Shown: piece by piece, positions 1-64,000 of the stretch
Position numbering within the stretch: the first letter of the stretch is position 1
Layout: the number at the start of each line of letters is the position of its first letter
Origin: Escherichia phage vB_EcoP_PE006
Sequence record: OQ938541.1
Length of the DNA stretch: 64,000 bases
Strand: one strand, 5' to 3'
The notes under the pieces: generated by a model
What the model was told of the DNA's origin: nothing
Database searches by the model: none
Seen by the model: the letters and a program-made list of their open reading frames with translations, nothing else
Made by a program: the position numbers and the translations under genes

Positions 1-762
1 CCTATTGAGGTACAAACCCCTCGTGGTATGGTTCAGGTAAATCCGAAACAATTACCAGCTCGTCACAATCTTCAAGTAGTTGTAGCTATCTCTCCTAATG
101 AGAAAGCAGAACGTGCACAGAAACTGATTAGCTTGAAACAGCTGATTGCAGCAGATGCACAGTTAGCACCTCTCTTCGGTTTGGAGCAAGACCGTTACAT
201 GACTGCACAGATCTTTGAGTTGATGGGTATTAAGGACACTCATAAATACTTACTGCCTCTGGAACAGTATCAGCCTCCTGAGCCGTCTCCGATGGAAATC
301 CTCCAGCTCGAGATGACTAAAGCGCAGGTTGAGAACGTACAGGCTTCTTCTCAGAAGATGATTGCTGATGCATTCGACCAGCGTGAACGTACTACATTCG
401 AACAGCAGAAAGCTGCGGATGAATTAAGTCTGCGTCAGGAAGAGTTGCAGTTCAAGCAAGAAAATGCAGCAGATGCTATGACTCTGGAAAACCGTAAAGA
501 AGATAACAATGCAACTCTGGAACAAGCTAAGCACAAGTTAGCTCTTATGCAACAGCAGGTCCGTCAGTATGAGTCTGTACTGAAAGAATTGCAGATGGTT
601 ATGGAGCATCAGGTTGACCAAGAGAAGATTGTTCAGCAAACTCGTGTTCAGGATAAAACTTTGGAACTCCAGAAGAAAGAAGCAAATGTAACTAAGAAAG
701 AGCAACAAGCTTCTCTCAAAGATTCACGGATTCCAGGCAAACGTCTTGGAAGTAAAAAGTAA
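1..762 (+). CDS. 3' part of a morphogenesis gene whose start lies upstream of the window (possibly portal protein C-terminus)
   Basis: Frame is open from nt 1 (PIEVQTPRG precedes the first ATG at 28); Q/E-rich coiled-coil tail; sits immediately upstream of scaffold and capsid genes. Confidence 0.4.
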   Translation, partial: PIEVQTPRGMVQVNPKQLPARHNLQVVVAISPNEKAERAQKLISLKQLIAADAQLAPLFGLEQDRYMTAQIFELMGIKDTHKYLLPLEQYQPPEPSPMEILQLEMTKAQVENVQASSQKMIADAFDQRERTTFEQQKAADELSLRQEELQFKQENAADAMTLENRKEDNNATLEQAKHKLALMQQQVRQYESVLKELQMVMEHQVDQEKIVQQTRVQDKTLELQKKEANVTKKEQQASLKDSRIPGKRLGSKK

Positions 763-771
763 GGACGTCGA

Positions 772-1008
772 ATGAACATTAGGCATCAATTCAATAAAGA
801 GCACGCCGCCGCTTTGGCGGCTCTCAATCTTAACGGCAGTCTTGACGCAGCATTAGAGGCATTGAAAGAAAGACTCATGACAGAGATAGTTCAAACTGAA
901 CCTCATGAGAATAAGAAACGCGAAGATTGTTATCAAAAGTATAAAATGGTGGGTAGCTTAAAAGAGGTCATAAAAGCTGCTATCAATAGTGCAGGAGATG
1001 TTTCATAA
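772..1008 (+). CDS. hypothetical small protein
   Basis: 78-aa ORF with AAGGA Shine-Dalgarno; stop overlaps the next start. Confidence 0.4.
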   Translation: MNIRHQFNKEHAAALAALNLNGSLDAALEALKERLMTEIVQTEPHENKKREDCYQKYKMVGSLKEVIKAAINSAGDVS

Positions 1009-2093
1009 TGCCACAAGATAATTATATTGACCCGAACGATTTTAAATCTTTCCTCCAACTGGATGACCTGAAAGGTTCTTTTAAAGAAGAGCTTGGTCGA
1101 TTAGAATCTGAACAAGAACCAGAAGTGGACATTGACGATGAGTTCCCGGAAGATACCGGTGACAATTTCGACTTTGATACCGACCTTCTCGGTGAAAGCG
1201 ATGAGCTTAAGTTCGAAGATGAAGATGGTTGGGAAGATCATGATGAGGAAGGCGAAGTCGAAGAAGATGGGGATGACTCTGATGAAGGTGATGAAAACAC
1301 TGAAGTAGAAGAGGAAGACTCAAGCGATGCAGGATATGAAGATGATTCTGCTGACGGTGATGGTGAGGTCTTTGATGTAGACTACGAAACCGTTATCACC
1401 CTTCCTGATGGACGTGAGATGACTATTGAAGAACTCTCCAATGGCTATCTTACTGGTGCTGACATGACAGAACGAGAAACAACTCTTCAGCGTCATATGG
1501 AAGCATTTGAGGAACGTGTAGTAGGTTTGAAGGATGTATTAGAATTAGCGTCTTTAGAAGCAGACCGAGTAATTGAAGATTACAACGGATTTGATTGGGA
1601 CAAGCTTGCAGTAGAAGATCCTCAAGCATATGTTGAAAACAAACGTTTCCTAGAGAAGTACACAGCTCGTCGTAACCAGCTTGAACAGGCTCAGATGCGT
1701 GTTAAGCAGGAAGCAGCAGCTAAAGAACAGGAAGCTTTCCAAGCCAAGAGTGTTGAGTGCGTTAATATTCTGAAACGTGAGATTCCAAATTGGGATGAAA
1801 ACTTATATCAAAACTTAATGCAATATGCAATTGACTTAGGTGCTACTGAAGAAGAAGTATTGAAGGAAAACCGTCCGTCTATTTTCCTAGCTCTCCACAA
1901 AGCATACCAATTTGATAAAGGTAAGCAGCAGGTGATGGCTAAGATTAAACGTCCCGGTGCTCCACGCAAGGTTGTGAAGTCTGATGCTGCAAAGTCTCGT
2001 ACTTCCAATAAGCCAGACAACGCTAAGGTTGCCAAGGCATTCGCAGAGGGTCGCGTTAGTCACGAAGACGCATTCAAATTCCTCGTAGATTAA
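1008..2093 (+). CDS. putative scaffolding protein
   Basis: Strongly acidic D/E-rich N-terminal half, helical C-terminal half; located between portal-like and capsid genes. Confidence 0.55.
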   Translation: MPQDNYIDPNDFKSFLQLDDLKGSFKEELGRLESEQEPEVDIDDEFPEDTGDNFDFDTDLLGESDELKFEDEDGWEDHDEEGEVEEDGDDSDEGDENTEVEEEDSSDAGYEDDSADGDGEVFDVDYETVITLPDGREMTIEELSNGYLTGADMTERETTLQRHMEAFEERVVGLKDVLELASLEADRVIEDYNGFDWDKLAVEDPQAYVENKRFLEKYTARRNQLEQAQMRVKQEAAAKEQEAFQAKSVECVNILKREIPNWDENLYQNLMQYAIDLGATEEEVLKENRPSIFLALHKAYQFDKGKQQVMAKIKRPGAPRKVVKSDAAKSRTSNKPDNAKVAKAFAEGRVSHEDAFKFLVD

Positions 2094-2134
2094 TCGACAA
2101 ATTAATTATTTAATAGTATAGGAGCTAACATAAC

Positions 2135-3196
2135 ATGGCTAATCCAACTTTATTTGTATCGTATGACCAGAATGGTAAAAAACTTTCTTTTGCTAACTGG
2201 ATTTCTGTTCTGTCCCCTCAGGATACTCCGTTCGTATCTATGACCGGTAAAGAGTCTATCAACCAGACTATCTTTAGCTGGCAGACCGATGCACTGGCAA
2301 GCGTTGATGGTAATAACGCACACGTCGAAGGCTCTCGTGCTGAAGACGGTGAAATGAAACCGACTGTTATCAAGTCTAACGTTACTCAGATTCTGCGTAA
2401 GGTTGTTCGTGTTTCTGACACTGCTAACACCACCGCTAACTACGGTCGTGGTCGTGAACTGATGTATCAGCTGGAGAAGAAAGGTAAAGAGATCAAGCGT
2501 GACCTCGAGAAAATCCTTCTGTCCGGTCAGGCTCGTACCGACGTTCTGGCTGACCAGTATCTGACTAACTCCGCAGCTGATCCGACTCAGATTGGTAAGA
2601 ACGACACCCATGCAGCTCGTAAGACTGGTGCATTCCAGTTCCTGTGTGCTCACGGTGGTCTGGCTGGCGGTGTTGTTGACAAGACCAAGAATGGTCCTGC
2701 TGACCCGGATACCGGTGCAATCACTGTTAAAGTTGCACAGAACGCATCTAACCCGGCTACTAACATCGGCTTTGATGAAGCAGATATCTTTGACATGACT
2801 CTGCAACTGTACACCGCTGGTTCTGAAGCAGATATCATCATGATTAACCCGGCTCATGCTAAGATCTTCGCTGGCCTGCAAGAAAATACTCAGGGTTCAC
2901 GTAAGCGTATCTTTGAGAACACCAAGCAGTTCATCTACGAAGTTAACAGCATCACTGACCCGCTGGGCCAGAGCTACAAAATCATCGTTAACCGTTGGAT
3001 GCCTACCGATGCAGTTTACTTCTTCCGTAGCGCTGACTGGACTCAGATGGTTCTGCGTGCTCCGAAACGTACTGAACTGGCTAAAGACGGTTCTTACGAG
3101 AAGTGGATGATTGAAATGGAAGTTGGTCTGCGTCACCGCAACCCGTATGCTTCCGGTGTTCTGTTCACTGCTGCGGGAAAGGCGGTGGCGGCGTAA
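2135..3196 (+). CDS. major capsid protein
   Basis: 353 aa; strong SD (TAGGAG); highly biased codon usage (GCT/GGT/CGT/GTT); followed by hairpin terminator; position after scaffold gene. Confidence 0.75.
   Translation: MANPTLFVSYDQNGKKLSFANWISVLSPQDTPFVSMTGKESINQTIFSWQTDALASVDGNNAHVEGSRAEDGEMKPTVIKSNVTQILRKVVRVSDTANTTANYGRGRELMYQLEKKGKEIKRDLEKILLSGQARTDVLADQYLTNSAADPTQIGKNDTHAARKTGAFQFLCAHGGLAGGVVDKTKNGPADPDTGAITVKVAQNASNPATNIGFDEADIFDMTLQLYTAGSEADIIMINPAHAKIFAGLQENTQGSRKRIFENTKQFIYEVNSITDPLGQSYKIIVNRWMPTDAVYFFRSADWTQMVLRAPKRTELAKDGSYEKWMIEMEVGLRHRNPYASGVLFTAAGKAVAA
3175..3181 (+). promoter_or_regulatory. -1 programmed ribosomal frameshift slippery heptamer G_GGA_AAG
   Basis: GGGAAAG sits 4 codons before the capsid stop; the -1 frame is open from here to 3723 and has no start codon before 3280. 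Confidence 0.5.
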
Positions 3197-3723
3197 CAGT
3201 AGATACTATAACTGTTAGTCCTTCGTCGGTTGCAAGCCTTCCGACGGGGGCTACTCAGCAGTTTACAGCTACAGCACAAATGAGTGATAGCTCCACATCA
3301 ACAACTGGATTTGTTTGGTCCGTTGAGGGTGGTGGGGCTATTTCTGTTTCTGGACTGTACACTGCACCGAGTGCGTCGCAAGAAACCCCGATTACAGTGA
3401 AAGCTACTAAAGGTGGTAAATCTGGTACATCTACGATCTCAGCTATTGCTGACCCTGAACCTACCCTTGTTAGCCGAGGTCCGATTTCAGGGAAGGTGGG
3501 TGGATCAACAACCGCATTCTCTACTATGTTTACAGCAACAAACTCTACCGGAAGTGACTATACTTTTGAGGTAACTCCTCCGGAAGCGGGCACTGTTAGT
3601 GCAGCTGGTCTTTTGACTCTTGCTGATACTGCTACGGGTGCAGTCTCTGTTACAGCTACACACGAGACTAAACCTCTTGTAACAGCCACTTGTGAATTCA
3701 CAGGTGTTACCCCCAAAGCCTAA
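3178..3723 (+). CDS. capsid C-terminal extension made by -1 frameshift (two Ig-like Big_2-type domains)
   Basis: -1 frame translation continues KGGGGVTVDTITVSPSSVASLPTGATQQFTATAQ..., Big_2-like strands; the ATG at 3280 lies mid-domain. Confidence 0.5.
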   Translation, partial: KGGGGVTVDTITVSPSSVASLPTGATQQFTATAQMSDSSTSTTGFVWSVEGGGAISVSGLYTAPSASQETPITVKATKGGKSGTSTISAIADPEPTLVSRGPISGKVGGSTTAFSTMFTATNSTGSDYTFEVTPPEAGTVSAAGLLTLADTATGAVSVTATHETKPLVTATCEFTGVTPKA

Positions 3724-3728
3724 AACTA

Positions 3729-3758
3729 AAGCTGCCTTCGGGTGGCTTTTCTTGTTTT
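3729..3758 (+). terminator. rho-independent terminator after capsid gene
   Basis: AAGCUGCC-UUCG-GGUGGCUU stem-loop (with G-U pairs) followed by UUCUUGUUUU. Confidence 0.6.
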
Positions 3759-3780
3759 AAGACCTATACAAGCTAGTGTG

Positions 3781-3789
3781 TAATGTATA
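3781..3789 (+). promoter_or_regulatory. TAATGTATA promoter-like element
   Basis: Exact TAATGTATA 34 nt upstream of the ATG at 3823, just downstream of the terminator. Confidence 0.45.
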
Positions 3790-3822
3790 TTCTTTGTCTA
3801 CATATAACAAGGAGGACAACCT

Positions 3823-4575
3823 ATGGCGATGCCTGAAGTGCAAAACCCGATTAACACGTATGGCTGGCTTAAGAAAGCTGTTGCCTTGTGGGCCGATCGA
3901 GACGATGATGAATTTGTTAATCAAATTCCAAACTTTATTAACTTTGCAGAGAAAGAGATTTATCGTAACTTACGTATCCCTCCTCTGGAAAAAGAAGTGT
4001 ATTTAGATATTAAAGATGGAGTAGCTTACATTCCTCCTGATTACTTAGAAGCTCAGTGGATGATGAGAGCCAAAGATGGTACAATCTTCCAAGTAACATC
4101 TCCTGAAGAGATTAGCTATCGTAGACAGCATGGAACAATTAACCCATCTCACTGGAATAACCAACCTGTTAACTTTGCTCGTTTCGGTAGTCGTTTCATT
4201 TTCTACCCTAGTATTGAAGCAGATACTCCTGTTTATCCTGATGATGGAAGTCCTTTGATTCCAGCAGAAAACTCAGTCATTCTTAGCTATTATGCAGACC
4301 CACCGGAGTTCCATGAAGATACAGATACCAGCGCTATTCTTACTATTGCACCAGAACTTCTTCTGTATTTCACTCTACGTCATGCTTGCTTGTTTGTTCA
4401 AGATGATAACGGAGTTCAGAAATGGTCTGCATTAGGAAAAGCTATCCTTGATGAAATGGTAGAGCAGAATAAGAAACAAGAGTACTCAGGTTCACCTATC
4501 GCAATTCCGAATAACATGACTCGACTTCAGAGCAGCTTGCCTGACATTTATGGTATTCGTACTTCTCGTGTATAA
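3823..4575 (+). CDS. hypothetical virion protein
   Basis: 250-aa ORF with AAGGAGG SD, first gene after the capsid terminator and promoter element. Confidence 0.5.
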   Translation: MAMPEVQNPINTYGWLKKAVALWADRDDDEFVNQIPNFINFAEKEIYRNLRIPPLEKEVYLDIKDGVAYIPPDYLEAQWMMRAKDGTIFQVTSPEEISYRRQHGTINPSHWNNQPVNFARFGSRFIFYPSIEADTPVYPDDGSPLIPAENSVILSYYADPPEFHEDTDTSAILTIAPELLLYFTLRHACLFVQDDNGVQKWSALGKAILDEMVEQNKKQEYSGSPIAIPNNMTRLQSSLPDIYGIRTSRV

Positions 4576-4584
4576 GGAGATAAT

Positions 4585-7365
4585 ATGATCGTTTATAATA
4601 ACCAAGCACCTGATGCAGTGAATAACGTTGGGCAGTTTGGTGCTACTGAAGGCTCTATCGGAGCTTACAAGCAAGCAGCAGAATATGCAGCTGATTCTAA
4701 ATATTGGGCACTGCTAGCGGAGTCTAAGTTTGGTACAATTGATGATTTAATCGCTGAAGTAGAACGTCTATATCAACAAGGTGTTCTGATGAAGCAGGAT
4801 ATTGAAGATCTTAAGCAGGATTTTATAGATCAAGATGCTCGTTTGATGACTCTGATTGCTCAAACTAATGCGGCAGTATCTGATGCAAACAACGCAGTTG
4901 CTTTAATTAATCAGAAACTTATTGAAGTTCAGAAGCAACTCGATGTTCTGTTGGGAATGTCCGTTGACGTAACTACACTTCCTCCGGGAACCCCAGCTAC
5001 TGGTTCTTTTAATCCGACCACTGGTGTAATCTCTTTAGGTATTCCAGAAGGCGATCCCGGAAAGGATGGTTCTGTTAAGGATTTGGATACAGCACCTACC
5101 GGTGTTCCAGAGTTAGGCGACTTAGGTTTCTACGTTGACAAAGATGACAATACTGTCCACAAAACTACTCTAGAGAGCATTGCTAACTTAATCCCATCTG
5201 TTCGTTCTGTTTCTGTTAACGAGGGTCCAGCTCTTGATGGAGAAGTTGCTCTGACAATTAACAAGAATACAGTTGGTTTAGGGAACGTTCTGAACGTTGC
5301 TCAATATAGCCGTCAAGAGATTAACGATAAGTTTGACAAAACTACCAAGACATACCAATCAAAAGCAGAAGCAGATGCTGACGCTCAATATCGTCAAGTT
5401 GGCGAGAAGGTCTTAGTTTGGGAAGCTACTAAGTATGAATTCTATACGGTTGCTGCCGACAAAACACTAACCCCTGTTAAGACTGAAGGTAGAATCCTTA
5501 CTGTTAACTCTCGCTCTCCAGACTCAAGTGGTAACATTGATATCACGATTCCAACAGGAAACCCTTCTCTGTATCTCGGCGAGATGGTAATGTTTCCTTA
5601 TGACCCGACGAAGAATATCTCATACCCAGGGGTTCTTCCTGCCGACGGTCGTCTGGTGTCAAAAGAGTCTGCTCTTGACTTAGGCCCATCTCTTGTTAGT
5701 GGGCAGCTACCTGTTGTCTCTGAAACAGAATGGCAGGCTGGTGCTAAACAATACTTCTCTTGGGGTAAGCTTGCGGATGGCGTAACTGATGCAGATTCCA
5801 CCAATTTCATCAATATCCGACTACCTGACTGGACTGGTGGAGAGGCAATTCGATCTCCAGATTCTACTAAAGACAGATCATATAAAGGTAGTGTTCAGAG
5901 TCAGATACCTTATGTAGTTACCGTCAATAATCAATCTCCTGATGAAGTCACAGGTAATGTCAGCATCACTAAAGAAATGATAGGGGCAGCCAGTTCTGGA
6001 GATAACTCGGATATTACATCATTGACTGGATTGACTACCGCTCTGTCTATCACGCAAGGAGGTACTGGGGCAACTACTAAAGAACAGGCTCGTATAAACT
6101 TGGGGGTTAGCAGCATAGTTAATGACGGTAGTTCACAAACTACCGTAAGCTCTCCAAATGGTAACACCATATTGGCAGTTCCTAATAACGCTGGGCAGTG
6201 GGGGGTTATCCAATGGAACGGGTCATCCTACGACAACGTGCCGCTGAATATCATAGGGGGTGGTACTGGAGCAACAACCCTAACCCAAGCCCGGTCTAAT
6301 TTTGAGGTTGACAGACTAGTTCAAGGGGAAGCAGAAACTGCTCTGTGGAGTGAGGATAGGTCAAATAAAATCGTTCTCTGGGGTACTGATAATAGCGTAG
6401 AGTGGGGTTGTTATGATAATAAAAACGCTAAATGGAATGCCCTCGGGCTAGGAAAGGGTGGTACTGGAGCAACAACAGCATCTGGTGCTAGGACCAACCT
6501 AAACGTCGACAGAGTTAACCAAGAGCCTACTTCTACAAGAATGTGGTCAGCAGATAAAAGTTTTTACTTTTTTGTAAATGACAACAAAGATTGGGGTGTG
6601 TGGGATGCAACTCTGAATAAATCTATCCCTCTCCATATTGACAAAGGTGGTACAGATGCATCTGATCCTTGGACGGCTACCCATAACCTGAAAACATTCT
6701 CTCAGAAAACAGCTCGATTTGTTCCAGGGGACAATCCGTTGGATATTTTTTGGGCAAACTCTTATGGGTTTCTTACAGGACAGTATGAGCAAAGCTTAAC
6801 TGGCCCTTGGATGGATGTTACCAGTTTTGACAACAAAGCAAGGATGCAGTTGATTGGGTTTTATGGTAGCTCACTCGGGACTAGTGGTTTTGCTTACAAA
6901 GTATTTGAGCCTAATGATAATACTTGGCTTCCCACTCGTATTGTAAAAGATTCTGGTAACACCACTATCGACGTTAACGGTTTCATAAAAGCTGCCTCTC
7001 CAATTGTAGACATCTTTCATGATGGAGCTTTTAAAACCAACCACGAAGCAGAGGGCGTTTCTGTAGAACGTATTTCTGTTGGTGAATACCTTGTCACCGG
7101 TTGCTTGGGTACTAATAGTGACAAAGGATGGGGCGGTGTTGATGGAGGGTTTGAAATACCTTTAGATAGGAATAAACAACCTCGAATCTGGCTTGACTAT
7201 GAGATTAAAGAAGATGGGTCTATCCTAGTCAAGACGTATCATAGAGAACACCCTAATGCTCCTAAATTCGCACAGAATATCATAGAAGGTGTATCTGACG
7301 GTGACCCAATTGATATTCCTGCTGATGCGTTCATTTCGGTTCGTGTTGAGATGCCTTCTGAGTAA
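4585..7365 (+). CDS. tail fibre protein with tail-fibre repeats
   Basis: Four copies of GGTGATT..AR.NL.V type repeat (QGGTGATTKEQARINLGV, GGGTGATTLTQARSNFEV, GKGGTGATTASGARTNLNV, KGGTDASDPW), as in side-tail-fibre repeat proteins. Confidence 0.7.
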   Translation: MIVYNNQAPDAVNNVGQFGATEGSIGAYKQAAEYAADSKYWALLAESKFGTIDDLIAEVERLYQQGVLMKQDIEDLKQDFIDQDARLMTLIAQTNAAVSDANNAVALINQKLIEVQKQLDVLLGMSVDVTTLPPGTPATGSFNPTTGVISLGIPEGDPGKDGSVKDLDTAPTGVPELGDLGFYVDKDDNTVHKTTLESIANLIPSVRSVSVNEGPALDGEVALTINKNTVGLGNVLNVAQYSRQEINDKFDKTTKTYQSKAEADADAQYRQVGEKVLVWEATKYEFYTVAADKTLTPVKTEGRILTVNSRSPDSSGNIDITIPTGNPSLYLGEMVMFPYDPTKNISYPGVLPADGRLVSKESALDLGPSLVSGQLPVVSETEWQAGAKQYFSWGKLADGVTDADSTNFINIRLPDWTGGEAIRSPDSTKDRSYKGSVQSQIPYVVTVNNQSPDEVTGNVSITKEMIGAASSGDNSDITSLTGLTTALSITQGGTGATTKEQARINLGVSSIVNDGSSQTTVSSPNGNTILAVPNNAGQWGVIQWNGSSYDNVPLNIIGGGTGATTLTQARSNFEVDRLVQGEAETALWSEDRSNKIVLWGTDNSVEWGCYDNKNAKWNALGLGKGGTGATTASGARTNLNVDRVNQEPTSTRMWSADKSFYFFVNDNKDWGVWDATLNKSIPLHIDKGGTDASDPWTATHNLKTFSQKTARFVPGDNPLDIFWANSYGFLTGQYEQSLTGPWMDVTSFDNKARMQLIGFYGSSLGTSGFAYKVFEPNDNTWLPTRIVKDSGNTTIDVNGFIKAASPIVDIFHDGAFKTNHEAEGVSVERISVGEYLVTGCLGTNSDKGWGGVDGGFEIPLDRNKQPRIWLDYEIKEDGSILVKTYHREHPNAPKFAQNIIEGVSDGDPIDIPADAFISVRVEMPSE

Positions 7366-7374
7366 AACAATAAT

Positions 7375-7393
7375 GCTCCCTTCGGGGAGCTTT
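7375..7393 (+). terminator. hairpin (weak terminator or RNA-stability element)
   Basis: GCTCCC-TTCG-GGGAGC perfect stem with UUCG loop then TTT, directly before the next SD. Confidence 0.35.
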
Positions 7394-7405
7394 AAGGAGA
7401 TTTAA

Positions 7406-9526
7406 ATGTCTAGAGAACTAATGCCTAAATCTGGCATAATGATGCCTCATGTAGTTGTAACCAGAGATGCGGCTGTTGTCGGTGTTTCTACTGTAGATGG
7501 ACAGGCTGGTGCTGTTGACCTTACTGGAAAGTATTTACAGAAAACCGATGCGGCTGCTACATACCAAACTAAAGCAGAAGGTGCATCTAAAGATTTTGTA
7601 CTGGATTCAATTCAACCTATTATGTCTGGTGCTTTATTCAGAGCAGACCCTTGGGTTGTTAACGACACCCCATTCCGATCTACTGGAGCTAACGGTGTAG
7701 AATCAGTTGATATGATGAAAGTAACCCCTGATAACTCAATCAAGATTGGTAGTTATGCCTCTTCAGTTCAAGGTGTAGAGATTCATTCTGCTGGTCGTCT
7801 TCAGGTTGTTGACCAGAATGATTCTGGGGTAGAAACTAAGTATCCGGTTTATTCTAAACGTTATCGTCCTGAGATTGAGGATTTGCCTTTTGCTGCAATT
7901 GGTTCTTATGTTAAAGATTCTAAGGGTCGTACTGTTGGGGTTACTCGTACAGGGATTAACTCTGATATCAAACAACTTACCCAGAAGGTAACTTTCACTC
8001 AACCAGTTACCGTTCCTGATGCAGTTGGGGATTATGATGCAGTTACTTTGAGACAGCTTCGTAATAGTGGTGGCGGTTCTGGTGGTCCTACAATGAGTGG
8101 TATATCTAACTTCGGTATTGGTGATTTCCACTTACGTGACAGTCGAGCTTTTATTCCAGCTTTTGAAGTAGTGTCTGACGGACAGCTTTTGAACCGTGCT
8201 GACTATCCAGACCTTTGGGCATACGCTCAATTGCTGTCTCCTATTGAAGACTCTCTGTGGTTGTCTGATAAATTTCAACGTGGCAGATACTCAAAAGGTG
8301 ATGGTTCTACTACATTTCGTGTTCCGGATAGGAATGGTGTTCAGGAAGGGTCTATTCGGGCTTTATATGGTAGAGGTGATGGTGGCTCTTCTACTACTAA
8401 TGGAGCTATCTTTGATTCAGCTGCCCCTAACATAACAGGCGGTTTTGAAATCGTAACAAACACTACCGTACTTGAGAATGCTGATCTTGAAGGGGCAATA
8501 TTTGGTGCGCGGAAAGGGTACAAATATGCCCAATTGAATACTATTGAACTTCCTTCTTCCGGTGATATATATCCCAAACAGATGCGGATTGACGCGTCAC
8601 GTTCAAGCCCTATCTACGGGGCGTCCTATGACGAGATTATGGGTCGTAACTTTGTAGGTGTTTGGACTATTCGTGCTCATGGTGGATTCACAGCAGCTAA
8701 CACTTCTTGGTCTGTTATTAACAGCGATGCAGATAAACCTAGCAGCGGAACTTCTGTAAGTGGTGGGTCAATTCTCTCCGAGTATAAAATAGGAACTGAA
8801 GTTGAAGGTTATGCGTCTTTTAGGATGGTGGGAACTATCGGTGCTACTTATGCTGCTCGTGTAACCGTTTTTAATAAGTCTTCAGGAGCCAACGAAACCT
8901 TCGATTTTGGAAGTGATGGAAACTTAAACATTCCGGGAAGTTTGCGTACTAACGAAGGTGACGTCATCGCTAAGAGTCAACTGATATCTCAAGGAGGTCG
9001 GATAGTTCTTATAGGTAATAGTAATCAAAGCCAATCTTTTGTTGAATTTAAGAGCAACAATGGTTATACTGTGAATTCAAGAGTTTATTCTGAGCGTGAT
9101 GGCGAACTCACCATATCAACATCTACAGCTGGAGCTAATCAGAAATATTTTCAATTTCTTAAGGATGGTAGTGCTACAAGCTCTGGTGGCTGGATCCACT
9201 CTTCTGATATGAGAATTAAAGAGAATATTAAACCAATAGAAAACCCTCTGGAAAAGATGAAAAACATCAAAGGTGTTTCTTGGAAGCTTAGAAACGGGGG
9301 TAAGATTGGTTTTGGTTTCATAGCTCAAGATGTTGAAGTAGACTTCCCTGATGCGGTATCTATTTCTGGTGATATGGAGATGGAAGATGGGTCTGTAGTT
9401 AAGGGTGTAAGATCGGTTGATACTTATGGTGTTTCCGCCGCTTTACACCACGAAGCTATTCTTGAACTTATGAAACAGATCGAAGACCTTAAGAAAGAGA
9501 TAGCAGAACTTAAATCTGGTAAATAA
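7406..9526 (+). CDS. tail fibre/tailspike with C-terminal intramolecular chaperone (peptidase S74-like) domain
   Basis: C-terminus SDMRIKENIKPIENP...GKIGFGFIAQDVEVDFPDAV matches the SDxRxK ... GFIAQ auto-cleaving chaperone signature. Confidence 0.8.
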   Translation: MSRELMPKSGIMMPHVVVTRDAAVVGVSTVDGQAGAVDLTGKYLQKTDAAATYQTKAEGASKDFVLDSIQPIMSGALFRADPWVVNDTPFRSTGANGVESVDMMKVTPDNSIKIGSYASSVQGVEIHSAGRLQVVDQNDSGVETKYPVYSKRYRPEIEDLPFAAIGSYVKDSKGRTVGVTRTGINSDIKQLTQKVTFTQPVTVPDAVGDYDAVTLRQLRNSGGGSGGPTMSGISNFGIGDFHLRDSRAFIPAFEVVSDGQLLNRADYPDLWAYAQLLSPIEDSLWLSDKFQRGRYSKGDGSTTFRVPDRNGVQEGSIRALYGRGDGGSSTTNGAIFDSAAPNITGGFEIVTNTTVLENADLEGAIFGARKGYKYAQLNTIELPSSGDIYPKQMRIDASRSSPIYGASYDEIMGRNFVGVWTIRAHGGFTAANTSWSVINSDADKPSSGTSVSGGSILSEYKIGTEVEGYASFRMVGTIGATYAARVTVFNKSSGANETFDFGSDGNLNIPGSLRTNEGDVIAKSQLISQGGRIVLIGNSNQSQSFVEFKSNNGYTVNSRVYSERDGELTISTSTAGANQKYFQFLKDGSATSSGGWIHSSDMRIKENIKPIENPLEKMKNIKGVSWKLRNGGKIGFGFIAQDVEVDFPDAVSISGDMEMEDGSVVKGVRSVDTYGVSAALHHEAILELMKQIEDLKKEIAELKSGK

Positions 9527-9532
9527 TCTATT

Positions 9533-9550
9533 GCCCCTTAGGGGGCTTTA
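9533..9550 (+). terminator. hairpin terminator after tail fibre gene
   Basis: GCCCC-TTAG-GGGGC stem-loop followed by TTT. Confidence 0.4.
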
Positions 9551-9619
9551 GTAGTAACTGGAGCTAGTAAGTAATGAAACTAATATATCCCAAGAGGTTA
9601 ATATATAGGAGACACTCAA

Positions 9620-9838
9620 ATGAAAATGATGAAACAAGCTGCATATGGTTTAATCTGTTTAGGTGCAGGTGTTGTGGTGTCAACCGCAGTTCCTGTAAGC
9701 GCAGTTCATCCATTAATAACTGTCCCTGCTCCAGTAGAGAAGCTTAGCTCTCAATGCAAGCAGAGAACAATTCAAAATAACCTAGTTGTTATTTGTCCTG
9801 ATGCTGAATCTAACGCTCTGAGAAAGATACTACCTTAA
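9620..9838 (+). CDS. small membrane/secreted protein upstream of lysozyme (possible holin-like)
   Basis: 72 aa; N-terminal hydrophobic segment LICLGAGVVVSTAVPVSA; SD TAGGAG. Confidence 0.4.
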   Translation: MKMMKQAAYGLICLGAGVVVSTAVPVSAVHPLITVPAPVEKLSSQCKQRTIQNNLVVICPDAESNALRKILP

Positions 9839-9867
9839 TTTAAAGGGACTACAAAAGGAGGTTAGAA

Positions 9868-10359
9868 ATGGATAACGTCGCATTGCCACCTGTACAATTA
9901 AATTTAAGCCCAGCTGGAATGGAATTCATCATGAAGCATGAGGGTATGAGAACCAAGGCTTATAAAGATTCCGCAGGTATCTGGACTATATGTGTAGGGG
10001 CTACGCGCGATATGAATGGTTATCCGGTTAGACAAGGATTAACGTATTCTATAGAGGATTGTCTAGCTCTGCTAGATAGAGACACACAAGACTCTGTTCG
10101 TGCTACTCAGAAGAACATAAAGGTTCCTTTACTAATTCATGAGTTTGATGCACTCACTTCTTTCAACTTCAATGTTGGCAGTGGTGCTTTGAGCACATCT
10201 AAGTTAAGGAAGGTTATCAATGGAGACGTTAAGGGGGATGTTTATTCCGAATTTCTTCGTTGGGATAAAATAACGGTCAGGGGAGAAAAGCAGAGAAGTC
10301 AGGGTCTTCATAACAGAAGGGTTGCAGAAGCTGATCTTTACACTGAAGGTAAATATTAA
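9868..10359 (+). CDS. lysozyme, glycoside hydrolase family 24 (T4-lysozyme-like)
   Basis: FIMKHEGMRTKAYKDSAGIWTICVGAT matches the catalytic E...YKD..G.WTIG.G signature of phage lysozymes. Confidence 0.75.
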   Translation: MDNVALPPVQLNLSPAGMEFIMKHEGMRTKAYKDSAGIWTICVGATRDMNGYPVRQGLTYSIEDCLALLDRDTQDSVRATQKNIKVPLLIHEFDALTSFNFNVGSGALSTSKLRKVINGDVKGDVYSEFLRWDKITVRGEKQRSQGLHNRRVAEADLYTEGKY

Positions 10360-10371
10360 TGGAGGTGCCTT

Positions 10372-11175
10372 TTGGCTATCGAAACTAATGCGGTAGTTAT
10401 TACCGACTTAAACCCGCTCTATCCTAGAGACAGGGATTACATCTACGAAGGGGCGGCTCAAATCCGCCTCATTAAACAAACACTACAGAATACATTCCCT
10501 AATGTTACAGAACCAGTTGATATAGATTCTGACACCTTTAAGATTATGTCAGAGAAGCTCAAGTTTACTGGTGATGCAATGGATGTTGGTGGTCTGATGA
10601 TTAAGAACGTCACTCCGGGGACTGGTGACAAAGATGTTGTCACTAAAGGCCAGATGGAAGCGTTCATGAAGAACTGGATGGAGAATAAGCTCTATCGAAT
10701 TGGCTCTTACTACATCACTGAAGAAGATATTAACCCCGGTGATTCTATCTCCCTAGGGTTTGGCTCTTGGGCTAAAGTGACTGGTGTTATCATGGGTACT
10801 GGTGTTGTAAACCCTGATGGCTCTGTTCCTAATGCTCAGAGAGTCGAGTTCCAAGCAGGTGGCACAGGTGGTCGCGTCTTCAATACCATTCGTACAGAGA
10901 ACGTACCTCTGATGACAGTTAATGGCTCCAGCTTCTCCTTATCCAGCAACACCCATAGTCACAACATGGTGTTTGGTCGTGGGGATGCTAGTGGTCATAA
11001 CAGCTCACCTAACTGGTATAGTCCGGGTGGTGGTTATAGTCAGAGAACTGAGAACGATACACACTCTCATACAATCTCTGGTAGTGTAAGTCTTGGTCGT
11101 GATGATATTTCTCGTCAACCTATTAACACTTTGCCACCATTCAGAGCGGCTCACATTTGGAGACGTATTAGCTAA
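10372..11175 (+). CDS. hypothetical virion/tail protein
   Basis: 267-aa ORF with TTG start 4-5 nt after GGAGGTG; Gly/Ser-rich C-terminal half. Confidence 0.45.
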   Translation: MAIETNAVVITDLNPLYPRDRDYIYEGAAQIRLIKQTLQNTFPNVTEPVDIDSDTFKIMSEKLKFTGDAMDVGGLMIKNVTPGTGDKDVVTKGQMEAFMKNWMENKLYRIGSYYITEEDINPGDSISLGFGSWAKVTGVIMGTGVVNPDGSVPNAQRVEFQAGGTGGRVFNTIRTENVPLMTVNGSSFSLSSNTHSHNMVFGRGDASGHNSSPNWYSPGGGYSQRTENDTHSHTISGSVSLGRDDISRQPINTLPPFRAAHIWRRIS

Positions 11176-11184
11176 GGAGGAATT

Positions 11185-14100
11185 ATGGCGCTGTATCCAA
11201 TAAAGTCGTTAGGTGCTGTAGGCGTTATCGCTGATCAGGCTCCGACAGACTTAGCTCCTAATGCTTTCACTAATGCTATAAATGCTCGATTTGTTGAGCA
11301 GAGAGTATTTAAGACGGGGGGCAATGCCCCTCTTTCTTATGTAGACGAAGATAAGGATTTAACCCCTCTGTCTTTCGTGTCTATGCCTTTCGATTATTAT
11401 AGCGCAGGTAATAGCTTTCTTGTTGTAGGTACGGATAAGAAGTTATATAAACTGACAGATGAAAGCTTGACTGACATTAGCCGTAAGGTTGCTACAGTCA
11501 CTAAGAAGGCTTCTGCCTCAATTAAGATTTATCCAGTTGTTTCTCAGATTGTTCCTAAAGAATCAACCATCTCAATGAACTTTAATCAGACTAAGAGTCT
11601 AGAAGTTTCTCTTCTTCCTGCTGATGCTAACAATACCGATCTTGTTTGGGAGGTTAGTAATTCAACCTATGGGAGTGTTACAGTAGACCCTAGTGATTCT
11701 AAACTTGCTACTCTAACATCTTTTGAGAGAGAGGGTAATCTTGTAGTAACCATCTCTACTGCTGATGATTCTGTAGTGGCTCAGATTGCTGTGAACATTA
11801 TAGATGGTGATTCAGGCATCTTCTTGAGTCAAGATACTGTTACTATCCGTAAAGGAGGGACTACCACTCTTACAGCTGTTACTGGTAAAACCCCTGTAAC
11901 TTGGTCCAGCAATAACGCTTCTATTGTATCCGTGACCCCTAACGCTAATTCTCTAACTGCTGTTATTACTGCTAATGGTGAGGGCAATGTAACAATAACT
12001 GCTGATAACGGAACGAAAACTGCTTCTTGTGAGGTTGTTTCCATCCCTCAGATTGACAGTATCACTTTGAGTCAGTCAGATGTGATCGTTAGTAGAGGTT
12101 CTCAATACATTTTAACTGCTACCCTTTCTCCTGCTAATGCCCCTAATCAAAACATTACTTGGACCTCTTCTAATCCAAATATTGCAACAGTATCAGGGAC
12201 CAGTACACAAGGGACGGTCAACGCCCTACTCGCTGGCTTTACTGAGATTACGGCTACCACTGAAGAAGGTAACAGAGTTGCTGTCTGTACTGTACGAGTA
12301 GACTTAGCTGGAAGGGCGATGAGAACAAGTGCTATGGCATTTGCTGCACCTGCATCAGAACCAATTGAATCACAAGAGGAAGAAGTAGTAACTCCTCCTG
12401 AAAGTGAAGAGACGATTTATTTTGCTGAGCCTACGTCTGGTATTGACACATCTGGTATGTACGAAGGTAACAGCTTCTACGACTACTCTAACGTGAATGA
12501 TATTGAAGGTTTTGCAAGAGCTTCTTTACTGGCAACCCCTTTGTCATCTGTAACATTAGATGTTGTCAGCGCCTCTCTTGATGTTGGTGAAGAGATTGTT
12601 ATCACAGCTACAGCCTCTCCAGAAGGTGATTATTCCTATCAGTGGTCTGTGGATAAGACAGGTTATGTTTCTACAACTTCAGTTACTGGTAAATCTATCA
12701 AACTGGTTGCTCTTCGTAAAGGAGAGATTAATGTAACATGTACTGTCAGCCAAATGACTCAGAAGGATTACGACGCTTTTGATGACTACCCTTGGTATCA
12801 CGCTGTTATCTCTAACTGTGCAGTTGCTACAACTCACTATGAAACTCCTCAGGTAAAAGAATTCGAATCAGAATACTTTGTAGACCTTCCGGGATGGGGT
12901 GAGCAAACAGTTGTTGATAATGATGGAAACCCTTCAGTCAAGAAGTTTAACTGGAAATGTGAAAGAGTAAGATCTTTTAATAACCGTCTTTTTGCTCTGA
13001 ATATGAGAGAGGCTAATGCTTCTGGTGTTACCACTAACTACCCACTTCGTCTTCGTTGGTCTAACTTTGCCAATGAGAACAAAGCTCCTACACTGTGGGA
13101 TGACTTTGCCTACGATCGGGTTGTGTCTTCGGACTTGGCTTCTAACATCGTAGGACAGACTCAGGCTTTAGAAAATGGATATGCTGGTTACATTGACCTA
13201 GCGGACTCTAACGGCAGCTTAATTGATATCTTACCTCTTAAAGATTACTTGTTCGTTTATACAGAGTTTGAAACGTATATTGGTTCTCCGACTAATAACA
13301 CATACCAACCTCTGATGTTCAAGAAACTCTTTAATGACTCTGGTATCCTTGCTCCTGAGTGTGTGGTTGAAGTAGAAGGTAGCCACTTCGTAGTTACTCA
13401 GAACGATGTAATCCTACACAATGGTGCAACCAAGAAGTCAATTGCATCTAACCGTGTTAAGAACATGCTGATTAATGAGGTGTGTCTGGTTAACCCTCTA
13501 GCAACTCGAGTACACTTGCATCAGGATAAGAAAGAAGTTTGGGTTCTCTATGTAGGTCCGGGAGAGCCGAAAGAAAGCTTCGCTTGCACTAAAGCTGCTG
13601 TATGGAACTACGAGTTTGATACTTGGTCTTTCCGTACTATCCCTTATGCTCAGTGTATCGGTCTGGTTGATCCTCCTGTTCTAGAGAGAGGTCCAATCTG
13701 GTCTGACTTCCAAGAGATCACTTGGGATGACCCATCTATCAAAGAACTCGTTTGGAGAAAGGATGCAACAAACTTTAGACAGAGGGTTACGATAGTAGGT
13801 TCGTTCTTGAGGGGATTCTACCAAGTGGATGTAGGTGCTCTTGATTATTTCTATGACAGGCTTAATGATAAGGTTATAGAAAAACCACTGGAGATGAGAT
13901 TAGAGAGAACTGGTATGGATTTTGATAACATCACTAACGAATGGAATCAGAAACATATCAATAGGTTCAGACCTCAGACGACAGGTTCCGGTACGTATAC
14001 TTTTGAAGCAGGTGGTAGTCAATTCTCTAACGAGTATGGTCATCCACACACATCTAAGACGTATACGATTGGTGTTGATAGGCATGTCTCGGTGAGACTG

Positions 14101-14202
14101 AACCATCCATACCTTTTCTATAATGTTATAGATAATGATGTTAACAGTAATGCTGCTATCAATGGGTTAACGATAGAGTTTGCTGTTGGCGGACGGAGAT
14201 AA
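11185..14202 (+). CDS. large structural protein with tandem Big_2 Ig-like domains
   Basis: 1005 aa; repeated Big_2 signatures (VTWSSNNASIVSVTP..., NITWTSSNPNIATVSGTSTQGTVNALLAGFTEITATT...). Confidence 0.6.
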   Translation: MALYPIKSLGAVGVIADQAPTDLAPNAFTNAINARFVEQRVFKTGGNAPLSYVDEDKDLTPLSFVSMPFDYYSAGNSFLVVGTDKKLYKLTDESLTDISRKVATVTKKASASIKIYPVVSQIVPKESTISMNFNQTKSLEVSLLPADANNTDLVWEVSNSTYGSVTVDPSDSKLATLTSFEREGNLVVTISTADDSVVAQIAVNIIDGDSGIFLSQDTVTIRKGGTTTLTAVTGKTPVTWSSNNASIVSVTPNANSLTAVITANGEGNVTITADNGTKTASCEVVSIPQIDSITLSQSDVIVSRGSQYILTATLSPANAPNQNITWTSSNPNIATVSGTSTQGTVNALLAGFTEITATTEEGNRVAVCTVRVDLAGRAMRTSAMAFAAPASEPIESQEEEVVTPPESEETIYFAEPTSGIDTSGMYEGNSFYDYSNVNDIEGFARASLLATPLSSVTLDVVSASLDVGEEIVITATASPEGDYSYQWSVDKTGYVSTTSVTGKSIKLVALRKGEINVTCTVSQMTQKDYDAFDDYPWYHAVISNCAVATTHYETPQVKEFESEYFVDLPGWGEQTVVDNDGNPSVKKFNWKCERVRSFNNRLFALNMREANASGVTTNYPLRLRWSNFANENKAPTLWDDFAYDRVVSSDLASNIVGQTQALENGYAGYIDLADSNGSLIDILPLKDYLFVYTEFETYIGSPTNNTYQPLMFKKLFNDSGILAPECVVEVEGSHFVVTQNDVILHNGATKKSIASNRVKNMLINEVCLVNPLATRVHLHQDKKEVWVLYVGPGEPKESFACTKAAVWNYEFDTWSFRTIPYAQCIGLVDPPVLERGPIWSDFQEITWDDPSIKELVWRKDATNFRQRVTIVGSFLRGFYQVDVGALDYFYDRLNDKVIEKPLEMRLERTGMDFDNITNEWNQKHINRFRPQTTGSGTYTFEAGGSQFSNEYGHPHTSKTYTIGVDRHVSVRLNHPYLFYNVIDNDVNSNAAINGLTIEFAVGGRR

Positions 14203-14206
14203 CAAC

Positions 14207-14235
14207 AAGGGGCTTCGTGCCCCTTTTATTGTTTT
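14207..14235 (+). terminator. rho-independent terminator
   Basis: AAGGGGC-TTCGT-GCCCCTT stem-loop followed by TTATTGTTTT. Confidence 0.55.
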
Positions 14236-14245
14236 GGAGGAACTT

Positions 14246-15214
14246 ATGGGTGCAGGTGGTTTTCGTAAGAACACTGGTCGTAATAACACCACACTCCCGT
14301 ACAACGTTGGGTTTCTCAATAATGTACAGGACACAGAAACATATAACGTAGCCGTATATGACGAGCTACAGAAAGTTAGTACAGCTACTAACCAAATGTT
14401 CCAAGCTATTGATGAGATTCATGATGAGATTGATGTTCGTATCAAAGCTCTTCATGCGATGAACTTACAATTTGATGAGCTTGAGAATAGAATTACTACA
14501 GAGATAGAGACAGCTATTGCAGATATTATAACACAGATGGGGAACCTCTCCACTGAAGATATTTGGGATAATTCTGTTCAACCTCCTGTAAAATTAGAAA
14601 GCACTGTATCTGGCTTTAAAACAAGTATTGAAGGTAACACAACTAAGATTCAAACGGTAGAAGGGATTGTTAACGACCAAGGTCAAGAGATTGCTTTAGT
14701 TCAGACAGAGATTCAAAATATTAATGGAAGCCTATCTCAGTATATGAAGCTTTCTGAGTATGAAGCTACATGGGGAGTTAACTCTACAGTCAACGGAAGA
14801 TATGCTGGGGTCAAGTTAACTAACAACGGAACAAACAGTCAATTCCAAGTAACAGCTAACAAGTTTATTGTTGGTGATGGTAGCTCTGGTAACACCCCTT
14901 TTGTGTTTGAGGGTGGAAGAGCTAGGATGGAGTTCGCTGACATAAAGAACGTCAACATCACAACAGCTCAGATTGCCAACGCTAGAATCCAATGGGCACA
15001 GATTGATAACGTATCTATCTCCAATGCTCAGATTCAGAACTTGTCAGCGGATAAGATTACTGCTGGTTCTATGTGGGGTTCTAACTGGAGACTTACGGTT
15101 GGTGGTGATTTTGTTATGGGTGGTACAGGTGGTTCTCAGTTGTGGATGAATGGTAATAGAATAGATTTTTATGATGGGAGTGGGACTCTTCGCATAAGAA
15201 TAGGGAGTTGGTAA
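14246..15214 (+). CDS. tail fibre-like protein
   Basis: ATG at 14246 follows the terminator and a GGAGG SD (the track start at 14180 overlaps the upstream gene and hairpin); repeats NITTAQIANARIQWAQIDNVSISNAQIQNLSADKIT. Confidence 0.5.
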   Translation: MGAGGFRKNTGRNNTTLPYNVGFLNNVQDTETYNVAVYDELQKVSTATNQMFQAIDEIHDEIDVRIKALHAMNLQFDELENRITTEIETAIADIITQMGNLSTEDIWDNSVQPPVKLESTVSGFKTSIEGNTTKIQTVEGIVNDQGQEIALVQTEIQNINGSLSQYMKLSEYEATWGVNSTVNGRYAGVKLTNNGTNSQFQVTANKFIVGDGSSGNTPFVFEGGRARMEFADIKNVNITTAQIANARIQWAQIDNVSISNAQIQNLSADKITAGSMWGSNWRLTVGGDFVMGGTGGSQLWMNGNRIDFYDGSGTLRIRIGSW

Positions 15215-15215
15215 T

Positions 15216-16250
15216 ATGGCATATGGAATATGGACACGCCCGGTCGGTCCGGGTCCAGCGGCACCTGCTGATATTTACATTGATAGTGGTAGCACATTTC
15301 CTCAACTCAGAAACAGGGTCAGTGGGAATTTCTCTTTTAGTGGAAATACCTGTGACTTGCCTATAAGCGGTTGGGATGGAAGTGGTCAGATAGTTGTAGT
15401 TCCAACAGGATCTGTTGTTTGGGAGAGATACATACCTCCTAACGTAACATCTGATGTGTATTGGCTAACGGATATATCTGTTATTAACAACTCAACCTTC
15501 AGAGTTACTATGGATTATAACGTAAACGGTTGGGTATTTGATATGGCTTTTAATGTGTATCAAATATGGCCTAGAGCTAATAGAAACTATGGAATCACAT
15601 TCTCCAACTCTGCTGACTATTTCTCAATCTCTGATTCTGGGGTTGTTGGTCAATGTATTTGGGCTTGGGAGGGTGATATAAACGGTTCTCTTCAAATACC
15701 AGATATTGGTGGTTTTGACATGAGCCGAGCAACTGTCTACGCGAATTGGAGTAACGGCGGAGCAGGTCTGCTATACAACCCATCCAATAGGGTTGTTTAT
15801 GTGTACCAGAACAGGTCTCATGATAATGGTAACACAAACCAAACAGGGTACATTGGTGGTGTTAGGATTGCCGTCTTCTGTGATGGTTCGGGAGTACCAA
15901 CCCACAATGGAGGTTTAAATATCTTTTCTCCAAATGGATCTCAGTGTGTATTTTCTACATATAGAACCCCTTTTAGAGTTGAGGGCTTTATGCCTATGAG
16001 TGGTGGTAACACATCTTTGGCCTATCCAATGATACCTCTATCTTATGGTGCTGGTGCAATAAGAGGTAAGGCTAGTGGTTGGTATTTTCAACACACAAGA
16101 TCCCACATGATGAATGGCTCTTCTTTCGGTACAGGTTTCGGAAGGATGATTTACTCTTGGAGTAGTCAATATGATTTAGGAGGGGGTGGTGCCCTCGGGT
16201 TAAGTATTCCAGTATTAGATGCTAGAAAGATATTCAGGAGTATACAATAA
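15216..16250 (+). CDS. hypothetical virion protein (beta-rich, possible receptor-binding)
   Basis: 344 aa, G/S/N/W-rich; contiguous with fibre-like genes. Confidence 0.45.
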   Translation: MAYGIWTRPVGPGPAAPADIYIDSGSTFPQLRNRVSGNFSFSGNTCDLPISGWDGSGQIVVVPTGSVVWERYIPPNVTSDVYWLTDISVINNSTFRVTMDYNVNGWVFDMAFNVYQIWPRANRNYGITFSNSADYFSISDSGVVGQCIWAWEGDINGSLQIPDIGGFDMSRATVYANWSNGGAGLLYNPSNRVVYVYQNRSHDNGNTNQTGYIGGVRIAVFCDGSGVPTHNGGLNIFSPNGSQCVFSTYRTPFRVEGFMPMSGGNTSLAYPMIPLSYGAGAIRGKASGWYFQHTRSHMMNGSSFGTGFGRMIYSWSSQYDLGGGGALGLSIPVLDARKIFRSIQ

Positions 16251-16259
16251 GGAGATATT

Positions 16260-17042
16260 ATGGCAATTAGAATGGGTATCGAAGAACTAGACCCAATGGT
16301 ACAGCAAGCTTCAAAGAAGTACGGGATTCCTGCTGCTTTGATTCATGCTGTAATCCAAAGAGAGTCTAGTGGACGTCCTAAAGTAGCCTCTGGAACTGGT
16401 CCTGTAGGTTTAATGCAGATCAGTAAAGGGTTGGCTAAAGACTATGGATACAAACTAGAAGATAGACTGGACCCAGCAAAGAATATTGACATGGGTGCTC
16501 GTTATATCAGAGATAACTTAAAAGCTTTTAATGGCGATGTTAAGAAAGCAATGGTTGGTTACTCTGAAGGGACAGGGGGTGCTAGGCAGATGTTTGCTGG
16601 TAAGAAAGGGTTTACCCCTCAGGCTCTAGACTCAATGAACAACAAACACTTTCTTCCTTTTTACGGTGATGCAGCTTCTCAGATTGCTAACCCAATTGGG
16701 GCTTTGCAAGCTGTTCAACCATCCAATCAGTTTAATCCTGACTTGTTAGATAGAGAGAAGGCTGCACAAGCTCCCACTCAGGCAGAGATTGCTGCTTCTA
16801 AGACGGGTGCTTTAGGTGGTAATCCGGTAGAGTTTTACTCTGATGAAGTACAGGAGGGTGAAGACCAGAAGCCTCAACAGAACTTTGGTAATGCAGTATT
16901 AGGAGTAGCTGCTATGCTTGCTGGTAAACCTCCTACTTCTCAAACAGTTCAGAGGGCAAGTGCACCTCATGCAGCAGGTTCTCAGTACAGTCCACAAACA
17001 CAAGCAGTGCTTAGACGTTTGGCTAGCATTGGTGTTAAGTAA
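16260..17042 (+). CDS. lytic transglycosylase (SLT domain) virion protein
   Basis: AALIHAVIQRESSGRPKVASGTGPVGLMQISKGLAKDYGY matches the E-S...GLMQ...Y SLT signature. Confidence 0.75.
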   Translation: MAIRMGIEELDPMVQQASKKYGIPAALIHAVIQRESSGRPKVASGTGPVGLMQISKGLAKDYGYKLEDRLDPAKNIDMGARYIRDNLKAFNGDVKKAMVGYSEGTGGARQMFAGKKGFTPQALDSMNNKHFLPFYGDAASQIANPIGALQAVQPSNQFNPDLLDREKAAQAPTQAEIAASKTGALGGNPVEFYSDEVQEGEDQKPQQNFGNAVLGVAAMLAGKPPTSQTVQRASAPHAAGSQYSPQTQAVLRRLASIGVK

Positions 17043-17061
17043 TAGTCATTAAGGAGGACTT

Positions 17062-18114
17062 ATGTCTTTATTTGGAAAATCAGCTTCTAGCAAAACCACA
17101 GTGGCTCCTTCCTCTCAGGTTGATGCCCTGCTGAAGCAGATTGTTGCTAATGCTCAGAATATGCAGAACAACGATCAGGGATTTATTTCCCAACAGCTGG
17201 CTGGGTTTAATGGCAACCAACAAGGTGCTCTGAATAACTTAGCAGCTTCTACAACTCAAAAACAATTGGCTGATATGTACACACCTCGTACACAGCAAGG
17301 TTTGGACCAACTGAACTCTCTTGCCAAACAGTATCAGAATATTGTTAATGGTGGCGGTTTAACTGCTGATGGTGTTAACAACTTTAGTAAAGGATTAAAT
17401 AGCTCAGCTCTTGCTCAGGCTACTAGCAAAGCAGCTTCTAATGTTTCTCTTGGCAATGGCTCTGATTCAGGCTCTCTCCGTAGGGCTGCGGCTCAAGGGG
17501 CGGCTTTGAATGGTGCTAATACAAATCTATCTCGTACCATCAATGGTAAGAACATGGGAATCAGTGCTCTTCAACAAGACCAGAACTTCCAGAGAGGTTT
17601 GCTTGGTGCTCAGTCTGGTTTAGCTGGACAGAATCTCAATCTTGGTGCTCAAGGTGTTCAGTCAACTCAGCAAGCTATCCAGAATCAACTTATGGCTGGT
17701 AATCTACAACAGCAACAAGCTCAAGCTCAAGCAGATATCAATTGGCAAAACGCTATTGGTTCTCAGCAGTATGGATGGAATCAGCTTAACAACCAGCTTA
17801 ATGTATTAAACAGTGTAAGCCCGATGGCTGGATACACAATTAAGAATGCTGCTCCGGGAGTTAATACTGGACAACAGCTCCTAGGTGCTGGTATCACTGG
17901 CTTGGGTATTGCAGGTCGTTTGGGTGCTTTCTCTCCTAACCAACAGACCCAGAATGCTTGGAGTTCCTATAACAACTCAGGTGGGCAGTCTGGTATGGCT
18001 GGTCCTATGATTGGAGGTTCTAATCTTTCTCAACAGAAAGGTCAGTCTAACTGGTTATCCACAACGGGTAATAATATCTTAGGCGGCGTCTTAGGGGCAT
18101 TCGGAGCAAACTAA
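17062..18114 (+). CDS. Q/N/G-rich virion protein (paralog A)
   Basis: 350 aa low-complexity; shares N-terminus and GFNGNQQGALNNLA block with the next gene. Confidence 0.5.
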   Translation: MSLFGKSASSKTTVAPSSQVDALLKQIVANAQNMQNNDQGFISQQLAGFNGNQQGALNNLAASTTQKQLADMYTPRTQQGLDQLNSLAKQYQNIVNGGGLTADGVNNFSKGLNSSALAQATSKAASNVSLGNGSDSGSLRRAAAQGAALNGANTNLSRTINGKNMGISALQQDQNFQRGLLGAQSGLAGQNLNLGAQGVQSTQQAIQNQLMAGNLQQQQAQAQADINWQNAIGSQQYGWNQLNNQLNVLNSVSPMAGYTIKNAAPGVNTGQQLLGAGITGLGIAGRLGAFSPNQQTQNAWSSYNNSGGQSGMAGPMIGGSNLSQQKGQSNWLSTTGNNILGGVLGAFGAN

Positions 18115-18126
18115 AGGAGATTTAAT

Positions 18127-19095
18127 ATGGCACTTTTCGGAGGCGGGGGTAGTAAGACTACTTCTCAAATGATTCGCCCTGAATATATTCAACAGTATAT
18201 TGACCAGCTTAATCAACAGATTGGTAATACTAGTTCAGGGGATTATGTTTATCGTGACAATGTAGGATTCAATAACAACCAGACAGAAGCTCTTAACAAC
18301 TTAGCACAATCTGGTGCCCTAGGGACTCTCTCACAGCAATACATAGATGCAGCAGGTCAAGGGTTGGGTTATCTAGATAATGCCTATAAAGGCTATCAGA
18401 GCCTCTCTGGACAAGGTGGGATTACTGGGGAACAGATTGGTGCTCTTGCTGGTCAACTGTATGATGACGATGCTGTTCAGGCAGCTATTACAGCTAATAA
18501 TGAACAAGTTCAGCAGAACCTAGCACGCAACGCTCTTCCTCAGCTAGCTCAGCAGTATGCTGGTCAGCAGGGTTCAGGTGCTCGTATGGCTAAATCTTTT
18601 GCTCAAGGTGATGCTCTGAATCAGATGCAAAGCCAAGCAACAGATATTACTAACAGTGCTTATAACTCGGCTATCAACCAAGCTGAAAGCATTCTCTCTG
18701 GTAATAGACAGAATCAGGCAGCTGCTCTCTCAGGTCTTTCTACTATTGGTTCTAACCTTTCCAATTTAGGTCAACAAGGTGCTGATCTATCTCAACAACA
18801 AATATTAAACCAATGGAAGGCTGGGTTGCAGCAACAACAGCAACAACAGAATGAATATGATAATGCCTACCAGAATGCTCAGAACGCAGCTAATTGGGGA
18901 TGGCAAGATATCAACAACCAACTCGGTGCAGCAGGTGTACTTAACGGCGCTCTCGGACAAACTACAACTACTAAAACATCTGGTGGGGGTGGTGGCTTCT
19001 TAGGTGGAGCTATGAGTGGTGCAGCAGCTGGCTCTTCTTTTGGTCCTTGGGGTGCCTTGGCTGGAGGGGTGATTGGCGGGATGGCTAGTTCTTAA
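18127..19095 (+). CDS. Q/N/G-rich virion protein (paralog B)
   Basis: MALFGGGGSKTT... and GFNNNQTEALNNLA mirror the upstream gene. Confidence 0.5.
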   Translation: MALFGGGGSKTTSQMIRPEYIQQYIDQLNQQIGNTSSGDYVYRDNVGFNNNQTEALNNLAQSGALGTLSQQYIDAAGQGLGYLDNAYKGYQSLSGQGGITGEQIGALAGQLYDDDAVQAAITANNEQVQQNLARNALPQLAQQYAGQQGSGARMAKSFAQGDALNQMQSQATDITNSAYNSAINQAESILSGNRQNQAAALSGLSTIGSNLSNLGQQGADLSQQQILNQWKAGLQQQQQQQNEYDNAYQNAQNAANWGWQDINNQLGAAGVLNGALGQTTTTKTSGGGGGFLGGAMSGAAAGSSFGPWGALAGGVIGGMASS

Positions 19096-19108
19096 TTAGG
19101 AGATAAAT

Positions 19109-20788
19109 ATGCAACAGACAACTTACGCTCAGGTCAGAAGTCGTGACCCGAGAAATACTTTCTATGGTGTTAATCCGGGAGCGGCTTCGGCCTCTCCTTA
19201 TATGGCTAGACCTACTCAGACAGCGGATGTTTCTATGTACCAGCGTCCTGCTGTACCTTCATCTCTCGCAGGTCTTGTCTCTCAGGCAGAAGAAGATCAG
19301 AATGCTATGGTGAATCCGGGATTCCAGCAACGTCTTATGGAACAACAGAATCAAGGAACCCCAACAAGTCTTCAGGGTATTGACATTGGAGCACCAGCCC
19401 CTGTAGCAGCTAATCCTAATTTATCTACTGATCAAGGTTTGCAGGATGCTGGACTTATGCCTAGTGACCCTCTTCCGGTGACACCTCCTGCCAAGCCACT
19501 AGAAACTGGTCCTATGGAGTTTACTCCTTCTCAGGTTGAACAAGCACAAGGTGTTGTTAATACTCTTGCTCAAGGACAAGACACTGGTGACGGAATGGCT
19601 GCTGCTACTCGTACTAAAGATCAAGAGCGTGTTAACAATGATATCTTGCAAGTTGCAAAAGCTAAAGATCCTTCAGAAGCTTGGAAGAAGTTACAGAAAG
19701 AACCTTTCTATCAGAACTCTAGTTTCTATACAGGTTTAATGGGTGTAGGTCTTTCTATCATGTCAGGTAAATCTCCTATCGAAGCATTCCAGATTGGTCA
19801 GGGGATGGCTAATCAAGATGAGACTAAAAAGCAACTGGAAGCTAACCGTGATGCTCTGATTGAACAAGGTTTCTCTCAAGACTCAATTGCAGCTGCTATT
19901 GCTCAGGGTGATCCATCTCTTCTGAAGATGAAAGCTAAAGACCCTCTTCAACAGGAAGATCTGTATGCTGCTCGTGAAGAACGTCAGAATGCTGAGTGGG
20001 ATAGACGTCAAGCTATCAATGAAGAATCTGCTGAGAGAAACCGTAAGGCTACTTTGGAAAATCAGTTAGCTCTGGCGGAAGCGCGTGGTGAGATTACTCG
20101 CGACAACCTTTTGTTCAAGAAGGATCACAATGTTCGTAGAACATCTCCTAAGTGGGAAAAATCAGAGGAGCTTGGTGGTATTACCCCTAACTTACGAGAT
20201 AAGTTACAGCAATCTTATCGTCCTGTTATTAATGTCCTAGCTTCTCGAAACAAGTGGATGGCTCCTACAGAAGCTGCTATTTCTAAATTAGGAACTGGTG
20301 CAAACTCTCAAGAGAACTCAGCTCAGCAACGTGCTGCTATTGAGAACTTGACTAAACTTATTCAGGGTGGTTTAGCTTCTATTAACGGAGAAGTTATGAA
20401 TGAGCTTACAGGTGATCCAGATTGGGTTAACAACAAGTTGAACAAGATTCAGATGATGGCAGGTCAAGGCCCAACCGAAGCAAATATCAAGTGGCTTAAA
20501 GCACTCGGTACAGAGATTCAAGAGATTGATAAAGAGGCAACTAAATACCAAGTAGCCCCTCTAGTAGAATCTTTGATTCTTGACAGCGGTTTGGCTCCTG
20601 AAAATGCTATTAGAGCTGCTAACTCTATTTTTGCTCCTGGCTCTGTTCGACTCACTACTGAAGAGTTTAAAGAATGGTCTCGTGGACACAGTAAAGTTCA
20701 TGATAAAACATTCCCTGATGACAAGCCTCCTAAATTGAAGGGTGGTGCTTTATCCGATTCTTCAGATACTAGCTGGTTCACTCAATAA
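19109..20788 (+). CDS. hypothetical virion protein
   Basis: 559-aa ORF with TTAGGAG SD in the structural operon. Confidence 0.5.
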   Translation: MQQTTYAQVRSRDPRNTFYGVNPGAASASPYMARPTQTADVSMYQRPAVPSSLAGLVSQAEEDQNAMVNPGFQQRLMEQQNQGTPTSLQGIDIGAPAPVAANPNLSTDQGLQDAGLMPSDPLPVTPPAKPLETGPMEFTPSQVEQAQGVVNTLAQGQDTGDGMAAATRTKDQERVNNDILQVAKAKDPSEAWKKLQKEPFYQNSSFYTGLMGVGLSIMSGKSPIEAFQIGQGMANQDETKKQLEANRDALIEQGFSQDSIAAAIAQGDPSLLKMKAKDPLQQEDLYAAREERQNAEWDRRQAINEESAERNRKATLENQLALAEARGEITRDNLLFKKDHNVRRTSPKWEKSEELGGITPNLRDKLQQSYRPVINVLASRNKWMAPTEAAISKLGTGANSQENSAQQRAAIENLTKLIQGGLASINGEVMNELTGDPDWVNNKLNKIQMMAGQGPTEANIKWLKALGTEIQEIDKEATKYQVAPLVESLILDSGLAPENAIRAANSIFAPGSVRLTTEEFKEWSRGHSKVHDKTFPDDKPPKLKGGALSDSSDTSWFTQ

Positions 20789-20808
20789 GACCTAAGTCCT
20801 GCCTTCTA

Positions 20809-20817
20809 TAATGTATA
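20809..20817 (+). promoter_or_regulatory. TAATGTATA promoter-like element
   Basis: Exact TAATGTATA 39 nt upstream of the ATG at 20856. Confidence 0.45.
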
Positions 20818-20855
20818 TAGGGGGTAGGACATTTTTATTTATAAAAGGAGACGTT

Positions 20856-23800
20856 ATGGCTAACATTAAACCGTGGGAAGAAGCTTCCAAAGCTCCTGCG
20901 TATCTGAATGCCTCTCCAGAGCAGCAAGCTCAGATGAGAGAACAATATAAGGCAGCAGGTGGCTCTATTCCTGAGGAACAACCAGCAGCACAACCACAAC
21001 AAGAAGAACGTGGTGTTATTGGTGAGTTTGCTCAAGGTGTGTCAAATGCTCTTCAATCTGGTGGTGCAAACATTGCAGCTAGTACTACTAGAGGTATTGG
21101 TGGTTTGGTTGAGCTTGGAGAAAACCTAGCTGGAGCACAAACTAGTTATGGTAAGCGTATCCAAGAGAATGCTCAAAACCTCTTGAAAGAACGTATGGAT
21201 AAGATTGAGGATGGGATTGGTAAAACTGCCGGTCAGTACGCTGGAGTGGCTGCCGATATCGGTTTGACAGTTGCTAGCCCATTAACTGCCGCTGCTGTCA
21301 TCGCAGGTCGTGAGACAGGTCGTGCATATGCAGACCAAACCCCTGAAGAGGGAGAAGATAAGTCTGTTCTGGATGCAGCTCTAGTCGGTGGTGCTAACTA
21401 TGCAGCTATGAGAATCCTTCCGGGTGCTGTTGGTACAGCTGAGTCCACACTTGGACGTATTGGTCAGAACGTTGCTTCTAACGCAGTGGCTGGTGCTAAA
21501 GGTGGTGCTCTTATTGGTGCTGCTGAAGCTCAGAACAAATATGGTGATGACAATGATCTAGCTAAGACATTAGAAGGTGTTATCACAGAAGGGGCTATGG
21601 GTGCTGCATTCGGTGGTGCAGTTGGTGGTGTTCATGGTTTGATTAGTCGTCCAGGTTCTGCTGTCTTTAAGAATACTCCAGAGTATGCAAAGACTGACAT
21701 TGCTGCTGATGATGAACTGATTCGTAGTGCTAAGAATATTGATGAATTGAAAGAAGCTTATTCTAAAGCTGAAACCGCTAATGCTGCTTCTGCTCTGAAT
21801 CTTCTAGATGAGAATGGATTCCGTATTACAGATGCTGTTGCTGTAGATTCTCCTGCTGCTCAGCGTATTCTTAATACAGACCAAGCTCGTGCTGAGAAAG
21901 CTGCTTCTGCTCAGAAAGAACACTCTAACATTCCGGGCCTTAATCCTTTGGCTGCCCCTGCTAAGACTCGTGGTAAAGCTTTCGCTGATAATGAGCACAA
22001 CCAGAAACAGGCTGTTGCTATGAAAGATGCAATGGCTGACTACACCAAGGATAACACGAAAGCCCTTACAGATGTTCTAGACAACCTAGATCGTGAATTA
22101 ACCTCTCTTAGAGCATCTGGACACTTCACCGGTAGTCCACTTGATGTTAAGAATCGCACACAAGCTGACCGTGATTTCATTGATGCTTACAAGACTTTCT
22201 ACAACGAGGCAAATCGATTCAAAGCTCGTGATGGTGAAGACTTTAATAACTTTGTAGAGAAAGCTGCTGAGCTACAGAAGATGGCTGATAACGTTTCTCC
22301 AGAGATGAAACAGGCTATTGATGGGTTAAAGAAACTGAAGGGTATGCCTGAAGGTTTTAATCCTATTCAAGATTCTTATACTCTGAATAATATGGCTAAG
22401 TTCATGAGCAACCAAGACCGTGGTTGGACTTCCCTAACTGATGATGGCTTCCGTGAGGCTTCTTCTCCTAGTCTGGTTATGAACACCCTTGGTGCTGCTA
22501 AGTATGCTCTGAATCGCTTCTCTTCTCAGCGTGCTCGTTCTCAACGTGTCAAGCAACAAGAGTCTAACAGTGAAGCTATCCGCTCTCTGGCTCGTGGTGA
22601 TTTGGAAGTTGCTCGTGCTAAGTCTACTGTTGATGAAGCTCGCGCTAAGATGGAAGAAGAACCAGTTGTTGATGACATTAATTTTAAGACGCAAAATGAC
22701 GTAGAAACCGAACCGGTTCGGGAGCCTTCTTCTAGTACTGTGACGGAAGAAAATCTTCCTTCTTCTGCTCTTCAAGATTCCCCTCTTACAGCTCGTGATT
22801 TAGTTGCGCAAAGACGTGCTATCCGTCAGGCTGAACAGCGTCGTGCTGAAGAAGAGGCAGCTGCTGCTCAAGAAGCTCCGATTGAACAAGCTCCGAAAAC
22901 TGAACCACTCCCTGCTCGTAACCCTTTAGAGGAACGTCGTGCGATGGAGCAGCAACGTGCTCAAGAAGAGGGCCAAAAGGCTGCATCAGAGGATGCATCT
23001 TCTGTTACTAAAGAATCCCTCTCTCACTACGCTGAAGATGGGATACTTTCTCAAGATTTAAATGGCAACATGGCTCTTCGCCTAAACCAGTTCACCCCGG
23101 CTGAGCAACAATTTTTGCGTAACCATAATTTGGTTGACTCAAATGATATGGTCAAAGCTAGTTCTCTAAGACAAGCTGATCCATTACCTGCTAGTGCTCC
23201 TAAAGCTCCTAAGGAAGCTGTACAGGACGTTAAACCGGAAAGCGGTGTAGAGTTCCTAGCTTCTATGTCAAGCACTGCTCGTCAAGTTGCTAAAGATCGT
23301 GCAACACGTTTTGCTAAATCTTTATACTCTAAGGCTGCTAAAGCTAAAGCTACTGCTGAAAACTTCTTGGCTTACAAGGGAGATCCTTTGGAGTTGATGC
23401 GGCGTATTCGTCGGGAAGATAATGCTATCAACACTGAACGTCATGAAGAGATGGCTCGTAATCAGAGAGCTACTCAGAAAGGTATTGCTACTGCTAAGAA
23501 CAACGCTGTACGATCCGAGTTTGCTGAATGGGTTAAAGAACGTGGTCTGCCAGAAGATATTGCTACTAAGGCATTACGTGCTGAAGAGAGTGGTTTAGGT
23601 GGGAACGTAACTAACTTGGAAAGCCTGAAACGCAGATCTGAAAGGTTGTATCAGAAGCAACGTGAGGCTGAGTTTGATAGATTATATCAAGAAGCTCTGG
23701 AAGAAAACAAAGCTTTCGATAAGAAGGATGCTCCTAAACTGGTTGACCAGAAGAAAGAACTTCAGTCTGAGATTGATACTTTGATTGATTCAGAACCTTT

Positions 23801-25436
23801 ACGTCCTGCTCAGAAAGATGCTATGCGTAGGCTGATGAATGATTATGTGGACGGGAAGTTTAAATCTTCAGAGAAGGCTGGTAGGGAAGAGGCTTTGGAA
23901 GTTGGTCAGATGAAGGATGTTTGGGATGGGTTTATTAACACCTATAACAGAGAAGTGAATGCCTTCAACAAAGCTAACAAGAACTCTCAATACGAAGCTG
24001 CTGCTAAACACTTGCAGGCTCGTGAAGAACGTCTTGCTACTCTGAGAAATAAGGCACAGGCTCGTTCAGATGCTAAAGCTGCTGTTGAGAATGAACGTAA
24101 AACTCTAGAGGCTATTGCAGCTCAGAAGAGTGAGATTGAGAAGATGATGGAAGGTTTACCTAAGCCTGTTCGTGAAGCTCAGGAATCTCGTACATTGAAA
24201 CAGTTGGCTGCTCACCATGATAAGAACTCTCCAGTTCCTCCAGAGAAGTTCCGTAGTTACATTGAACGTATCCACAACGCCGAGTCAGATTACCTTGACC
24301 GTCAGCGTCGTTTAACTGATGCAGAGGAGGATGCTCGTCAGGCTAAGTGGAACAAGATGTATGAGCAAGCGGAAGAGATGGACCGTAAGTTTGATATAGA
24401 CAAAAGAGTTAAGCGCAGTGAAGAGCTTAAAGCGGCTCAGAAGCGTGAGAATGACCTTATGGCAGTACAACGTCAACGTGATGACATTCATCGCCGTCTG
24501 GTGCGTACTATGGAAGATAAGGGCATATCTAGAGAGGATGCTGAAGCATTTGCTGGTTCCTACATGGATAACCGTTATGCACTTCTTGATAAGCCTATGA
24601 CTCCTACTGAACATCAGAATGCTCGTTCTCGTATCGAGACTGACGTTGAGAAGTTTGCTAAGAAGTATGAATCAATGACTCCTATCGAGAAAGAGATTGT
24701 TAAGGTTACTGGAGATACTGAAGGTAAGCTTGATAACTTGGATGCGGATACTAGGAAGGCTGTTGAGGAGGCTCAGAAGGTTGACTCTGATATTAAGAAA
24801 CTGCAAGAGGAAGAGATGGAGATGGAGAAGATTCGTTCTGCTCTGCCTGACGATGAAAAATCTCAAGCAAATTCTGATATCTTGGAAAGTATTAAGCAGC
24901 AGGAAGAAGTCTTTGCTGATAAAGTAGAGAAAGCTTTCTTGAGTGGGAAGAGCTTGGATGAGTTAGCTAGTGTGGCTGAAGTTTTAGACAGGGTTCATGG
25001 TGCAGACAAGGCTGGTAACAACCGTCGCTTTGTACGTGCATTGCAGACTGCTGCTGAAAACAAGAAGAAGTATGGTGATAATCCGGTAGCTTGGTTTAGT
25101 GCTGATGATTACTCTGCTATTGCTAAACTTGGTGCTTCTTCCGCAGGTGGTAACAAATCTAGAGCACTGGAGAAAATCTTTGGTTCTACAGCTGAACAGG
25201 CTAAGAGTAAGTTGCTTGGTAGGGATGATGTAGCGAAGATGAGACGTGTAATTGAAGAGAACCCTGATATTAAGATTCCTTCTTACAAGACAACTAATCG
25301 TACTGAGTACTTGCAGTTCTTGGAGAAGTTTAATGACGAAGGGAAGCCGAAGATTAAACGTGGCTCATTGTCAGAGAAGCTTGAACGCAGTAAGCGTCAA
25401 TCGAGACTCCGTGTAAGAGTTCGACCTAAGGAGTGA
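20856..25436 (+). CDS. giant alpha-helical virion protein (internal/ejection-type)
   Basis: ~1526 aa, A/E/K/R-rich coiled-coil character; start taken at ATG 20856 (AAAGGAG SD) because the track start at 20811 lies inside the promoter element. Confidence 0.55.
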   Translation: MANIKPWEEASKAPAYLNASPEQQAQMREQYKAAGGSIPEEQPAAQPQQEERGVIGEFAQGVSNALQSGGANIAASTTRGIGGLVELGENLAGAQTSYGKRIQENAQNLLKERMDKIEDGIGKTAGQYAGVAADIGLTVASPLTAAAVIAGRETGRAYADQTPEEGEDKSVLDAALVGGANYAAMRILPGAVGTAESTLGRIGQNVASNAVAGAKGGALIGAAEAQNKYGDDNDLAKTLEGVITEGAMGAAFGGAVGGVHGLISRPGSAVFKNTPEYAKTDIAADDELIRSAKNIDELKEAYSKAETANAASALNLLDENGFRITDAVAVDSPAAQRILNTDQARAEKAASAQKEHSNIPGLNPLAAPAKTRGKAFADNEHNQKQAVAMKDAMADYTKDNTKALTDVLDNLDRELTSLRASGHFTGSPLDVKNRTQADRDFIDAYKTFYNEANRFKARDGEDFNNFVEKAAELQKMADNVSPEMKQAIDGLKKLKGMPEGFNPIQDSYTLNNMAKFMSNQDRGWTSLTDDGFREASSPSLVMNTLGAAKYALNRFSSQRARSQRVKQQESNSEAIRSLARGDLEVARAKSTVDEARAKMEEEPVVDDINFKTQNDVETEPVREPSSSTVTEENLPSSALQDSPLTARDLVAQRRAIRQAEQRRAEEEAAAAQEAPIEQAPKTEPLPARNPLEERRAMEQQRAQEEGQKAASEDASSVTKESLSHYAEDGILSQDLNGNMALRLNQFTPAEQQFLRNHNLVDSNDMVKASSLRQADPLPASAPKAPKEAVQDVKPESGVEFLASMSSTARQVAKDRATRFAKSLYSKAAKAKATAENFLAYKGDPLELMRRIRREDNAINTERHEEMARNQRATQKGIATAKNNAVRSEFAEWVKERGLPEDIATKALRAEESGLGGNVTNLESLKRRSERLYQKQREAEFDRLYQEALEENKAFDKKDAPKLVDQKKELQSEIDTLIDSEPLRPAQKDAMRRLMNDYVDGKFKSSEKAGREEALEVGQMKDVWDGFINTYNREVNAFNKANKNSQYEAAAKHLQAREERLATLRNKAQARSDAKAAVENERKTLEAIAAQKSEIEKMMEGLPKPVREAQESRTLKQLAAHHDKNSPVPPEKFRSYIERIHNAESDYLDRQRRLTDAEEDARQAKWNKMYEQAEEMDRKFDIDKRVKRSEELKAAQKRENDLMAVQRQRDDIHRRLVRTMEDKGISREDAEAFAGSYMDNRYALLDKPMTPTEHQNARSRIETDVEKFAKKYESMTPIEKEIVKVTGDTEGKLDNLDADTRKAVEEAQKVDSDIKKLQEEEMEMEKIRSALPDDEKSQANSDILESIKQQEEVFADKVEKAFLSGKSLDELASVAEVLDRVHGADKAGNNRRFVRALQTAAENKKKYGDNPVAWFSADDYSAIAKLGASSAGGNKSRALEKIFGSTAEQAKSKLLGRDDVAKMRRVIEENPDIKIPSYKTTNRTEYLQFLEKFNDEGKPKIKRGSLSEKLERSKRQSRLRVRVRPKE

Positions 25437-25443
25437 TAAAAGA

Positions 25444-25480
25444 AAAGCCCTCAACCGAAAGGAAGAGGGCTTTATTGTTT
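25444..25480. terminator. bidirectional rho-independent terminator at the convergence point
   Basis: AAAGCCCTC ... GAGGGCTTT hairpin with A-tract on one side and T-tract on the other; + and - strand gene blocks end here. Confidence 0.6.
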
Positions 25481-25642
25481 CTAGAGGTTATTGATGAAAT
25501 TAATTAGACGTTCTTCACTATCATCAAAAGCTTTTCCAGCTGCTTCCATGTCCCAAGTATCTGCATGGTCAATGAAGCTTTGAGCTTCTAATAGGTCGTG
25601 GATTAAGTCGAAGAGTTTATTTTTATCTGCTTGTGTGATCAT
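25481..25642 (-). CDS. small acidic protein
   Basis: 53-aa ORF (MITQADKNKLFDLIHDLLEAQSF...), last gene before the terminator. Confidence 0.3.
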   Translation of the reverse strand: MITQADKNKLFDLIHDLLEAQSFIDHADTWDMEAAGKAFDDSEERLINFINNL

Positions 25643-25650
25643 GTCAGTTC

Positions 25651-25878
25651 CTAGATTAAATCGTAATACTGAATAATGTCAGAGAGTTTGAACTCTCGAA
25701 TCTCATCTTTCTCTACATCTATCGCTGTCATAATCCAACAAGGTTTGCCACCGTTATGAAAACGGGAGCTAGCAACGGAGGTTCGGAGTGGAATAACGGA
25801 CCGGTCAGCAACCTCGCCTCTCCAATTGCGATAGCGAAAGCGAAGCACTTGTTGCGTAGATTTTTGATCATCACTCAT
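25651..25878 (-). CDS. hypothetical protein
   Basis: Internal ATG at 25878 with AAAAAAGGAA SD; the longer track ORF overlaps the HNH gene. Confidence 0.35.
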   Translation of the reverse strand: MSDDQKSTQQVLRFRYRNWRGEVADRSVIPLRTSVASSRFHNGGKPCWIMTAIDVEKDEIREFKLSDIIQYYDLI

Positions 25879-26272
25879 TTCCTTTTTTGAATTGTTTTCT
25901 TGCATCATTTTCCATCTTTGTTTTAATCTTATGACAAGGGTCTTTACACAGAACCTGAAAACCTTCTTTTTCACATAGAGCACGAGAGATGATTTCATCC
26001 CAAGTTGCTTCATGGTCAAGAGGGACTATAGGCTCTATGTGGTCAATAGCCATATCCTTTACAGGGTGGTCAGAACCACACATGGCACACTTAAAGTGCA
26101 TTGCCAGTCTTCCTGTCTTTGGATTAATTTTCTGCTCTGTCTTGGCGTCTGCTAGTGCATCGAACATAGGCTTCCACTTTCTAGTCAGAGAACGAATCCC
26201 TGACTTGATGAAAGAATTGTAACGAGCTTCAGTCCACATTCCAGAGCATCTAGTCTTCTCAGCCTTCGCCAT
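25871..26272 (-). CDS. HNH endonuclease
   Basis: FKCAMCGSDHPVKDMAIDHIEPI ... CKDPCHKIKT: Cys pairs flanking an H-N-H core. Confidence 0.6.
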   Translation of the reverse strand: MAKAEKTRCSGMWTEARYNSFIKSGIRSLTRKWKPMFDALADAKTEQKINPKTGRLAMHFKCAMCGSDHPVKDMAIDHIEPIVPLDHEATWDEIISRALCEKEGFQVLCKDPCHKIKTKMENDARKQFKKGNE

Positions 26273-26450
26273 AACCTACACTCATATCATCTTCTTCCCA
26301 TACACGTTTATCCACTCGATGTGATACTTTTTCACGCTTTTCTTTAATATAGCGATTGCCTAATTCATGACTATATTTAATACGCTGCTCTTTTCGAGAT
26401 TCGCGATTGGAGGAGTTTTCATCATATGAACGATAGTCAAATTTACCCAT
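26259..26450 (-). CDS. hypothetical small charged protein
   Basis: ATG at 26450 with AAGGA SD immediately after the FEN stop. Confidence 0.3.
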   Translation of the reverse strand: MGKFDYRSYDENSSNRESRKEQRIKYSHELGNRYIKEKREKVSHRVDKRVWEEDDMSVGYGEG

Positions 26451-26460
26451 TATAATATCC

Positions 26461-27282
26461 TTATTCCCAAGTTTTTTCGAGCCACGACCAATCAAATAGG
26501 TCTTCCGGAGTCTGACCAACAAAGAGCAGCCGAGCATTCTCAAGCATCTTCTCTTCATCTTCAGTATCGAACTTCTTATAATATTCCATTCGTACTATAT
26601 GATACATGGTCCACTTGTCTGTAACACCAGCCAATAACTTAGCTGCTGCTTTCTTCCCTATTCCTTGACGTCGAAGCTGAAGCTTACCGCCCCACATAAC
26701 TTCTTTACGTTCTCCACATCCGGGGATATTATCTGTACCATCTCCAACCAACATCTGATAGAAGAAGTTTTGCCATGAAACTAAATCAGATACATAGTGA
26801 GGAGGGACTTCTTTCTGTCTTTCTCCACAAGCCCAACGGTAGTGCCATCCGGGAGTTATCAACAAATCCTTGTCTCTAGTACAGATGATAGTGTTCTTAT
26901 CCCTACGTTGCCTTTCAGCTAGTGCATCATCAGCCTCTCTCCCAAATACATCTATATATTCATACTTACCTTTAATGTAATCACCAACGTTCTGCCAGTG
27001 AAAAGGTCTTTCTCCGGGAGGTCTGTTTGCTTTGTAGTCTTGCTGCTTAGCAACATCAAAACGGAAGTTACCGCCTTCGCTGAAGTAGAACACAACCTTA
27101 CTGCAACCTGAGCGAGCAATGATAGTATCTATCTTGTACTGAAGTCGTTCAATCATGAAATTGTAATCAACTGGAACACGTCCTGTGTCAAGAAAGGGAT
27201 GCTCCTGAGTAAGAGCACCCACTTCATATCGAAGAACGTCAGCATCCACTATAGCTACTTCAGGGAGCTTAACGTCTTCCAT
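26461..27282 (-). CDS. 5'-3' exonuclease / flap endonuclease (FEN family)
   Basis: LVGDGTDNIPGCGERKEVMWGGKLQLRRQGIGKKAAAKLL matches the GD.SDNIPG ... KTA.KLL helix-hairpin-helix signature. Confidence 0.75.
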   Translation of the reverse strand: MEDVKLPEVAIVDADVLRYEVGALTQEHPFLDTGRVPVDYNFMIERLQYKIDTIIARSGCSKVVFYFSEGGNFRFDVAKQQDYKANRPPGERPFHWQNVGDYIKGKYEYIDVFGREADDALAERQRRDKNTIICTRDKDLLITPGWHYRWACGERQKEVPPHYVSDLVSWQNFFYQMLVGDGTDNIPGCGERKEVMWGGKLQLRRQGIGKKAAAKLLAGVTDKWTMYHIVRMEYYKKFDTEDEEKMLENARLLFVGQTPEDLFDWSWLEKTWE

Positions 27283-27283
27283 A

Positions 27284-27807
27284 TTATTCTCCTAACAGCT
27301 TACGAATTTCACTACGGAAATTATTATACTCTTCAGGGTATTCAAACCCACATTCGAGAAGAGCGTAGTGAACAACCTTCAACAAATCCTGAGACTTATT
27401 CTTATCTTTATGTCGATAAGCGTATTTGATCATATTGGTTTGTTGGAAGTTCAACTGAGGGTTTGCATGGTAGAACTCAATAGGTTGAATCATCTTATTA
27501 TTGGGATTGTAGTGAGAGCCTCCCACCATAGATTCTAATGCTGGATTGCCTTGAGATGCCATTTCTAATTGCTCTGTGTGGTCATGTGAATAGTCTACTG
27601 GAGAGGTTTTGTTACCGGTAATTTTAGGCAAAATCGCTCTAGTTGTTTCTATGTATTTACCGCCATCAACATTAATTTGAAACTCTACAAGCTCATTCTG
27701 TAACTCATATCCTGATATGTTTGATAGCATGTCCAACTCATCCCTGAGAAAATTTAAAAGTTTGCTTTTAATTGCAAGAGCTTTCTTTAAATCTGTCATC
27801 TCTTCAC

Positions 27808-27817
<10 letters not shown>
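27284..27817 (-). CDS. hypothetical protein (DUF3310-like C-terminus, tentative)
   Basis: GGSHYNP...IQPIEF...NMIKYAYR resembles a phage domain of unknown function, recalled from memory. Confidence 0.4.
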
Positions 27818-29101
<1,284 letters not shown>

Positions 29102-29348
29102 AATGCATCTCTTTATAAATGGTTTCCGTGTTCTTCTTCCAGCTAGATAAACCGGTAAGAACTCTCTGGGCAACTTCATCAGCTGCCTTGCTTCTTTCAA
29201 TCTCTAATTCTTGCTGGTGCTTCTCTTTGTCCAGATTACTACTGTCTGTTTGATATTCGTTAAACTTCATACCACCAAAGAATACAAGAGCTGAGAAAAC
29301 GATAAACCCTAAGTTATCACTTAACGTGTTTTGCATGTTGTCTCCAAC

Positions 29349-29372
29349 GAAAAAAGCCACCCGAAGGTGGCT
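29349..29372 (-). terminator. rho-independent terminator after SSB gene
   Basis: - strand AGCCACC-UUCG-GGUGGCU followed by UUUUU. Confidence 0.55.
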
Positions 29373-29393
29373 AAGCTATAACAAGGAGAGTTA

Positions 29394-30140
29394 TCAGAAT
29401 GGGCTGTCGTTGTCATCTTCATAAGTAGAAGCAGGCTCTTTATCAATCGTAGGGATTGAAGGAGTAGCTTCTTTCTGCTCTGTTTCAGAAGCACGAGTAA
29501 TTTCACGACCAGCCAGAGGCATGTTCTTAGCGTCGTTAGCTTGAGTAAGCAGGTTGCGCTGGAACGGGAACATCAGTTGATAGGATGCTACGTTCTCATC
29601 GGTTTCAGCATACGGTTCGAAGAATACCAGAGGACTACGAGCTTCACCAACTGCTGCACGATATTTGGTTGGGATTGGAGAAATGGTTTTGATGGAGTTT
29701 TTAACTTCACCAGCTTTATTAGTGTAAGAGTTAACCAGAATGTTGACAGGCTGACCTAACAGTACATCCTTAAACCAAGACAGATCACCTTTCAGTGCTT
29801 GAATGCTTGGGTCAATCATCTTGCAGAGATCAAGGATACCAGAGTTCTTAGCTCGTGGGTTTACATCATAGCTCTTGAACTGGCAAGCAGGACGTGGTTC
29901 TAATGCCTTACCATCGGAATCTTTACCAGTAGCATCAACACCAATCAGCTCGAAAGCCAAATCCATACGGAAAGCTGGATTCTTAGGAGTTACTGCTTTG
30001 GTCTTCGGGTCAATCCAAGGGTCACGATTGTGAACACCCAAACCTACTACACGAACAATACGTGCTTCGTACTCACCATCAGGGATGATGTCGTAGTTGG
30101 ATTTACGGGAAGAGGTTGCGATAGTTGGAATCATAGACAT
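29394..30140 (-). CDS. ssb: single-stranded DNA-binding protein
   Basis: 248 aa ending in acidic tail ...TYEDDNDSPF (D-rich with terminal F, as in SSB C-termini). Confidence 0.65.
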   Translation of the reverse strand: MSMIPTIATSSRKSNYDIIPDGEYEARIVRVVGLGVHNRDPWIDPKTKAVTPKNPAFRMDLAFELIGVDATGKDSDGKALEPRPACQFKSYDVNPRAKNSGILDLCKMIDPSIQALKGDLSWFKDVLLGQPVNILVNSYTNKAGEVKNSIKTISPIPTKYRAAVGEARSPLVFFEPYAETDENVASYQLMFPFQRNLLTQANDAKNMPLAGREITRASETEQKEATPSIPTIDKEPASTYEDDNDSPF

Positions 30141-30199
30141 ATTTTAATTTCCTTATTTAATTTGAAAGATTGTTGCTCTCTTTGAGCGGTTATGTATAG

Positions 30200-30208
30200 T
30201 ATACATTA
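30200..30208 (-). promoter_or_regulatory. TAATGTATA promoter-like element (- strand) upstream of ssb
   Basis: Reverse complement of tatacatta at 30200-30208, ~60 nt upstream of the ssb start. Confidence 0.4.
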
Positions 30209-30271
30209 CGCTTATACCGATAAGAGTACTATGTAATATAAGTATCTTTGGTAGTAGATATAACACACTAG

Positions 30272-30280
30272 TAATGTATA
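30272..30280 (+). promoter_or_regulatory. TAATGTATA element on the opposite strand (antisense/divergent)
   Basis: Exact TAATGTATA on + strand in a region with only - strand genes. Confidence 0.3.
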
Positions 30281-30369
30281 TATTGTATAGCTGATAAAGT
30301 TATTGCAGGCTTGTATATTGGGCAATTCACAGAATCCCTTGCAAGTACCGAAGGGCAGGAGCCACCTGC

Positions 30370-30441
30370 GAGATAAAAATAGAGAATTAAGGAATCCTTG
30401 ATTTAGGTTGTAGGGACTCCTAGGGACTTTGATTCTCTATT
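30370..30441 (-). terminator. long inverted repeat, terminator-like on - strand
   Basis: AATAGAGAAT (30378-30387) / ATTCTCTATT (30432-30441) 10-bp stem enclosing 44 nt; U-rich run follows on the - strand. Confidence 0.4.
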
Positions 30442-30534
30442 TAAAAGAATATTAATTACTTACTTAAAACCAATTCAAAAAGAGAATAGCTAAAAGAACT
30501 ATTCCTAGTAAAGCTAAGAAGTAAATGATATAAG

Positions 30535-30762
30535 TTACCATTCAAGTAAACCTTTAAAGTTAGACTGTTCTACTATCCTCTGATAACGAAGATTAGAATC
30601 AGCTTGTTTCTTTAACATCTCATTATATTGGTCTCTGATAGAGTCTTTATAAACTACAGGTTCTTTAAATAATGAGATCTTCTTTTCTTCAGAGTTAGAT
30701 AGTACATCCGTCACAAATGAAATCCCCACTAAGTGATTCTTGTAACAAGCGACTCTGTTCAT
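30535..30762 (-). CDS. hypothetical protein
   Basis: 75-aa ORF; overlaps the next ORF in another frame. Confidence 0.3.
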   Translation of the reverse strand: MNRVACYKNHLVGISFVTDVLSNSEEKKISLFKEPVVYKDSIRDQYNEMLKKQADSNLRYQRIVEQSNFKGLLEW

Positions 30763-30889
30763 CAGAGACTAATTGATTCACCACTTTCTGTAGTTCTAAT
30801 AAATCATCAAAATCGATCATCATGCCTTCATCAAGCTTATCAGTATCAACAGACCAAAAAGGATTATCTCCTAGTATTTTACTAATCAT
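30695..30889 (-). CDS. hypothetical acidic protein
   Basis: 64-aa ORF, D/E-rich. Confidence 0.3.
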   Translation of the reverse strand: MISKILGDNPFWSVDTDKLDEGMMIDFDDLLELQKVVNQLVSDEQSRLLQESLSGDFICDGCTI

Positions 30890-31109
30890 TCTACATCCCC
30901 TCTCACTTCAGCGTCTTTTGAATCTTCACTTGAGTATTTATCAATATATTCCATTTTTACCCCTATTAATTATGACCAAGATTTAGCTTTTACTTCAACA
31001 TATGTTTTAACTTCACCTTTCAAGACCTCCTGAGAAGCATTTGCACTTTCTTCAGAGTGGTGTACAACGGTGATCTCTTTCTTTCCAATCTTATAAGTGT
31101 GAATCCAAA

Positions 31110-31310
31110 TCATTCCTCTTCCTCATATTCCCAATTTCTTTCATAATATCCAGAGTTGTAGTTTAGGGTGCATTTCTCAGCCTCTTCTATGTCATCGGTG
31201 TTTAGGATATTAACCCATCCTCCAGCCTCATCAAAACCTTCTTCTTCCTCATTAATCCATACACTATATTTCTTCATCGAGAAGTTCTCCCCCAATCTTT
31301 TACATAGCAT
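31110..31310 (-). CDS. small highly acidic protein
   Basis: ...WINEEEEGFDEAGGWVNILNTDDIEEAEK...ERNWEYEEEE. Confidence 0.35.
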   Translation of the reverse strand: MLCKRLGENFSMKKYSVWINEEEEGFDEAGGWVNILNTDDIEEAEKCTLNYNSGYYERNWEYEEEE

Positions 31311-31446
31311 CGACCGTTAACCCACTTTGTCTCTGACTTAAATTCCTGAGACATTCGTACTTCACAGTCTTCTCTACTGGCATCCCCTCCGATATCAATC
31401 AGATACAGGAATAGAGCTATACCTAAAGTCCAAAGGATTATCTTCT

Positions 31447-31845
31447 TCATCGAATCACCAGAGGCTCTTCAGAGTACACAGGAGCGGCTATTTCTACAGG
31501 AGGTGCTGCCCTAAGGTCATTAAGTCTTACACCCTTCAGCATCCCGTCTAGGTGATCTTTCTTAGGGATTCCAACAGGGAAGTCGTCAATCCAAATATCT
31601 ACAAAGAAACCTAGCTGACGACATACATCATCCTTCTGAACACCATTGCAAAAGATGATAGGAATCTGCAAACACTCTGCATCAATCTTAATGTCGTGAT
31701 TATCGTACCCATTAGGCTCTGCAAAGCGATAAGTTACAAAACGTACATCATAACCTTTGGCTTGCATTAATGCCACCACAGAGCGCCACAGCTTCTTATC
31801 TGAGGTGTAAGTATCATCGTAATCTAAACCAATATTCATATCCAA
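31447..31845 (-). CDS. small HAD-superfamily phosphatase-like protein
   Basis: IGLDYDDTYT (DxDxT motif I) and C-terminal WIDDFP (DD motif). Confidence 0.45.
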   Translation of the reverse strand: MDMNIGLDYDDTYTSDKKLWRSVVALMQAKGYDVRFVTYRFAEPNGYDNHDIKIDAECLQIPIIFCNGVQKDDVCRQLGFFVDIWIDDFPVGIPKKDHLDGMLKGVRLNDLRAAPPVEIAAPVYSEEPLVIR

Positions 31846-32072
31846 ATCCTTTAGACAAGAAAAGCCGCCCTAAGGCAGCTCTTTATTTAGTCGGTCACTT
31901 TAGCTTCAAGTGCTTCATTTTCGATACTCAAGTCAATCACTACACCAGTAAGCTCAACAACTGCTTGGCGAAGGGCATCTTTACCCATAGAGTGTACTTG
32001 AGTTAGGAAGAAAGCTTTACCTTCTTCGGTGGACAGGGTTTCTTTTAATTCAGAAGCAGTCATTGATATTCC

Positions 32073-32267
32073 TTATGTTATGTTATAAATTCGCATGATT
32101 GTACCGCCATTGGCTTCAATAGCAGCAACCATTTGGTTTCGTTCTTCATCCGTATAAACTAACACACTTCTAAATTCACCTGTTGCGTCAGTGTAAAGGA
32201 TGTTATACTTCGGAGGTGGCTTACGGTAGATACCTTCCATCACTCTTTCTCCTCTCGTTCTTTCCAC
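32073..32267 (-). CDS. hypothetical protein
   Basis: 64-aa ORF downstream of the polymerase. Confidence 0.35.
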   Translation of the reverse strand: MERTRGERVMEGIYRKPPPKYNILYTDATGEFRSVLVYTDEERNQMVAAIEANGGTIMRIYNIT

Positions 32268-32436
32268 AGTTCAGCGAGTTCTAAATAAAACTCAGCTTCA
32301 TCAGGACGTCCTTGTTCATTACAGATGGCGCTCTGACGATAACACCAATCCGATGGCATCTCTTCCACTTCAATCTCCTTATTATGAACTAATCAATAAG
32401 ACTAGTTCATTTGTTTTCTAAACTTTCAGTCCTGAA

Positions 32437-32589
32437 TCAATGTGTGTGCATCCAATTCAATCCAATCTGACAATCAGATGCCAGAGGACATTCCATGTTC
32501 AAGTACTCACCAGCTTTCTTAACACAAAGCTCGGTATGTTCTTTGAGTTTATGTACATCATTACGGTTCACTGAGAATTGGCCCTCATC
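32437..32589 (-). CDS. DNA polymerase exon 2 (C-terminal 50 aa)
   Basis: No start codon; translation DEGQFSVNRNDV...CQIGLNWMHTH ends like family-A polymerases (G.NW..H); joins exon 1 to form the HDE motif. Confidence 0.7.
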   Translation of the reverse strand, partial: DEGQFSVNRNDVHKLKEHTELCVKKAGEYLNMECPLASDCQIGLNWMHTH

Positions 32590-33196
32590 CATTTATGTTA
32601 TTCCCAAATTACTTCGGGTATCGGACTATATCATAACAGCATAGCTAATTTGCTGTTGTTGGCGCTTCGAGGGTTTCCCTGTTAACCCCCTACTCCCGCA
32701 GGATAGTCTCTACACTTTCCACTTTCGAATCCATCTACAAGCGATTCCAAAGCTCACACCAAATCTTTCTGCAAGAGCAACACCAGTACATTCATTATTA
32801 AGCCAGAACTCTTTAGCAGCATCCTGTCTTTCTCTGTTTCTACCAGTATTTGATTCTATGGCATGTGCACTACCTTCTAATATCTCTAGATGATCAGTGT
32901 TACAACATGCCCTATTCTTGCATTTGTGATTAACTTCGTAGCCGTCAGGAATACTTCCAAACTTCTCTTCCATGACATACCTATGATACATGACCCATTT
33001 GCCATTTATCACTTTTCGAAAGTAGCCATCTTTATTTAATTTGTGTGAGATAGGGATGATACATCCTGTGCTAGTTGTTTCTAGCACTAGATCTTTCTTA
33101 GCCATATCACCTCCTAATAGCTTAGCTCGGTATTGCCCTCAACTTAATGGTCGGGTTTCACCGAGTTCACCAACTTTTACATGCACAATGAAGTTT
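32590..33196 (-). mobile_element. group I intron in the DNA polymerase gene
   Basis: Exon ends ...AUGCAU with U at the splice site; intron nt 11-16 GUGCAU can pair with it (P1, U-G wobble); AGACUA (32704-32709) and GAUAUAGUCC (32623-32632) match P7 strands; terminal G before exon 2. Confidence 0.7.
32710..33105 (-). CDS. intron-encoded HNH homing endonuclease
   Basis: Own SD (AGGAGG); YEVNHKCKNRACCNTDHLE HNH core; lies inside the intron. Confidence 0.75.
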   Translation of the reverse strand: MAKKDLVLETTSTGCIIPISHKLNKDGYFRKVINGKWVMYHRYVMEEKFGSIPDGYEVNHKCKNRACCNTDHLEILEGSAHAIESNTGRNRERQDAAKEFWLNNECTGVALAERFGVSFGIACRWIRKWKV

Positions 33197-34888
33197 ATGC
33201 ATATCAATTACCTTAGCACAGCGAACCCCATCTTTCTCAATCCACTTGTTAAGGAACATCATAGCATATTTCATAACAACAGCACCAGCACATTGCAGGA
33301 GAGTGTTAAGTGCTTTATGAACCATAACTTTACCAGTGGCATCTCGTCTCATTGTAATCTTACGACCATCAACACCAATCAAGTACCCTTGAGCAGCTTT
33401 CTCTGTCATACGATCAATGAGGATTGCAATACATGGGTTCTCTGCCAAGAAACGTGCTCGCATCACTGAACCTTCGTCAGCCCCACCACCTACAATTGAA
33501 CCGAGCTTGGCATCACCAGCACCATAGTTGAATGCGTAGATAAATGTCTTAGCGTTGTCACGAGTAGGAAGACCAGCAAGTTTCTGGTTGTGGGAGTGGA
33601 TATCACCTTCAAGGAGAATATCACGATACATAATAGCAGAAGCTAAACCACGCTCTGCCAGAGCTTTCTTAGCTGGATTATTCTCTTCGATTGCTTCAGC
33701 AAGCATATCCCTACACTCTTTAATGAGGTAGTGTGCAAGCATACGCAATTCTAATCCAGAACCATCATACCCTAAGAATACTTCTTTACCAGCGGGTATG
33801 TAATATTTGTAAGCACCTACAGGTTTGTCTTTCTTCCCCGGCTTACCTTTCTCATAAATTACGTTAGTACCTTTTCGTATATAACAACCATCAGGAACAA
33901 CGTTAGTAATAACGAAAGGACGAGAGTGATCATCATCTGAGTTATAGTCAGATTCAAACAAACTGCGACACTCGTGACCAAACAAACCACGGGAGGGAAT
34001 ATTAACCACGATACGATGTTTGAATCGAAAAGTCGGCGTAGCGCAGCTGTTAGCTTCTGCCGAAAGTTTACCATCTTCGCGTTCCTTTGCTATGAGTCCA
34101 CTAATAAGACCTAGCCTGTGAGCCGCTACAACGCGTCTCTTAAGCAAACTTCCGACACTCCCTAGCTCACCCCCTAACCCTTCTTCAAGAGTCTCCTCGA
34201 GGTTTGTAGGAGCTGTAGGCCACTTGTTTGAGGTAGCTAGTGCTATCTTAATCTCATCAAAAGTGATAGGTCTACGTCGGTTAGGATTTAAACCTAAACC
34301 AAATACATAAGCCTTCATATAGTTCTTAGTCTTAAACCTAAAATGCTTCTCTAAGAACTTCCTAATATCAGCGTCAACCATCTCGGCTGTCTGCTTCTGT
34401 TTAGCATTACCTCGCATCCAAGCTGAATACCATGCTTGGTATGTTCCATACTTTCGCATATCTTTCTTGATTTCAAAAGTATTCCAAGGCTTCTTAGATA
34501 CGTTAAACTCTGGAGGAAGAAAGCCCTCATCCATAAGGGCTTCTTTAACTCGTGCATCTTTCGATGGGTCAAAGTCCACGTATTCAACACAGGTGAATGC
34601 TCCACCAATGTCTTCTCTCTTAAGACCAACTCTATCACAATAGGCTTGAGGCCACTTCTGTAAAGCTCCAGACTTCTTAAATGGCTTCATATAAGTAGAG
34701 CCATCTAATCTCATCTTAGGTAAGAGAGGAATCAGTTCTTTGTCAATATTAACAATAATCTCTTTAAGGAGGTGAACATACCACCGAGCATTTCTTCGGT
34801 TGAAACTCACTCCGTGCTTCGCTTGCTTAGAGATTATATCAGCGACAGTCATCTCTGTCAAAAATGGGAGAGCGTCCGGGTTGCTCAC
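33197..34888 (-). CDS. family-A DNA polymerase, exon 1 (polymerase domain only)
   Basis: GTG start with AAAGGAG SD; motif A LGYDGSGLELRMLAH; motif B RDNAKTFIYAFNYGAG; no 3'-5' exo motifs at the N-terminus. Confidence 0.85.
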
Positions 34889-34904
34889 TTTATACTCCTT
34901 TAAA

Positions 34905-35327
34905 TTATTGGTAAATCAAATCCGTAAATGCTTGATTGTCTTCTATCACATCTAACACGGTAGCTTCATAACTGTAAGCCCTAACCGCCCCGTTAACAAC
35001 TATCCGAGGAGTAGGTGGAGGTGGTGCATGGTTAGCCCTAGCTTCACGAGGTTGCTCTCGTACTAGATGAGCCACAACCCTTTGGTTAGCGACTTCTTCT
35101 CTTTCTCGAATAGCTCTCTGGATATAAGCCAGCTTCATGCCCCAAGCCTCTTCGAACTCTTGAGGGTGTTTATCACTGATAACCACATACTGACGTTCAG
35201 GGATACCAGAGCGAATCTCTGATAATAGCTCATGGAACAAATCCAGTTCATGTTCAGTGAGATTCATTTCGATATCATCCCACTTGAGAACTAAGAAACG
35301 GTTTTGGTGTCTAGCTGGTAATGGCAT
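34905..35327 (-). CDS. hypothetical protein
   Basis: 140-aa ORF immediately upstream of the polymerase. Confidence 0.4.
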   Translation of the reverse strand: MPLPARHQNRFLVLKWDDIEMNLTEHELDLFHELLSEIRSGIPERQYVVISDKHPQEFEEAWGMKLAYIQRAIREREEVANQRVVAHLVREQPREARANHAPPPPTPRIVVNGAVRAYSYEATVLDVIEDNQAFTDLIYQ

Positions 35328-35490
35328 TCTACTCCACCTCTACTCTAACGTAAGTTCTCTCGCCAACATCATCTTTCCAGACCCATGCCTTGGCATCTTC
35401 TTCAGACTTAAAAGCTTTCACAACGCTGTATCCACCTTCCCATTCATCACCGAACCAGCGCTGTCCTACGTAAACATATTCTTTCATTAT

Positions 35491-35775
35491 TTAACCTTTT
35501 GGGAATGGCATTAAAGATTCCATAGCAGATTTAATTTCGCTATTGATTCGAGCATCTCGATAAGAGATAAACTTACCTTTGCTATCTCGTAACATCACAT
35601 GGGTTCTAGCTGTTACGTGGGGAAGTAATGTAATACTAGTTGGGATAGCGTCAATCCTTACAGAAAATTTGTCAATAGTCTTGCTTTCACTTAACAGATA
35701 AGACCAAGTACGTGGTTTCTGCTCCGGATGATTAGGGTGTGTATCTACGATTTGAACCATAGCTAACTTATTCAT
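35491..35775 (-). CDS. hypothetical protein (paralog pair member)
   Basis: ...RTHVMLRDSKGKFISYRDARINSEIKSAMESLMPFPKG similar to the next gene. Confidence 0.45.
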   Translation of the reverse strand: MNKLAMVQIVDTHPNHPEQKPRTWSYLLSESKTIDKFSVRIDAIPTSITLLPHVTARTHVMLRDSKGKFISYRDARINSEIKSAMESLMPFPKG

Positions 35776-35776
35776 A

Positions 35777-36028
35777 TTAAACTCCTTTAGGGAACGGGAT
35801 GAGGTTTTCTACTGCAACACGGAACTCTTTCTCTACACCTTTATTCTTATAAGAAATGAATTTACCATCAGCCCCACGGAGGATTACGTTAGTACGAGCT
35901 GTTTTTGGGTTATGACCAATCTGGTTTGCAATGATATTAGCAATGCCGTGATTATTGGTGAATTTCCATTTAACCATACGATTGTTAGACATTACATCAA
36001 TGATATTTACAGATTTTACAATAGACAT
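35777..36028 (-). CDS. hypothetical protein (paralog pair member)
   Basis: ...RTNVILRGADGKFISYKNKGVEKEFRVAVENLIPFPKGV. Confidence 0.45.
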   Translation of the reverse strand: MSIVKSVNIIDVMSNNRMVKWKFTNNHGIANIIANQIGHNPKTARTNVILRGADGKFISYKNKGVEKEFRVAVENLIPFPKGV

Positions 36029-36096
36029 ATTTATTACCTAAGAAGTTTAATTTGGTTTATATAAAAGAAAAGGCCACCCATTTGGGTAGCCTCATG

Positions 36097-36420
36097 TTAC
36101 GTTGAGCTTAAAGCTCCTTTTCGCTTAGCAGCACCAGCTGCTTTTCCAGCTCGATCACCACTTTTGCCGCCGTTTGAACGGTTTGAGCTGACTGATTCAA
36201 CACGTAAGTTGCTTGACGCATTAGAGCCTCCAGACTTGACAGCTCGTTTGTGTCCAACATCTTTACCTCTGACAGCAGCTTTTCCATCGCGCTTTTCAAC
36301 GATGCGACGTGCACGGTGGCGCTGAGCATCTCCGCTCTTGCTCCCAACGCCTGTTTCACCACGGGCAATTGCGGTACGTCTTTCTTGTGCATAATCTCTC
36401 TTTCCTACATGGTCTGCCAT
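36097..36420 (-). CDS. small basic low-complexity protein
   Basis: K/R/G/A/S-rich 107 aa; strong AAGGAG SD; codons match the genome preference (GCT/CGT/GGT/GAA/AAA); TAATGTATA element 37 nt upstream. Confidence 0.5.
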   Translation of the reverse strand: MADHVGKRDYAQERRTAIARGETGVGSKSGDAQRHRARRIVEKRDGKAAVRGKDVGHKRAVKSGGSNASSNLRVESVSSNRSNGGKSGDRAGKAAGAAKRKGALSST

Positions 36421-36456
36421 TTAGAACTCCTTAATATATCAGTGTACACTAAGGAG

Positions 36457-36465
36457 TATACATTA
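36457..36465 (-). promoter_or_regulatory. TAATGTATA promoter-like element (- strand)
   Basis: Reverse complement of tatacatta at 36457-36465, 37 nt upstream of the ATG at 36420. Confidence 0.45.
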
Positions 36466-36474
36466 TGGATGCTA

Positions 36475-36723
36475 TTAAAACTCTGCTAAGTATTTAATAT
36501 CAGAGGCATATACCTCATCAAAGGAAATAGGCTCTCCGTTGTAAAGAAGTTCTATCTTCAATATACCAGAGCATTTGGTGTCTTTAGAATCAACTCTGAT
36601 AGAGAGTTTATCAACTATCTGAGCTTTAATCTCTTCTATTACCAACTCTTGAGTGTTATTCACTCCACCCTCCCGGTGGCACAAAATCATCAGGAACGTC
36701 AATGATAGTAGGTTCTCCATCAT
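36475..36723 (-). CDS. hypothetical protein
   Basis: 82-aa ORF. Confidence 0.3.
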   Translation of the reverse strand: MMENLLSLTFLMILCHREGGVNNTQELVIEEIKAQIVDKLSIRVDSKDTKCSGILKIELLYNGEPISFDEVYASDIKYLAEF

Positions 36724-36841
36724 TCATGCAGGTGTCTTCATTTAACTCTTCACACTCAAAACATGCTCGTTCGATATTTTTGTAGAAGTCGATGGTTGCT
36801 GAACCATCACCACAATCTCGGATAACTAGAGCTACTTTCAC
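36656..36841 (-). CDS. hypothetical small acidic Cys-containing protein
   Basis: 61-aa ORF overlapping the PhoH stop. Confidence 0.3.
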   Translation of the reverse strand: MKVALVIRDCGDGSATIDFYKNIERACFECEELNEDTCMNDGEPTIIDVPDDFVPPGGWSE

Positions 36842-37581
36842 TTCTCTTGTCCTTTTTCCATTGCTTTAACAATAGCTTTACAGAAACCAGAACGAACAAT
36901 GTCATCTGATTCGCCGTCTACAATCTCAGCGAACTCATACAGATCATGTTCATCAATAAAGTTAGTAGCCCAAGTAAGACCACTCTCACGACCACGCATA
37001 TCATGCTGGTTAGTATCACCCATGCAGAACAGCTGAGAGGTTTCTCCCAATCGAGTCATGATTGAGAAGGCTTCATCTTTAGTTGTGTTCTGGAACTCAT
37101 CAACGATAACGATAGCATCATTGAAAGAACGACCACGGAGATATTCCAGAGGTACGAACTCAATGTTACTGTTACCGAGCTGGCATTCATAGAACCCTTT
37201 ACCATATCGCTGAGTAATAACATCAATGATAGGCATCAAATATGGTTCAAACTTCTCACGCATCCCTCCCGGAAGCAACCCAAGAGAATTACCCATGCCG
37301 ACCGAAGGGCGACTCAGGATAATCTTCTGAATCTTACCACTCTTCAGTGCATCGATAACCGTGGAAGTGATTACAAAGGTCTTACCACAGCCCGCAGGAG
37401 CGTCTGTGAACACAACTTGTTTAGTCTTGATAGCATTGAGCAGTTCAGACTGGAACTGGTTCTGAGGGACTACAGGCTTTGCTAAAACCACCTCTTCAAA
37501 CTCGCGCTTACCCTTACGAGTGACAAGTGCTTCCCGACGAAGGTCTTTCCGTGATTCTTTCCGTGATTGACGACGACTCAT
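36838..37581 (-). CDS. phoH: PhoH-like ATPase
   Basis: Walker A QVVFTDAPAGCGKTFV and overall PhoH-like layout. Confidence 0.8.
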   Translation of the reverse strand: MSRRQSRKESRKDLRREALVTRKGKREFEEVVLAKPVVPQNQFQSELLNAIKTKQVVFTDAPAGCGKTFVITSTVIDALKSGKIQKIILSRPSVGMGNSLGLLPGGMREKFEPYLMPIIDVITQRYGKGFYECQLGNSNIEFVPLEYLRGRSFNDAIVIVDEFQNTTKDEAFSIMTRLGETSQLFCMGDTNQHDMRGRESGLTWATNFIDEHDLYEFAEIVDGESDDIVRSGFCKAIVKAMEKGQEK

Positions 37582-37790
37582 TTACGCTCTCCAATTTCTT
37601 CGTAATGACATTCAGTAGTTAAACAATCTTTACAGATTGCTGTATAAACCCTGACGTTAGTAAATCGTTTGTTCTTCCCTTTGGTTGGAGAGCCTTTAGC
37701 AAGCTCTCTGATAACCTTGTTACTTAAGTGAAGGTTTGTCCCTTCACACCTAGAGCACTTCACCACAATGTCCATTCGGTAAGAGACCAC
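37578..37790 (-). CDS. zinc-ribbon protein
   Basis: CSRCEG ... CKDC ... C Cys pairs. Confidence 0.4.
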   Translation of the reverse strand: MVSYRMDIVVKCSRCEGTNLHLSNKVIRELAKGSPTKGKNKRFTNVRVYTAICKDCLTTECHYEEIGERK

Positions 37791-37960
37791 AGAGAGTCGC
37801 CTATGTGGGCATTGTCATTCCTGATGAGGTCTTTGATTTTATCAACATTAGTTAAGTGAGTCACATTCAAAATATCCTCAACATCTGGGGCATATTTAAA
37901 TATGGCAACAATACTGTTGTGATCTTCAGCATATCTTTCTAGAACATAAACTACGCTCAT
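37760..37960 (-). CDS. hypothetical protein
   Basis: 66-aa ORF. Confidence 0.3.
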   Translation of the reverse strand: MSVVYVLERYAEDHNSIVAIFKYAPDVEDILNVTHLTNVDKIKDLIRNDNAHIGDSLWSLTEWTLW

Positions 37961-38280
37961 GCGAAGTTAACCTCTTTATGAAGTCTGTAAACAGCTGTCG
38001 CCATACAAGCAACAGCTTCGTTATGTGGGAGATGCATCCCTGTAGAACCATCCCAATCTTTGAACTCATTGTCAAAGACTCCGGTAGGCTCTGGATACAA
38101 GGCTTGCAACTCAACCAAATCATTAGCAACTTGTTGCCATTTATCATCAGACCAGATAGGGTCATCCAACCAGTAATACAAATAGGAATGGATGATCAAT
38201 TGCCTTCTATGCCGATTAATCACTTCAGCGGGACTTATCTCACTTCCATTTGAAGTCCTAAATGTATTACTGTTAATCAT
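37957..38280 (-). CDS. hypothetical protein
   Basis: 107-aa ORF. Confidence 0.4.
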   Translation of the reverse strand: MINSNTFRTSNGSEISPAEVINRHRRQLIIHSYLYYWLDDPIWSDDKWQQVANDLVELQALYPEPTGVFDNEFKDWDGSTGMHLPHNEAVACMATAVYRLHKEVNFA

Positions 38281-38483
38281 TATGAAAATTTCCGTTCTGT
38301 TAAAAAATACTGAACTTCTTTATCTGGAGACCAAACCTTTTCTCCATTTACCAACTTCTTAGCATCTTCATACGAAGCACAATCCAAAGCAGGGCTATCA
38401 GGTGTCGGTTTCCCTAGGAAATATTTCCAAGTCCAACGCTCTCCGTCATCATCTTGACAGTCAAGAGTCCATAATGTTTTCAT
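38280..38483 (-). CDS. hypothetical protein
   Basis: 67-aa ORF. Confidence 0.35.
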   Translation of the reverse strand: MKTLWTLDCQDDDGERWTWKYFLGKPTPDSPALDCASYEDAKKLVNGEKVWSPDKEVQYFLTERKFS

Positions 38484-38704
38484 TTAACAACCTTAAATTT
38501 GAATGTTGTTGGGTGATAATAATGCAATCTGTTAATGGTGTGCTTTGTTTCAAGATATATCCTACAAGAGTGACACATGACATGAGACAGACCAGTCACA
38601 GGGTTGGGTTTGAAGTTGGCGATAGGCTTCTCTTTCTTACAGAAGCTACACATTTTCTTATCCATCTTTTCTCCTGCTAATCCTCTGAGTTGTGGGGACA
38701 GCAA
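38480..38704 (-). CDS. zinc-finger protein
   Basis: CSFCKK ... CHSC Cys pairs. Confidence 0.4.
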   Translation of the reverse strand: MLSPQLRGLAGEKMDKKMCSFCKKEKPIANFKPNPVTGLSHVMCHSCRIYLETKHTINRLHYYHPTTFKFKVVK

Positions 38705-38810
38705 TATTCACATACTCCACAACAAGGGCAAATTTCTACACTTGGGTCATATGCATCATCAACTGTCATCCCACACTTGGTGCAGAACACATCATCATCT
38801 TCTTCCAATA

Positions 38811-39467
38811 TTAACTCTCCAAAGTTTTCTTCAGAGCTGCCCACGAGATTGGGTAGAGTTTAGCCATCTCTTCATCCAGAGATTGAGCAAACACTCGAAC
38901 TTCATACTGAGCATGGGAGGATAGTCGCTGACGACACAACTCAAACCAACCATACAAAGAACCAGTCCACACCCACTCCGTGATCATTCCCTGAGGAAGA
39001 ACAAATCGGGCTTGCTCTGGTGCAACGAATTCAATCAACTTGTCATATGCTGCTAGAGAAGCTTCATATGCATCGTTAATCAACATTAATGCTTCAGCTC
39101 GTTCTCCATTGATGAGTTGAACCCCTGAACCTGCATGGAGGTCCGAAGGTCTCGCAAAAATCTCTTTAGGGATGAAGACTTCAACTGCTCCATCTTTATA
39201 CCGCCGGGACATTTCGTTCCACGAGAATCCAACCTGATGCTTGCCCAACTGTCTCGCAATTGCGATAGGTGCTTTGCATCGGAAACTGACTTGCGGGTGC
39301 CTGAAAGGCGTGACATGCTTCTCTCTCGCGAGGAAGTTGATGAGACGTTCATCACGTTCATTTAAATCACCTTCACGGGTTACGCCAAAGGAAACTCGAG
39401 CTGCGTTTACTACGCTACGATCACTTCCCATAGCTTCGATTAATGTTGCTTGTAATTGTTCATTCAT
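38811..39467 (-). CDS. thyX: flavin-dependent thymidylate synthase
   Basis: TPFRHPQVSFRCKAPIAIARQLGKHQVGFSWNEMSRRY matches the ThyX core including the ...S.NE.S.RY signature. Confidence 0.8.
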   Translation of the reverse strand: MNEQLQATLIEAMGSDRSVVNAARVSFGVTREGDLNERDERLINFLAREKHVTPFRHPQVSFRCKAPIAIARQLGKHQVGFSWNEMSRRYKDGAVEVFIPKEIFARPSDLHAGSGVQLINGERAEALMLINDAYEASLAAYDKLIEFVAPEQARFVLPQGMITEWVWTGSLYGWFELCRQRLSSHAQYEVRVFAQSLDEEMAKLYPISWAALKKTLES

Positions 39468-39482
39468 CCGTGAATTTCCTTA

Positions 39483-39692
39483 TTAATATTCTTTTACATA
39501 ACAAACCACTAAGGTTCCCATTTCTGACAGTGTTGATTTATGTAAGCTTACTTTACTATAAATCTTTGGGGCCATCTTAAGAGCCTTCTTAAAACGGCGA
39601 GCATCTTTACGAGTAGCAAAGTGCTCTGTAACAGGTATAGCCGGGTCTTGGTAGAGGTAATATACCACCGTCCAATATTTTTTCATAATCAA
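39483..39692 (-). CDS. small protein, member of a 4-copy paralog family
   Basis: ...TRKDARRFKK...SLHK...VCYVKEY aligns with the three tandem genes at 41546-42161. Confidence 0.4.
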   Translation of the reverse strand: MIMKKYWTVVYYLYQDPAIPVTEHFATRKDARRFKKALKMAPKIYSKVSLHKSTLSEMGTLVVCYVKEY

Positions 39693-39961
39693 ACACCTAG
39701 GGCAGTAGTTAAGAATGCTTTCAGGTTTGCTTCGGTCTGCATACCAGAGAGGCTGTAGTGTGTACCGCTGTTACGGTCAGGTACAACGAAAGCAGGGATG
39801 CTACGAACCCCGTACTTAACAGCTTGTTCACGACCATCACCCTCAAGGATGTTAATCTCTTCCACTTCTACATCAAACTCCTTAACAACCTTCTCAAAGG
39901 TAGGAGCCATTGCTTTACATGGAGCACACTGATCACTATAAAACTTAATTACTTTAGACAT
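39689..39961 (-). CDS. thioredoxin-like protein (CAPC active site)
   Basis: MSKVIKFYSDQCAPCKAM ... RSIPAFVV (cis-Pro); start at internal ATG 39961 with AAGGAA SD. Confidence 0.7.
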   Translation of the reverse strand: MSKVIKFYSDQCAPCKAMAPTFEKVVKEFDVEVEEINILEGDGREQAVKYGVRSIPAFVVPDRNSGTHYSLSGMQTEANLKAFLTTALGV

Positions 39962-39962
39962 T

Positions 39963-40139
39963 CTATTCCTTGTTAATAAACAGGTTGATATGACGTTGGG
40001 TAGCAGGAACAACAATAAAAGATTTATACTGACCTTTTGCTAAGTCATGAGCAATCTTCTTTGTCTGACCAAGACCCATCACACAGCCACTAACAATAAT
40101 GGCGTGTGCTTGCAACTCTTCAGGGAGTTTTAGTTTCAT
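39963..40139 (-). CDS. hypothetical small protein
   Basis: 58-aa ORF MKLKLPEELQAHAIIVSGCVMGLGQ... between the membrane paralogs and thioredoxin. Confidence 0.25.
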   Translation of the reverse strand: MKLKLPEELQAHAIIVSGCVMGLGQTKKIAHDLAKGQYKSFIVVPATQRHINLFINKE

Positions 40140-40151
40140 TCTTCAGGTTCC

Positions 40152-40337
40152 TTACAGCATAGCAAGAATGATAATAAGAGGTAATGTTATAGCGAAATTA
40201 ATAAGAACAGCGCTGCCTAGCTTGATAGCTTTAACATCCTCTTCTGATGGGTTTTCTTTAATTGCTAAATTTCGAGCTTTATATATAACAGTACCAATTA
40301 TTAACGACCACACGGCCCACACAATCAGTGAAATCAT
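40152..40337 (-). CDS. small two-TM membrane protein (paralog 1)
   Basis: MISLIVWAVWSLIIGTVIY ... ITLPLIIILAML. Confidence 0.4.
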   Translation of the reverse strand: MISLIVWAVWSLIIGTVIYKARNLAIKENPSEEDVKAIKLGSAVLINFAITLPLIIILAML

Positions 40338-40346
40338 ATCAAACCC

Positions 40347-40526
40347 TTATGCAGTCAGGAGGTGAAGCAGGAATGGGATAACAACAGCTACGACAACCAT
40401 GATGGTTGATGCTGTTTGAATCTCACCTTTCTTGTCAGGAGTTTCTTCAATAAGCTTGCCAGAAGCCCAATAGATACCACCACCAATAAAGACAGCCCAA
40501 ATACCCCATACGATTGCTGATAACAT
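40347..40526 (-). CDS. small two-TM membrane protein (paralog 2)
   Basis: MLSAIVWGIWAVFIGGGIYWASGKLIEE...VVVAVVIPFLLHLL, similar to the adjacent gene. Confidence 0.35.
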   Translation of the reverse strand: MLSAIVWGIWAVFIGGGIYWASGKLIEETPDKKGEIQTASTIMVVVAVVIPFLLHLLTA

Positions 40527-40587
40527 ATATCTATATCCTTATAAATAAGTTCGCCCCACCTCGGGTTAGGAGACAGGGCGGAGGTTT

Positions 40588-41187
40588 TTAGTAAGACACA
40601 TCGCCACTTGAGTGGGACATGTTGCTCTTGACGAAGTAGCAATACTTGCCAAGACCTTCATTAATTTCTTGAAGCATACTCTGATCAACTGGATAAGTGG
40701 CTAAATCACCATCAAACTCATCCATCTTCTCAATAATACACATCAAGGTCATGCACATATCAGAGAGCATACCGTCCATATCTAGGTCAGCATTACCCTC
40801 TGAGAACCAAGCATGGGAGAGATAATTGGCTGCTGTAGCGTCCACTTTAACACAGTGGTAACGCATACGTTCAGCAATACGATCTCCTACTTGTCGTGCG
40901 TAATCTTCCAGCTCATCAAACATACCATGAACACCCTGAAATCCTGCACCAGAGACGTTCCAGTGGTAGTTTTTAGCTTTAATATGCAAGAGTTCCATGT
41001 TAGCTTGTAAGCAGCTCAGGATGTGTTCTAGGCTGTTTCCACTAATCATACCCTGCATTGTTTCAAGGCGAGAGATTGAAAGCTCAGATCGGTCTAACAT
41101 ATTGTATTCGACACGACCAATATCAGGTAAATCAAAGACATTCTTATGCATTTGGGTTATCTCCATCAAGTTCAACTGAATTAGCAA
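40588..41187 (-). CDS. Dps/ferritin-like protein
   Basis: NYHWNVSGAGFQGVHGMFDELEDYARQVGDRIAERM matches the Dps HW.V.G..F..H..F.E.....D.IAER signature. Confidence 0.6.
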   Translation of the reverse strand: MLIQLNLMEITQMHKNVFDLPDIGRVEYNMLDRSELSISRLETMQGMISGNSLEHILSCLQANMELLHIKAKNYHWNVSGAGFQGVHGMFDELEDYARQVGDRIAERMRYHCVKVDATAANYLSHAWFSEGNADLDMDGMLSDMCMTLMCIIEKMDEFDGDLATYPVDQSMLQEINEGLGKYCYFVKSNMSHSSGDVSY

Positions 41188-41473
41188 CGTTACGTTCGAT
41201 GTTTGCCATCACTTGCTGCGTTATGACAATACAGTTCTGTGGGTCTACTGACTTAGAACGCCCCATTTCAGGGTCATACACCTTAACTCGCTTAGCAGTT
41301 GAACCTGTAACCTGAAGAACCTTCAACAAATATCCCTGATTACCAATAGACCAAGCAACAACATCACGATTCTTGATAAAGCGACCAAGCATATCACGAT
41401 GATAAAACTGTTGCATCACCTTGGATTTTGTAATCTCTTCAGTGGGCGGGGCCACTTTACTCAAATCTAACAT
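41144..41473 (-). CDS. hypothetical protein
   Basis: 109-aa ORF; AATGTATA-like element ~40 nt upstream. Confidence 0.4.
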   Translation of the reverse strand: MLDLSKVAPPTEEITKSKVMQQFYHRDMLGRFIKNRDVVAWSIGNQGYLLKVLQVTGSTAKRVKVYDPEMGRSKSVDPQNCIVITQQVMANIERNVANSVELDGDNPNA

Positions 41474-41512
41474 AACTCTCTCCTGTAAAATACAAATTCT
41501 TATTGTACTCTA

Positions 41513-41521
41513 TATACATTT
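41513..41521 (-). promoter_or_regulatory. AAATGTATA promoter-like variant (- strand)
   Basis: Reverse complement of tatacattt, ~40 nt upstream of the ATG at 41473. Confidence 0.3.
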
Positions 41522-41545
41522 GAGAGTTACCATATCTACTACCAA

Positions 41546-41755
41546 TCAGTAGTAAACATTCCGAGATAGCATACAAGTACCTTCTGAGAATTCAATCCAA
41601 CGATGTATGCTAACATGTTCAACTATACCGACCAGAGCTTTCATGTTCTTTTTAGCAATACGAGCCTCTTTGCGAGTGTTAAACAGTTTGATATTATCTT
41701 TACCTATGTGTTGTTCATGATTCCAAACAACACGAATAGCCCACATCTTTTTCAT
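41546..41755 (-). CDS. small protein, paralog family member
   Basis: 69 aa; ...TRKEARIAKK ... SIHRWIEFSEG ... VYY. Confidence 0.45.
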   Translation of the reverse strand: MKKMWAIRVVWNHEQHIGKDNIKLFNTRKEARIAKKNMKALVGIVEHVSIHRWIEFSEGTCMLSRNVYY

Positions 41756-51490: not shown

Positions 51491-52594
51491 TTACAGCGCT
51501 TGCTCTAACTGATTTTCCAGATGATCTGGAATGTACCCTGTGATATTGCTATCGCTGTGACCTGACTCACGCAGTAAGTCAAAGATAGCACGGATACGTT
51601 GTTCTGGAGCGTGTCTTACTTGAGACAGGTCAGTTGTACGAAGCATAACCAGAATCTCTTGGTATAAGTTGTTAGCGTTCCCTCGGATATACCCAAGGAA
51701 TCCGTAGAAGTCTGACATATAACGTAAGTCAACAAGAACATCTCCGTTGGAGTTGGTTCGACGTAAACGAATACGACCAGACTGCTCTACTCCATGAGAA
51801 CGACAATACAAAACATCACGGGCCATACAATACCCTGAATGCAAATCCGATTCGTCCAGATTGTAATCCAGAGGAAGGTAAGTAAGCATTGGGGCAAATC
51901 GTACAGTATTTAAATGCTCAATAAACTGATCATTGCTCATCTCTGCGTTATCTAATGCAAGCTTCTTCAACATCAAGAAGCGGTTAACCAGATTGAGAAG
52001 TTGACCACGTTTCCACTTAGGCTCACTGATACGGAACTCAATCGAACCATATTGGGCAAGTGGCAGAAGGTTCAGAGATGTATACTTATCCCATGAACGA
52101 ACCAGACGGTTGAAGAACTCTTCATCGTCGTAGTTAAATGCGTCAGAGGCATTCATTACCTGTGCTTGTACCACTGCGAAAGCAGGGCAGAAGTTGCTAC
52201 GGTAACGATGGTAGCCTGAACACTTGAACAACATCTTTTCATAGAAGGTCCAAGCGAGAATGGTTTTCTTGAGGATATTACTATCAGCATCCCTCATATC
52301 CATATGAACGTGAGTAGAGCAACGCCAAGTCCCCTCGGCGTGCGATTCAGCTACTGCTTCACTCAGGTTGTTGATAGCGTCTAACAACTCCTGTCCGTTG
52401 TAAGGTCGTGAACATACCATTTCACAACCATTACGCAGGGAACCATCCTCTGTACAATCCCACATATCTACTTCGATATGATCGGAACCTTCGAGTTCAA
52501 GTTCAATACCGACACCGCACTGAAGTGCAATTGAACTATGCGCCTCAGTTAAACGACCTTCTCGATATCCAAAAGTTTGCGCTACAGTTGTCAT
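51491..52594 (-). CDS. GS-like amidoligase (Amidoligase_2-type), paralog 1
   Basis: N-terminal GVGIELELEG and STHVHMD motifs; gene neighbourhood with Gn-AT-like and AIG2-like genes. Confidence 0.5.
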   Translation of the reverse strand: MTTVAQTFGYREGRLTEAHSSIALQCGVGIELELEGSDHIEVDMWDCTEDGSLRNGCEMVCSRPYNGQELLDAINNLSEAVAESHAEGTWRCSTHVHMDMRDADSNILKKTILAWTFYEKMLFKCSGYHRYRSNFCPAFAVVQAQVMNASDAFNYDDEEFFNRLVRSWDKYTSLNLLPLAQYGSIEFRISEPKWKRGQLLNLVNRFLMLKKLALDNAEMSNDQFIEHLNTVRFAPMLTYLPLDYNLDESDLHSGYCMARDVLYCRSHGVEQSGRIRLRRTNSNGDVLVDLRYMSDFYGFLGYIRGNANNLYQEILVMLRTTDLSQVRHAPEQRIRAIFDLLRESGHSDSNITGYIPDHLENQLEQAL

Positions 52595-53208
52595 AACGAA
52601 TCCACCAACGTAATATTGTAATTGCTAAGGTTTTCAGAAATGTGATGAAAGTGTTCCAGAAGTCGCATCGGTTGCTGACCGTAAGAGTCACGAGGCGCTT
52701 CCAGATCTACTTGTCCTACCAGTGCACCTTTATAATGCACCTTACCATCAGTAGGGTTGATGTAAATATAACGAGTGACCAATCCTTCGAATTCAGGATT
52801 GAACAGACTGTAAACCATCTCCCCGGAGATAGCACGACCAACACCCGGAGCATTTCGAATCTTGTTACCCATCAAACCCTTTGCTCTCTGACGAACAGGG
52901 TTAATATGAGTCCAGCTTACAGTGTTACCGTTATGGAACAGATAACCAACATCAGGTGATTCAAGAATCAAGGTTGGGTCGAACACTGGAATGTTCATCA
53001 CAGTGTTTCGAAGATTCCCTTGCTCGTTCTTGTACCACTGCTCTACAACAAAGTACAGAGCCTGTTCTGCTTCGTGAGAGAAGTCATCACTGCGGAAGTT
53101 ACCGCTCTGCTCAACACCAATCACAAAACACGGAAGGTTGATATTACCTGCTCGTTTAGCAATCCATGTACCATTATAGTAATGAGAAAAATCAGCTACT
53201 AAGCTCAC
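52591..53208 (-). CDS. hypothetical protein
   Basis: 205-aa ORF inside the amidoligase block. Confidence 0.4.
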   Translation of the reverse strand: MSLVADFSHYYNGTWIAKRAGNINLPCFVIGVEQSGNFRSDDFSHEAEQALYFVVEQWYKNEQGNLRNTVMNIPVFDPTLILESPDVGYLFHNGNTVSWTHINPVRQRAKGLMGNKIRNAPGVGRAISGEMVYSLFNPEFEGLVTRYIYINPTDGKVHYKGALVGQVDLEAPRDSYGQQPMRLLEHFHHISENLSNYNITLVDSL

Positions 53209-53217
53209 GATAACCTC

Positions 53218-54027
53218 TTATGCTACCTGAAGGAGTTTGATCTGCTGGTCCGCTTCTTTAACGTTATTGCCGTTAATGATTTCATGAAGCTTCTCAATAG
53301 GAAGGCGAGAGTGTAATGCCATCAGAGTGGACATATCACACTGCTGAACAACTTTGTCAACCTGATCATAAACAAACTTACGATTTTCACGATCACTAAT
53401 CCAGAAGTTAGACAGTGAACGATATTCAATACCATAATCTTTATAACGGATTGCAGATGCTTTACCGTAGAGTTCTTTACGGCGAGTATCTTTATCCATA
53501 ATAACTGCTGGAAGGGACAGGAAGTAGTCACACAGCACACCCAACATCATCTGAGTTTGCAGGGTGATATCCAAAGCACCAACTACGCCAAGATGTACGT
53601 GACCACCGGCAGTACGAAGTCCCTTATTCTGAGAAGTCGGGGATGGATTCTTCTGACCAGTGAAAGCGTTGAAATCAGGAGTACACCCGAAGATGAACGC
53701 TGATTCGTTGAAAGTCTTCATCTCTTCTTCAGTGAAGATGTGAGAGCTAACACCCGGAGCTGTTTCCATGTCCAGTTTGTTCAGGACATTGTTGGTGAGA
53801 TCGATACCACGTTGCATGTTATCGTTAAACGCGTCAAAGCCGCTCTGTGGGTCGATATCAAACTCAGCCAGTACGTTGTCCTCTTGAAGACGAACATCCT
53901 TAGCCAGAGTGATCTTATCGTCCTTAGAACAACCTAACAGACCAGCTACAGAGGTGATGATGCCATTGCTGGTACGAACGAACATTTCGGGATCCGATCC
54001 TATTAAGAATTTACGTTTAGTAGTCAT
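53218..54027 (-). CDS. GS-like amidoligase-like protein, paralog 2 (tentative)
   Basis: N-terminal LIGSDPEMF and TAGGHVHLG echo the motifs of 51491-52594. Confidence 0.4.
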   Translation of the reverse strand: MTTKRKFLIGSDPEMFVRTSNGIITSVAGLLGCSKDDKITLAKDVRLQEDNVLAEFDIDPQSGFDAFNDNMQRGIDLTNNVLNKLDMETAPGVSSHIFTEEEMKTFNESAFIFGCTPDFNAFTGQKNPSPTSQNKGLRTAGGHVHLGVVGALDITLQTQMMLGVLCDYFLSLPAVIMDKDTRRKELYGKASAIRYKDYGIEYRSLSNFWISDRENRKFVYDQVDKVVQQCDMSTLMALHSRLPIEKLHEIINGNNVKEADQQIKLLQVA

Positions 54028-54494
54028 GCTTTAGTCCAACCTTTATGAGATAGATAGTTTTTAAATCTGCCACTGTGCACAGCGCCCATGTGACTCTGAT
54101 GTAAGTTGTTGTTTCTACAGAACTCGCCAAGATTGTATATTGTTACAACCTCGCCATCTGGAGATCTAAACTTCCAAAATCTAGCATTCCCTTTCACAGC
54201 GTTCTCTTTGCTGGTCAGAAGTTGGAAATTACTTGGATGGTTATTAAGTTTGTCACCATCAATATGATCAACTGTCATGCCCTCCGGGATAGGCCCAATA
54301 AACAATTCATACATTAATCTATGTAGAGAAAAGTTTCTTGTTATCTTTTCAGGAGCCTGAACTGTTGTAAACTTAAGATAACCATCTTTATCAGGAAACA
54401 GTTTCCTCTGTTTCCCTGTTCTTGCATGGAATATACTACCGTCTTCGAACACCAAGAAGGTAGCAACTCCGACTACTAACTCCCTAAATTCCAT
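54024..54494 (-). CDS. free-standing HNH homing endonuclease
   Basis: VDHIDGDKLNNHPSNFQLLTSKEN HNH core; 4-nt overlap with the downstream start. Confidence 0.7.
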   Translation of the reverse strand: MEFRELVVGVATFLVFEDGSIFHARTGKQRKLFPDKDGYLKFTTVQAPEKITRNFSLHRLMYELFIGPIPEGMTVDHIDGDKLNNHPSNFQLLTSKENAVKGNARFWKFRSPDGEVVTIYNLGEFCRNNNLHQSHMGAVHSGRFKNYLSHKGWTKA

Positions 54495-54518
54495 AGAGAG
54501 CCGATAAGGAATTTGCGC

Positions 54519-55490
54519 TTAGTCATTGTAATACTCCACTAGTTCAGAAAAGAGAGATGAGATTGTGTTACCAACTTCTCCAGTAGTAAGGCCAGAGCTT
54601 GGGCCAGTACGCTGAATTAGTCGGGCTGTAAAGTTTTGTACTGTAATGTTTTCCAACTTATTGTCTATTGCTTCACGTTTGTGACCATGACAGTTGGACC
54701 AGAGTCTTAACCACTCTGACATTGTTTGATACTCGTCCGGGTCTTGATCTTTAGCACGAGCAAATCTTCGTAAGGCATCTTGGTTGTGGTTACGAACATA
54801 ACCATGCCCATTATCGCCAACACCGAAGGGGTTTTGAACCCACACCTGATCTGTATACTCATCAGAGTCTACAACCAAAGGTAAGAATGCTGCTGCTGAC
54901 ATGTCACCATTAATGGCAACAGATGTACTTTCACTTGAGCTGTTAGCTCTTCCTCGTTGAGACCACCCACCGAAGAAGTCACGACCTAACCCAGCTAACA
55001 CTAGAGCGATGCCGATTCGTTTACGCTTCAGCCACTCTTCCCTGTCTTCAATTCCTTCTGCTAGGAAATCCATTCCACGATACTGCCCTTCCAGGATACT
55101 ACGGAAAAGCATAAGTCCTGTGAAGATTTGATCTGCTGGATGCTCACGGAGGTTGACAGCTACACTATTCGCTGAAGTGATTGTAAATACATCACGATAG
55201 CAAGACATAGAGTTCATAATGTCTGCTGTTTCAACCAAGTTCTTTTCAATTTCAGATGGAACATGACCGTGAAAAGAGTGAGTCCAGTAATTCAACATCT
55301 CCAATTGCAAGTTGATATCACGGTTGAAGCGTCTATAACGCCCCTCTTCAGTGATAACTTCACCATTAATATCATTTACACACTGGCCTTGCATATAGTT
55401 GTGGATACCGAAGCACCCACGACCTAAGAACTTCTGTTCCCCTAAATCTTGTTGAAGATTCAGAGGTACGATCGTTGTGGAGATTGACAT
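54519..55490 (-). CDS. hypothetical protein
   Basis: 323-aa ORF, no motif recognised. Confidence 0.4.
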   Translation of the reverse strand: MSISTTIVPLNLQQDLGEQKFLGRGCFGIHNYMQGQCVNDINGEVITEEGRYRRFNRDINLQLEMLNYWTHSFHGHVPSEIEKNLVETADIMNSMSCYRDVFTITSANSVAVNLREHPADQIFTGLMLFRSILEGQYRGMDFLAEGIEDREEWLKRKRIGIALVLAGLGRDFFGGWSQRGRANSSSESTSVAINGDMSAAAFLPLVVDSDEYTDQVWVQNPFGVGDNGHGYVRNHNQDALRRFARAKDQDPDEYQTMSEWLRLWSNCHGHKREAIDNKLENITVQNFTARLIQRTGPSSGLTTGEVGNTISSLFSELVEYYND

Positions 55491-55500
55491 AACTAACCTT

Positions 55501-56694
55501 TTATTTTCCTAAAAATAATCCGCTCATAATACCATCCCACTCAGAGGATGGAATCACTGAATACACTGAACTTTGGTCCATAGTTCCACTACTAAATCGC
55601 TGAACAATGTTATAAATGTTGAACAGATCTTTAGTCTCAGCACGGATGCCGTAGATTAGACTATTAGCTGTTCTCTCATCTTTAGATACGCGACGGGTAA
55701 AGTTAATCAGAAGGTTGTCACATTTCAGGATTTCTGATTCATTCTCTACTAAATCAGGGTGCATCACCGGCAAGAACATCGAGTTATTAACTCGTAATTC
55801 TGCTGTTTCATCATTCTCGTAATGAATCCACTTAAAGTCTTCATCACGGAAGTGACCGCATCCATCTCTGTATGACTGTTGACGCCAAGGCACTTGAAAT
55901 GCTTCAGCATATTTATCAGCCATACCAACCGTAAACAACGACGCTGGGAAGATACAAGCATCCCAATCATTACCAACAAGAGTAGCTTTCGTTTCACCCA
56001 AGAGGTTAGTGTAAGTGCTAACCATTCGTGAGTAAACGTAAGCCTGAAGAATTGTCCAGCCTTCAACCAACCATTTATGAAGGAAGGTTTCAACTTGACT
56101 CTCTTCATCATCACAATAGAAGGTTCGATCTAACATTAAATAGAACAGACAACGATCAGCAGGAACATTCTCAGTTGCTACACCCATAAAACCTTTTTCG
56201 TGCCAGCGTAAACAGGAGGGACGATCTTTGTCCACAAATGCTTCCATAGCTTCCAGTACAGCACGAGGTGAGGTTTGATACTCAGGGTTTTTATCATTCC
56301 AGTGCTCAATGTTATTTTTAAGCTCGCCTTCGTGATCAATTGCACCCCAACATAAATCTGCGGATACAGGTTTTTCATCACGCCATCGTCTAAAACCTAA
56401 CATCTTCATGTGAGTTCCGGAGTTCCAGATATGCTTGATTTTACACATATCCATCTCTCGGCTTAACAGGAACTCTTCCCCATCAGCACTACGAACGTTA
56501 GCTTCTTCATGCCACACTCGAACGTGCATATTCCATCCATGAGTTGCCTCATACATGTTAGGGTCGAAGTATTCATCTTCGTAATCATCTTCATCAACGC
56601 CACCATTATAGTTGCGAAGCTGAAGGAACCCATAACAAGGAGGGTGGACCGTTAAAACATTACCTTCAGTATCTTCTAATGTTACTGGAAACAT
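55501..56694 (-). CDS. hypothetical protein
   Basis: 397-aa ORF, W/D/E-rich, no motif recognised. Confidence 0.4.
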   Translation of the reverse strand: MFPVTLEDTEGNVLTVHPPCYGFLQLRNYNGGVDEDDYEDEYFDPNMYEATHGWNMHVRVWHEEANVRSADGEEFLLSREMDMCKIKHIWNSGTHMKMLGFRRWRDEKPVSADLCWGAIDHEGELKNNIEHWNDKNPEYQTSPRAVLEAMEAFVDKDRPSCLRWHEKGFMGVATENVPADRCLFYLMLDRTFYCDDEESQVETFLHKWLVEGWTILQAYVYSRMVSTYTNLLGETKATLVGNDWDACIFPASLFTVGMADKYAEAFQVPWRQQSYRDGCGHFRDEDFKWIHYENDETAELRVNNSMFLPVMHPDLVENESEILKCDNLLINFTRRVSKDERTANSLIYGIRAETKDLFNIYNIVQRFSSGTMDQSSVYSVIPSSEWDGIMSGLFLGK

Positions 56695-56705
56695 TATACC
56701 AACCT

Positions 56706-57068
56706 CTATTGGTTTTTAATCAACTCAATCGACTTACGGATATAAAGAATATCTCGGAAGTTTCGATAGTTGTTCATAAATTGGTGCTTCTGGAAAGTAG
56801 CTTCTTCCAGAGCTTTCTTTGCTTCTGCGTAGTTTTTACGGGCAAGATGTACAACCCGCTCTGGTAACACATTTGCACGACGGATGATATACTTGTGAGC
56901 TTTCATGTTGCTTTGCTCACGAGCAATCTTACCTTTAGCAACTTTGATACCATTTGCAATCCAAGCAAGTTCTTGCTCAAGATCCTCGTTGGACATTCCA
57001 CCGAGATTTGATGCAACCTTGTTCAGAGTTTCAATATTAACGTTGCCCTTGATGGGACGTGTATTCAT
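56706..57068 (-). CDS. hypothetical protein
   Basis: 120-aa ORF; first sizeable gene after the 57.25 kb terminator. Confidence 0.4.
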   Translation of the reverse strand: MNTRPIKGNVNIETLNKVASNLGGMSNEDLEQELAWIANGIKVAKGKIAREQSNMKAHKYIIRRANVLPERVVHLARKNYAEAKKALEEATFQKHQFMNNYRNFRDILYIRKSIELIKNQ

Positions 57069-57070
57069 AC

Positions 57071-57223
57071 TTACTCCTGTTGTTTACACTCGTCAATAAC
57101 CCACTGATAAGTGGATTGCCCAGAAAAGAAACACTGAATAAATCCAGATGTTCTCTGCGTTACCAGTGCTAGTGCACAAATCACTACCGCCGCTGCTAGC
57201 AGTTTTAAATCTAATTTAGACAT
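57071..57223 (-). CDS. small membrane protein
   Basis: 50-aa ORF MSKLDLKLLAAAVVICALALVTQ... with GAGAGG SD; stop overlaps the next SD. Confidence 0.3.
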   Translation of the reverse strand: MSKLDLKLLAAAVVICALALVTQRTSGFIQCFFSGQSTYQWVIDECKQQE

Positions 57224-57240
57224 ATTTCCTCTCATTGAAT

Positions 57241-57267
57241 TTAAAAAAGGACTCTCCGAAAAGAGTC
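57241..57267 (-). terminator. rho-independent terminator (- strand)
   Basis: - strand GACUCU-UUUCGG-AGAGUC followed by CUUUUUUAA. Confidence 0.5.
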
Positions 57268-57424
57268 AAGCTTTAAATCCAAAAAAAGATATTACCCAAT
57301 ATCTGTGGATAACCTGCTCTTAAAATATCTATCCGACGGATGTTTGAGGAACACTCCTCGCCCTAGCATCGGCCCCATACGGGAAATATATTAAGATTAG
57401 GTTAGTTGAGTCAGAATAACTCAC

Positions 57425-57448
57425 ATAGCCCTCCGGAGGGAAGGCTAT
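57425..57448 (-). repeat. conserved intergenic hairpin module, copy 1
   Basis: ATAGCC ... GGCTAT stem followed by GTGAG on the - strand; GTGTTCCTCA and AACATCCG blocks nearby; same blocks at 62279-62323. Confidence 0.4.
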
Positions 57449-57462
57449 AGGCGTTACTACAA

Positions 57463-57681
57463 CTAAAAATCACCTGATTTTACAAAATCATCACTAAGAA
57501 TTTCGTCAATCTCTTTGCTAGTCAAATCTTTCCTGAACCAGCAACAAGGAACATTCACCCATTGACCAGAGTTATTCTCTACAGAGCACAGATTCCCTGT
57601 CTTACTCTTGCATTTATAGGATTTTCCTTTATCTAGACGATAGTGTAATCTGTAAACGACAGACACAAGTGTTATCATCAC
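57463..57681 (-). CDS. hypothetical protein
   Basis: 72-aa ORF. Confidence 0.35.
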   Translation of the reverse strand: MMITLVSVVYRLHYRLDKGKSYKCKSKTGNLCSVENNSGQWVNVPCCWFRKDLTSKEIDEILSDDFVKSGDF

Positions 57682-57911
57682 TCACCTTTCTTGGCACGAT
57701 CTTTGGCAGTTTTGCCAGTGCGGATACGATGGGAAACGTTAACCAAAGTGCCACCATCAACTACGGTAACGCTCTTATTTTTAGCCAGATCAAACACGGT
57801 CTTCTCTGTGCCACCCAAGCGAATTTGCTTAGGCTCGCTGAAGGTTTGGGTTGATTTGGATTGGAACTGGAACGGTTGACGGATTGCATCAATTGCACTT
57901 ACTTTAGACAT
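57678..57911 (-). CDS. hypothetical protein
   Basis: 77-aa ORF; AAGGAA SD preceded by a hairpin plus U-tract. Confidence 0.35.
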   Translation of the reverse strand: MSKVSAIDAIRQPFQFQSKSTQTFSEPKQIRLGGTEKTVFDLAKNKSVTVVDGGTLVNVSHRIRTGKTAKDRAKKGE

Positions 57912-58142
57912 AGGGGAAATTCCTTAAAAAGTTATGGCTGCGTAGAGGGAATTCCCTACGCAAATTGGGCCGCCCACAGAGAGGCGTCATAGTACTAAAA
58001 GGAGGAGAGAAGAGGGCTTATTTAGCTACCTTTTTCTGTCCATTTACGAACCAGATAATTGAACCATCAGGCTGTCGTTGACCGAAGCCTTTCTGGTTAA
58101 TCATATCGTCATAAGAATATGCTTTACGTCTCATTTATTTTC

Positions 58143-58385
58143 CTATGGAGTTAAGATAATTTCAGCCTTACTAAACTTCTCACCAACTTCAAGAGTGTCA
58201 GCAACAGGACGGGGCACACCTGTACCCAAACAAACAGCTCTTCGATACCCTCCAGTCACAGGCATCATCAAATAGATGATCTGATTATCATCTTCTTTTA
58301 AAGTGAAGATATCAGCGATCGATAGATCTTTAACAAAGAGTTTCTTTTCTTCTTCATGATGAACTTTGATATGTATTGTGCTCAT
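58143..58385 (-). CDS. hypothetical small protein
   Basis: 80-aa ORF. Confidence 0.35.
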   Translation of the reverse strand: MSTIHIKVHHEEEKKLFVKDLSIADIFTLKEDDNQIIYLMMPVTGGYRRAVCLGTGVPRPVADTLEVGEKFSKAEIILTP

Positions 58386-58387
58386 AC

Positions 58388-58624
58388 CTACTCCTGAACA
58401 ACTGACATACGAATCATTTCAACCTGATCATCAAGGCTCTTAACAGATAGCACACCTGTGGAAAGGTTTACCACAGGAACCCAACCCCTGGCTATACCAG
58501 AGGCATTTTCAACCCTCATATAATACTGAGGGGAGGCACTTCCGTGCTGAATCACGAAAGGGTTTCCGGGAATGATTGTTTCCAATCGTACCGTATTATC
58601 CTTTTTCTTAGGGATAATCTTCAT
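58388..58624 (-). CDS. hypothetical small protein
   Basis: 78-aa ORF. Confidence 0.35.
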   Translation of the reverse strand: MKIIPKKKDNTVRLETIIPGNPFVIQHGSASPQYYMRVENASGIARGWVPVVNLSTGVLSVKSLDDQVEMIRMSVVQE

Positions 58625-58632
58625 ATTGATTC

Positions 58633-58944
58633 CTATTTAAGTTTGAGGCTAATGTTAAGGTGCATACATGCCCTGTTCTGTACAGCAGCATAGCTTCTAC
58701 CGAGCATGTCAGCCATTCTCTGAATGGACATGAACCCAGCGTTACGGATAAGGAACTGGTCTTCTTCTTTAGACCATTTAACTCGGATTGCAGCTCTTGA
58801 TATACCAAACTTAGTGCAAGCTGTATTAACTGCATTCTCCGTTACATTCATAATCTGAGCAACCTCTTGAACAGAGTACTCTTTGATTAGTCTCCGAAGA
58901 TTTTCAATCTGCATCGGAGTCCATATAGTTCTTCGAGCTTTCAT
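58633..58944 (-). CDS. putative DNA-binding protein with two helix-turn-helix-like repeats
   Basis: Two repeats of W...E.L..L.......IA..M... type (WTPMQIENLRRLIKEYSVQEVAQIM / WSKEEDQFLIRNAGFMSIQRMADML). Confidence 0.4.
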   Translation of the reverse strand: MKARRTIWTPMQIENLRRLIKEYSVQEVAQIMNVTENAVNTACTKFGISRAAIRVKWSKEEDQFLIRNAGFMSIQRMADMLGRSYAAVQNRACMHLNISLKLK

Positions 58945-59235
58945 ACATCCTCCAATTAAACATTTATATAAGACTTGCTTAGATAAAGATTCAATAAAAT
59001 AGGGGGAGGGGACGAATCCTCCCTTATCCTATTAATTAATATTGCATGTAAGATCTAACAATCGGTTGCCTTTGTAGGAATAAGCGTTATGCCAATCCAG
59101 CACTAAACTCCCGCCCCCTTAGTGGGCTGGGTTATTAAAGGGTAACGCCCTTATGGGCTAGTTACATGAATGTTAGTTTGATAGGAGATCTGAAGTCCTA
59201 TCTCAAAGGACTCTCGTAAGAATCCTTCACGATAG

Positions 59236-59427
59236 TCACCCTTTATAGGTGGTACAGATTAATGTTGCATGTCTTTGGTTATACAGTTCGAAGTAACGAG
59301 GCTTGCTCCAGTCTCTGTCTCTGGTAAATGATTGAAGGATGAAGTGTCTGTCACATCCAAGCCACTCAGAAACATCCATCGCTAGACGTATAGGAGAACC
59401 TCTGAACTCTCTTCGCTCCATAGCCAC
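59236..59427 (-). CDS. hypothetical protein
   Basis: 63-aa ORF. Confidence 0.3.
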   Translation of the reverse strand: MAMERREFRGSPIRLAMDVSEWLGCDRHFILQSFTRDRDWSKPRYFELYNQRHATLICTTYKG

Positions 59428-59576
59428 CCCTTAATATTACTTATTCATCTCTCGTCGGCTATCTCTCCAAGCCAACCAAGTGTAGGTTTTCAGCTCTTCA
59501 AAATCTTCTGGAGAGAATAGGTATTCTTTGAAGGTATCACCAAACCATTTTAAAAACTCTTCAGTCATAAAACCTC

Positions 59577-59750
59577 TTAACAAGATTGATCACAAGGCTG
59601 ATCTCCACATGTTTTACAGATCACTGGTGAATAACTACAGGCAGGATATACTGACACGCCATCAAACGTTTCGCACCCACAGTCAGGGCATTCCCCGTTG
59701 GATTCCATGTCGTCATCGTCATATACTTCACCACCACCATAGCAGCTCAT
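59577..59750 (-). CDS. small Cys-rich (zinc-binding-like) acidic protein
   Basis: 57-aa ORF MSCYGGGEVYDDDDMESNGECPDCGCETFDG...CKTCGDQPCDQSC, not in the track (<60 aa). Confidence 0.35.
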   Translation of the reverse strand: MSCYGGGEVYDDDDMESNGECPDCGCETFDGVSVYPACSYSPVICKTCGDQPCDQSC

Positions 59751-59759
59751 ATGAACTCC

Positions 59760-59981
59760 TTAATAAACTAAACCTATAGCCTTTGCATCAGGCTGAGGGA
59801 CTACTTTTGCACTAGGGCGATAGCCATCCACTGAACCATTCCAAAGGTTGACACAGGTGATATACCCATCATTCAAGTAGTCTGTTTTAATCCAGAAGTG
59901 TTTATCATGACCAAAAATACTTCCGTTTGGCAGCGTGGATAGTTCAACAGTTTTAAGGGATTGTTTAGAATCTAATTTCAT
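59760..59981 (-). CDS. small protein (paralog of 62333-62551)
   Basis: GSIFGHDKHFWIKTDY ... NGSVDGYRPSAKVVPQPD aligns with DVFSYDKRFWLMLED ... SGSVEVFGLSTTVMPRPD. Confidence 0.4.
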   Translation of the reverse strand: MKLDSKQSLKTVELSTLPNGSIFGHDKHFWIKTDYLNDGYITCVNLWNGSVDGYRPSAKVVPQPDAKAIGLVY

Positions 59982-59990
59982 ATAAGTTCC

Positions 59991-60245
59991 TTAATATACC
60001 AAGCCATGTAAGAGAAACACTCTCTTAGTTAACTCTGCTTTAGCTCTGTAATAAGCCTTAGAACCTAACAGGCGGCGTTTAACAAAGAACTTAATGTCAT
60101 TGCTAACATCTTGTATTAAACGCTCCTGTACAGCTTCTGAGGAGCTATTAATCGAATCAATTAACACCTTTGTAGACGTGTAATTCATATTACCACTCCT
60201 TACCGGTTGTAATCGTAGAGCCACCACACCACAACGCTGTATCAA
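59991..60245 (-). CDS. hypothetical protein
   Basis: 84-aa ORF. Confidence 0.3.
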   Translation of the reverse strand: MIQRCGVVALRLQPVRSGNMNYTSTKVLIDSINSSSEAVQERLIQDVSNDIKFFVKRRLLGSKAYYRAKAELTKRVFLLHGLVY

Positions 60246-60495
60246 TCACAACATTGTCTGGTGTAGACTTCTCTTCGTTGATAGAAGGGTTAGCATTAGA
60301 GCAGGTTGCTCCGTTCCAGCGCATATCAATCTCACCAGAAGGAACCTTCTCACCTTTATGCCAGCGAGATACACAAATACCTTCCACTGCTACTGCACAC
60401 CATCCATCAGGACGGCTCTGTACACAGCCTGTAAGGGCCACACAGACGATGAAGATACATGTTAAGGATATTACACCACCCCAACTCATAACCAC
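60190..60495 (-). CDS. Cys-rich lipoprotein
   Basis: Signal peptide with LTGC lipobox (…IFIVCVALTGCVQ…), then a Cys-rich mature part. Confidence 0.45.
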   Translation of the reverse strand: MVMSWGGVISLTCIFIVCVALTGCVQSRPDGWCAVAVEGICVSRWHKGEKVPSGEIDMRWNGATCSNANPSINEEKSTPDNVVIDTALWCGGSTITTGKEW

Positions 60496-60529
60496 CTCCT
60501 ATACAATTGAGCTAACGGCGCAGAATTAT

Positions 60530-60837
60530 TTATAAGGAGAAAGACTTCTTACAATCCTTCTCTTCAAAAGTGTAGTAGCCTGTTGTATCAGGGAAGTAGG
60601 CATACTTTGTTTCTTTGCCATCAATAACCATGACACGATTACCAGAAGTTGTTTCTACAAACAGAAGCCCATCTCTTACTATACCATGAGATTCTTTGAT
60701 ACCAGTTAAGCTATGCTCTTTAAGAGTGCATTGCTGAACACTCTGATACTTAACTCCAATCTCTGCACTATTAACAGAGATGATACCAATGGTTGTCATT
60801 AGTAGTAAGGTTGAGATGATAAAATTCTTTTGTTTCA
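60530..60837 (-). CDS. secreted/periplasmic protein
   Basis: Likely GTG start at ~60837 giving (M)KQKNFIISTLLLMTTIGIISVNSA signal peptide; the 160-aa track ORF extends upstream over the neighbouring gene. Confidence 0.35.
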
Positions 60838-60845
60838 CATTAACC

Positions 60846-61097
60846 TCAAGTACAAGCAGGGAGAGTGATGATTTTATACTGACCTTCGAACTCTCCAAAT
60901 AAACCCAAGAATGTAGGACTGTAAGTACCAGTACAAACAAACTCATCAAACAATGCGTTATAGCTAGGCTTAATCTTCCAAGCCCATACATAACCCATCT
61001 TGTCAATTGCAATGTAACGAGTGTTCAGAGGAACAGTCATCATCACATCATCAACTTCGATCACTTTAGTTATTGGTGCAGCTTGGAAGTTTTTCAT
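60846..61097 (-). CDS. hypothetical protein
   Basis: 83-aa ORF. Confidence 0.35.
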   Translation of the reverse strand: MKNFQAAPITKVIEVDDVMMTVPLNTRYIAIDKMGYVWAWKIKPSYNALFDEFVCTGTYSPTFLGLFGEFEGQYKIITLPACT

Positions 61098-61279
61098 ACT
61101 TTACCTTTGATAAAAATGTCATTACCACAGACACAGCATGAACGAACAACAGTAGCGCCACGCTGAACTATACGAACCTCTTCCTTAACCAGATTAACAC
61201 GAGCACCACAGCAAGGAGAGTTAACATAAGAGTAACCAGCTTGTGTATTCTTGATTGTTTGCTTAGACATTTGATTCAA
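61094..61279 (-). CDS. zinc-ribbon protein
   Basis: CCGARVNL ... CCVCGNDIF. Confidence 0.35.
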   Translation of the reverse strand: MNQMSKQTIKNTQAGYSYVNSPCCGARVNLVKEEVRIVQRGATVVRSCCVCGNDIFIKGKV

Positions 61280-61679
61280 GATCTCTCAGTTGTTTAGCCA
61301 ATTGTTCACACTCGTTGATGCAGAACGCTTCTGTTCTTGGAACCCCGTTAGGGTTGAACCGTGTCTTATCACATGCATGGGCACAATCAAATCCGATTGT
61401 ATCCAAACCACCCATCTCTTCAAGGGTGTCTTGCCATGTGACGCCACCATGAACGTCCACATAACAAACAACCTTTTCCTCTCCGTTATATCCGGTGAAG
61501 TTTTTATGTTTCAAGCTATCTGGTAACTCTACATACCCACATAAGTGGGAATTGTTCATGTGCATAATCACAGCACGAAGACCTGATTTAGTTTCCCAAC
61601 TTTTAACTATGCGTCTCATATAAGCACCTCTTGTTAGTTTAAGTAAGAGTTGTCCCTTAATTAAAACAACAAAGGCCAC
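61263..61679 (-). CDS. hypothetical protein
   Basis: 138-aa ORF. Confidence 0.4.
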   Translation of the reverse strand: MAFVVLIKGQLLLKLTRGAYMRRIVKSWETKSGLRAVIMHMNNSHLCGYVELPDSLKHKNFTGYNGEEKVVCYVDVHGGVTWQDTLEEMGGLDTIGFDCAHACDKTRFNPNGVPRTEAFCINECEQLAKQLRDLESNV

Positions 61680-61703
61680 CCGATTGGGCAGCCTTTCTTT
61701 TAT

Positions 61704-61946
61704 TCAAAGAGCATGTATTTGCAGCTCTCGAAGTTTCATAGCCACATAAGAGTTAGAAGAAACAATCCACTTATGAAAGACTACCTTAGCACCAGTTCGA
61801 GAACAGCCTAACTCTTGTGCAAGCTTACTGAACACATCACCATCTTCTGCAAAGAAGAAAGGGGCACAACGACAGATCGCTTTTTGTTCTTTGTTAGTTA
61901 CCATATGTCCAGTTGCCTTGCTTGTTACGGATGACTGACATTGCAT
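61704..61946 (-). CDS. hypothetical small protein (possible HTH)
   Basis: 80-aa ORF; LAQELGCSRTGAKVVFHKW HTH-like segment. Confidence 0.3.
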   Translation of the reverse strand: MQCQSSVTSKATGHMVTNKEQKAICRCAPFFFAEDGDVFSKLAQELGCSRTGAKVVFHKWIVSSNSYVAMKLRELQIHAL

Positions 61947-62295
61947 GAATCCAGAAGCCTTCCAGTTTCAGAGCACCGTTAGCTACTGCATCCATACGTT
62001 CAGGGCGGTTCATACGTTTGGTTGATACTTTCATACCTATCTCTCTTTGTTAGTGGAGGCATTATTGCCAGTTGATATAGCGGATGACTCTTATAATAGA
62101 GCCACCTACTCTACAAACTGGTGAAGACTCCCTACCCCTAGGAAGTCTCCTGAATCCCAAACCAATACGTACCCCTACATATCGGAAAGTCTTTCGAAAA
62201 TTAACAGGTTTTAGTCTAGCACCGGATGTTCGAGCAAGCTCTCCCTAGCGGTGTGGCATATGCCTGATTAATAAGTTAATGAGGAACACCCTCAC

Positions 62296-62323
62296 ATAGC
62301 CCTCTGATAAACACAAGGGCTAT
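62296..62323 (-). repeat. conserved intergenic hairpin module, copy 2
   Basis: ATAGCCCT ... AGGGCTAT 8-bp stem, 12-nt loop, then GTGAG / GGTGTTCCTCA on the - strand, directly after a stop codon. Confidence 0.4.
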
Positions 62324-62332
62324 AAGTCGATG

Positions 62333-62551
62333 TTACTTTTGAGATAAACACAGATCAGGACGTGGCATAACAGTGGTTGATAGACCGAAGACTTCAACAG
62401 AACCACTGCTCAAGTTAGCAGCCTTACACAAACCATCAGGGGTTTTATCTTCTAGCATCAGCCAGAAACGTTTATCGTAAGAGAAAACATCACCACCCTT
62501 AACGTCTTCTGCATTTGCATATTTAGGATAATCAACTACTTTAATGTCCAT
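62333..62551 (-). CDS. small protein (paralog of 59760-59981)
   Basis: 72-aa ORF; see paralog alignment. Confidence 0.4.
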   Translation of the reverse strand: MDIKVVDYPKYANAEDVKGGDVFSYDKRFWLMLEDKTPDGLCKAANLSSGSVEVFGLSTTVMPRPDLCLSQK

Positions 62552-62809
62552 CTAATTGCCCTTATTGGTAATTACTGCATCAGGGATAAGGATTACAGGA
62601 AGACCTGAATCAAGCTTCATAACCTGATTAGATCTTAAACCAAGTACAACTGTTCCAGAATCTTTCTTGTTTGACTCCGTTACATGTGGAGTGAATAAAT
62701 TAACAACCAAATAATGATCGACACGCGTAGCTTTAACTTGGAACACGTCCCCAATCTTTAAATCACCCACTGTAAGATCTGGGTCTTTCATCTCAAGATC
62801 AATCTTCAT
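62552..62809 (-). CDS. hypothetical small protein
   Basis: 85-aa ORF, tightly packed with neighbours. Confidence 0.35.
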   Translation of the reverse strand: MKIDLEMKDPDLTVGDLKIGDVFQVKATRVDHYLVVNLFTPHVTESNKKDSGTVVLGLRSNQVMKLDSGLPVILIPDAVITNKGN

Positions 62810-63056
62810 CTTTAGCCTCTATGTTGGTTATATGGAGATCACTACGCACTTGGCAGATCTCGTCTCGGTTAATACCGGTCAGTGTTCCGGATACCACATT
62901 AACACATTTAACATGATAGTCAGATGTGGAGTCTGTTCTTATATAAAGAATGCCTCGGAAAGAAAACAAAACTCCAGGCTTCATGTTAGTTAAGCGAATC
63001 GTTGTATGATCATGCTTAATATTAACTTTCACTGTTAATCTCCTGCTGCTTAGCAA
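62799..63056 (-). CDS. hypothetical small protein
   Basis: 85-aa ORF. Confidence 0.35.
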   Translation of the reverse strand: MLSSRRLTVKVNIKHDHTTIRLTNMKPGVLFSFRGILYIRTDSTSDYHVKCVNVVSGTLTGINRDEICQVRSDLHITNIEAKDED

Positions 63057-63318
63057 TAGCTACTCGCAAGTCTTCATTAGCACGAGCAAGGCGCAACACT
63101 TCATGATTGAGATTCTGAAGACGCTTGTTTCTGTCCTCTACTTGCATAATAAGATCGTTAAGAGTTGCTTTAACTTTCTCATTATACATCTCATCCACTC
63201 GGACTAGGGACTTATACATTCTCTCCCAGCTTGCTGCTTTGTTTCTAAGGATAATAAATCCTATAACGCTGATAGTTAAACAGCTTACAAAAAGGAATTT
63301 ATATACTTCTAAAGTCAT
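63022..63318 (-). CDS. membrane-anchored coiled-coil protein
   Basis: N-terminal TM (LFVSCLTISVIGFIIL) followed by helical region. Confidence 0.35.
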   Translation of the reverse strand: MTLEVYKFLFVSCLTISVIGFIILRNKAASWERMYKSLVRVDEMYNEKVKATLNDLIMQVEDRNKRLQNLNHEVLRLARANEDLRVAIAKQQEINSES

Positions 63319-63518
63319 ATTATTTACCCTTTTATCAGAGATTAAAAGTAATATTATTTAAGTAAGTTATATTTAGTAAACTTATTTTCTAAGAAATTTT
63401 CAAAGGGTCTATATACAGAGCATTACCCATAGTCCCAGAATACTACCATCTTTTTCAATAAATTTACTAAGTGGTTGGTTTATAAAGGAATTTAGTTTGT
63501 CAAATCTGGCACTAGTGA

Positions 63519-63908
63519 TTACTCCCTAGAGCTATTATCGAACACTAAATCACCACAATACATAGGATTGGCATACCATTTTGGCACCCCTTCGCTCTTA
63601 CTCTGAAAGTAAGTCCCACTATACAGCGGAACATAATTCTTCTTAAGGGCACGTTTAGCAAGTCGCTCGCTTTCTCCAATGGCTTGCTTAGTCATCGGAT
63701 TCTTATCACGAATCAGCTTTACATAACGTTTATAAGGTTTCTCCTGTTTTAATAATACCGGAATCCACTCAAACTGGTTCTTTTGTCTTATCACCTGTTC
63801 AGCGGTCAGTTTTCGTTGGGCCATTCTATTTATCACGGTGTCCGCAACTAAAGCCTTACATGCGGTTGGCTGGTTCCCTGCCTCATAATAAATAGTCAAT
63901 GTCAACAT
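63519..63908 (-). CDS. cell-wall hydrolase-like protein (SleB/Hydrolase_2-like, tentative)
   Basis: LTIYYEAGNQPTACKALVADTVINRMAQ ... QKNQFEWIP resembles the aEArGE ... NR ... QF signature. Confidence 0.4.
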   Translation of the reverse strand: MLTLTIYYEAGNQPTACKALVADTVINRMAQRKLTAEQVIRQKNQFEWIPVLLKQEKPYKRYVKLIRDKNPMTKQAIGESERLAKRALKKNYVPLYSGTYFQSKSEGVPKWYANPMYCGDLVFDNSSRE

Positions 63909-64000
63909 TAGCTGGGCCGTTGTTATCAGAACTTGCTACCTCCTGTTTTACGGGCATAAAAAAGCCCCAGCCGTAGCCGGGGCAAACCTGAAAGCAACAC

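Follow-up and report, generated by a model that had tools for sequence, protein, structure and literature searches.

Overlapping reading frames at the capsid locus

The window, by which we mean the whole 64 kb stretch of Escherichia phage DNA analyzed here, carries genes in the order portal C-terminus, small ORF, scaffold, major capsid protein, extension ORF, terminator, adaptor, tail fibres, lysozyme and nozzle. Its region 2000-3900 shares 97.7% nucleotide identity with Escherichia phage SDYTW1-F1-2-2_3 and about 96% with phages NJ01 and 172-1, all three of which are classified in Gordonclarkvirinae; Kuravirus. Scaffold-capsid-adaptor synteny is present at the capsid locus. On sequence grounds, the window corresponds to the late region of a Kuravirus, a phiEco32/SU10/NJ01-type E. 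coli podophage with a prolate head. The features of the locus are as follows:

28..762, C-terminus of the portal, followed by a small ORF
1008..2093, scaffold, preceding the major capsid gene
2120..2124, plus strand, Shine-Dalgarno sequence AGGAG of the major capsid gene, which would serve both the short and the long form
2135..3196, plus strand, major capsid protein gene in the zero frame (HK97 fold, SU10_MCP family; 353 aa, 38.8 kDa)
3115..3193, plus strand, overlap in which the zero and -1 frames are both open and within which any shift must happen
3175..3181, plus strand, slippery heptamer G_GGA_AAG, in X_XXY_YYZ register with the capsid frame
3194-3196, plus strand, zero-frame capsid stop TAA
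3181..3723, plus strand, -1 frame extension of 180 codons plus the stop TAA at 3721-3723, matching PHROG 13745
3193..3444, plus strand, Ig-like domain 1 (Big_2), extension residues ~5-88
3280..3282, plus strand, ATG from which many GenBank records begin a separate 'Ig domain protein' of 147 aa, a start judged here not to be genuine
3457..3714, plus strand, Ig-like domain 2 (divergent, Big_2-like), extension residues ~93-178
3728..3759, plus strand, intrinsic terminator directly 3' of the extension ORF (9-bp stem, TTCG loop, T-rich tail)
3823..4575, adaptor (SU10_adaptor, Pfam 5e-29)

The identity of the zero-frame product is well supported. The capsid ORF 2135..3196 matches the Pfam family SU10_MCP (5.7e-77), the major head protein family PHROG 1328 (4.4e-118) and the SU10 major head protein in the PDB (7z45, E 3.7e-233), and the encoded protein shares 98% identity with the SU10 capsid protein, for which a cryo-EM structure exists (PDB 7z45).

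The capsid gene ends with the codons ACT GCT GCG GGA AAG GCG GTG GCG GCG TAA. The placement of G_GGA_AAG four codons before the capsid stop, proposed when the DNA was read without any comparison, is borne out: GGGAAAG at 3175-3181 is in register, with four sense codons left before the TAA. This is the only in-frame X_XXY_YYZ heptamer within the last 150 nt of the capsid gene. The -1 frame, open from position 3115, runs to its stop at 3721-3723; its sequence includes CCGKGGGGVTVDTITVSPSSVASLPTGATQQFTATAQM, and after the slip it reads GGGGVTVDTITVSPSSVASLPTGATQQFTATAQMSDSS.

Across the 17 late-gene ORFs we found nine in-frame canonical heptamers, and only the one in the capsid gene precedes a long -1 ORF (180 codons, against 0-27 after the other eight). 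The motif GGGAAAG itself occurs twice in the window, compared with 7.05 +/- 2.5 occurrences expected from shuffles. The second copy, at 45637 on the plus strand, is antisense to a minus-strand ORF and was rejected as a relevant site on that ground.

The extension ORF: fold and mode of expression

The extension as a whole matches PHROG 13745, 'Ig domain containing protein' (6.5e-76). A Pfam Big_2 match spanning extension residues 7-79 agrees with the earlier description of the open frame 3115-3723 as Big_2-like. Against the Pfam gathering cut-off for Big_2 (PF02368) of 22.8 bits, the score is 33 bits for the whole extension and 25.8 bits for domain 1 alone, while domain 2 alone reaches 18.4 bits (E 0.0021), which is under the cut-off. 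An AlphaFold2 model of the extension, built from an alignment of 29 homologues, has a mean pLDDT of 96.2 and comprises two all-beta sandwich domains (~aa 5-88 and 93-178). The predicted strands of domain 1 span E7-E86, and the pLDDT of domain 2 is above 96.

In a Foldseek search with this model, the best PDB match was the tandem Big_2 region of Leptospira LigA (8gyr, E 1.4e-11, TM 0.55), and the matches also include the Ig-like nozzle domains of SU10. A phmmer search aligned domain 1 with residues 349-418 of a 448-aa PDB chain named 'Major capsid protein' (6qvk_1A, E 1e-3), which we take to be phi29 gp8, the matched region being presumably its BIG2 domain. Domain 2 gave a weak match (E 0.34) to the C-terminal part of a chain named phage tail tube protein pb6 (7qg9), which we assume to be the T5 Ig-like domain. 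The modeled fold indicates that the extension is two tandem Ig-like domains, the second of which is divergent. The two domains named in the sequence-only reading thus stand, on the strength of the AlphaFold2 model and the LigA match, with domain 2 lying under the Pfam cut-off.

Joining capsid residues 1-349 to the extension gives a predicted fusion of 529 aa and 56.0 kDa, within the ~55-57 kDa that had been anticipated for the long capsid species. Its coding sequence would be 2135..3181 joined to 3181..3723. At the predicted junction, FTAAGK is followed by GGGGVTVDTITVSPSSVASLPTGATQQFTATAQ, and the predicted tryptic junction peptide is GGGGVTVDTITVSPSSVASLPTGATQQFTATAQMSDSSTSTTGFVWSVEGGGAISVSGLYTAPSASQETPITVK.

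Alternatively, the Ig-like ORF could be an independent gene that starts at ATG 3280 and encodes a free decoration protein of 147 aa and 14.5 kDa, which would bind the capsid non-covalently. An ORF 3280..3723 does exist and is labeled 'Ig domain containing protein' in NJ01 and 172-1. The SU10 cryo-EM paper (PMC9509320) takes a separate gene for granted and suggests that gp10 may be a minor capsid protein lost in purification. The properties of the putative start nevertheless argue against this explanation. No Shine-Dalgarno sequence is found in the sequence upstream of ATG 3280, gcagtttacagctacagcacaa, unlike the neighboring capsid, adaptor and fibre genes, which carry AGGAG or AAGGAG. The corresponding position is a lysine codon (AAA/AAG) in the clade of phiEco32, SU7, LAMP, 4E8 and IMG/VR sequences. 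The methionine encoded at 3280 sits 27 residues inside Big_2 domain 1, so that a product starting there would miss the first 27 residues of the domain, and a scan of the -1 frame upstream of 3280 revealed no ATG, GTG or TTG. The claim that the frame has no start codon until a mid-domain ATG was therefore correct. The independent product from 3280, which the sequence-only reading had set against its own proposal, is contradicted by the missing Shine-Dalgarno sequence, the lysine codon of the phiEco32 clade and the truncation of the domain.

Comparison with relatives points in the same direction. Depending on the phage, the first start-like codon of the -1 frame lies at extension codon 9, 34, 47 or 61, and the annotated starts differ arbitrarily among relatives (a GTG at codon 9, an ATG at codon 34, and others). 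The resulting gene calls begin MSDSS.., MTVSP.., MASLL.. or MFTAT.. and cut the domain at different places. The GTG used as an independent start in the phiEco32 annotation was also rejected, that codon being ATA in the window phage. Over the 33 codons that separate the slip site from ATG 3280, 14 of the 23 differences from phiEco32 fall at third codon positions, and the changed codons comprise 10 synonymous and 8 non-synonymous ones. This third-position bias argues that the stretch 5' of the ATG is translated in the -1 frame, a coding constraint that an independent gene starting at 3280 does not account for.

The transcription unit and the wider capsid family bear on the same question. The intrinsic terminator is found 3' of the extension rather than directly behind the capsid stop, and the capsid mRNA therefore includes the extension. 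A terminator is annotated at the equivalent place in Paul, SU10 and 4E8. In-frame capsid-Ig fusions occur in SeKF_80, BUCT695 and A24 (Grimontviridae), which have two tandem SU10_MCP genes, the second paralog (589, 410 and 361 aa, respectively) carrying C-terminal Big_2 domains. Because this second paralog is an in-frame Big_2 fusion in all three, the arrangement shows the functional unit in the SU10_MCP family to be a capsid protein with a joined Ig-like domain. A free decoration protein of the Hoc or epsilon15 gp10 type would have its own start and ribosome-binding site; the extension ORF has neither a Shine-Dalgarno sequence nor a conserved ATG. Taken with the evidence from the start codon, this leaves an independent gene very unlikely.

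Conservation of the slip site and candidate RNA elements

The heptamer GGGAAAG is invariant in 15 Kuravirus-group loci and two Privateervirus loci, and in the former it lies at the same position throughout. The codons that follow it vary among loci (GCG GTG GCG GCG; GTG GCG GCG; TTG GAT CCG CAA). The -1 ORF is kept open in 14 of the 15 Kuravirus-group loci. The exception is the SU10 record, which retains the heptamer; according to our alignment, a 1-nt insertion 24 nt after the heptamer, near position 8420 of KM044272, breaks its -1 ORF. Since only the capsid heptamer has a long -1 ORF, GGGAAAG is rare in the window, and both heptamer and ORF are conserved, a chance origin of this arrangement is not plausible.

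The Ig cassette changes fast. Its identity to the phiEco32 counterpart is 66%, compared with 97% for the capsid, and the number of domains ranges from 2 to >5. When changed codons of the extension were counted, synonymous and non-synonymous ones numbered 66 and 61 against phiEco32, and 52 and 53 against Paul; the synonymous count equals or exceeds the non-synonymous one in each comparison except Paul.

More distant members depart from the canonical site. Lahexavirus LAh_6, Serratia KSP100 and several IMG/VR contigs are without the canonical heptamer. Their capsid genes carry G/A_GUA_AAG at a distance of one or two codons from the stop, with an Ig-like ORF following in the -1 frame, and the lysine codon of A_AAG is all that is conserved. 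The overlap of the two frames in KSP100 is so short, at 13 nt, that the shift must take place at GUA_AAG.

RNA structures were sought by RNAalifold on 10 Kuravirus sequences and by per-sequence folds. Two hairpins lie downstream of the heptamer:

3194..3217, plus strand, 7-bp AU-rich hairpin UAACAGU-N10-ACUGUUA beginning at the zero-frame stop, candidate weak stimulator
3220..3250, plus strand, 10-bp hairpin CCUUCGUCGG/CCGACGGGGG, 38 nt downstream of the heptamer (z = -2.18)

The first hairpin begins 12 nt after the heptamer in the window and 9 nt after it in the phiEco32 clade, the spacing expected of a canonical stimulator being 5-9 nt. Its stem is essentially invariant across the Kuravirus alignment, the outermost pair being lost in LAMP, and it offers no covariation evidence because compensatory variation is absent from the stem. 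The second hairpin is too distant for a classical stimulator; two to three of its pairs show double changes, which split two clades only and coincide with amino-acid changes. In the RNAalifold result the heptamer also lies within the loop closed by a CUGCUGC/GYGGCGG stem, which was already noted for SU10 (Mirzaei 2014, PMC4281155). We rejected this stem as a stimulator, as the ribosome would have melted it before the slip. No upstream Shine-Dalgarno-like motif occurs in the 30 nt 5' of the heptamer, and Rfam and tRNA scans of the window returned nothing. No convincing, validated stimulatory element emerged from the RNAalifold (n=10) and per-sequence analyses, and frameshift efficiency may for this reason be low.

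The heptamer and extension might instead be an evolutionary relic, with negligible slippage and only the 353-aa form mattering, as is apparently the case in the sequenced SU10 stock. Such a reading draws on the missing strong stimulatory structure and on the SU10 record, in which the -1 ORF is broken although the phage remains viable, with a capsid of uniform appearance. Against a relic stand an intact 180-codon ORF in the window, a high-confidence fold model of its product, an ORF open in 14 of 15 loci, and synonymous changes that, Paul excepted, are at least as numerous as non-synonymous ones. Furthermore, G_GGA_AAG by itself is enough for slippage of a few per cent in E. coli; for lambda G-T, 3.5% slippage at this heptamer is quoted in PMC9965538. 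We consider a relic extremely unlikely.

The long form could also arise by another route, either transcriptional slippage by RNA polymerase or termination and reinitiation at the TAA. Nothing specific favors these routes, although the zero-frame stop does lie only 13 nt after the heptamer. For transcriptional slippage, the homopolymer runs (only G3 and A3) are too short. Reinitiation would have to proceed without a start-like -1-frame codon near the stop, where the GTG of phiEco32 is replaced by ATA. The element that is invariant across genera is, moreover, the heptamer, specifically A_AAG. We therefore assign these routes next to no probability.

All sequence-level predictions of the proposed frameshift fusion hold, and we put the probability of a programmed -1 frameshift in the capsid gene, yielding a minor long capsid form with two Ig-like domains, at about 0.9. 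Under this mechanism, most ribosomes on the capsid mRNA would stop at TAA 3194 and release the 353-aa major capsid protein. In a minority, the P-site tRNA-Gly (GGA to GGG) and the A-site tRNA-Lys (AAG to AAA) would slip back by one base at 3175-3181, and translation in the -1 frame would then run to 3723, producing a protein of 529 aa in which capsid residues 1-349 are followed by a Gly-rich linker and then by two Ig-like domains of the Big_2 type. Because its HK97-fold body is complete, this long form should assemble together with the short one. The Ig-like domains would presumably be displayed on the exterior of the head as part of a minor capsid species, where they may play a role in weak adhesion. 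Given that the SU10 head contains 715 capsid subunits (PMC9509320), slippage of a few per cent would, by our estimate, place tens of long subunits in each virion.

Capsid frameshifting in related phages

The capsid frameshift is already known for the phiEco32/SU10 group, and the window represents another member, with nothing new biologically beyond that. The exact case has been published, which the sequence-only reading did not recognize. For SU10, the site was described 'as in phage phiEco32', and mass spectrometry listed forms of 38.5 and 55.4 kDa (Mirzaei 2014, PMC4281155). The YF01 study (2023, PMC9965538) describes the capsid of 'YF01 and other group phages' as present in two forms through GGGAAAG slippage, with extended isoforms of ~500-550 aa that bear an Ig-like domain. 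In the GenBank record of phage Paul (MN045231), the joined CDS is annotated 'Frameshift at GGGAAAG; Frameshift in PhiEco32 major capsid protein product as well (PMID: 18294652)'. In the Proteus phage Privateer (2021, PMC7881722), two SDS-PAGE bands and MS peptides were reported, and the long form was detected in virions; that paper cites Savalia 2008, to which later work credits the phiEco32 description, and Mirzaei 2014 for the phiEco32 and SU10 frameshift. For SU10 itself, cryo-EM revealed neither density for a minor capsid protein nor a long-form band on SDS-PAGE (PMC9509320, PMC9965538), an outcome that PMC9965538 attributes to a premature stop in the -1 frame. A review (PMC5009743) describes frameshifting that adds C-terminal Ig-like domains to phage structural proteins (T3 capsid, Lactobacillus A2 and Listeria phages).

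The closest counterparts of the window locus are phiEco32 gp11/gp12, SU10 gp9/gp10, Paul and YF01, which belong to the same genus and have capsid proteins 96-99% identical. The phiEco32/SU10 group shares with the window an identical GGGAAAG at an identical position, a homologous -1 extension with two Big_2-like domains, and the order scaffold, capsid, extension, terminator and adaptor. The differences are modest: four codons separate heptamer and stop in the window but three in the phiEco32 type, because 3 nt are inserted within the Gly-rich linker; identity between the extension and that of phiEco32 is only ~66%; and the extensions of Paul and YF01 are much longer than that of the window (545 aa). 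Privateervirus is further removed, with an SU10_MCP-family capsid ~56% identical to that of the window. It has the same heptamer, but the stop follows immediately and the extension consists of an I-set and a Big_2 domain.

The analogies drawn in the sequence-only reading, namely the lambda G/GT heptamer, T7 10B and Ig-like decorations of phages, are appropriate. In E. coli, the lambda G/GT tail assembly chaperone likewise arises by tandem slippage, at an identical G_GGA_AAG. There, in contrast to the window, the shift occurs in a tail chaperone gene whose product is not a virion component and acts in assembly rather than display. In T7 (10A/10B) and T3, as here, a -1 ribosomal frameshift late in the major capsid gene produces a minor long form, and the T3 extension is likewise Ig-like (PMC5009743, PMC9965538); the capsid family and slip sites are, however, unrelated, and the T7 extension is short and not Ig-like. 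Both phi29 gp8 and the long capsid paralogs of the 7-11-like phages resemble the window product in carrying a C-terminal Big_2 domain on an HK97-fold capsid protein, but they are in-frame fusions in which recoding is unneeded. The Ig-like domain is carried by every subunit in phi29 and by a separate paralog in SeKF_80, BUCT695 and A24.

Most GenBank records of this phage group still give the extension its own entry, named 'Ig domain containing protein' or 'hypothetical protein', and place its start arbitrarily, which probably explains why the feature looked unannotated from sequence alone. For annotation, the correct feature is the joined CDS of 2135..3181 and 3181..3723.

The mildly new material is comparative only, and consists of distant members with a non-canonical slip and others with a duplicated capsid gene. 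By group, G_GGA_AAG is the route in Kuravirus and Privateervirus, and a duplicated capsid gene that in the 7-11-like phages, BUCT695 and A24. From these comparisons we tentatively suggest, as a possibility we regard as the less probable one, that the SU10_MCP family may have reached a subset of Ig-bearing capsid subunits in three ways, through the G_GGA_AAG shift, through a slip at G/A_GUA_AAG and through a duplicated in-frame gene. If the stoichiometry or position of the long subunits on the prolate head is functionally tuned, these phages would provide a useful model for asking why Ig-decorated subunits are held at sub-stoichiometric levels in phage capsids.

Divergence of the capsid extension and frequency of its slippery motif

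The extension of the major capsid protein (window 3181-3723) changes far more quickly than the capsid body (2135-3196): it shares about 66% amino-acid identity with its phiEco32 counterpart, compared with 97% for the body. Its length among Kuraviruses ranges from 178 to 545 aa, with 264 aa in Ptacy1479 and 545 aa in Paul. This variation indicates that Ig domains are gained and lost in a cassette-like manner. Dinucleotide shuffles of the 64-kb window predict 7.05 ± 2.5 copies of GGGAAAG; only two are present, at 3175 and at 45637, the latter antisense with respect to an ORF on the minus strand. This distribution is consistent with avoidance of the slippery sequence outside the capsid gene.

Ig-like domains at the capsid loci of relatives

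In Grimontviridae relatives, duplication of the SU10_MCP gene is an alternative to frameshifting. The paralogs lie in tandem, and Big_2 domains are in frame at the C-terminus of the second (589, 410 and 361 aa in SeKF_80, BUCT695 and A24, respectively):

L023 1484-4270, tandem SU10_MCP paralogs, Salmonella phage SeKF_80
L022 2501-4781, tandem SU10_MCP paralogs, BUCT695
L024 2492-4596, tandem SU10_MCP paralogs, A24
L013, tandem SU10_MCP paralogs

An X_XXY_YYZ heptamer was not found in Aeromonas LAh_6, Serratia KSP100 or loci L009-L012. In all of these, G/A_GTA_AAG is conserved one to two codons before the capsid stop. I-set or Big_2 domains are encoded in the -1 ORFs that follow, which the records call “tail protein” or “major tail subunit”:

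L021 about 3410-3690, G/A_GTA_AAG and -1 Ig-type ORF, Aeromonas LAh_6
L025 3283-3693, G/A_GTA_AAG and -1 Ig-type ORF, Serratia KSP100
L009-L012 about 4405-4930, G/A_GTA_AAG and -1 Ig-type ORFs

The arrangement suggests a non-canonical slip centred on A_AAG; in KSP100, the zero and -1 frames overlap by just 13 nt.

An interrupted -1 frame in the SU10 record

The SU10 GenBank record carries a single-nucleotide insertion 24 nt 3' of the heptamer, which cuts the -1 ORF to 11 codons. With this insertion, the conserved hairpin becomes a nearly perfect palindrome of 10 bp (-26.5 kcal/mol):

L017 (KM044272) about 2565-2575, 1-nt insertion, column 66 of alignment A2

The insertion agrees with the uniform appearance of the capsid in cryo-EM and is at odds with the 2014 proteomics table, which lists a fusion of 55.4 kDa (PMC4281155). 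It reflects either an error in sequencing or a mutation particular to that stock.

Repeats and Ig-like domains in the tail genes

At least four copies of a GGTGATT-type motif occur at intervals along the long tail-fibre ORF, whose only Pfam match is a C-terminal Phage_tail_C_2 domain:

Window 4585-7365, tail-fibre ORF, repeats ITQGGTGATTKEQARINLGV, IGGGTGATTLTQARSNFEV, LGKGGTGATTASGARTNLNV and IDKGGTDASD

A Foldseek search with the capsid extension as query lists the SU10 nozzle domains among its matches. Big_2 domains also occur in the nozzle-protein homologue (window 11185-14202; Pfam 1.7e-24), so vB_EcoP_PE006 uses one type of Ig-like module for head and tail alike.

Follow-up and report, generated by a model that had tools for sequence, protein, structure and literature searches.

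Recurrent copies of a gp36-type -10 element very probably mark the middle and late promoters of a phiEco32-like coliphage and include a conserved orphan copy

In the 64,000-nt stretch of Escherichia phage vB_EcoP_PE006 (sequence record OQ938541.1) analyzed here, referred to below as the window, the recurrent elements TAATGTATA and AAATGTATA can be considered, with a probability of about 0.93, the -10 regions of the middle promoters P40, P58, and P68 and of the late promoters P13 and P26, read by the RNA polymerase core together with the phage sigma factor gp36. The promoter class itself is already known, having been published between 2012 and 2025. The phage is a member of the genus Kuravirus, a phiEco32-like coliphage showing about 94–96% identity with phiEco32, 172-1, and NJ01; the likeness to phiEco32-type phages, with whose promoters a first-pass annotation of the sequence had compared the element, is borne out by these values.

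The consensus established experimentally for promoters of the phiEco32 gp36 holoenzyme is given as tAATGTAtA, and six such promoters are listed as preceding genes 6, 13, 26, 40, 58, and 68 (PMC4331800, PMC4281155, PMC8948821, PMC12276001); the primary phiEco32 promoter data of 2012 are used here as conveyed by these four papers. In the published table TAATGTATA is found at P13, P26, P40, and P58, aAATGTATA at P68, and TAATGTAgA at P6, and the motif is present at the expected positions in all phages of the phiEco32 subgroup (PMC8948821). Transcription in phiEco32 is described in the same paper as starting 6–8 bp past the element (PMC8948821). The five gene-facing sites of the window map one-to-one onto P13, P26, P40, P58, and P68, including the aAATGTATA variant at P68 (Table 1); among the orthologous sites in phiEco32 are 9101-9109 (P13), 26014-26022 (P26), 42937-42945 (P58), and 46862-46870 (P68). 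The sixth published promoter, P6, falls beyond the left end of the window. P40 is present in all 18 of the 18 genomes compared, with the A at -34 invariant. This one-to-one orthology, with gp36 99.5% and gp79 100% identical to their phiEco32 counterparts, supports the earlier proposal that the elements are middle and late promoters used by the phage sigma. For the window phage, the start sites, the dependence on gp36, and the timing are supported by analogy, being carried over from the phiEco32 literature.

Table 1. Promoter elements, genes, and predicted transcript features in the window
Feature	Position	Strand	Remarks
Terminator-like hairpin then T-run	3728-3749	+	just upstream of P13
P13 -35 box TAAGACCTA	3758-3766	+	-38 to -30; has T at -38, A at -34
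P13 late promoter, -10 element TAATGTATA	3781-3789	+	-15 to -7; predicted start ~3796
Gene 13, virion structural protein (PHROG match)	3823-4575	+	driven by P13, with later late genes
P26 -35 box TAAGACCTA	20786-20794	+	same box and register as P13
15-bp inverted repeat then ATTTTTATTT, terminator-like	20796-20830	+	loop holds P26 -10 element
P26 late promoter, -10 element TAATGTATA	20809-20817	+	predicted start ~20824
Gene 26	20856-25436	+	driven by P26; ATG at 20856
gp36 orthologue gene, phage sigma factor, 214 aa	28197-28841	-	99.5% identical to phiEco32 gp36 (K28R only)
Gene 40, SSB-like acidic tail	29394-30140	-	driven by P40; strong terminator 29355-29372 at end
P40 middle promoter, -10 element TAATGTATA	30200-30208	-	predicted start ~30193
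Pdiv -35 box TGGTAGTA	30249-30256	+	-38 to -31; 8-nt conserved core of TTGGTAGTAGATAT
Pdiv, orphan copy TAATGTATA (extended TAATGTATATA)	30272-30280	+	faces no gene; predicted start ~30287
Predicted Pdiv transcript	30287-30445	+	~160 nt, non-coding, conserved
5' hairpin of predicted Pdiv transcript	30288-30302	+	covaries
Central domain of predicted Pdiv transcript	30303-30371	+	closed by TTGCAGG/CCTGCGA; alternative inserts in relatives
Long terminal hairpin of predicted Pdiv transcript	30377-30442	+	doubles as minus-strand terminator upstream of P40
Gene 58	36097-36420	-	driven by P58; terminator 36070-36093 follows
P58 middle promoter, -10 element TAATGTATA	36457-36465	-	predicted start ~36450
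Gene 68	41144-41473	-	driven by P68, with downstream middle genes
P68 middle promoter, -10 element AAATGTATA	41513-41521	-	predicted start ~41506
P68 -35 region TTGGTAGTAGATAT	41531-41544 (-38 to -25); 41545-41532 = -39 to -26	-	contains -37G, -34A
gp79 orthologue gene, 82 aa	47486-47734	-	100% identical to phiEco32 gp79

The first-pass annotation had placed all the copies correctly, with regard to both position and strand: five are exact TAATGTATA, and AAATGTATA lies at 41513-41521 on the minus strand. In the comparison with shuffled sequence that it had proposed, the five exact copies of TAATGTATA in the window stand against 0.79 ± 0.91 expected, and at least five were reached in 0 of 100 shuffles. 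The 8-mer AATGTATA occurs seven times in the window against 2.76 expected, a number likewise reached in 0 of 100 shuffles; the copy that remains apart from the sites in Table 1, at 63213-63220 on the minus strand, lies within an ORF and is without the upstream T at -38. One-mismatch variants of TAATGTATA occur in the window at chance level (17 against 19.6 expected), which means that only near-perfect copies of the motif matter. In phiEco32, with the curated annotation (8.9% intergenic) taken as the gene model, seven of the eight matches to [TA]AATGTA[TG]A lie between genes (binomial P ~5e-8); equal frequency in coding regions, raised beforehand as a finding that would count against promoters, is not what is seen.

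Each gene-facing copy is co-oriented with its downstream gene, and the gap between motif and start codon amounts to 33 nt for gene 13, 38 nt for gene 26, 59 nt for gene 40, 36 nt for gene 58, and 39 nt for gene 68. The distances reported earlier (34–40 nt, about 60 nt for ssb) thus hold to within one base (33–59 nt), but the distance is similar and not, as had been claimed, fixed. The accompanying remark that the elements often stand just after a terminator is true of P13 and P26 and loosely of P40, but not of P58 and P68. The T at -38 and the A at -34 are common to six of the six window sites and phiEco32 P6, and among these sites only P68, Pdiv, and P6 carry a G at -37. The box TAAGACCTA (-38 to -30), shared by P13 and P26, was considered as a -35 signature of the late class and rejected, as TGGGAG stands in its place in P6 of phiEco32, which is also a late promoter. 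It is also worth mentioning that the gene 40 protein has an acidic C-terminal tail ending in ...EDDNDSPF, in keeping with the name ssb given to it before, but has no match in Pfam, PHROG-function, or PDB that would justify this name.

The sigma gene noticed earlier at 28197-28841 does exist, on the minus strand. Its product matches chain F of PDB 9m7y with E = 2.6e-145 and retains all of the residues E79, H80, Y83, R84, W90, S91, S94, N95, Y186, and R187, published as DNA contacts. It is only a distant member of the sigma-70 family, scoring 19.1 bits against Pfam Sigma70_r2, under the cut-off of 24, and having no region 4 match in Pfam. Its description as an ECF-like factor was right insofar as a phage sigma gene is concerned, but is imprecise given the sub-threshold Sigma70_r2 score and promoters unlike those of ECF factors. 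In phiEco32, P26 is transcribed in vitro by the gp36 holoenzyme with a 4-fold stimulation by gp79, which acts on both P26 and P68 in vitro and, while inhibiting the sigma-70 holoenzyme, co-activates gp36-dependent transcription (PMC12276001). P68 is the promoter present in the cryo-EM open complex; there, structure and mutagenesis define the contacts, and the C-terminal domain of gp36 contacts -37G and -34A (PMC12276001). By transfer to the window phage, the host RNA polymerase core with gp36 would recognize TAATGTATA and AAATGTATA as -10 elements, the gp36 N-terminal domain reading -14A, -13A, -12T, and -11G of AATGTA, with DNA opening from -11, and the C-terminal domain touching the -35 region at the A at -34, plus the G at -37 where present. 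Transcription would start about 7 nt past the 9-mer. The gp79 protein would displace region 4 of the host sigma-70, turning off host and early phage transcription, and would also stabilize the gp36 C-terminal domain, thereby boosting the middle and late promoters.

It is very improbable that the elements are instead host sigma-70 promoters of the extended -10-like type, TGTATA(T). Two weak sigma-70-like pairs, each with 9/12 matches, overlap P58 (TTAGCA-16-CATAAT) and Pdiv (TAGATA-18-TATATT), and the authors of the SU10 study considered that the sigma-70 holoenzyme may also read middle genes (PMC4281155). However, no pair of the TTGACA-17-TATAAT type was found at P13, P26, P40, or P68, sigma-70-like matches show no enrichment, numbering 28 in the window against 37–40 expected, and it is the gp36 holoenzyme that transcribes these promoters in phiEco32, gp79 inhibiting sigma-70 and stimulating P26 and P68 (PMC12276001, PMC8948821). 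The G at -11, which is read by gp36 E79 and H80, also argues against reading by sigma-70 (PMC12276001). Scarcely credible is the view that the repeats arose by chance in AT-rich intergenic DNA or serve outside transcription, as sites of a phage DNA-binding protein or as terminator-associated repeats, even though one-mismatch variants are found at chance frequency, several copies lie beside or inside hairpins or terminators, and the P40 motif constitutes one half of a palindrome at 30190-30208. Against it stand the excess of exact copies (5 vs 0.79) and their intergenic placement (7/8), the orientation of the gene-facing copies with their genes at 33–59 nt before the start codon, the common register of the T at -38 and the A at -34, and the exact correspondence to experimentally mapped promoters (PMC8948821).

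Compared with phiEco32, another Kuravirus isolate, the window phage shows no difference of substance: the promoters have the same 9-mers (TAATGTATA four times and aAATGTATA at P68) in the same orthologous positions and orientation, the sigma differs by one substitution, gp79 is identical, and the P68 contacts -37G and -34A are the same. ECF sigmas resemble gp36 in having two domains, and database records as well as PDB 9m7y label gp36 an 'ECF sigma factor'. Promoters of the group 4 (ECF) sigmas typically carry GGAAC at -35 and CGTC at -10, sequences unrelated to the window motif. The late promoters of T4 have TATAAATA at -10, read by gp55, a factor that lacks any sigma-4-like domain and depends on gp33 together with the sliding clamp. 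T4 and the window phage have in common a short A/T-rich -10-type element, a divergent phage sigma, and an accessory protein that disables region 4 of the host sigma and promotes the phage programme; unlike T4 gp55, gp36 contacts the -35 region with its C-terminal domain, stabilized by gp79 (PMC12276001). The T4 appropriation of sigma by AsiA/MotA is discussed in the same work (PMC12276001). Yet another system, that of the Salmonella phage 7-11, has late promoters read by the sigma gp47 with the consensus GTAAtg-(16)-aCTA (PMC8948821). As in the window phage, a phage sigma redirects the host core, and the promoters lie at similar positions in a related genome layout, but the consensus is bipartite, the sigma is ~15% identical to gp36, and there is neither a gp79 homologue nor a middle class (PMC8948821). 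In the 7-11-like loci L008-L010 no AATGTA pair and no Pdiv were found upstream of the gp40 homologue; the sequence GGTACT-N16-TAATGGATA present there was considered as a P40 in the phiEco32 register, but the same DNA also fits the 7-11 consensus GTAAtg-16-aCTA, and no claim is made either way.

Conservation and folding suggest that the orphan copy, Pdiv, is probably a seventh gp36 promoter, which would give rise to a small RNA or to a transcript that primes replication. Put forward more tentatively, as having somewhat less than an even chance of being correct, is the full proposal that Pdiv is an unreported gp36-dependent promoter, conserved in Kuravirus and Suseptimavirus, that fires against the middle/early gene cluster and yields either a structured ncRNA of ~160 nt (30287-~30445) or a replication-priming transcript. 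Pdiv is directed against over 30 kb of minus-strand genes, and shares with P68 the same 14-nt TTGGTAGTAGATAT in the -35 region, at the same spacing. It is also found in phiEco32, at 36704-36712, between genes 40 and 41, and is intact in 23 of 24 related loci. In a footprint test over the 24 loci only 2 of the 19 columns in the boxes vary, against 37 of the 41 outside (p ~2e-9), and Pdiv is kept in relatives with ~120 bp inserted between it and P40; in one natural variant, L028, the G at -11 is changed to A. Pdiv is not among the six promoters of the published phiEco32 lists as these are given in citing papers. One published promoter search covered only the gene-sense strand of intergenic regions, and Pdiv would therefore have been missed. 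Literature searches retrieved no Kuravirus transcriptome, ncRNA, or replication origin.

The plus strand of the Pdiv element is predicted to fold with -45.8 kcal/mol, compared with -35.3 kcal/mol for the minus strand. Covariation in the 5' hairpin amounts to two base pairs within a nearly invariant element. The stretch of ~90 nt from Pdiv to the terminal hairpin, located beyond the minus-strand terminator, is ~94% conserved and structured. The terminator on the plus strand is weak, consisting of a stem followed by UUUAAAAG, and the T-run of the terminal hairpin is better on the minus strand. This hairpin also contains direct repeats, TAGGGACT-cc-TAGGGACT (30411-30428), which vary together among relatives. 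Rfam 15 gave no match at gathering score in the window, and at 30100-30700, searched to E <= 10, only chance-level matches with E > 3; in the region of the predicted transcript ARAGORN found no tRNA or tmRNA. Complementarity to window mRNAs was at chance, with three antisense 11-mers against 2.3 expected, and in IMG/VR and metagenomes the RNA core was found only in close phiEco32-like contigs, with no deeper phylogenetic reach. The possibility that the DNA downstream of Pdiv encodes a small protein was considered and rejected: the only ORFs begin with TTG, specify 21-32 aa, and lie in a segment swapped for an alternative module in relatives. The lambda oop RNA is a short non-coding transcript, and the T7 phi1.1A/B promoters prime replication. 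By analogy, Pdiv may likewise be a promoter that opposes, or has no relation to, the orientation of the local genes and produces a short transcript, although there is no sequence relationship with either system.

Two other explanations concern the orphan copy only. That Pdiv is a functional gp36 promoter acting at the level of DNA, by priming or activating a replication origin, would fit its facing no gene and opposing more than 30 kb of minus-strand genes, its position beside gene 40, whose product has an SSB-like acidic tail, the concerted variation of the TAGGGACT direct repeats at 30411-30428, and the AT-rich DNA after the hairpin. The primary origin of T7 offers an analogy, with phage promoters followed by an AT-rich stretch. 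This explanation is nevertheless quite unlikely: the literature search found no mapped origin in this phage group, the GC skew tracks gene orientation only, the repeats are inside a hairpin and explicable by pairing, and the G.U pairs together with the asymmetry of 10 kcal/mol between the strands favor selection on an RNA fold. Unlikely as well is that Pdiv is a relic of duplication, a regulatory or upstream element of P40, or a sigma decoy, the downstream sequence being merely the minus-strand terminator and the 3' UTR of the gene 41-57 operon. The 14-nt -35 box common to P68 and Pdiv suggests duplication, and the better T-run of the terminal hairpin on the minus strand, the G to A change at -11 in one natural genome, and the listing of only six promoters by published searches (PMC8948821) point the same way. 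However, both Pdiv boxes are nearly invariant within a spacer and flanks saturated with changes, Pdiv survives a change of ~120 bp in its distance to P40, and the ~90 nt beyond the minus-strand terminator are still ~94% conserved and structured, while a search restricted to the gene-sense strand would have overlooked this promoter.

The value of the main finding lies in annotation, as transfer from phiEco32 makes it possible to delimit middle and late transcription units in the window phage with confidence. It also means that a real phage promoter class was recoverable from raw sequence at a first reading. The research value rests in the orphan promoter Pdiv only. Were the proposal true, the phiEco32 sigma regulon would have in the Pdiv RNA its first non-coding product. 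An active Pdiv would provide the gp36/gp79 system with a non-coding output that has so far gone unrecognized and is conserved across about 100 sequenced coliphages employed in work on phage therapy.

The recurrent motif represents a promoter class that is already known, and the window is a new isolate from a phage genus that has been studied well. In the published work, gp36 of phiEco32 is described as a distant sigma-70-family protein that forms a holoenzyme with the host core polymerase, and its promoters are placed upstream of genes 6, 13, 26, 40, 58 and 68, with a single consensus, tAATGTAtA, and starts 6-8 bp downstream (PMC8948821; PMC4331800; PMC4281155). A supplementary table (PMC8948821) gives P6 as TAATGTAgA, P13, P26, P40 and P58 as TAATGTATA, and P68 as aAATGTATA, classifies P6, P13 and P26 as late and P40, P58 and P68 as middle, and tabulates equivalents for NJ01, ECBP2, KBNP1711, SU10 and 172-1. 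The five gene-facing sites of the window correspond to P13, P26, P40, P58 and P68, and the P68 counterpart carries the same A-for-T change; the position of P6 falls outside the window, to its left. Pieces of 6 kb (27000-33000) and 24 kb (20000-44000) matched about 100 Escherichia/Shigella phage records of Kuravirus and relatives, with 94% identity to phiEco32; for phages 172-1 and NJ01 the figure is 96%. Its gene order is that of phiEco32, with + strand structural genes up to ~25.4 kb and then - strand middle/early genes, and its position 1 corresponds roughly to phiEco32 position 5325. ARAGORN found no tRNA genes in the whole window; phiEco32 has a tRNA-Arg at 66354-66427, a region expected within it.

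Features associated with the predicted gp36-read promoters of the window
Feature	Position	Strand	Remark
Terminator-like hairpin	3728-3749		directly upstream of P13
P13	3781-3789	+	33 nt to gene 13
15-bp terminator-like inverted repeat, then ATTTTTATTT	20796-20830	+	P26 -10 element in its loop
P26	20809-20817	+	38 nt to gene 26
gp36 gene	28197-28841	-	sigma factor
P40	30200-30208	-	59 nt to gene 40
Pdiv	30272-30280	+	faces no gene
5' hairpin of Pdiv element	30288-30302
Central domain of Pdiv element			closed by TTGCAGG/CCTGCGA; one of two alternative inserts, depending on the phage
Long terminal hairpin of Pdiv element	30377-30442		T-run after it on the - strand
P58	36457-36465	-	36 nt to gene 58
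P68	41513-41521	-	39 nt to gene 68; AAATGTATA
gp79 gene	47486-47734	-	identical to phiEco32 gp79

Exact TAATGTATA occurs five times in the window against 0.79 +/- 0.91 expected from dinucleotide-preserving shuffles of it, none of which reached five, and the 8-mer AATGTATA seven times against 2.76; the leftover 8-mer (63213-63220, - strand) lies inside an ORF. One-mismatch variants of TAATGTATA are at chance level (17 vs 19.6), that of P68 being the only one in a promoter-like context. In phiEco32, under its curated annotation, seven of eight matches to [TA]AATGTA[TG]A are intergenic in a genome that is 8.9% intergenic (P ~5e-8). The recurrent motif reported by the first-pass annotation is confirmed, an exact search having returned its five TAATGTATA coordinates; the distances to start codons, put there at 34-40 nt (about 60 nt for gene 40), were measured as 33-39 nt and 59 nt, with that of gene 26 counted from the sequence to an ATG at 20856, a start confirmed by a full-length PHROG match.

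The same annotation had ascribed these promoters to a phage sigma factor encoded in the window, which proved to be the gp36 orthologue (PDB 9m7y chain F, E = 2.6e-145); the ascription is supported by the match to the published promoters, the near-identical gp36 and the identical gp79, its co-activator. In the 2025 cryo-EM structure of core polymerase, gp36 and gp79 on P68, AATGTA occupies -14 to -9. There, N95, S91, S94 and E79/H80 of gp36 read -14A, -13A, -12T and -11G, the fork junction is stacked on by W90 and Y83, and the C-terminal domain touches -37G and -34A through R187 and Y186; gp79 displaces sigma-70 region 4, stabilises this domain, and gives a four-fold stimulation of P26 and a three-fold one of P68 (PMC12276001). 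Since the window gp36 differs from that of phiEco32 by K28R only and keeps all listed DNA-contact residues, and gp79 is unchanged, the published specificity should, judging from the proteins, transfer unchanged.

With the 9-mer set at -15 to -7, T at -38 and A at -34 are found at all six window sites and at phiEco32 P6 (pattern T-R-R-N-A-S, -38 to -33); both bases accompany 3 of the 32 other AATGTA hexamers of the window, which is chance level. At P40, A at -34 is the only invariant base of the -35 region across 18 genomes, which fits the structural contact. In the subgroup with a ~120-bp insertion between P40 and Pdiv, the divergent orphan copy (L014 (ES17), L021 (EcK-vB), L003/L025, which are the same IMG/VR contig, and L028-L032), P40 gains a GGTAGT-type -35 box resembling those of P68 and Pdiv. 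The same 9-nt box, TAAGACCTA, is present in P13 and P26 at -38 to -30 (3758-3766 and 20786-20794, +) and may stem from a duplicated promoter or be an upstream element specific to a subclass; as a late-class signature it was rejected because P6 of phiEco32 lacks it.

The proposal that the promoters often follow a terminator holds for P13 and for P26; at P26 the terminator that closes the gene 13-25 operon overlaps the late promoter following it, whose -10 element lies in the loop. No terminator was found ahead of P58 or P68. The P40 motif makes up one arm of an almost perfect palindrome, TTATGTATA-G-TATACATTA (30190-30208), covering its -10 region and predicted start. Gene 40 (29394-30140, -) forms a single-gene unit from P40 to a strong terminator (29355-29372), and gene 58 similarly lies between P58 and a terminator (36070-36093). 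The product gp40, for which no family or structure match was found, has an acidic C-terminal tail (...YEDDNDSPF) like those of T7 gp2.5-type and bacterial SSBs. It is also worth recording a perfect sigma-70 consensus with extended -10 (34833-34861, -; TTGACA, a 17-nt spacer ending in TGA, TATAAT; 12/12 plus TG) within the DNA polymerase ORF (33167-34888), very close to its 5' end, with an identical counterpart in phiEco32 at 41350 and an estimated chance expectation of ~0.02 per window.

Pdiv, correctly noted as facing no gene, has a phiEco32 counterpart at 36704-36712. It is missing from two published lists of the six promoters (PMC4331800; PMC8948821 supplementary table); one of the published searches covered the gene-sense strand of intergenic regions only. 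It has the -35 region of P68, TTGGTAGTAGATAT, with unchanged spacing, and both P40 and Pdiv are present in 18/18 Kuravirus/Suseptimavirus genomes, including three with ~120 bp inserted between them. In a Pdiv-anchored alignment TGGTAGTA (-38 to -31) and TAATGTATATA (-15 to -5) are invariant, and the spacer and upstream flank vary; when six metagenomic loci, retrieved with a pattern that was taken from the downstream element and did not involve the promoter, are added (24 loci, 17 distinct sequences), 2 of 19 columns vary within the boxes vs 37 of 41 elsewhere (Fisher p = 2e-9). Pdiv is conserved in 23 of these 24 loci; the metagenome contig ERZ1034915 NODE-75 (L028, 8935-8945) carries G to A at -11, TAATATATA, the architecture being intact in all other respects; either a sequencing error or a naturally occurring loss-of-function allele may account for this. 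The site is absent from 7-11-like loci. Pdiv probably functions as a seventh promoter for gp36 (a probability of roughly 0.7).

A transcript starting at the predicted position, ~30287, would run ~175 nt through non-coding DNA before the first - strand gene, and would most likely be a discrete small RNA. Conservation of the stretch is ~94% over 11 distinct type-A sequences. It contains a structured element of ~160 nt (to 30445; 30249-30445, +, with the promoter), which folds at -45.8 kcal/mol on the + strand (z = -2.4) vs -35.3 for the complement (z = -1.5). Alternatively, Pdiv may be a non-transcribing relic or regulatory element. The 5' hairpin has compensatory changes, a U-A pair being replaced by G-C and a C-G pair by U-A or A-U, and G.U pairs that are workable in the + strand only. 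Pairing there holds in 98% of cells vs 86% in shuffles, with a covariation score of 0.435 vs 0.18 (0/500 shuffles reached either value) and 26-52% pairing in slid registers; this evidence comes from a helix that is small and in which two pairs covary, the remainder of the element being nearly invariant.

Antisense read-through is another alternative. On the - strand, the T-run after the long hairpin implies that this hairpin terminates the upstream operon. This hairpin includes a direct repeat, TAGGGACT-cc-TAGGGACT (30411-30428, +), of which Paul, AnnaHegner, XT32 and ECBP2 have lost one G from both copies together. Pdiv may alternatively yield an origin-priming transcript. The literature searched contained no Kuravirus transcriptome or origin mapping. 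The predicted transcript had no Rfam match, neither a tRNA nor a conserved small ORF was found in it, and its complementarity to other window mRNAs is not above chance. Pdiv together with its conserved structured downstream element can be considered a modest new lead.

Follow-up and report, generated by a model that had tools for sequence, protein, structure and literature searches.

A predicted orphan gp36-type promoter and structured non-coding RNA beside the ssb-like gene of a phiEco32-like phage

Introduction

What could be transcribed from a promoter that has no gene ahead of it and opposes all its neighbours? The question is raised by the DNA upstream of an ssb-like gene in Escherichia phage vB_EcoP_PE006 (OQ938541.1), of which a single stretch of 64,000 nucleotides, here called the window, was analysed. 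DNA comparison places the window in a phiEco32-like phage (Kuravirus group), with 92-95% identity to phiEco32, SU10 and relatives. Phage phiEco32 is a model for the re-programming of the host RNA polymerase by a phage sigma factor, gp36, and its co-factor gp79. The promoter motif of gp36 is TAATGTATA (PMC8948821, PMC4281155), and its consensus element has been given as tAATGTAtA, with AATG at positions -14 to -11 (PMC8948821, PMC12276001). Six gp36 promoters have been published, each named by the gene that it precedes (PMC8948821 Table S3).

A preliminary description of the locus, made from the letters alone, reported a complex ORF-free region with one copy of the motif on each strand and a long inverted repeat, and suggested a junction of terminator and promoter, perhaps with a replication origin or the source of an antisense or non-coding RNA. 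Here, we examine which of these suggestions fit the comparative evidence from related phages, and we propose that the plus-strand motif belongs to a promoter for a short structured RNA.

Materials and Methods

Conservation figures refer to an alignment of 18 phages of three genera, and a total of 30 related sequences were checked for both boxes of the plus-strand promoter. The window was searched for promoters and repeats, scanned for tRNAs and tmRNAs, and compared with Rfam 15. Transcription start sites were predicted 14 nt past the first A of AATG, for P40 as for the opposite strand, following the numbering of PMC12276001.

Results

Gene order and base composition

Both copies of TAATGTATA, at 30200-30208 on the minus strand and at 30272-30280 on the plus strand, were recovered by exact match. 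The window holds five exact copies, against 0.79 expected, and five or more were seen in none of 100 shuffles. The 10-bp perfect inverted repeat 30378-30387 / 30432-30441 is likewise present, and the reported AT-richness is borne out by positions 30001-31000, which form the lowest-GC kilobase of the window (GC 0.34).

Two other parts of the preliminary description have to be revised. The region was said to be free of ORFs; positions 30464-30541 on the minus strand encode a 25-amino-acid hydrophobic peptide, a homolog of phiEco32 gene 41 (PHROG 24970, E 7e-8), so that the non-coding part is 30141-30463. The peptide is 35 amino acids long in phiEco32, the ATG of the gene overlaps the stop codon of the upstream ORF (ATGGTAA), and the gene is absent from Paul, XT32, EK010 and ECBP2. 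Nor do the flanking genes converge, as had been stated: both lie on the minus strand, opposed by the plus-strand motif alone. No tRNA or tmRNA was found in the window.

The ssb-like gene and its promoter P40

The ssb-like gene, the homolog of phiEco32 gene 40 (29394-30140, minus strand), is 92-95% identical at the DNA level to its counterparts in phages of the phiEco32 group. Its label as ssb holds by fold and by its acidic tail, and finds no backing from sequence families, since the protein matched nothing in Pfam or among the PDB sequences. The best match to its AlphaFold model (pLDDT 81) is the OB-fold single-stranded DNA-binding protein PrgE (8s4s, E 7e-4), followed by SSB, PriB and RPA, and the C-terminus ends in an SSB-like acidic tail (...DDNDSPF).

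The minus-strand motif, previously suggested to be the promoter of this gene, corresponds to a published middle promoter, that of gene 40, which depends on gp36 and is named P40 or P37 (PMC8948821 Table S3; PMC4281155 Table S2). The identical 41-nt P40 sequence is listed in PMC4281155 Table S2, and in SU10 the "middle promoter between CDS37 and CDS38" has the same sequence as positions 30212..30172 of the minus strand. The P40 element is invariant in all 18 aligned phages and carries A at both upstream contact positions, -37 and -34. Transcription from P40 would initiate the ssb-like mRNA near 30193 and would terminate at a canonical hairpin followed by a T-run directly past the gene (29355-29372, minus strand; AGCCACCTTCGGGTGGCT then TTTTTCGTTG), which was called by the terminator scan. 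The predicted 5' untranslated region (30141-30193, minus strand; 89% mean pairwise identity in the 18 phages) contains a small conserved hairpin, GCUC-AAAGA-GAGC, at 30175-30187 according to folding, and the ribosome-binding site AAGGAAA. P40, the ssb-like gene and the terminator thus form a self-contained cassette.

A predicted promoter on the opposite strand

The plus-strand motif is not among the six published gp36 promoters, and it is accompanied by more than the consensus element. At 30249-30259 lies a -35 box, TGGTAGTAGAT, with 99% pairwise identity across the 18 phages. It is followed by a spacer of fixed length and free sequence (30260-30271; no invariant column) and by a -10-type box, TAATGTATATA, at 30272-30282, which is identical in all 18 aligned phages and predicts a start at A30287. 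In the somewhat wider stretch 30272-30286, 12 of the 15 columns are invariant. Viewed as a footprint over the 18 phages, identity is 99% in the -35 box, 54% in the spacer and 94% in the -10 box.

The same two boxes at the same spacing occur at 41511-41544 on the minus strand, in the homolog of the published promoter P68, which was used for the structure of the open complex with gp36 and gp79 (PMC12276001). There, gp36 contacts -37G and -34A through its C-terminal domain, and activity is abolished when these bases are mutated (PMC12276001). The corresponding bases of the plus-strand element are G30250 and A30253, within the same sequence and at the same offsets as in the P68 homolog. Exact copies of TGGTAGTAGAT are found only at these two sites in the 64 kb, both with an offset of 24 nt to AATG, and the pattern TGGTAGTAGAT-N13-AATGTATATA returns the same two sites even with three mismatches allowed, where none are expected by chance.

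Both boxes are conserved in the 30 related sequences, with free variation in the intervening spacer. Of 17 aligned phage loci, 16 match the full pattern exactly, and ES17 deviates by one change, which falls in the -35 box. TGGTAGT and a box of the AATG type are also retained, at an offset of 23-24 nt, in five metagenomic relatives at a greater distance; their -10 box departs from the consensus (AATGAATA or AATGTATT), and one metagenomic contig has a G-to-A change at -11. A sigma-70 reading of the site (TAGATA-18-TATATT) was rejected, as it matches 9 of 12 positions and is at chance level (3 sites against 3.2 expected).

Thus, the plus-strand element shares the tAATGTAtA consensus with P68 and P40, and with P68 also the upstream box TGGTAGTAGAT at a 24-nt offset. 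It differs from the published gp36 promoters in that it is a predicted promoter with no gene ahead of it and opposes the whole middle-gene cluster; P40 stands in front of a middle gene, whereas the plus-strand element stands in front of neither a middle nor a late gene. No conserved ORF was found downstream of it, and every gene nearby is encoded on the opposite strand. Two small plus-strand ORFs, of 32 and 21 amino acids, were considered and rejected, since they are not conserved, the middle domain of the predicted RNA being swapped between lineages. P40 and this orphan promoter are best read as a divergent, back-to-back pair for host RNA polymerase carrying gp36, in which -37G of the orphan promoter and the -35 region of P40 are some 20 bp apart.

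The predicted RNA and its conserved core

Conservation extends from the -35 box (30249) to the last base of a long hairpin (30442/3), beyond which identity drops to about 60%, limits that would suit a transcription unit on the plus strand. Within these bounds, the predicted RNA begins with a 5'-end hairpin, H1 (30287-30303; AUAGCU-GAUAA-AGUUAU), which exists in ten sequence versions with four unrelated stems: AUAGCU/AGYUAU, AGAGUUA/UAACUCU, AUCUCU/AGAGRU and ACAUC/GAUGU. In all ten versions the hairpin begins exactly at the predicted +1 (30287) and stops directly before a conserved UGCA. The commonest version folds on the plus strand and not on the minus strand, because a G.U pair is required. 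In the predicted RNA, the four unrelated stems constitute compensatory change. The next segment is a variable middle domain (30304-30351). It is of type A here, and in the alignments an altogether different type, B, C or D, takes its place in other lineages; the type-C domain forms a hairpin with two compensatory pairs.

The third segment is a 92-nt core (30352-30443), which contains the long inverted repeat. Even where the ssb gene of a phage has only 68-77% nucleotide identity to the window, its core still has 89-95%. It opens with a small hairpin, GCAGG-AGCCA-CCUGC (30355-30369, plus strand), in a segment of 98% identity. In one relative, L061, the middle A-U pair of this hairpin is replaced by U-A (GCUGG/CCAGC), and the loop is AGCCA or AGACA. 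A long-range helix, UUGCAGG/CCUGCGA, which had been suggested by minimum-energy and consensus folding of type-A sequences, was discarded, as the changes in L061 compensate the local hairpin and break the long-range pairing.

The long hairpin, H3 (30377-30442), has a 16-bp stem as plus-strand RNA (30377-30392 / 30427-30442); the underlying inverted repeat extends to 14-nt arms (30377-30390 / 30429-30442) that are 93% complementary, with 38 nt between them. Pairwise identity in H3 is 97%, interior included, and the interior holds two TAGGGACT repeats, at 30411-30418 and 30421-30428. Its folding z-score is -3.1 on the plus strand and -3.7 on the minus strand (-18.2 kcal/mol on the latter), and in all 12 variants H3 is more stable on the plus than on the minus strand. 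Three point changes are tolerated in H3, each of which costs the minus-strand fold about 4 kcal/mol; for the plus-strand fold two are approximately neutral and the third, in XT32, costs about 3 kcal/mol. On the minus strand, the core interior can also form an alternative helix of 8-9 bp that includes a G.U pair.

Folding of the whole RNA gives modest z-scores, from -1.6 to -3.3, and in two relatives the opposite strand scores better (-3.0 and -3.8). Since most core positions never vary, the core gives no covariation support, and secondary structure alone is an insufficient explanation for loops that are invariant.

Does the long repeat act as a terminator, as had been proposed? In favor, H3 is followed on the minus strand by TTTTTAT (30370-30376), invariant in all sequences, and lies just past the upstream gene. 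Like intrinsic and possibly bidirectional terminators, it is an inverted repeat with an A-run on one side and a T-run on the other. It differs from them by its AU-rich stem (AAAUAGAGAAU/AUUCUCUAUUU, with only two G-C pairs), by an enclosed 38 nt as invariant as the stem, by a plus-strand U-run of 3-4 nt (AUUUAAAA, UUUUAAAA or AUUAAAA) and by the result of a terminator consensus scan of 29900-30800, which called none. The proposal is upheld only in part.

Beyond H3, a strongly AT-rich stretch (30443-30630) extends over gene 41 and into the 3' end of the gene that follows. Positions 30431-30630 have a GC content of 0.27, the second lowest of any 200-bp stretch in the 64 kb, and the 100 nt past H3 have a GC content of 0.18-0.27 in all 18 phages despite at least three clearly different sequence versions.

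Distribution and similarity searches

The DNA upstream of the ssb homolog lacks the element in 7-11, GAP52, Privateer and LAh_9, as it does in L044 and L064, two relatives with an SSB identity of 67-69%. Searches of viral contigs with an exact 16-mer and of metagenomes with a 19-base pattern returned only sequences of the phiEco32 group and chance matches. The whole window yielded no Rfam 15 match at gathering thresholds, and a relaxed search of 30100-30600 gave only CRISPR-DR47 (16.5 bits, E 2.5) and DUF2815 RNA (15.2 bits, E 6.1), both far below threshold; the weak DUF2815-RNA match concerns the 5' untranslated region of P40 (15 bits against a threshold of 41 bits). Neither the RNA, taken as 164 nt, nor its core showed similarity to E. 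coli genomes or plasmids, which argues that the element is neither a sequence-detectable mimic of a host RNA nor a plasmid origin. When the RNA was compared by RNAduplex with 203 translation start regions as possible trans targets, the best energy equalled the mean for shuffled queries. A AATGTATA-AGTCCCTAG site at 63205-63220, within a coding region, was set aside.

In the searchable literature, which did not extend to the two primary phiEco32 papers (Savalia 2008 and Pavlova 2012), neither RNA-seq nor primer extension covering the plus strand was found, nor any mention of the plus strand, of antisense RNA or of an origin in phiEco32-type phages.

Discussion

We favor the hypothesis that the locus holds a divergent promoter pair and that the orphan promoter gives rise to a structured RNA, non-coding and about 155 nt long, with its end at H3, a reading to which we assign a probability of roughly 0.6. 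The preliminary description had already raised an antisense or non-coding RNA from the plus-strand copy, and this suggestion now has strong comparative support in the conservation of the two boxes and in the covarying hairpin at the predicted +1. From these patterns we infer that the promoter fires. With the layout of P68, TGGTAGTAGAT at -38 to -28 and TAATGTATATA at -15 to -5, transcription would begin at about A30287, which corresponds approximately to position 36719 of phiEco32, and run against the direction of every neighbouring gene. The product would consist of four parts, namely the 17-nt 5' hairpin, the lineage-variable middle, the GCAGG/CCUGC hairpin with an A-rich linker, and the 66-nt H3. 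The last of these most likely sets the 3' end, either because it terminates transcription weakly or because longer transcripts are trimmed as far as its stem, for a total length of about 155 nt; its last base, 30442, lies near position 36874 of phiEco32. The position of this end is a guess, because the plus strand has only three to four U after H3 and no proper terminator beyond it. In addition, H3 and TTTTTAT on the minus strand probably also stop or stabilise transcripts of the upstream operon, by which the ssb cassette would be insulated. As to its role, we guess that the RNA is non-coding, stable and present in the middle phase, and that it acts on a protein or nucleic-acid partner by way of its invariant apical and single-stranded sequences. 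The main alternative role is in priming or activating DNA replication at the site.

A useful comparison is the OOP RNA of phage lambda, a 77-nt antisense transcript from the promoter pO beside the origin region, which overlaps its target gene, cII, at the 3' end and possesses a proper terminator. Like OOP, the predicted RNA would be short, with a promoter of its own, a direction opposite to the flanking genes, a hairpin at its end and a position beside replication functions. Unlike OOP, an RNA with its end at H3 would not overlap any coding sequence. Read-through past H3 would be antisense to gene 41, to the LAMP gp40.1 or to a phosphoesterase gene, depending on the lineage. There is no similarity between the two in sequence or in Rfam.

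A replication origin would share both promoter and RNA with the reading that we favor and would differ only in the purpose of the RNA: the transcript of the orphan middle-type promoter would prime or activate DNA synthesis by opening the AT-rich stretch past H3. To our knowledge, the replication origin of phiEco32-type phages (Gordonclarkvirinae) has not been mapped. The primary origin of T7 consists of promoters 1.1A and 1.1B and an AT-rich region, and oriF and oriG of T4 consist of a middle promoter and an unwinding element, with a persistent RNA-DNA hybrid. The layout is the same here, with a P68-type promoter (30249-30282) followed by low-GC DNA beside replication genes, and the low GC past H3 is kept while the sequence is not, as expected of an unwinding element. 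The site lies inside the replication module, adjoining the ssb-like gene and with the DNA polymerase gene 3 kb upstream. The family A DNA polymerase, the 5'-3' exonuclease and the ssb-like protein fit a T7-like replisome, which, by analogy with T7, could start from transcripts of RNA polymerase. A promoter that serves no gene and opposes all neighbouring transcription would fit such a role, and a promoter of the P68 (middle) type would be active when the replication genes are expressed (PMC12276001). However, the GC skew shifts only at the boundary of late and middle genes near 26 kb and not here, and the small genes and intergenic DNA of this phage are generally AT-rich. The covarying 5'-end hairpin suggests selection for RNA stability, which a co-transcriptional primer does not obviously need, and between promoter and AT-rich DNA lies a hyper-conserved structured segment of 92 nt that sets this locus apart from the T7 and T4 origins. 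Furthermore, the relatives L044 and L064 and the groups of 7-11, GAP52, Privateer and LAh_9 are without the element, which is thus not a universal feature of this replication module. On balance, we regard an origin as unlikely. A broader proposal, tentative in our view, is that the orphan promoter and its RNA are either the replication origin of these phages or a stable middle-phase RNA that captures a factor of host or phage through its invariant loops; either way, the site would be a seventh gp36 promoter, and its non-coding product would be essential to the infection cycle.

Less probable still is that the conserved segment is mainly a minus-strand signal, in which H3 and TTTTTAT end, protect or process the transcripts of the upstream operon (P58 through gene 41), the ssb-like gene is transcribed from P40 alone, and the plus-strand motif is incidental or only blocks read-through by head-on transcription. 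H3 starts 20-35 nt past the upstream stop codon, also in phages that lack gene 41; the T-run after it is invariant, it is significantly stable as minus-strand RNA, and the canonical terminator behind the ssb-like gene would fit an insulated cassette. Yet the scan that calls canonical terminators elsewhere in the phage misses H3, with its AU-rich stem and 38 enclosed nucleotides, and the interior is 97% conserved, whereas terminator loops normally drift. The tolerated mutations weaken the minus-strand fold, while two of the three leave the plus-strand fold approximately unchanged and only the one in XT32 takes about 3 kcal/mol from it. The GCAGG, middle-domain and 5' hairpins, all downstream of the T-run in the minus-strand direction, still show compensatory changes, and neither the conservation of two boxes around a free spacer nor the start of a hairpin exactly at the predicted plus-strand +1 would be explained. 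We also considered the possibility that the core acts as DNA, either as a platform for protein binding, for example through the TAGGGACT repeats one helical turn apart, or as a short "linker", without any RNA function, that is homogenised by frequent recombination between mosaic phages that co-infect. The 92 contiguous bases are near-invariant, including positions that are looped in any RNA fold, and in one lineage both TAGGGACT repeats lose one G together. The surroundings are a mosaic, in which four types of middle domain occur, gene 41 is found in some phages and missing from others, and ES17 carries an insertion; two independent assemblies break beside the core, as expected if it is common to diverged phages that co-occur. 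But compensatory pairs in three separate helices are unexpected for protein-binding DNA, the genome shows no enrichment of AGTCCCTA, which was tried as a dispersed motif for binding (4 copies where 1.7 are expected), and the core has no counterpart in E. coli genomes or plasmids. Recombination may spread the element, yet its retention would be left unexplained, and we consider a purely DNA-level function improbable.

P40 and the gp36 motif were already known; the predicted plus-strand promoter and RNA are probably new. Sequence change in the core of the predicted RNA is several times slower than in the ssb-like gene next to it, which makes an effect on fitness likely; phages of this group are now widely isolated for use in therapy against E. 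coli. If our favored reading is correct, a second natural promoter of the P68 type would become available for structural and biochemical work. If the predicted RNA serves as an origin primer, it would locate the start of replication in these phages. The described set of gp36 promoters in phiEco32 comprises six sites, all ahead of genes, and with a seventh, equally conserved site as the source of a non-coding RNA, this model of phage control over the host RNA polymerase would gain a further regulatory layer.

Results

The locus flagged in the preliminary description is real, and its structure is richer than could be seen there. It is AT-rich, as had been noted, with the highest AT content of any kilobase in the window, and the surrounding 1.9 kb is 92-95% identical to phiEco32, SU10 and approximately 95 further records of the Kuravirus group. 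The minus strand carries every surrounding gene, and the flanking genes are arranged in tandem instead of converging. The region had also been called free of open reading frames (ORFs). A homolog of phiEco32 gene 41, encoding a 25-aa hydrophobic peptide, is located at 30464-30541 (minus strand), which leaves 30141-30463 as the non-coding region. The gene 41 product is 25 aa in the window and in EcoN5 versus 35 aa in phiEco32, through indels; the gene is missing in Paul, XT32, EK010 and ECBP2, and a different sequence occupies its position in LAMP. The distant relative L066 carries a comparable small hydrophobic ORF there.

The neighboring homolog of phiEco32 gene 40 (29394-30140, minus strand) was annotated as ssb, a label that seems reasonable but is indirect. 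The protein has no sequence match in Pfam or PDB, the best matches to its AlphaFold model (22 homologs as input, pLDDT 81) are OB-fold ssDNA-binding proteins, and its C-terminal tail is acidic and SSB-like (...DDNDSPF). The phage sigma factor gp36 is encoded at 28197-28841 on the same strand. Two further features were observed on the minus strand near the DNA polymerase ORF (33167-34888). A 131-aa ORF with an HNH-endonuclease-like appearance (32710-33105) is located immediately downstream, and a homing endonuclease is annotated elsewhere in the same gene cluster in some relatives. At the 5' end of the polymerase ORF (34833-34861) is a sigma-70 promoter that matches the consensus perfectly (TTGACA, 17 nt, TATAAT, with TG upstream).

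The motif TAATGTATA occurs in five exact copies in the 64-kb window, against 0.8 expected, and is the single consensus element of the promoters read by the host RNA polymerase together with gp36, of which six have been published: P6, P13, P26, P40, P58 and P68 (PMC8948821). Copies had been reported at 30200-30208 (minus strand) and 30272-30280 (plus strand), and both positions are correct. The SU10 genome paper prints aagcgtaatgtatactatacataaccgctcaaagagagcaa as the "middle promoter between CDS37 and CDS38," a sequence identical to 30212..30172 on the minus strand. The copy at 30200-30208 is therefore P40, the published middle promoter of the ssb-like gene, so that the minus-strand promoter proposed for ssb is already known and textbook for a phiEco32-type phage. 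With AATG occupying -14..-11 (PMC12276001), P40 is predicted to start at approximately 30193; the resulting leader is 52 nt long and contains a conserved small hairpin (30175-30187). The leader (30138-30179, minus strand) matches the Rfam DUF2815 RNA only weakly (15.2 bits, E 6.1, gathering score 41.2), chiefly over the ribosome-binding region. Directly 3' of the gene is a canonical terminator with a hairpin and a T-run (29372..29355, minus strand), and P40, gene and terminator thus constitute a self-contained single-gene cassette.

The plus-strand motif is a well-supported candidate, on comparative grounds, for a seventh gp36 promoter that would make a conserved non-coding RNA. This orphan promoter is absent from the published six-promoter lists (PMC8948821) and from the literature searched, which did not extend to the primary phiEco32 papers. 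The plus-strand TAATGTATA is preceded by an upstream (-35) box, TGGTAGTAGAT (30249-30259), and this 11-mer has exactly two copies in the window, the second of which is upstream of the P68 homolog; the offset to AATG is 24 nt at both. The pattern TGGTAGTAGAT-N13-AATGTATATA gave two matches in 64 kb with three mismatches permitted and none in shuffled sequences. In the 2025 cryo-EM structure of the gp36/gp79 open complex on P68, the C-terminal domain of gp36 reads the -35 region, with R187 contacting -37G and Y186 contacting the T opposite -34A, and activity is abolished by mutating these positions (PMC12276001). Counted from AATG, they are the G and the A of the P68 sequence TGGTAG, corresponding here to G30250 and A30253.

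Conservation was assessed as mean pairwise identity among 18 phages from three genera, evenly sampled down the similarity ranking. Identity is 100% for the P40 element, 99% for the orphan -35 box and 94% for its -10 box, as compared to 54%, with no invariant column, for the 12-nt spacer between the boxes and 77-79% for flanking coding DNA, which looks like the footprint of a promoter. Of the 17 phage loci aligned, 16 match the two-box pattern exactly, and ES17 differs by one change in the -35 box. The orphan promoter is more than an upstream part of P40, since an insertion of approximately 120 nt separates the two in ES17-type phages. The insertion carries a 47-aa ORF (682-825 in L014, phage ES17; also in L039, L053, L055, L056, L058 and L059). 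The plus-strand promoter of the metagenomic contig L053 (ERZ1034915.75) has AATATATA in place of AATGTATA. The substitution is G>A at -11, a base contacted by gp36, and could be a natural promoter loss or a sequencing error. At 63205-63220 (minus strand), inside a coding region, AGTCCCTAG, the unit repeated in the conserved hairpin described below, follows AATGTATA directly; this adjacency is probably due to chance.

The upstream regions of gp36 promoters sort into classes (3752-3789 and 20780-20817, plus strand; 30200-30237 and 36457-36494, minus strand). The late-promoter homologs P13 and P26 have TAAGACCTA in common at -38..-30, TAG(T/C)A occupies -38..-34 in the middle promoters P40 and P58, and TGGTAGTAGAT is common to P68 and the orphan promoter, with an A at -34 in all gp36 promoters compared. 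These classes may underlie middle-versus-late timing.

A protein search with the ssb-like protein yielded a graded series of homologs, the contigs of which were compared. The element is present in five distant relatives (L061, L063, L065, L066 and L067; 71-81% protein identity) and is confined to the phiEco32 group. All five retain TGGTAGT and, offset by 23-24 nt, a box of the AATG type; this -10 box (AATGAATA or AATGTATT) is less canonical. Two independent Logan assemblies, L062 (1-200; 75% SSB identity) and L068 (1-203; 65%), end approximately 200 nt upstream of the ssb homolog, beside the expected place of the hyper-conserved core, and these breaks may reflect assembly-graph branching at a sequence common to co-occurring phages.

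By P68 numbering, transcription from the orphan promoter is predicted to start at A30287, and the first 17 nt of the predicted RNA, up to a conserved UGCA, are AUAGCU-GAUAA-AGUUAU. Among 30 sequences, ten versions of this segment are seen, built on four unrelated stems (AUAGCU/AGYUAU, AGAGUUA/UAACUCU, AUCUCU/AGAGRU and ACAUC/GAUGU), and in every version a single hairpin takes up its full length, from the predicted +1 as far as UGCA. The bases vary freely while the pairing and the position relative to the promoter are retained, which argues for a transcribed RNA with its 5' end at the predicted start and disfavors a protein-binding palindrome. Furthermore, the commonest version contains a G.U pair and can therefore fold on the plus strand alone; its minus-strand counterpart has an energy of 0.0 kcal/mol.

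Wholesale replacement of the middle domain that follows has occurred at least four times (types A-D), and a hairpin in the version found in the distant relatives shows compensatory C-G to G-C and U-A to C-G replacements. In L061, the small hairpin GCAGG-loop-CCUGC has become GCUGG-loop-CCAGC, a compensatory change that also disproves the long-range helix UUGCAGG/CCUGCGA obtained by energy minimization of the window sequence.

The hyper-conserved core (92 nt, 30352-30443) consists of the GCAGG hairpin, an A-rich linker and a 66-nt hairpin that contains the inverted repeat previously described, the arms of which lengthen to 14 nt (30377-30390 / 30429-30442). Mean pairwise identity in the 18 phages is 97-98%, and the five distant relatives are 89-95% identical to the window here, as compared to 68-77% for their ssb gene (DNA). 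Being mostly invariant, the core neither supports nor contradicts any particular fold. Conservation runs from the -35 box to the last base of the long hairpin, limits that would be those of a plus-strand transcription unit.

Discussion

The long hairpin is significantly stable on both strands (z -3.1, plus; -3.7, minus). All 12 sequence variants fold more stably as plus-strand than as minus-strand RNA. Three tolerated point changes (in SU7 an extra A, in XT32 A>G and in L059 A>T) each weaken the minus-strand fold by approximately 4 kcal/mol; on the plus strand those in SU7 and L059 are essentially neutral and that in XT32 costs approximately 3 kcal/mol. Whole-RNA z-scores are modest, and the opposite strand scores better in two relatives. 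The evidence leans toward the plus strand, with a role on the minus strand also possible. The minus strand has a plausible upper helix of 8-9 bp. An invariant TTTTTAT follows the hairpin on this strand, and whichever gene is upstream, the hairpin comes just beyond its stop codon; the plus-strand RNA has no more than 3-4 U after it. A terminator had been suggested here; the hairpin is not a canonical one, given the AU-rich stem, the 38 enclosed nt, the invariant interior and the lack of a call in the terminator scan. The hairpin probably serves both strands: the plus-strand RNA would end at it, through weak termination or through trimming as far as the stem, and transcripts from the upstream operon would be stopped or stabilized by it.

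The predicted RNA has no match to an Rfam family and does not resemble E. coli genomic or plasmid sequences, and a crude duplex scan for RNA targets gave none above shuffled controls. An RNA-primed replication origin of the T7 or T4 kind is a live alternative, and the layout fits: an orphan middle-type promoter adjoining the replication genes, followed by an AT-rich stretch in which composition (GC 0.18-0.27 in 18 of 18 phages) is kept and sequence is not. However, the covarying 5' hairpin points toward a stable RNA instead of an origin primer. Such a stable RNA may be recognized by a sequence-specific partner, as suggested by the invariant loop positions, among them the two TAGGGACT repeats in the long hairpin, which change together in one lineage.

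Follow-up and report, generated by a model that had tools for sequence, protein, structure and literature searches.

A DNA polymerase gene interrupted within motif C

The polymerase locus of Escherichia phage vB_EcoP_PE006 (OQ938541.1) raises the question of which polymerase is made from a gene whose catalytic motif C is divided, with its His codon at one side of a 607-nt insert and its Asp-Glu codons at the other. The window analysed here is the whole 64,000-nt stretch of this DNA. A first-pass annotation had proposed RNA splicing as the answer, and the coordinates that it gave were all found to be right, with every element on the minus strand. As judged from its sequence, the insert is very probably a mobile self-splicing group I intron of subgroup IA2 that carries an HNH endonuclease ORF and interrupts motif C of the polymerase.

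33197..34888, minus strand: DNA polymerase exon 1, 564 codons with a GTG start, the last being the His codon CAU of motif C
32590..33196, minus strand: group I intron, subgroup IA2, 607 nt, without P2, terminal G (omega-G) at 32590
33110..33115, minus strand: Shine-Dalgarno sequence AGGAGG of the HNH ORF, 4 nt upstream of its AUG
32710..33105, minus strand: intron ORF for a 131-aa HNH homing endonuclease, looped out of P6a
32437..32589, minus strand: DNA polymerase exon 2, 50 codons (32589..32440) plus the stop codon (32439-32437), opening with the Asp-Glu of motif C

Exon 1 matches the Pfam family DNA_pol_A (E=1.1e-13), and its motifs A and B, both recognized in the first-pass annotation, align with motifs A and B of T7 gp5. 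Without splicing, the polymerase frame continues for 9 codons (27 nt) into the insert beyond the His codon (33199-33197), giving an ORF (34888..33167, minus strand) of 573 aa with the terminus ...VIDMH-KLHCACKSW*. Many group I introns have a stop codon at once after the 5' splice site, unlike the 9-codon read-in seen here. Exon 2 can be aligned with the C-terminus of T7 gp5 as far as the final His. When the exons are joined after the His codon, motif C is rebuilt at the junction as H|DE (mHDEgq aligned to vHDEiq of T7), and the result is a 614-aa family-A polymerase that is colinear with the uninterrupted polymerase of Bas92 and identical to it at 608/614 positions. The predicted spliced junction reads ...GATATGCAT|GATGAGGGC... 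(...AUG CAU|GAU GAG...), and the predicted junction peptide is VIDMHDEGQFSVNR (VIDMHDEGQF) versus ...VIDMHKLHCACKSW in the unspliced frame.

The intron boundaries were set by direct reading together with protein alignment against intron-less alleles; a MAFFT nucleotide alignment, in which exon 2 of the intron-less sequences was misplaced, was rejected as a source of boundaries. At the predicted junction, ATGCAC|GAYGAG is found in four Kuravirus alleles without the intron (in Bas92, NJ01 and IMEP8, the site sequence is GTAATTGATATGCACGATGAGGGCCAG), while all intron-bearing alleles have CAU, as is needed for the U.G pair at the splice site. Homologs ending naturally at ...CKSW had been named in the first-pass annotation as a finding that would refute splicing; the intron-less relatives read through exactly at the junction, and thus homologs do not end at ...CKSW.

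The last three bases of the intron, AUG (32592-32590), are in frame with exon 2. Consequently, the earlier description of exon 2 as a 50-codon startless ORF is correct as to the 50 codons but not as to the strict lack of a start, and this AUG accounts for the 51-aa "DNA polymerase" fragment annotated in GenBank relatives. The same AUG raises the alternative that the gene is simply fractured by an endonuclease cassette, with no RNA splicing, and that polypeptides of 573 aa (...HKLHCACKSW) and 51 aa (starting at AUG 32592-32590) associate non-covalently. An in-frame ATG before exon 2 does formally permit its separate translation, the GenBank records of relatives carry two "DNA polymerase" CDSs, and there is precedent for phage genes split by endonuclease genes. 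However, this AUG has no Shine-Dalgarno sequence upstream and is missing in most members of the intron family (...GAAAG|GAU), and the break would part His from Asp-Glu inside a single catalytic motif. Given also the structural evidence below, a fractured gene is highly improbable.

Bypass at the protein or translational level, by an intein or by ribosomal hopping, might likewise restore the polymerase, as it might for any interrupted essential gene; nothing specific to this locus favors it. The polymerase frame of the insert contains stops, the first being UGA at 33169-33167, the HNH ORF lies in another register and starts at a codon of its own, the Pfam search gave no intein domain, and 607 nt far exceeds known bypass gaps. 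Such a mechanism can hardly be credited. Thus, as read from the alignments, the correct gene product is the predicted spliced 614-aa polymerase, which lacks an exonuclease domain and has its HDE motif intact.

Evidence for a group I intron

In a covariance-model scan, one of the checks suggested in the first-pass annotation, the Rfam model Intron_gpI (RF00028) gave the sole RNA match in the 64 kb (E=0.0024 across the whole window; E=1.3e-4 locally); the score of 28.7 bits, however, does not reach the gathering threshold of 50 bits. Annotated family members that bear an ORF also score below 50 bits (29.9-45.0; K1F 35.7, 13a 37.9, Bas102 45.0), whereas an ORF-less 225-nt homolog at the same polymerase site reaches 61.2 bits, above this curated cut-off. 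The low score can thus be put down to the lack of P2 together with the 396-nt ORF that occupies P6a. The existence of 225-nt ORF-less versions at this site is also at odds with a gene fractured by an endonuclease cassette. The Rfam alignment of the 5' half was rejected because P2 and P3 there fall within the HNH ORF and P4-P6 are nearly deleted, while P3 (GUUGGUG, 33174-33168) and P4-P6, which lie upstream of the ORF, covary. An explicit model, including the P3/P7 pseudoknot and P10, was instead tested on 13 homologous sequences.

33181..33202, minus strand: P1, exon AUGCAU (33202-33197) with guide GUGCAU (33186-33181), U.G at the splice site
33187..33192, minus strand: P10 5' strand UUCAUU, pairing with GAUGAG, the first six bases of exon 2 (32589-32584)
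33168..33174, minus strand: P3 5' strand GUUGGUG, pairing with CGCCAAC (32664-32658)
33126..33165, minus strand: P4-P5 domain, with P4 CUCGGUG/UACCGAG and P5 CCC/GGG plus a lineage-specific extension
33117..33125, minus strand: 5' strands of P6 (CU) and P6a (CUAU), with partners AG (32716-32715) and GUGG (32722-32719) at the end of the HNH ORF
32624..32708, minus strand: 3' catalytic core, with P7 GACUA (32708-32704), P7.1 UCC-UGCG-GGA, GUA, P7.2, P3', P8, J8/7 and P7'
32658..32664, 32635..32657 and 32624..32628, minus strand: 3' segments of the core, namely P3', P8 and P7' (UAGUC), respectively
32603..32618, minus strand: P9 hairpin CCCGAA-GUAA-UUUGGG

Of 698 cells (modelled pairs), 98.6% form, against 34-46% in controls with the partners slid. 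Compensatory changes on both sides are seen at 17 modelled pairs, and the observed values were reached in 0/500 shuffles. Since the P5, P7.2 and P8 stems vary in length between lineages and fall out of alignment register, only their base-proximal shared pairs were counted, and the covariation figures are thus conservative. RNAalifold without guidance finds P1, P3, P4, P5, P6, P6a, P8 and P9. The earlier call of a group I intron is thereby borne out, and a mere cassette would leave unexplained why the non-coding parts of the insert keep this fold with its 17 compensatory pair changes.

The elements that had been listed as visible by eye, namely the P1 pairing (AUGCAU/GUGCAU), AGACUA, GAUAUAGUCC and the terminal G, are all present. 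P1, which also appears in the MFE fold, has its U.G pair invariant in 13/13 sequences and a distal pair that covaries, A-U (4) versus G-C (9); it is connected straight to P3 via UGUAAAA. In P10 (6 bp), 92% of cells are paired and two pairs change on both sides. All cells of P3 are paired (100%), with compensatory changes in 5/7 pairs, and the UGA that stops the exon-1 frame (33169-33167) overlaps its 5' strand. P4 is always paired and (near-)invariant, hence uninformative on covariation, and compensatory changes occur in 2/3 pairs of P5, in 2/3 pairs of P8 and in 4/6 pairs of P9, which is also present in the MFE fold. P7 and P7.1 are likewise always paired, but they are invariant and so provide no covariation evidence.

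P6 comprises only 2 bp in the model, one of which covaries (C-G in 9, U-A in 4), and P6a has 2 unpaired cells; in ORF-less homologs, P6a is closed by a short hairpin. A long-range P6/P6a that encloses the ORF is preferred: RNAalifold recovers it, and both the ORF-less homologs and the covarying C-G/U-A pair speak for it. A local hairpin, CUAAGCUAUUAG, was considered as P6 and rejected, as it is absent in the T7-like homologs. The core agrees with the Rfam consensus AGACUA...AUAUAGUC. Between P7 and P3' lies P7.1-GUA-P7.2 (UCC-UGCG-GGA GUA GGGGG...CCCUC, 32703-32669), whose stems are paired in all sequences while the loops differ (UGCG, UUUG, UAAG, GAAA, GUAA). In PMC3428280, the mark of subgroup IA2 is given as two additional helices, P7.1 and P7.2, which are joined by G-U-A and located between P7 and P3', and the intron has them. 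The terminal G (32590) is present in 14/14 homologs.

It could still be argued that the intron is of group I descent but decayed, splicing inefficiently here and leaving the polymerase crippled or dependent on a helper or host factor. The window copy has the lowest Rfam score of the family (28.7 bits), its P7.2 is shorter than in T7-like members, and the exon-1 frame enters the core by 27 nt. Nevertheless, every modelled pair forms in the window sequence, and the same intron (92-100% identical) occurs in several phages that form plaques and were isolated independently (pEC-N1203-2Af.1, PAS59, 1-6af/bf, FH3). Moreover, in the parts of the window examined (positions 31.5-36 kb and 42.7-46.4 kb), no other polymerase gene is seen, the HNH reading frame shows no disruption, and a relative with diverged exons has an identical intron. 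Decay is thus very unlikely, and a functional ribozyme, whose splicing we infer from its structure, is the reading followed below.

The endonuclease ORF and the separate exonuclease gene

The first-pass annotation had also pointed to an HNH ORF with its own Shine-Dalgarno sequence, and this view was upheld. The predicted protein matches Pfam HNH_3 (E=8.6e-12, aa 40-76, including the conserved H..N..H residues, EVNHKCKNRACCNTDHL) and PHROG 6254 (E=1.8e-41), and it is 54-61% identical in amino acid sequence to the intron ORF products of T7-like phages; a search of PDB sequences with it gave no match. GGAGG of its Shine-Dalgarno sequence is kept in all homologs. The ORF runs right up to P7, its last codons and stop codon doubling as J6/7 and as the 3' strands of P6 and P6a. 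The 5' strand of P6a could pair with either of two partners, its 3' strand at the end of the ORF or the HNH start codon. In a model built on this pairing, translation of the endonuclease and splicing could be mutually exclusive on one transcript through switching of the P6a strand.

The 3'-5' exonuclease had been assigned to a separate gene about 9 kb from the polymerase gene, as is indeed the case.

44062..44616, minus strand: 3'-5' proofreading exonuclease, 184 aa
46400..44610, minus strand: primase-helicase gene, adjoining the exonuclease gene

The exonuclease has a Pfam DNA_pol_A_exo1 domain (E=1e-8) and aligns with residues 3-178 of T7 gp5 (E=1e-11). According to PMC9965538, Kuravirus-like phages in general encode their exonuclease separately.

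Distribution and mobility

The intron occurs in only 7 Kuravirus-group phages (9/105 matching records). Taken together, its family counts roughly 25 members in IMG/VR and 57 in GenBank, and the P7-P7.1-GUA signature is also seen at roughly 24 IMG/VR loci away from the polymerase site. Relative to the closest relative, pEC-N1203-2Af.1, it shows 0/607 differences, versus 45/1845 in the flanking exons (Fisher p=4e-6), and the nearest exon differences are 7 nt before the intron and 11 nt after it. The divergence test uses the pEC-N1203-2Af.1 comparison; that with 1-6bf was left out because its counts were distorted by a 186-nt indel located downstream of the gene. An intact HNH ORF, together with an intron identical to that of a relative with diverged exons, indicates a recent successful transfer, and the intron thus looks recently mobile.

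A wider hypothesis is that one ribozyme-plus-HNH unit is moving today between distant phage lineages, namely Autographiviridae (T7-likes), Gordonclarkvirinae, the Grimontviridae phage Vp_R1 and KP34/Edwardsiella-type podophages. In this model, it would home into the ~12-nt motif C sequence TGCAYGAYGAR, kept by every family-A polymerase, and the P1 guide (A-U versus G-C) and peripheral helices would be retuned with each jump. We give this proposal about an even chance of being correct.

Proposed mechanism

Established group I chemistry suggests the following course of events. In the pre-mRNA, the guide GUGCAU would pair with the last six bases of exon 1, AUGCAU, to form P1, with the U.G wobble at the cleavage site, and P3-P9 would fold round the P3/P7 pseudoknot. 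Free guanosine bound in P7 would attack the 5' splice site, exon 2 would be aligned by P10 (UUCAUU with GAUGAG), and the terminal G (32590) would then enter the G site, with ligation of the exons to give ...AUG CAU|GAU GAG.... Translation of the spliced mRNA would yield the 614-aa exonuclease-less family-A polymerase with HDE intact, proofreading being supplied from the separate gene. The 131-aa HNH endonuclease would be expressed from the intron by way of its own Shine-Dalgarno sequence and AUG in the P6a loop. By its predicted activity and specificity, this enzyme presumably cuts or nicks the intron-less alleles (CAC|GAT) of co-infecting relatives, and repair would copy the intron in (homing).

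Annotation and significance

None of the Kuravirus-group records examined carries an intron annotation. As had been foreseen for unspliced annotation, close relatives are annotated with truncated or split polymerases: the intron-bearing records of pEC-N1203-2Af.1, 1-6bf, PAS59 and SU7 show the polymerase as two fragments, accompanied by either a hypothetical protein or a "homing endonuclease", and those of ECBP2 and 1-6af/FH3 look alike in the match lists. A search of the literature on an intron in Kuravirus, phiEco32, ECBP2 or SU7 found no description, and a 2023 review of the Kuravirus group makes no mention of one.

The main value of these findings is practical, in that the genome annotation can be corrected to one spliced 614-aa polymerase; the intron reveals no new mechanism. 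In addition, the site-881 intron family of T7-like phages now has hosts in a second podophage lineage, which is unrelated to the first and has a polymerase that lacks an exonuclease domain. Intron-plus, intron-minus, ORF-less and decayed-ORF alleles form a clean natural series, in which homing between families at a catalytic motif could be examined along with co-adaptation of the guide.

Comparison with known systems

By sequence comparison, the intron is a homolog of those that occupy this polymerase codon in the T7-like phages K1F, 13a and Bas102; homology was found to the annotated introns of K1F, 13a, CLB_P1 and Bas102. Nucleotide identity to the T7-like gene-5 introns is 65-68%, although the flanking polymerase is just 25-32% identical, and the helices are common and in register, with compensatory changes. 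The insertion point, CAU|GAU GAG, aligned with HDE of T7, follows the His codon of motif C and precedes the Asp codon, at what is site 881 of E. coli Pol I. Self-splicing introns of PhiI and W31 were reported in 2004 at this polymerase site 881, His|Asp-Glu of motif C, and as summarized in PMC3428280, their IA2 hallmarks are the lack of P2, P7.1-GUA-P7.2 and an ORF in P6a. Matched to PhiI/W31 (AY769989, AY769990) by reported site and architecture and through annotated T7-like relatives, the window intron is assigned to this family; the shared features are site 881, no P2, P7.1-GUA-P7.2, and an HNH ORF of ~131 aa in P6a with its stop abutting P7. It differs from the T7-like introns in a retuned guide, with A-U rather than G-C at the distal P1 pair, in a P5 that is 9 nt longer, a truncated P7.2 and a longer P8, and in its 3' end, AAUG, which creates the in-frame AUG, unlike the ...GAAAG|GAU of most family members. 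The hosts of PhiI/W31-type introns are T7-like, whereas the window host belongs to Gordonclarkvirinae (Kuravirus-like) and has a polymerase without an exonuclease domain. With this phage group, an intron family previously known from T7-like phages gains a new host lineage.

The td intron of phage T4, with I-TevI, is also of subgroup IA2, and its endonuclease ORF lies in the P6 region with the 3' end overlapping the P6a/P7 core, as described in PMC3073962. However, its host gene is that for thymidylate synthase, its endonuclease is of the GIY-YIG type rather than HNH, and it has P2 and P9.1/P9.2 extensions. We take its P7-P7.1-GUA-P7.2 and J8/7-P7' to be very similar to those of the window intron and its 3' end to be ...AUAAUG.

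Finally, the introns of the Bacillus phages SPO1, SP82 and Bastille and of cyanophage Pf-WMP3 (encoding I-HmuI, I-HmuII, I-BasI and I-PfoP3I) likewise combine a group I intron with an HNH endonuclease in phage family-A polymerase genes, at conserved functional motifs, according to PMC3428280. Their insertion site is 674, which belongs to the fingers subdomain, and not 881, and the SPO1 intron has its ORF in P8 instead of P6a. Their endonucleases have been shown to be nickases, whereas the HNH protein of the window is a predicted endonuclease.

Organization of the polymerase locus

The window derives from a Kuravirus-like coliphage (Gordonclarkvirinae), whose nearest record is Escherichia phage pEC-N1203-2Af.1 (97.9% identity over 32300-35100). 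The first-pass annotation had proposed a polymerase split at motif C by a group I intron, and all of its coordinates were borne out when the sequence was re-read. An insert (32590..33196) lies between exon 1 (33197..34888) and exon 2 (32437..32589), and the relevant features are as follows.

34888..33167, minus strand: polymerase ORF, 573 aa, GTG start; family-A motifs A and B, then stop
33105..32710, minus strand: HNH ORF, 131 aa; HNH_3 E=8.6e-12, PHROG 6254 E=1.8e-41
32703-32669, minus strand: P7.1-GUA-P7.2, UCC-UGCG-GGA GUA GGGGG...CCCUC
32589..32440, minus strand: exon 2, 50-codon stretch; matches the last 46 positions of the Pfam DNA_pol_A profile
44616..44062, minus strand: 3'-5' exonuclease ORF, 184 aa; DNA_pol_A_exo1 domain, E=1e-8

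The start region of the HNH ORF reads AGGAGG-UGAU-AUG, and its product is a putative endonuclease. The insert ends in AUG, which is in frame with exon 2; this accounts for the annotation of a 51-aa 'DNA polymerase' fragment in relatives. The exon-1 frame runs on for 9 codons into the intron (33196-33167, minus strand) before a UGA that overlaps the P3 5' strand and J3/4; consequently, a read-through ribosome would cover P1' and P3. In the K1F intron, by contrast, UAA directly follows the splice site. Just 3' of the polymerase stop, a 68-nt spacer (32436-32369, minus strand) contains the inverted repeat AUGAACUAG...UUAGUUCAU. Here NJ01, IMEP8, and 1-6bf have additional small ORFs (one or two; 192 and 366 nt), which are missing from the window and Bas92; the spacer is another indel hotspot adjoining the polymerase gene.

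The polymerase N-terminus aligns to T7 only from about residue 296, and the protein therefore lacks an exonuclease domain. That this activity has a separate gene, as first proposed, is supported by the domain match of the 184-aa ORF and by its alignment to T7 gp5 exonuclease domain residues 3-178. The gene adjoins that of the primase-helicase; its separate existence has already been published and is not new. A 470-aa ORF (42705-44117, minus strand) overlaps the exonuclease ORF at its end, has a weak match to the PolyA_pol head (nucleotidyltransferase; E=9e-4, below cut-off), and is probably the 'nucleotidyltransferase' named by the BASEL paper for the Gordonclarkvirinae replication locus.

Splice boundaries and spliced product

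The protein obtained by joining 33197 to 32589 has 614 aa; it is colinear with the uninterrupted Bas92 polymerase, which continues past the junction, and identical to it at 608/614 residues. Residues 421-614 align to T7 gp5 496-704 (solved structures; E about 1e-32), with mHDEgq over the T7 vHDEiq and the alignment extending to the C-terminal His; the junction therefore falls between the His and Asp of motif C, and the proposed rebuilding of HDE by splicing holds. An unspliced product would be without the catalytic Asp-Glu. Four intron-less alleles (Bas92, NJ01, IMEP8, and Bas93) read GA(T/C)ATGCAC|GA(T/C)GAG at the site, while the window, pEC-N1203-2Af.1, 1-6bf, PAS59, and SU7 read ...ATGCAT|607 nt|GATGA(G/A). 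Thus, the His codon is CAC without the intron and CAU wherever it is present, exactly what the U.G pair at the 5' splice site needs. An intein or translational bypass is excluded because the insert has in-frame stops.

A group I fold backed by covariation

Thirteen intron cores, trimmed of the central part of the ORF, were aligned; their sources are Kuravirus-group phages, T7-likes, Vibrio phage Vp_R1, Aeromonas phage PT2, Klebsiella phage RCIP0053, and Edwardsiella phage DT115P1. Unguided RNAalifold gave P1, P3, P4, P5, P6, P6a, P8, and P9, and P1, P4, P5, P8, and P9 were obtained independently when the window RNA was folded as a single sequence. In an explicit model, which adds the P3/P7 pseudoknot, P7.1, P7.2, and P10 to the RNAalifold helices, 98.6% of 698 cells are paired; sliding the 3' partners by 1-3 columns lowers this to 34-46%. 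Two-sided changes that keep pairing occur at 17/54 pairs (five covarying pairs in P3, four in P9), and 0/500 shuffles attained the observed values. No variation is seen in P7, P7.1, or most of P4, which are therefore uninformative in this respect. The P1 pairing noted at first reading, with its U-G at the splice site, is sustained: the U.G is invariant (n=13), and the distal pair is A-U with exon AUGCAU in Kuravirus-group phages and Vp_R1 and G-C with GUGCAU in T7-likes.

The RCIP0053 and DT115P1 introns have an extra hairpin, ACGUC-GAGUAAUU-GACGU, at the P2 position (peculiarities at alignment columns 30-51 and 150-158). Their HNH ORF ends 7 nt sooner, but GGUGUAG is still present downstream of it, ahead of P7, and this sequence is therefore conserved for RNA (P6'/J6/7), not coding.

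Rfam Intron_gpI is the sole RNA family match in the whole window, at 28.7 bits; its E-value is 1.3e-4 when 3.5 kb are searched and 0.0024 for all 64 kb. Since this is below the gathering score of 50 bits, controls were scored. Introns of T7-like records with joined CDSs also fall below threshold (K1F 35.7, 13a 37.9, and Bas102 45.0 bits), but an ORF-less 225-nt homolog at site 881 (the polymerase insertion point in E. coli Pol I numbering) reaches 61.2 bits. The shortfall is thus due to the ORF-bearing, P2-less architecture, and the sub-threshold score is not evidence against a group I fold.

It could be supposed instead that the polymerase is fractured and made as two polypeptides. This is disfavoured: the AUG before exon 2 has no Shine-Dalgarno and is not kept across the family, ORF-less introns are known at site 881, and a non-coding RNA fold is kept by compensatory changes.

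Evidence for mobility

The host gene has diverged more than the element it carries. Relative to PAS59, the flanking exons are 76% identical and the intron 92%; comparison with T7-likes gives 65-68% identity for the intron, about 54% for the exons, and 25-32% for the polymerase protein. Against pEC-N1203-2Af.1, there are 0/607 intron differences and 45/1845 exon differences (Fisher p=4e-6); the exon differences nearest the intron lie 7 nt upstream and 11 nt downstream. Only 9/105 polymerase-matching records (7 phages) have the intron. Some 25 more copies at site 881 are found in IMG/VR, including two ORF-less 225-nt versions (L058, L034) and one of 419 nt with a decayed ORF (L048). Intron-plus, intron-minus, ORF-less, and decayed-ORF alleles thus cover the stages expected of the homing-intron life cycle. 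A decayed, non-splicing intron is disfavoured: several viable phages, each isolated independently, have near-identical copies, and there is evidence for recent transfer. Judged from sequence, the insert is very probably a self-splicing homing intron.

Other introns nearby or similar

L005 985-1653, minus strand: Bas93 intron (PQ850593; absent from the window)
L058 8689-8917 and 9375-9599: two group I introns, scoring 69.1 and 61.2 bits, of which the second is the ORF-less site-881 version of 225 nt
L020 1427-1676: Rhizobium phage RHph_N3_13 (MN988507) group I intron, 83.6 bits, splitting a ribonucleotide reductase (RNR) gene

In Bas93 and Bas94, the same polymerase gene is interrupted by a different group I intron of 706 nt (Rfam 43.9 bits), which carries an 'endonuclease VII'-like ORF and splits motif B (...RDNAKTFIY|AFNYGAG). 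Across the phage group, then, introns occupy at least two sites in this gene. Both introns in the polymerase gene of L058, a T7-like contig (3300045988_051581), are ORF-less. Part of the RHph_N3_13 intron matches P3-P5 of the window intron (intron nt 17-77) at 82% identity; the gene split in that phage is entered as two 'partial' RNR proteins, and an adjoining ORF is labelled 'Srd decoy of host sigma factor', probably a mislabel for the intron or flanking ORF. The exact P7-P7.1-GUA-P7.2 signature GTAGAGACTATCC(N4-6)GGAGTAGG occurs in 51 viral contigs, about 24 of them not at the polymerase His|Asp-Glu site (IMG/VR loci L022, L023, L025, L026, L033, L035-L037, L039, L040, and others); these presumably represent the same ribozyme type in other phage genes.

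Comparison with known introns

The word 'intron' does not occur in the 2023 Kuravirus-group review, the 2025 BASEL paper mentions only 'homing endonuclease insertions' in the Gordonclarkvirinae replication locus, and other literature searches found no intron description for Kuravirus-group phages. Thus, the intron appears to be undescribed in this group; it is mis-annotated in every intron-bearing Kuravirus-group record examined. As a biological entity, it belongs to a well-known kind. With the intron alone as query, copies 92-100% identical are found in pEC-N1203-2Af.1, 1-6af, 1-6bf, FH3, and PAS59, and copies about 85% identical in SU7 and ECBP2; gene 5 inserts of many T7-like phages and a few others match at 65-68% over 53-99% of its length. 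Exon 1 ends (A/G)TGCAT and exon 2 starts GAYGAR in 14/14 members examined, and the deposited records of K1F, 13a, CLB_P1, and Bas102 have joined polymerase CDSs.

Polymerase group I introns have been reported in the T7-like phages PhiI and W31 (Bonocora & Shub 2004, via PMC3428280, PMC3073962). In PMC3428280, they are placed at site 881 and in subgroup IA2, without P2, with GUA linking P7.1 and P7.2 and the HNH ORF I-TslI in P6a. The window intron has every one of these features: P1 is directly joined to P3, and the HNH ORF lies between the P6a strands, with its UAG stop abutting P7. In the MFE fold, the HNH start region AUGGCU pairs with the P6a 5' strand AGCUAU (33121-33100, minus strand; 5' part of the intron), which puts the Shine-Dalgarno in a loop; this pairing is kept only in part among homologs. 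As an alternative to P6a, it could let a transcript either be spliced or have its endonuclease translated, but not both. Sequestration of the ribosome binding site has been reported for PhiI/W31 (PMC3073962, refs 54-58). Relative to T7-like members, the window intron has a P5 longer by 9 nt, a longer P8, a truncated P7.2, and a retuned guide sequence; it is a member of the PhiI/W31-type family in a new host lineage.

Follow-up and report, generated by a model that had tools for sequence, protein, structure and literature searches.

The small-gene region of Escherichia phage vB_EcoP_PE006 (OQ938541.1) carries two copies, A and B, of one structured RNA element. They are paralogous and lie in two intergenic regions of the - strand. 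It is nearly certain that this module is an RNA under selection for its fold. It probably controls the fate of the early transcripts in which it sits, and it matches no described RNA family.

The window, that is, the whole stretch of 64,000 nucleotides analysed here, belongs to a Kuravirus (a phiEco32-like coliphage), with small early genes on the - strand. According to published work, the early transcripts of phiEco32-like phages are polycistronic and made by the host RNA polymerase. Region A (62337-62035, - strand) is located between the phi32_113-like and phi32_112-like genes, and region B (57458-57240, - strand) between the phi32_91-like and phi32_90-like genes. In both, the stop codon of the upstream gene is at the start of the region or adjoins it. 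A second conserved spacer with a hairpin and a terminator is present at 59235-58945.

The two copies have a common architecture. A long hairpin (P1) is followed, ~30-40 nt downstream, by a junction of two hairpins (P3 and P4). The AGUAAC at the start of P1 forms or adjoins the upstream gene's stop codon in most copies. P3 is a 3-bp hairpin with an RUAU loop. P4 is a stem with an invariant 7x7 internal loop, CUAGGGx / yAACAUC, enclosing an inner GAG...CUC hairpin; this internal loop is probably paired non-canonically. Copy B also has a long-range helix (P2), by which the junction is closed. We obtained the folds with RNAalifold, using 11 sequences for B and 8 A-type sequences for A. The parts of copy B are as follows.

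57240..57458, - strand: whole module B (P1, three-way junction, T1 and T2)
57416..57457, - strand: P1, long hairpin with a GUAAC/GUUAU base and UAUAGCCUU/GGGGCUAUG (RNAalifold)
57391..57404, - strand: 5' strand of P2, UAACCU .. UCUUAA, pairing with 57310-57323
57374..57383, - strand: P3, mini-hairpin CCC-GUAU-GGG
57333..57372, - strand: P4, with outer stem CCGAUG/CGUCGG
57360-57366 / 57339-57345, - strand: P4 internal loop, CUAGGGC / AAACAUC
57346-57359, - strand: P4 inner hairpin, GAGG..CCUC
57310..57323, - strand: 3' strand of P2, UUAAGA .. AGGUUA, then invariant UCCACAG
57281..57304, - strand: T1, A/U-rich hairpin AGAUAUU-GGG-UAAUAUCU with a U7 tract (read from the sequence)
57240..57277, - strand: T2, intrinsic terminator UUUAAAG..GACUCU-UUUCGG-AGAGUC-CUUUUUUAAA (terminator scan)

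P1 of B has no U-tract. In the 15-sequence alignment its 15 pairs are 97% paired; one shows double changes and several are G-U. The UCUUAA/UUAAGA part of P2 has changes on both sides in 3 of 6 pairs, and its UAACCU/AGGUUA part is invariant. After P2, B presents AGGUUA-U-CCA, which is missing from A and from a phage-like contig, L171. The C-G of P3 becomes G-C in the Salmonella 7-11-like phages. T1 is found only in Kuravirus and Suseptimavirus, and is absent in the 7-11-like phages. T2 lies 15 nt upstream of the ribosome-binding site of the next gene. It is kept in all 15 B copies, with compensatory changes, and the 7-11 and SU7 records carry it as an annotated terminator.

Copy A consists of these parts.

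62035..62337, - strand: whole module A (model matches)
62285..62334, - strand: P1, long hairpin (RNAalifold, 8 A-type sequences)
62255..62264, - strand: P3, GGC-AUAU-GCC
62219..62254, - strand: P4, with outer stem ACACCG/CGGUGC
62242-62248 / 62225-62231, - strand: P4 loop, CUAGGGA / GAACAUC
62232-62241, - strand: P4 inner hairpin, GAGC-UUG-CUC
62123..62205, - strand: A-specific 3' domain with GUUAAU, H5 and H6 (RNAalifold, some compensatory changes)
62155-62199, - strand: hairpin H5 of this domain, loop GGGG
62123-62150, - strand: hairpin H6 of this domain, loop CUAGGGGUAG

The 5' base of P1 in A (AGUAAC) contains the stop UAA of the upstream gene. The P3 of A-type copies is GGC-AUAU-GCC or GCC-AUAU-GGC. 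GUUAAU could be the 3' strand of P2, whose pairing in A is uncertain. Three motifs of the 3' domain, CCUGU(U)AAU, AAAGACU and AUAUGUAGG(G)GUA, recur after the copy in L171.

The alignments show where the constraint falls. The nucleotides of the internal loop are identical in 24/24 distinct copies, except for x and y, which co-vary. The x/y pair is A/G in 13 copies, C/A in 9 and A/A in 2, and never C/G. This switch is seen even between otherwise identical copies. In the core, 97% of the cells are paired and 7 of the 14 pairs present double changes; in P4, these affect 4/6 pairs of the outer stem and 2/5 of the inner hairpin. The covariation score of the core is 0.47, against 0.16 in shuffles and at most 0.10 with the partners slid. 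For the full B module (A6 alignment, 15 sequences), 98% of the cells are paired, with double changes in 11/55 pairs. Across 18 sequences, 26 positions of the core are invariant. Besides the stem-closing pairs (the outer G-C, GAG/CUC and the C/G of P3), they cluster in the internal loop and the loop of P3. The fold fits the early-transcript strand, because G-U pairs occur on that strand (for example, the invariant U-G at columns 107/138). P1 is a stable helix of 16-20 bp in the coliphages, compared with 8 bp for its equivalent in L171.

The likeness between A and B is more than chance, since a covariance model of B alone recovers A. This model was built from the B-type copies of other phages, leaving out the window sequence, the A copy and L171. 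It gave 81.5 bits for B of the window (E 8e-17) and 32 bits for A (E 2.5e-5), with no further match at E<=1 in 92 kb. A combined model with all filters off found exactly two sites in the window, with 79 and 53 bits. The next-best match in the window reached just 11.8 bits.

The element is present in ~100 Kuravirus/Suseptimavirus records and in 6 Salmonella phage records. There are two copies per genome in Kuravirus and Suseptimavirus, one in the Salmonella 7-11-like phages and one in an unrelated metagenomic phage. Module A was found in 97 phage records at >=80% coverage. Module B aligns with the 7-11-like phages over ~237 nt at 67-72% identity. No other non-coding segment, and no other part of the small-gene region, is alignable between these two families of phages. 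L171 has one copy, with identical loops. The 8 kb of this contig encode no detectable protein in common with the window, and share only an Srd-like protein with the 7-11-like phages.

The whole window gave no match to the 4227 models of Rfam 15 at gathering thresholds, including ribozymes, riboswitches, phage RNAs, tRNA and tmRNA. With permissive filters (E<=10), 57150-57500 and 62000-62360 gave only three chance matches of 15-17 bits in the terminator region. ARAGORN found no tRNA or tmRNA gene in the window, and recognised no cloverleaf or tRNA-like domain.

The two regions had been singled out in an earlier note on this DNA for a set of shared sequence blocks. An exact-string search confirmed that shared blocks exist in both, on the - strand. 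The ATAGCC..GGCTAT hairpins are at 57425-57448 and 62296-62323, and the only two copies of GGGCTATGTGAG in 64 kb are at 57420-57431 and 62291-62302. P1 of B includes the first hairpin together with the GTGAG listed after it. GCTAGGG (57361-57367 and 62243-62249) and AACATCCG (57337-57344 and 62223-62230; AACATCC) had been taken as separate blocks. They are in fact two strands of one internal loop. GTGTTCCTCA was correctly placed at its first site (57345-57354), but its second is one base away, at 62280-62289. Nor is it a shared block: it is not homologous between A and B, and the 10-mer match is a coincidence. In A it consists of the 3' strand of the P1 extension (AACAUC/GGUGUU), whose GGUGUU it overlaps, plus a spacer. 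In B the 10-mer is the inner hairpin's variable loop, which in other phages reads AACAA, ATACT or ACAGT. The reported lack of a U-tract is true for the first hairpin. However, B has two terminators with U-tracts (57304-57281 and 57277-57240) just beyond the blocks. Finally, a lack of further copies had been named as a point against the reading. The genome has only two, but the element recurs in three phage genera and one unrelated phage. We consider that conservation across genera outweighs the lack of extra copies.

The blocks had been explained as RNA processing or stability sites, or as binding sites for a phage regulator. The RNA part agrees with our results. The compensatory changes in every helix, the G-U pairs on this strand only and the variable lengths of the hairpin loops indicate an element acting at the RNA level on the early-transcript strand, which suits RNA sites more than a DNA operator. 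The half-sites are 8 to 16 nt apart, a variation that makes a phage regulator binding to DNA unlikely. An RNA-binding factor, from the phage or the host, is a possible partner of the module.

What the module does is less clear than that it folds. We tentatively propose that it is a factor-binding cis RNA governing terminator read-through at the boundary between variable early genes and conserved core genes. The folded core would be the docking site of a trans factor; candidates are the host RNA polymerase itself during elongation, a conserved host factor and a phage protein. Binding of this factor would set whether transcription passes the intrinsic terminators downstream of the core. Together with T1/T2, copy B would thus act as a regulated gate from the hypervariable small early genes to the conserved core early genes, and copy A would serve the next terminator, at 61696-61671. 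The closest analogy for such a gate may be HK022 put, or lambda nut just ahead of tR1.

T2 lies within 25-45 nt of the RNA in 15/15 B copies from three genera, which favours read-through. The genes phi32 90-69, 3' of T2, are still of the early class (PMC4281155) even though T2 lies upstream; the B locus has no room for a promoter between T2 and the next ribosome-binding site. In 7-11, the early genes form a single long transcript from two promoters at the genome end, and with regard to antitermination its authors wrote that a strategy "remains to be defined" (PMC8948821). Published sigma70 promoter predictions include none close to the 7-11 module (PMC4331800). The two paralogous copies per genome, each behind a gene end of the early operon, also mirror putL/putR (PMC9378689). 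Against read-through, the copies A and L171 have no directly following terminator. In the closest relative, MN05, three terminators (L180 11345, 9870 and 9785) are located between a consensus early promoter and copy A, so the element cannot be a general solution for read-through. The promoters lie ~19 kb upstream of the single copy of the 7-11-like phages, in contrast to the promoter-proximal put and nut. We found no convincing case of mutually exclusive terminator/antiterminator pairing. It is also conceivable, at similarly low confidence, that the ~60-nt P3-P4 core represents a new class of functional RNA independent of phage proteins (a ribozyme, an aptamer or an RNA-only, polymerase-binding antiterminator) and punctuates early transcripts. 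If true, 7-11 and phiEco32 would have in this core the read-through device that was proposed for them and is still missing.

A rather doubtful alternative is punctuation by processing. Here RNase III, RNase E, RNase P or a phage enzyme would cut the early RNA in or beside the module; the upstream message would then have P1 as a shield for its 3' end, and the downstream message the compact junction for its 5' end. The stable 16-20 bp hairpin without a U-tract right at the stop codon agrees with this, as do the position in long intergenic spacers of a polycistronic early transcript and the second spacer with hairpin and terminator. Another intergenic hairpin of 7-11 was considered by its authors a probable processing site or reverse-transcriptase stop (PMC8948821). 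Nevertheless, only two copies exist among dozens of gene junctions, and the P1 equivalent of L171 has just 8 bp. The 13 invariant unpaired nucleotides and the co-varying non-canonical pair, in phages that otherwise share almost nothing, represent a constraint far above that of RNase III or RNase E sites. Nothing points to RNase III in particular: P4 is too short and too interrupted, and such invariant unpaired nucleotides are unlike T7-type signals. Small ribozymes are common in phage intergenic regions, and the P3-P4 core might cleave the early transcript unaided. It is compact, its helices vary freely around the fixed loops, and those loops are identical in a phage without common proteins, as a self-contained activity would allow. 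Yet a new self-cleaving ribozyme is improbable, given a very narrow distribution and no Rfam ribozyme match even at E<=10.

Two further readings, both quite improbable, start from the terminators of B. The junction could be the aptamer for a metabolite or signalling nucleotide, and T1/T2 the expression platform, ahead of the conserved amidoligase / glutamine amidotransferase operon downstream. An aptamer-like core does directly precede the terminators and this operon, and AAGAG (P2 3' strand) could pair with CUCUU (5' half of T2), a weak alternative of 4-5 bp read from the sequence. However, this pairing is not conserved, no Rfam riboswitch matches, and A and L171 have no adjacent terminator and precede unrelated small ORFs. 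Or B could be freed as a 3'-end-derived small RNA or decoy ending at T1/T2, which would titrate or base-pair a host RNA or protein (e.g. tmRNA, ProQ/Hfq or a defence sensor). B does end in canonical hairpin terminators with U-tails, and a ProQ/FinO protein is encoded in the same arm of the 7-11-like phages. The modules also have perfect complements of 11, 11 and 10 nt to E. coli tmRNA positions 141, 249 and 122 (P ~8e-4 by mononucleotide shuffling; the background is 20 such runs per 64 kb). This P value is inflated, because tmRNA was chosen after several RNAs were tried. Moreover, the complement at the loop fails in the 9 copies with x=C. The second shrinks to 6-8 nt in the Salmonella phages, and its remainder is the P2 helix itself. 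A has no terminator. Least probable, and very much so, is a DNA-level element: a recombination cassette shuffling early genes (as the T4 PeSL elements), an origin or an operator. The 5' flank differs between phages, with homology from exactly AGTAAC. One metagenomic phage has no phi32_91-like gene, and there the module provides the stop codon. The P1 hairpins of A and B are almost the same in Suseptimavirus, suggestive of gene conversion. But recombination at the border may be a mere by-product of conservation. With G-U pairs on one strand only, compensatory changes and loops of variable length, the module looks selected as a folded single strand, and no promoter is conserved within it. B has a single promoter-like site, CTGACT-18-TATATT (57414-57385), which SU7 and 7-11 do not conserve, and promoter-like sites show no excess over shuffles.

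Several known systems resemble the module in part. The early RNase III sites of T7 are endonuclease punctuation of a polycistronic early RNA, where the upstream message ends in a protective hairpin. Like the module, these signals (R0.3-R1.3) are internal-loop hairpins in intergenic spacers of an early transcript made by the host polymerase. They differ in having five sites with little constraint on primary sequence, compared with two copies and 26 invariant core positions across phage families. T7-type sites have an irregular duplex of ~20 bp or more at most early junctions, and P4 has 6+5 bp in two copies. T4 PeSL-type cassettes combine a stem-loop with a conserved early promoter at many small ORFs; the module has two copies only. 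Transcription-attenuating riboswitches share with copy B a conserved multi-helix core, with covariation and invariant unpaired nucleotides, then an intrinsic terminator. In contrast, the module shows no coherent regulon, conserved antiterminator alternative or Rfam match, and the terminator is absent in two of three contexts. Lambda nutR is similarly placed, right after an early gene and just ahead of a terminator (tR1) that separates immediate and delayed early genes. The module differs from it in that there is no boxB-type hairpin with a GNRA-like pentaloop, the boxA-like UGCUC..AACA lies within a helix and is not conserved in B, and no N-like protein was identified.

HK022 putL and putR are cis-acting antiterminator RNAs that bind the zinc-binding domain of the RNA polymerase β' subunit, and host RNA polymerase alone suffices for them (PMC9378689). 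By its published description, put consists of two long stem-loops arranged as a V, with a triplex (PMC9378689). The predicted fold of the module looks different, with a 3-bp hairpin beside a stem with a symmetric 7x7 loop and a long P1 before it. Besides, the hosts of the module are virulent podophages, its copies lie away from the promoters, and no terminator adjoins copy A. The put RNAs are two paralogous copies per genome in early operons, of roughly 60-70 nt, and the core of the module has 60 nt; putR comes after an early gene and ahead of a terminator, as module B precedes T1/T2 (PMC9378689). Both are also tiny phage-restricted families, in which helices co-vary and bulges and internal loops are conserved (PMC9378689).

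Two intergenic regions of the minus strand, modules A and B, carry copies of one RNA element. The earlier note had seen in them a series of shared blocks directly after a stop codon. An exact-string search finds every block on the minus strand where it had been placed, bar a one-base shift: GTGTTCCTCA is present, with its second site at 62280-62289, one base from the first estimate. Both regions begin where the upstream ORF ends, and the 12-mer GGGCTATGTGAG, shared by the two, has no other site in the 64 kb. The shared module is real, and better than was first thought. The common element stands, but its division into blocks had to be corrected, as GCTAGGG and AACATCC form one loop. Nor is GTGTTCCTCA homologous between the two sites: it forms the 3' strand of the extension of P1 (the long hairpin) in A, and the loop of the inner hairpin in B, where other phages have AACAA, AUACU or ACAGU.

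62337-62035, minus strand: module A
57458-57240, minus strand: module B
57304-57281, minus strand: T1, terminator after B
57277-57240, minus strand: T2, terminator after B

Folded separately, A and B take the same local shape: outer stem, 7x7 internal loop and inner hairpin. This agreement makes GCTAGGG and AACATCC the 5' and 3' strands of a single internal loop (CUAGGGx/yAACAUC, with x and y its variable positions). The element runs in the order P1, a spacer with AACU.A..UAAUC, P3 (a hairpin of 3 bp with a RUAU loop) and P4, the stem holding the 7x7 loop; P3 and P4 form the core. P1 has GUAAC/GUUAU (B) or AACAUC/GGUGUU (A) at its base and UAUAGCC../..GGCUAUG at its top. The outer stem of P4 is CCGAUG/CGUCGG in B and CACCG/CGGUG in A, and the inner hairpin is GAGG..CCUC in B and GAGC-UUG-CUC in A. 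A long-range helix of B, P2 (UAACCU/AGGUUA + UCUUAA/UUAAGA), closes a three-way junction. Its equivalent in A (AUUAAC/GUUAAU) is less certain, and is disrupted in phiEco32 itself. Alignment with relatives shows that the A/B homology spans AGUAAC to beyond P4. The upstream sequence differs among phages, and homology begins exactly at AGUAAC. The UAA within it is a frequent stop codon of whatever gene precedes the module, so a terminating ribosome would occupy the base of P1.

The core alignment comprised 18 sequences of A and B types, from three genera and metagenomic copies. In it, 97.2% of cells are paired and 7/14 pairs changed on both sides. The covariation score was 0.473, against 0.159 +/- 0.021 for shuffled alignments and at most 0.10 with slid partners. 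Full B modules (n = 15) have 98.2% of cells paired, with double changes in 11/55 pairs. G-U pairs occur on the minus strand, such as the invariant U-G in the outer stem of P4, which assigns the structure to the early-transcript strand. The x and y positions flanking the inner hairpin also co-vary, not by Watson-Crick rules: A/G is found in 13 distinct copies, C/A in 9, A/A in 2 and C/G never. The switch is seen between copies otherwise identical. From general knowledge of RNA motifs, x/y is probably a non-canonical, sheared pair stacked on the inner helix. Finally, a covariance model built solely from B copies of other phages was searched against 92 kb. It matched B of the window (81.5 bits), the metagenomic phage-like contig L171 (51.2 bits, E = 9e-10) and A of the window (32 bits, E = 2.5e-5), with no other match in the 92 kb. 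These results show that A and B are copies of an RNA element of the early transcript that is folded, under selection, and specific in the sequence of its unpaired nucleotides.

About 100 phiEco32-like coliphages (genus Kuravirus) match window 57200-62400 by BLAST; the closest are NJ01, pEC-N1203-2Af.1 and MN05, at 95-100%. Annotated relatives code the small genes on the strand equivalent to the minus strand of the window, as the early genes phi32_90 to phi32_117. The earlier note had proposed a search for further copies. They exist in other phages, and a combined covariance model, with filters off, finds only two sites in the window. The same two sites are found in the remaining right arm of MN05. 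Kuravirus and Suseptimavirus have both copies, A between phi32_113 and 112 and B between phi32_91 and 90. The Moazamivirus-like Salmonella phages 7-11, SeKF_80 and pSal-SNUABM-01 have only B in the 39-kb early arm. Between them and Kuravirus, B is the sole non-coding segment alignable at the nucleotide level, and nothing else aligns within the small-gene region. In the 7-11-like carriers, the early arm also encodes a ProQ/FinO-family RNA-binding protein and a Srd-like anti-sigma protein ('decoy of sigma70'); the loci are L138 13041-13769 of pSal-SNUABM-01 and L139 9405-9824, and, for the distant contig L171, 5665-6030. We detected neither protein in the window.

Scanning IMG/VR, JGI/ENA metagenomes and GTDB genomes by pattern yielded, besides L171, the lineages already named plus chance matches. 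Scored by the model, chance matches stay below 24 bits and true copies reach at least 46 bits. A loose pattern, GCTAGGG-N6-30-AACATCC, was discarded after giving 120 chance loci in IMG/VR; tighter ones gave known phages and chance matches below 24 bits. A search of 5,426 E. coli genomes and of the PLSDB plasmids gave no host homologue. L171, the exception to the known lineages, is contig JBOFGJ010000684, binned as Flavobacterium. Its tandem TTGACT-16-TATATT promoters suggest that the host is more likely a proteobacterium. The copy lies after a stop codon amid a run of small ORFs. Its loops are identical, its outer stem differs (AAUAGCG/CGCUAUU) and its P3 is CCC-AUAU-GGG. The A-type blocks CCUGU(U)AAU, AAAGACU and AUAUGUAGG(G)GUA recur 3' of its core. 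In its 8 kb, L171 has no detectable protein in common with the window, and shares with the 7-11-like phages only the Srd-like anti-sigma protein (36% identity). A protein-level relative of this phage (L181) is without a copy.

The surroundings of the two modules differ. T2 (GGCUCU..AGAGUCC-U6, flanked by UUUAAAG/UUUUUUAAA) follows B in 15/15 copies and is kept with compensatory changes. T1, an A/U-rich hairpin with a U-tract, precedes it in Kuravirus and Suseptimavirus. T2 stops 15 nt short of the phi32_90 homologue's ribosome-binding site and marks where a conserved gene block, still of the early class, begins; its genes code for amidoligase, glutamine amidotransferase and ATP-grasp proteins. 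Two more conserved hairpins and then a variable segment lie 3' of A, and the next terminator (61696-61671) is beyond two small genes. This 3' part is polymorphic (window 62082-62122 versus L001 8811-8940 and L004 3240-3373). A short version, containing the hairpin GGCUCUAUUAUAAGAGUC, is found in the window phage, NJ01, MN05 and O18-011. In most Kuraviruses another segment, some 60 nt longer, takes its place before homology is regained at UAUAUCAACUGG.

Two other sites of the minus strand deserve mention. A second long intergenic spacer (58945-59235), upstream of a D5-like regulator gene, is conserved with the Salmonella 7-11-like phages. Of its two conserved blocks, the hairpin CGUGAAGGAUUCUUACGAGAGUCCUUUGAG shows a compensatory change in SeKF_80 (GGAUUC/GAGUCC to GGGUUC/GAGCCC). 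The other, GUUAGAUCUUACAUGC...GGGAGGAUUCGUCCCCUCCC-CCUAUUUUA, is terminator-like. The covariance model of our element (R1) has no match in this spacer, which may be another conserved early-transcript RNA element. At 60496-60529, GCGCCGTTAGCTCAATTG is a 5' remnant (acceptor and D arm) of tRNA-Arg(tct). This tRNA is present at the equivalent place in MN05, phiEco32, SU7 and others, and the rest is lost in the window phage; ARAGORN found nothing in the window, no tRNA included.

No paper that we found, and no RNA family database searched, describes the element. Rfam 15 gave zero matches at gathering thresholds, and at E<=10 both regions gave chance matches to the terminator only. Computational tests established membership in none of the put, RNase III signal, riboswitch, PeSL cassette or Rfam families. 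Several readings were rejected. A N4-like hairpin promoter, guessed from the gene layout, was dropped because BLAST shows a Kuravirus, which uses host RNA polymerase. The phiEco32 gp36 promoter (tAATGTAtA) is absent from the modules; AUAUGUAGG in A has ATGTA alone in common with it. A sigma70 promoter inside B (CTGACT-18-TATATT), by which B would be an sRNA gene in its own right, is not kept in SU7 or 7-11, and others predict none there. A small ORF of 31 codons (57424-57329) is ruled out by 2-nt and 7-nt indels and compensatory substitutions. The likeness to an 11-nt tetraloop receptor (CCUAAU..GUAUGG in B) is missing from A and L171, and a boxA-like UGCUC..AACA lies inside helix P4b and is unconserved.

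Perfect complements to E. coli tmRNA (ssrA, L179) were also considered, two of 11 nt in A and one of 10 nt in B.

62239-62249, minus strand: complement of ssrA 141-151 (helix-5 loop)
62046-62056, minus strand: complement of ssrA 249-259
57308-57317, minus strand: complement of ssrA 122-131 (end of tag ORF)

The loop strand GCUAGGGAGAG is one of them and pairs with the helix-5 loop. Three such runs in 542 nt, against 0.13 expected, are statistically odd (mononucleotide-shuffle P of about 8e-4; background of 20 runs per 64 kb). However, copies with x=C lack the complement, and in the Salmonella phages it has decayed. Its loss where the motif varies means that antisense pairing to tmRNA is probably a coincidence.

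The SU10 paper describes early genes 69-125 as transcribed by host sigma70 RNA polymerase, with promoters between genes 120 and 121 (PMC4281155). In the Salmonella relative 7-11, two genome-end promoters give one long polycistronic early transcript, for which a strategy of antitermination 'remains to be defined' according to its authors (PMC8948821). Downstream of a consensus sigma70 promoter, the coding strand of the early arm has at least five to seven intrinsic-terminator-like hairpins.

63964-63983, window, minus strand: terminator-like hairpin
61671-61696, window, minus strand: terminator-like hairpin
59004-59023, window, minus strand: terminator-like hairpin
57240-57304, window, minus strand: terminator-like hairpins
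11318-11345, MN05 (L180), coding strand of early arm: terminator-like hairpin
9853-9870, MN05 (L180), coding strand of early arm: terminator-like hairpin
13954-13927, MN05 (L180): consensus sigma70 early promoter, TTGACA-16-TATAAT

In MN05, such sites are about two-fold above shuffles (30 vs 13.8), and three terminators lie between the consensus early promoter and A. With these hairpins downstream of the promoter, early transcription must either read through or restart often.

We tentatively propose that the element is a factor-binding cis element. A trans factor would bind the folded RNA, and this binding would set the read-through of the following terminators. HK022 putR, or lambda nutR ahead of tR1, would be its nearest working analogy. 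We favour this reading because conservation in three genera unites the RNA with T2 in a single block, in a unit whose downstream genes remain early. Moreover, a phage with no detectable proteins in common (in the 8 kb at hand) retains the loops, pointing to a host partner that is conserved, e.g. RNA polymerase. Against it, neither A nor L171 has an adjacent terminator, terminators also precede A, and in 7-11 the element is a long way from the promoters. A processing or stability signal, also suggested in the earlier note, would fit P1 and the position after stop codons. Nevertheless, it leaves the invariant loop and the low copy number unexplained, and we give it slightly less weight than read-through. 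A ribozyme is improbable, a riboswitch or a sRNA/decoy quite improbable, and a DNA cassette very improbable.

phiEco32 and 7-11 are model phages for the takeover of host RNA polymerase. The passage of their very long early transcripts through internal terminators is acknowledged to need explaining (PMC8948821), and the element is a concrete and mutable candidate. Its core of 60 nt, in which the loops are invariant and a non-canonical pair co-varies, is kept from coliphages to Salmonella phages and in one unrelated phage. B lies exactly where variable early genes meet core early genes, adjoining a conserved terminator. Whether it proves to be an antiterminator, an attenuator, a ribozyme or a processing signal, the element would be a new RNA family for Rfam. 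It would also offer a simple and experimentally cheap in vitro test system with E. coli RNA polymerase.
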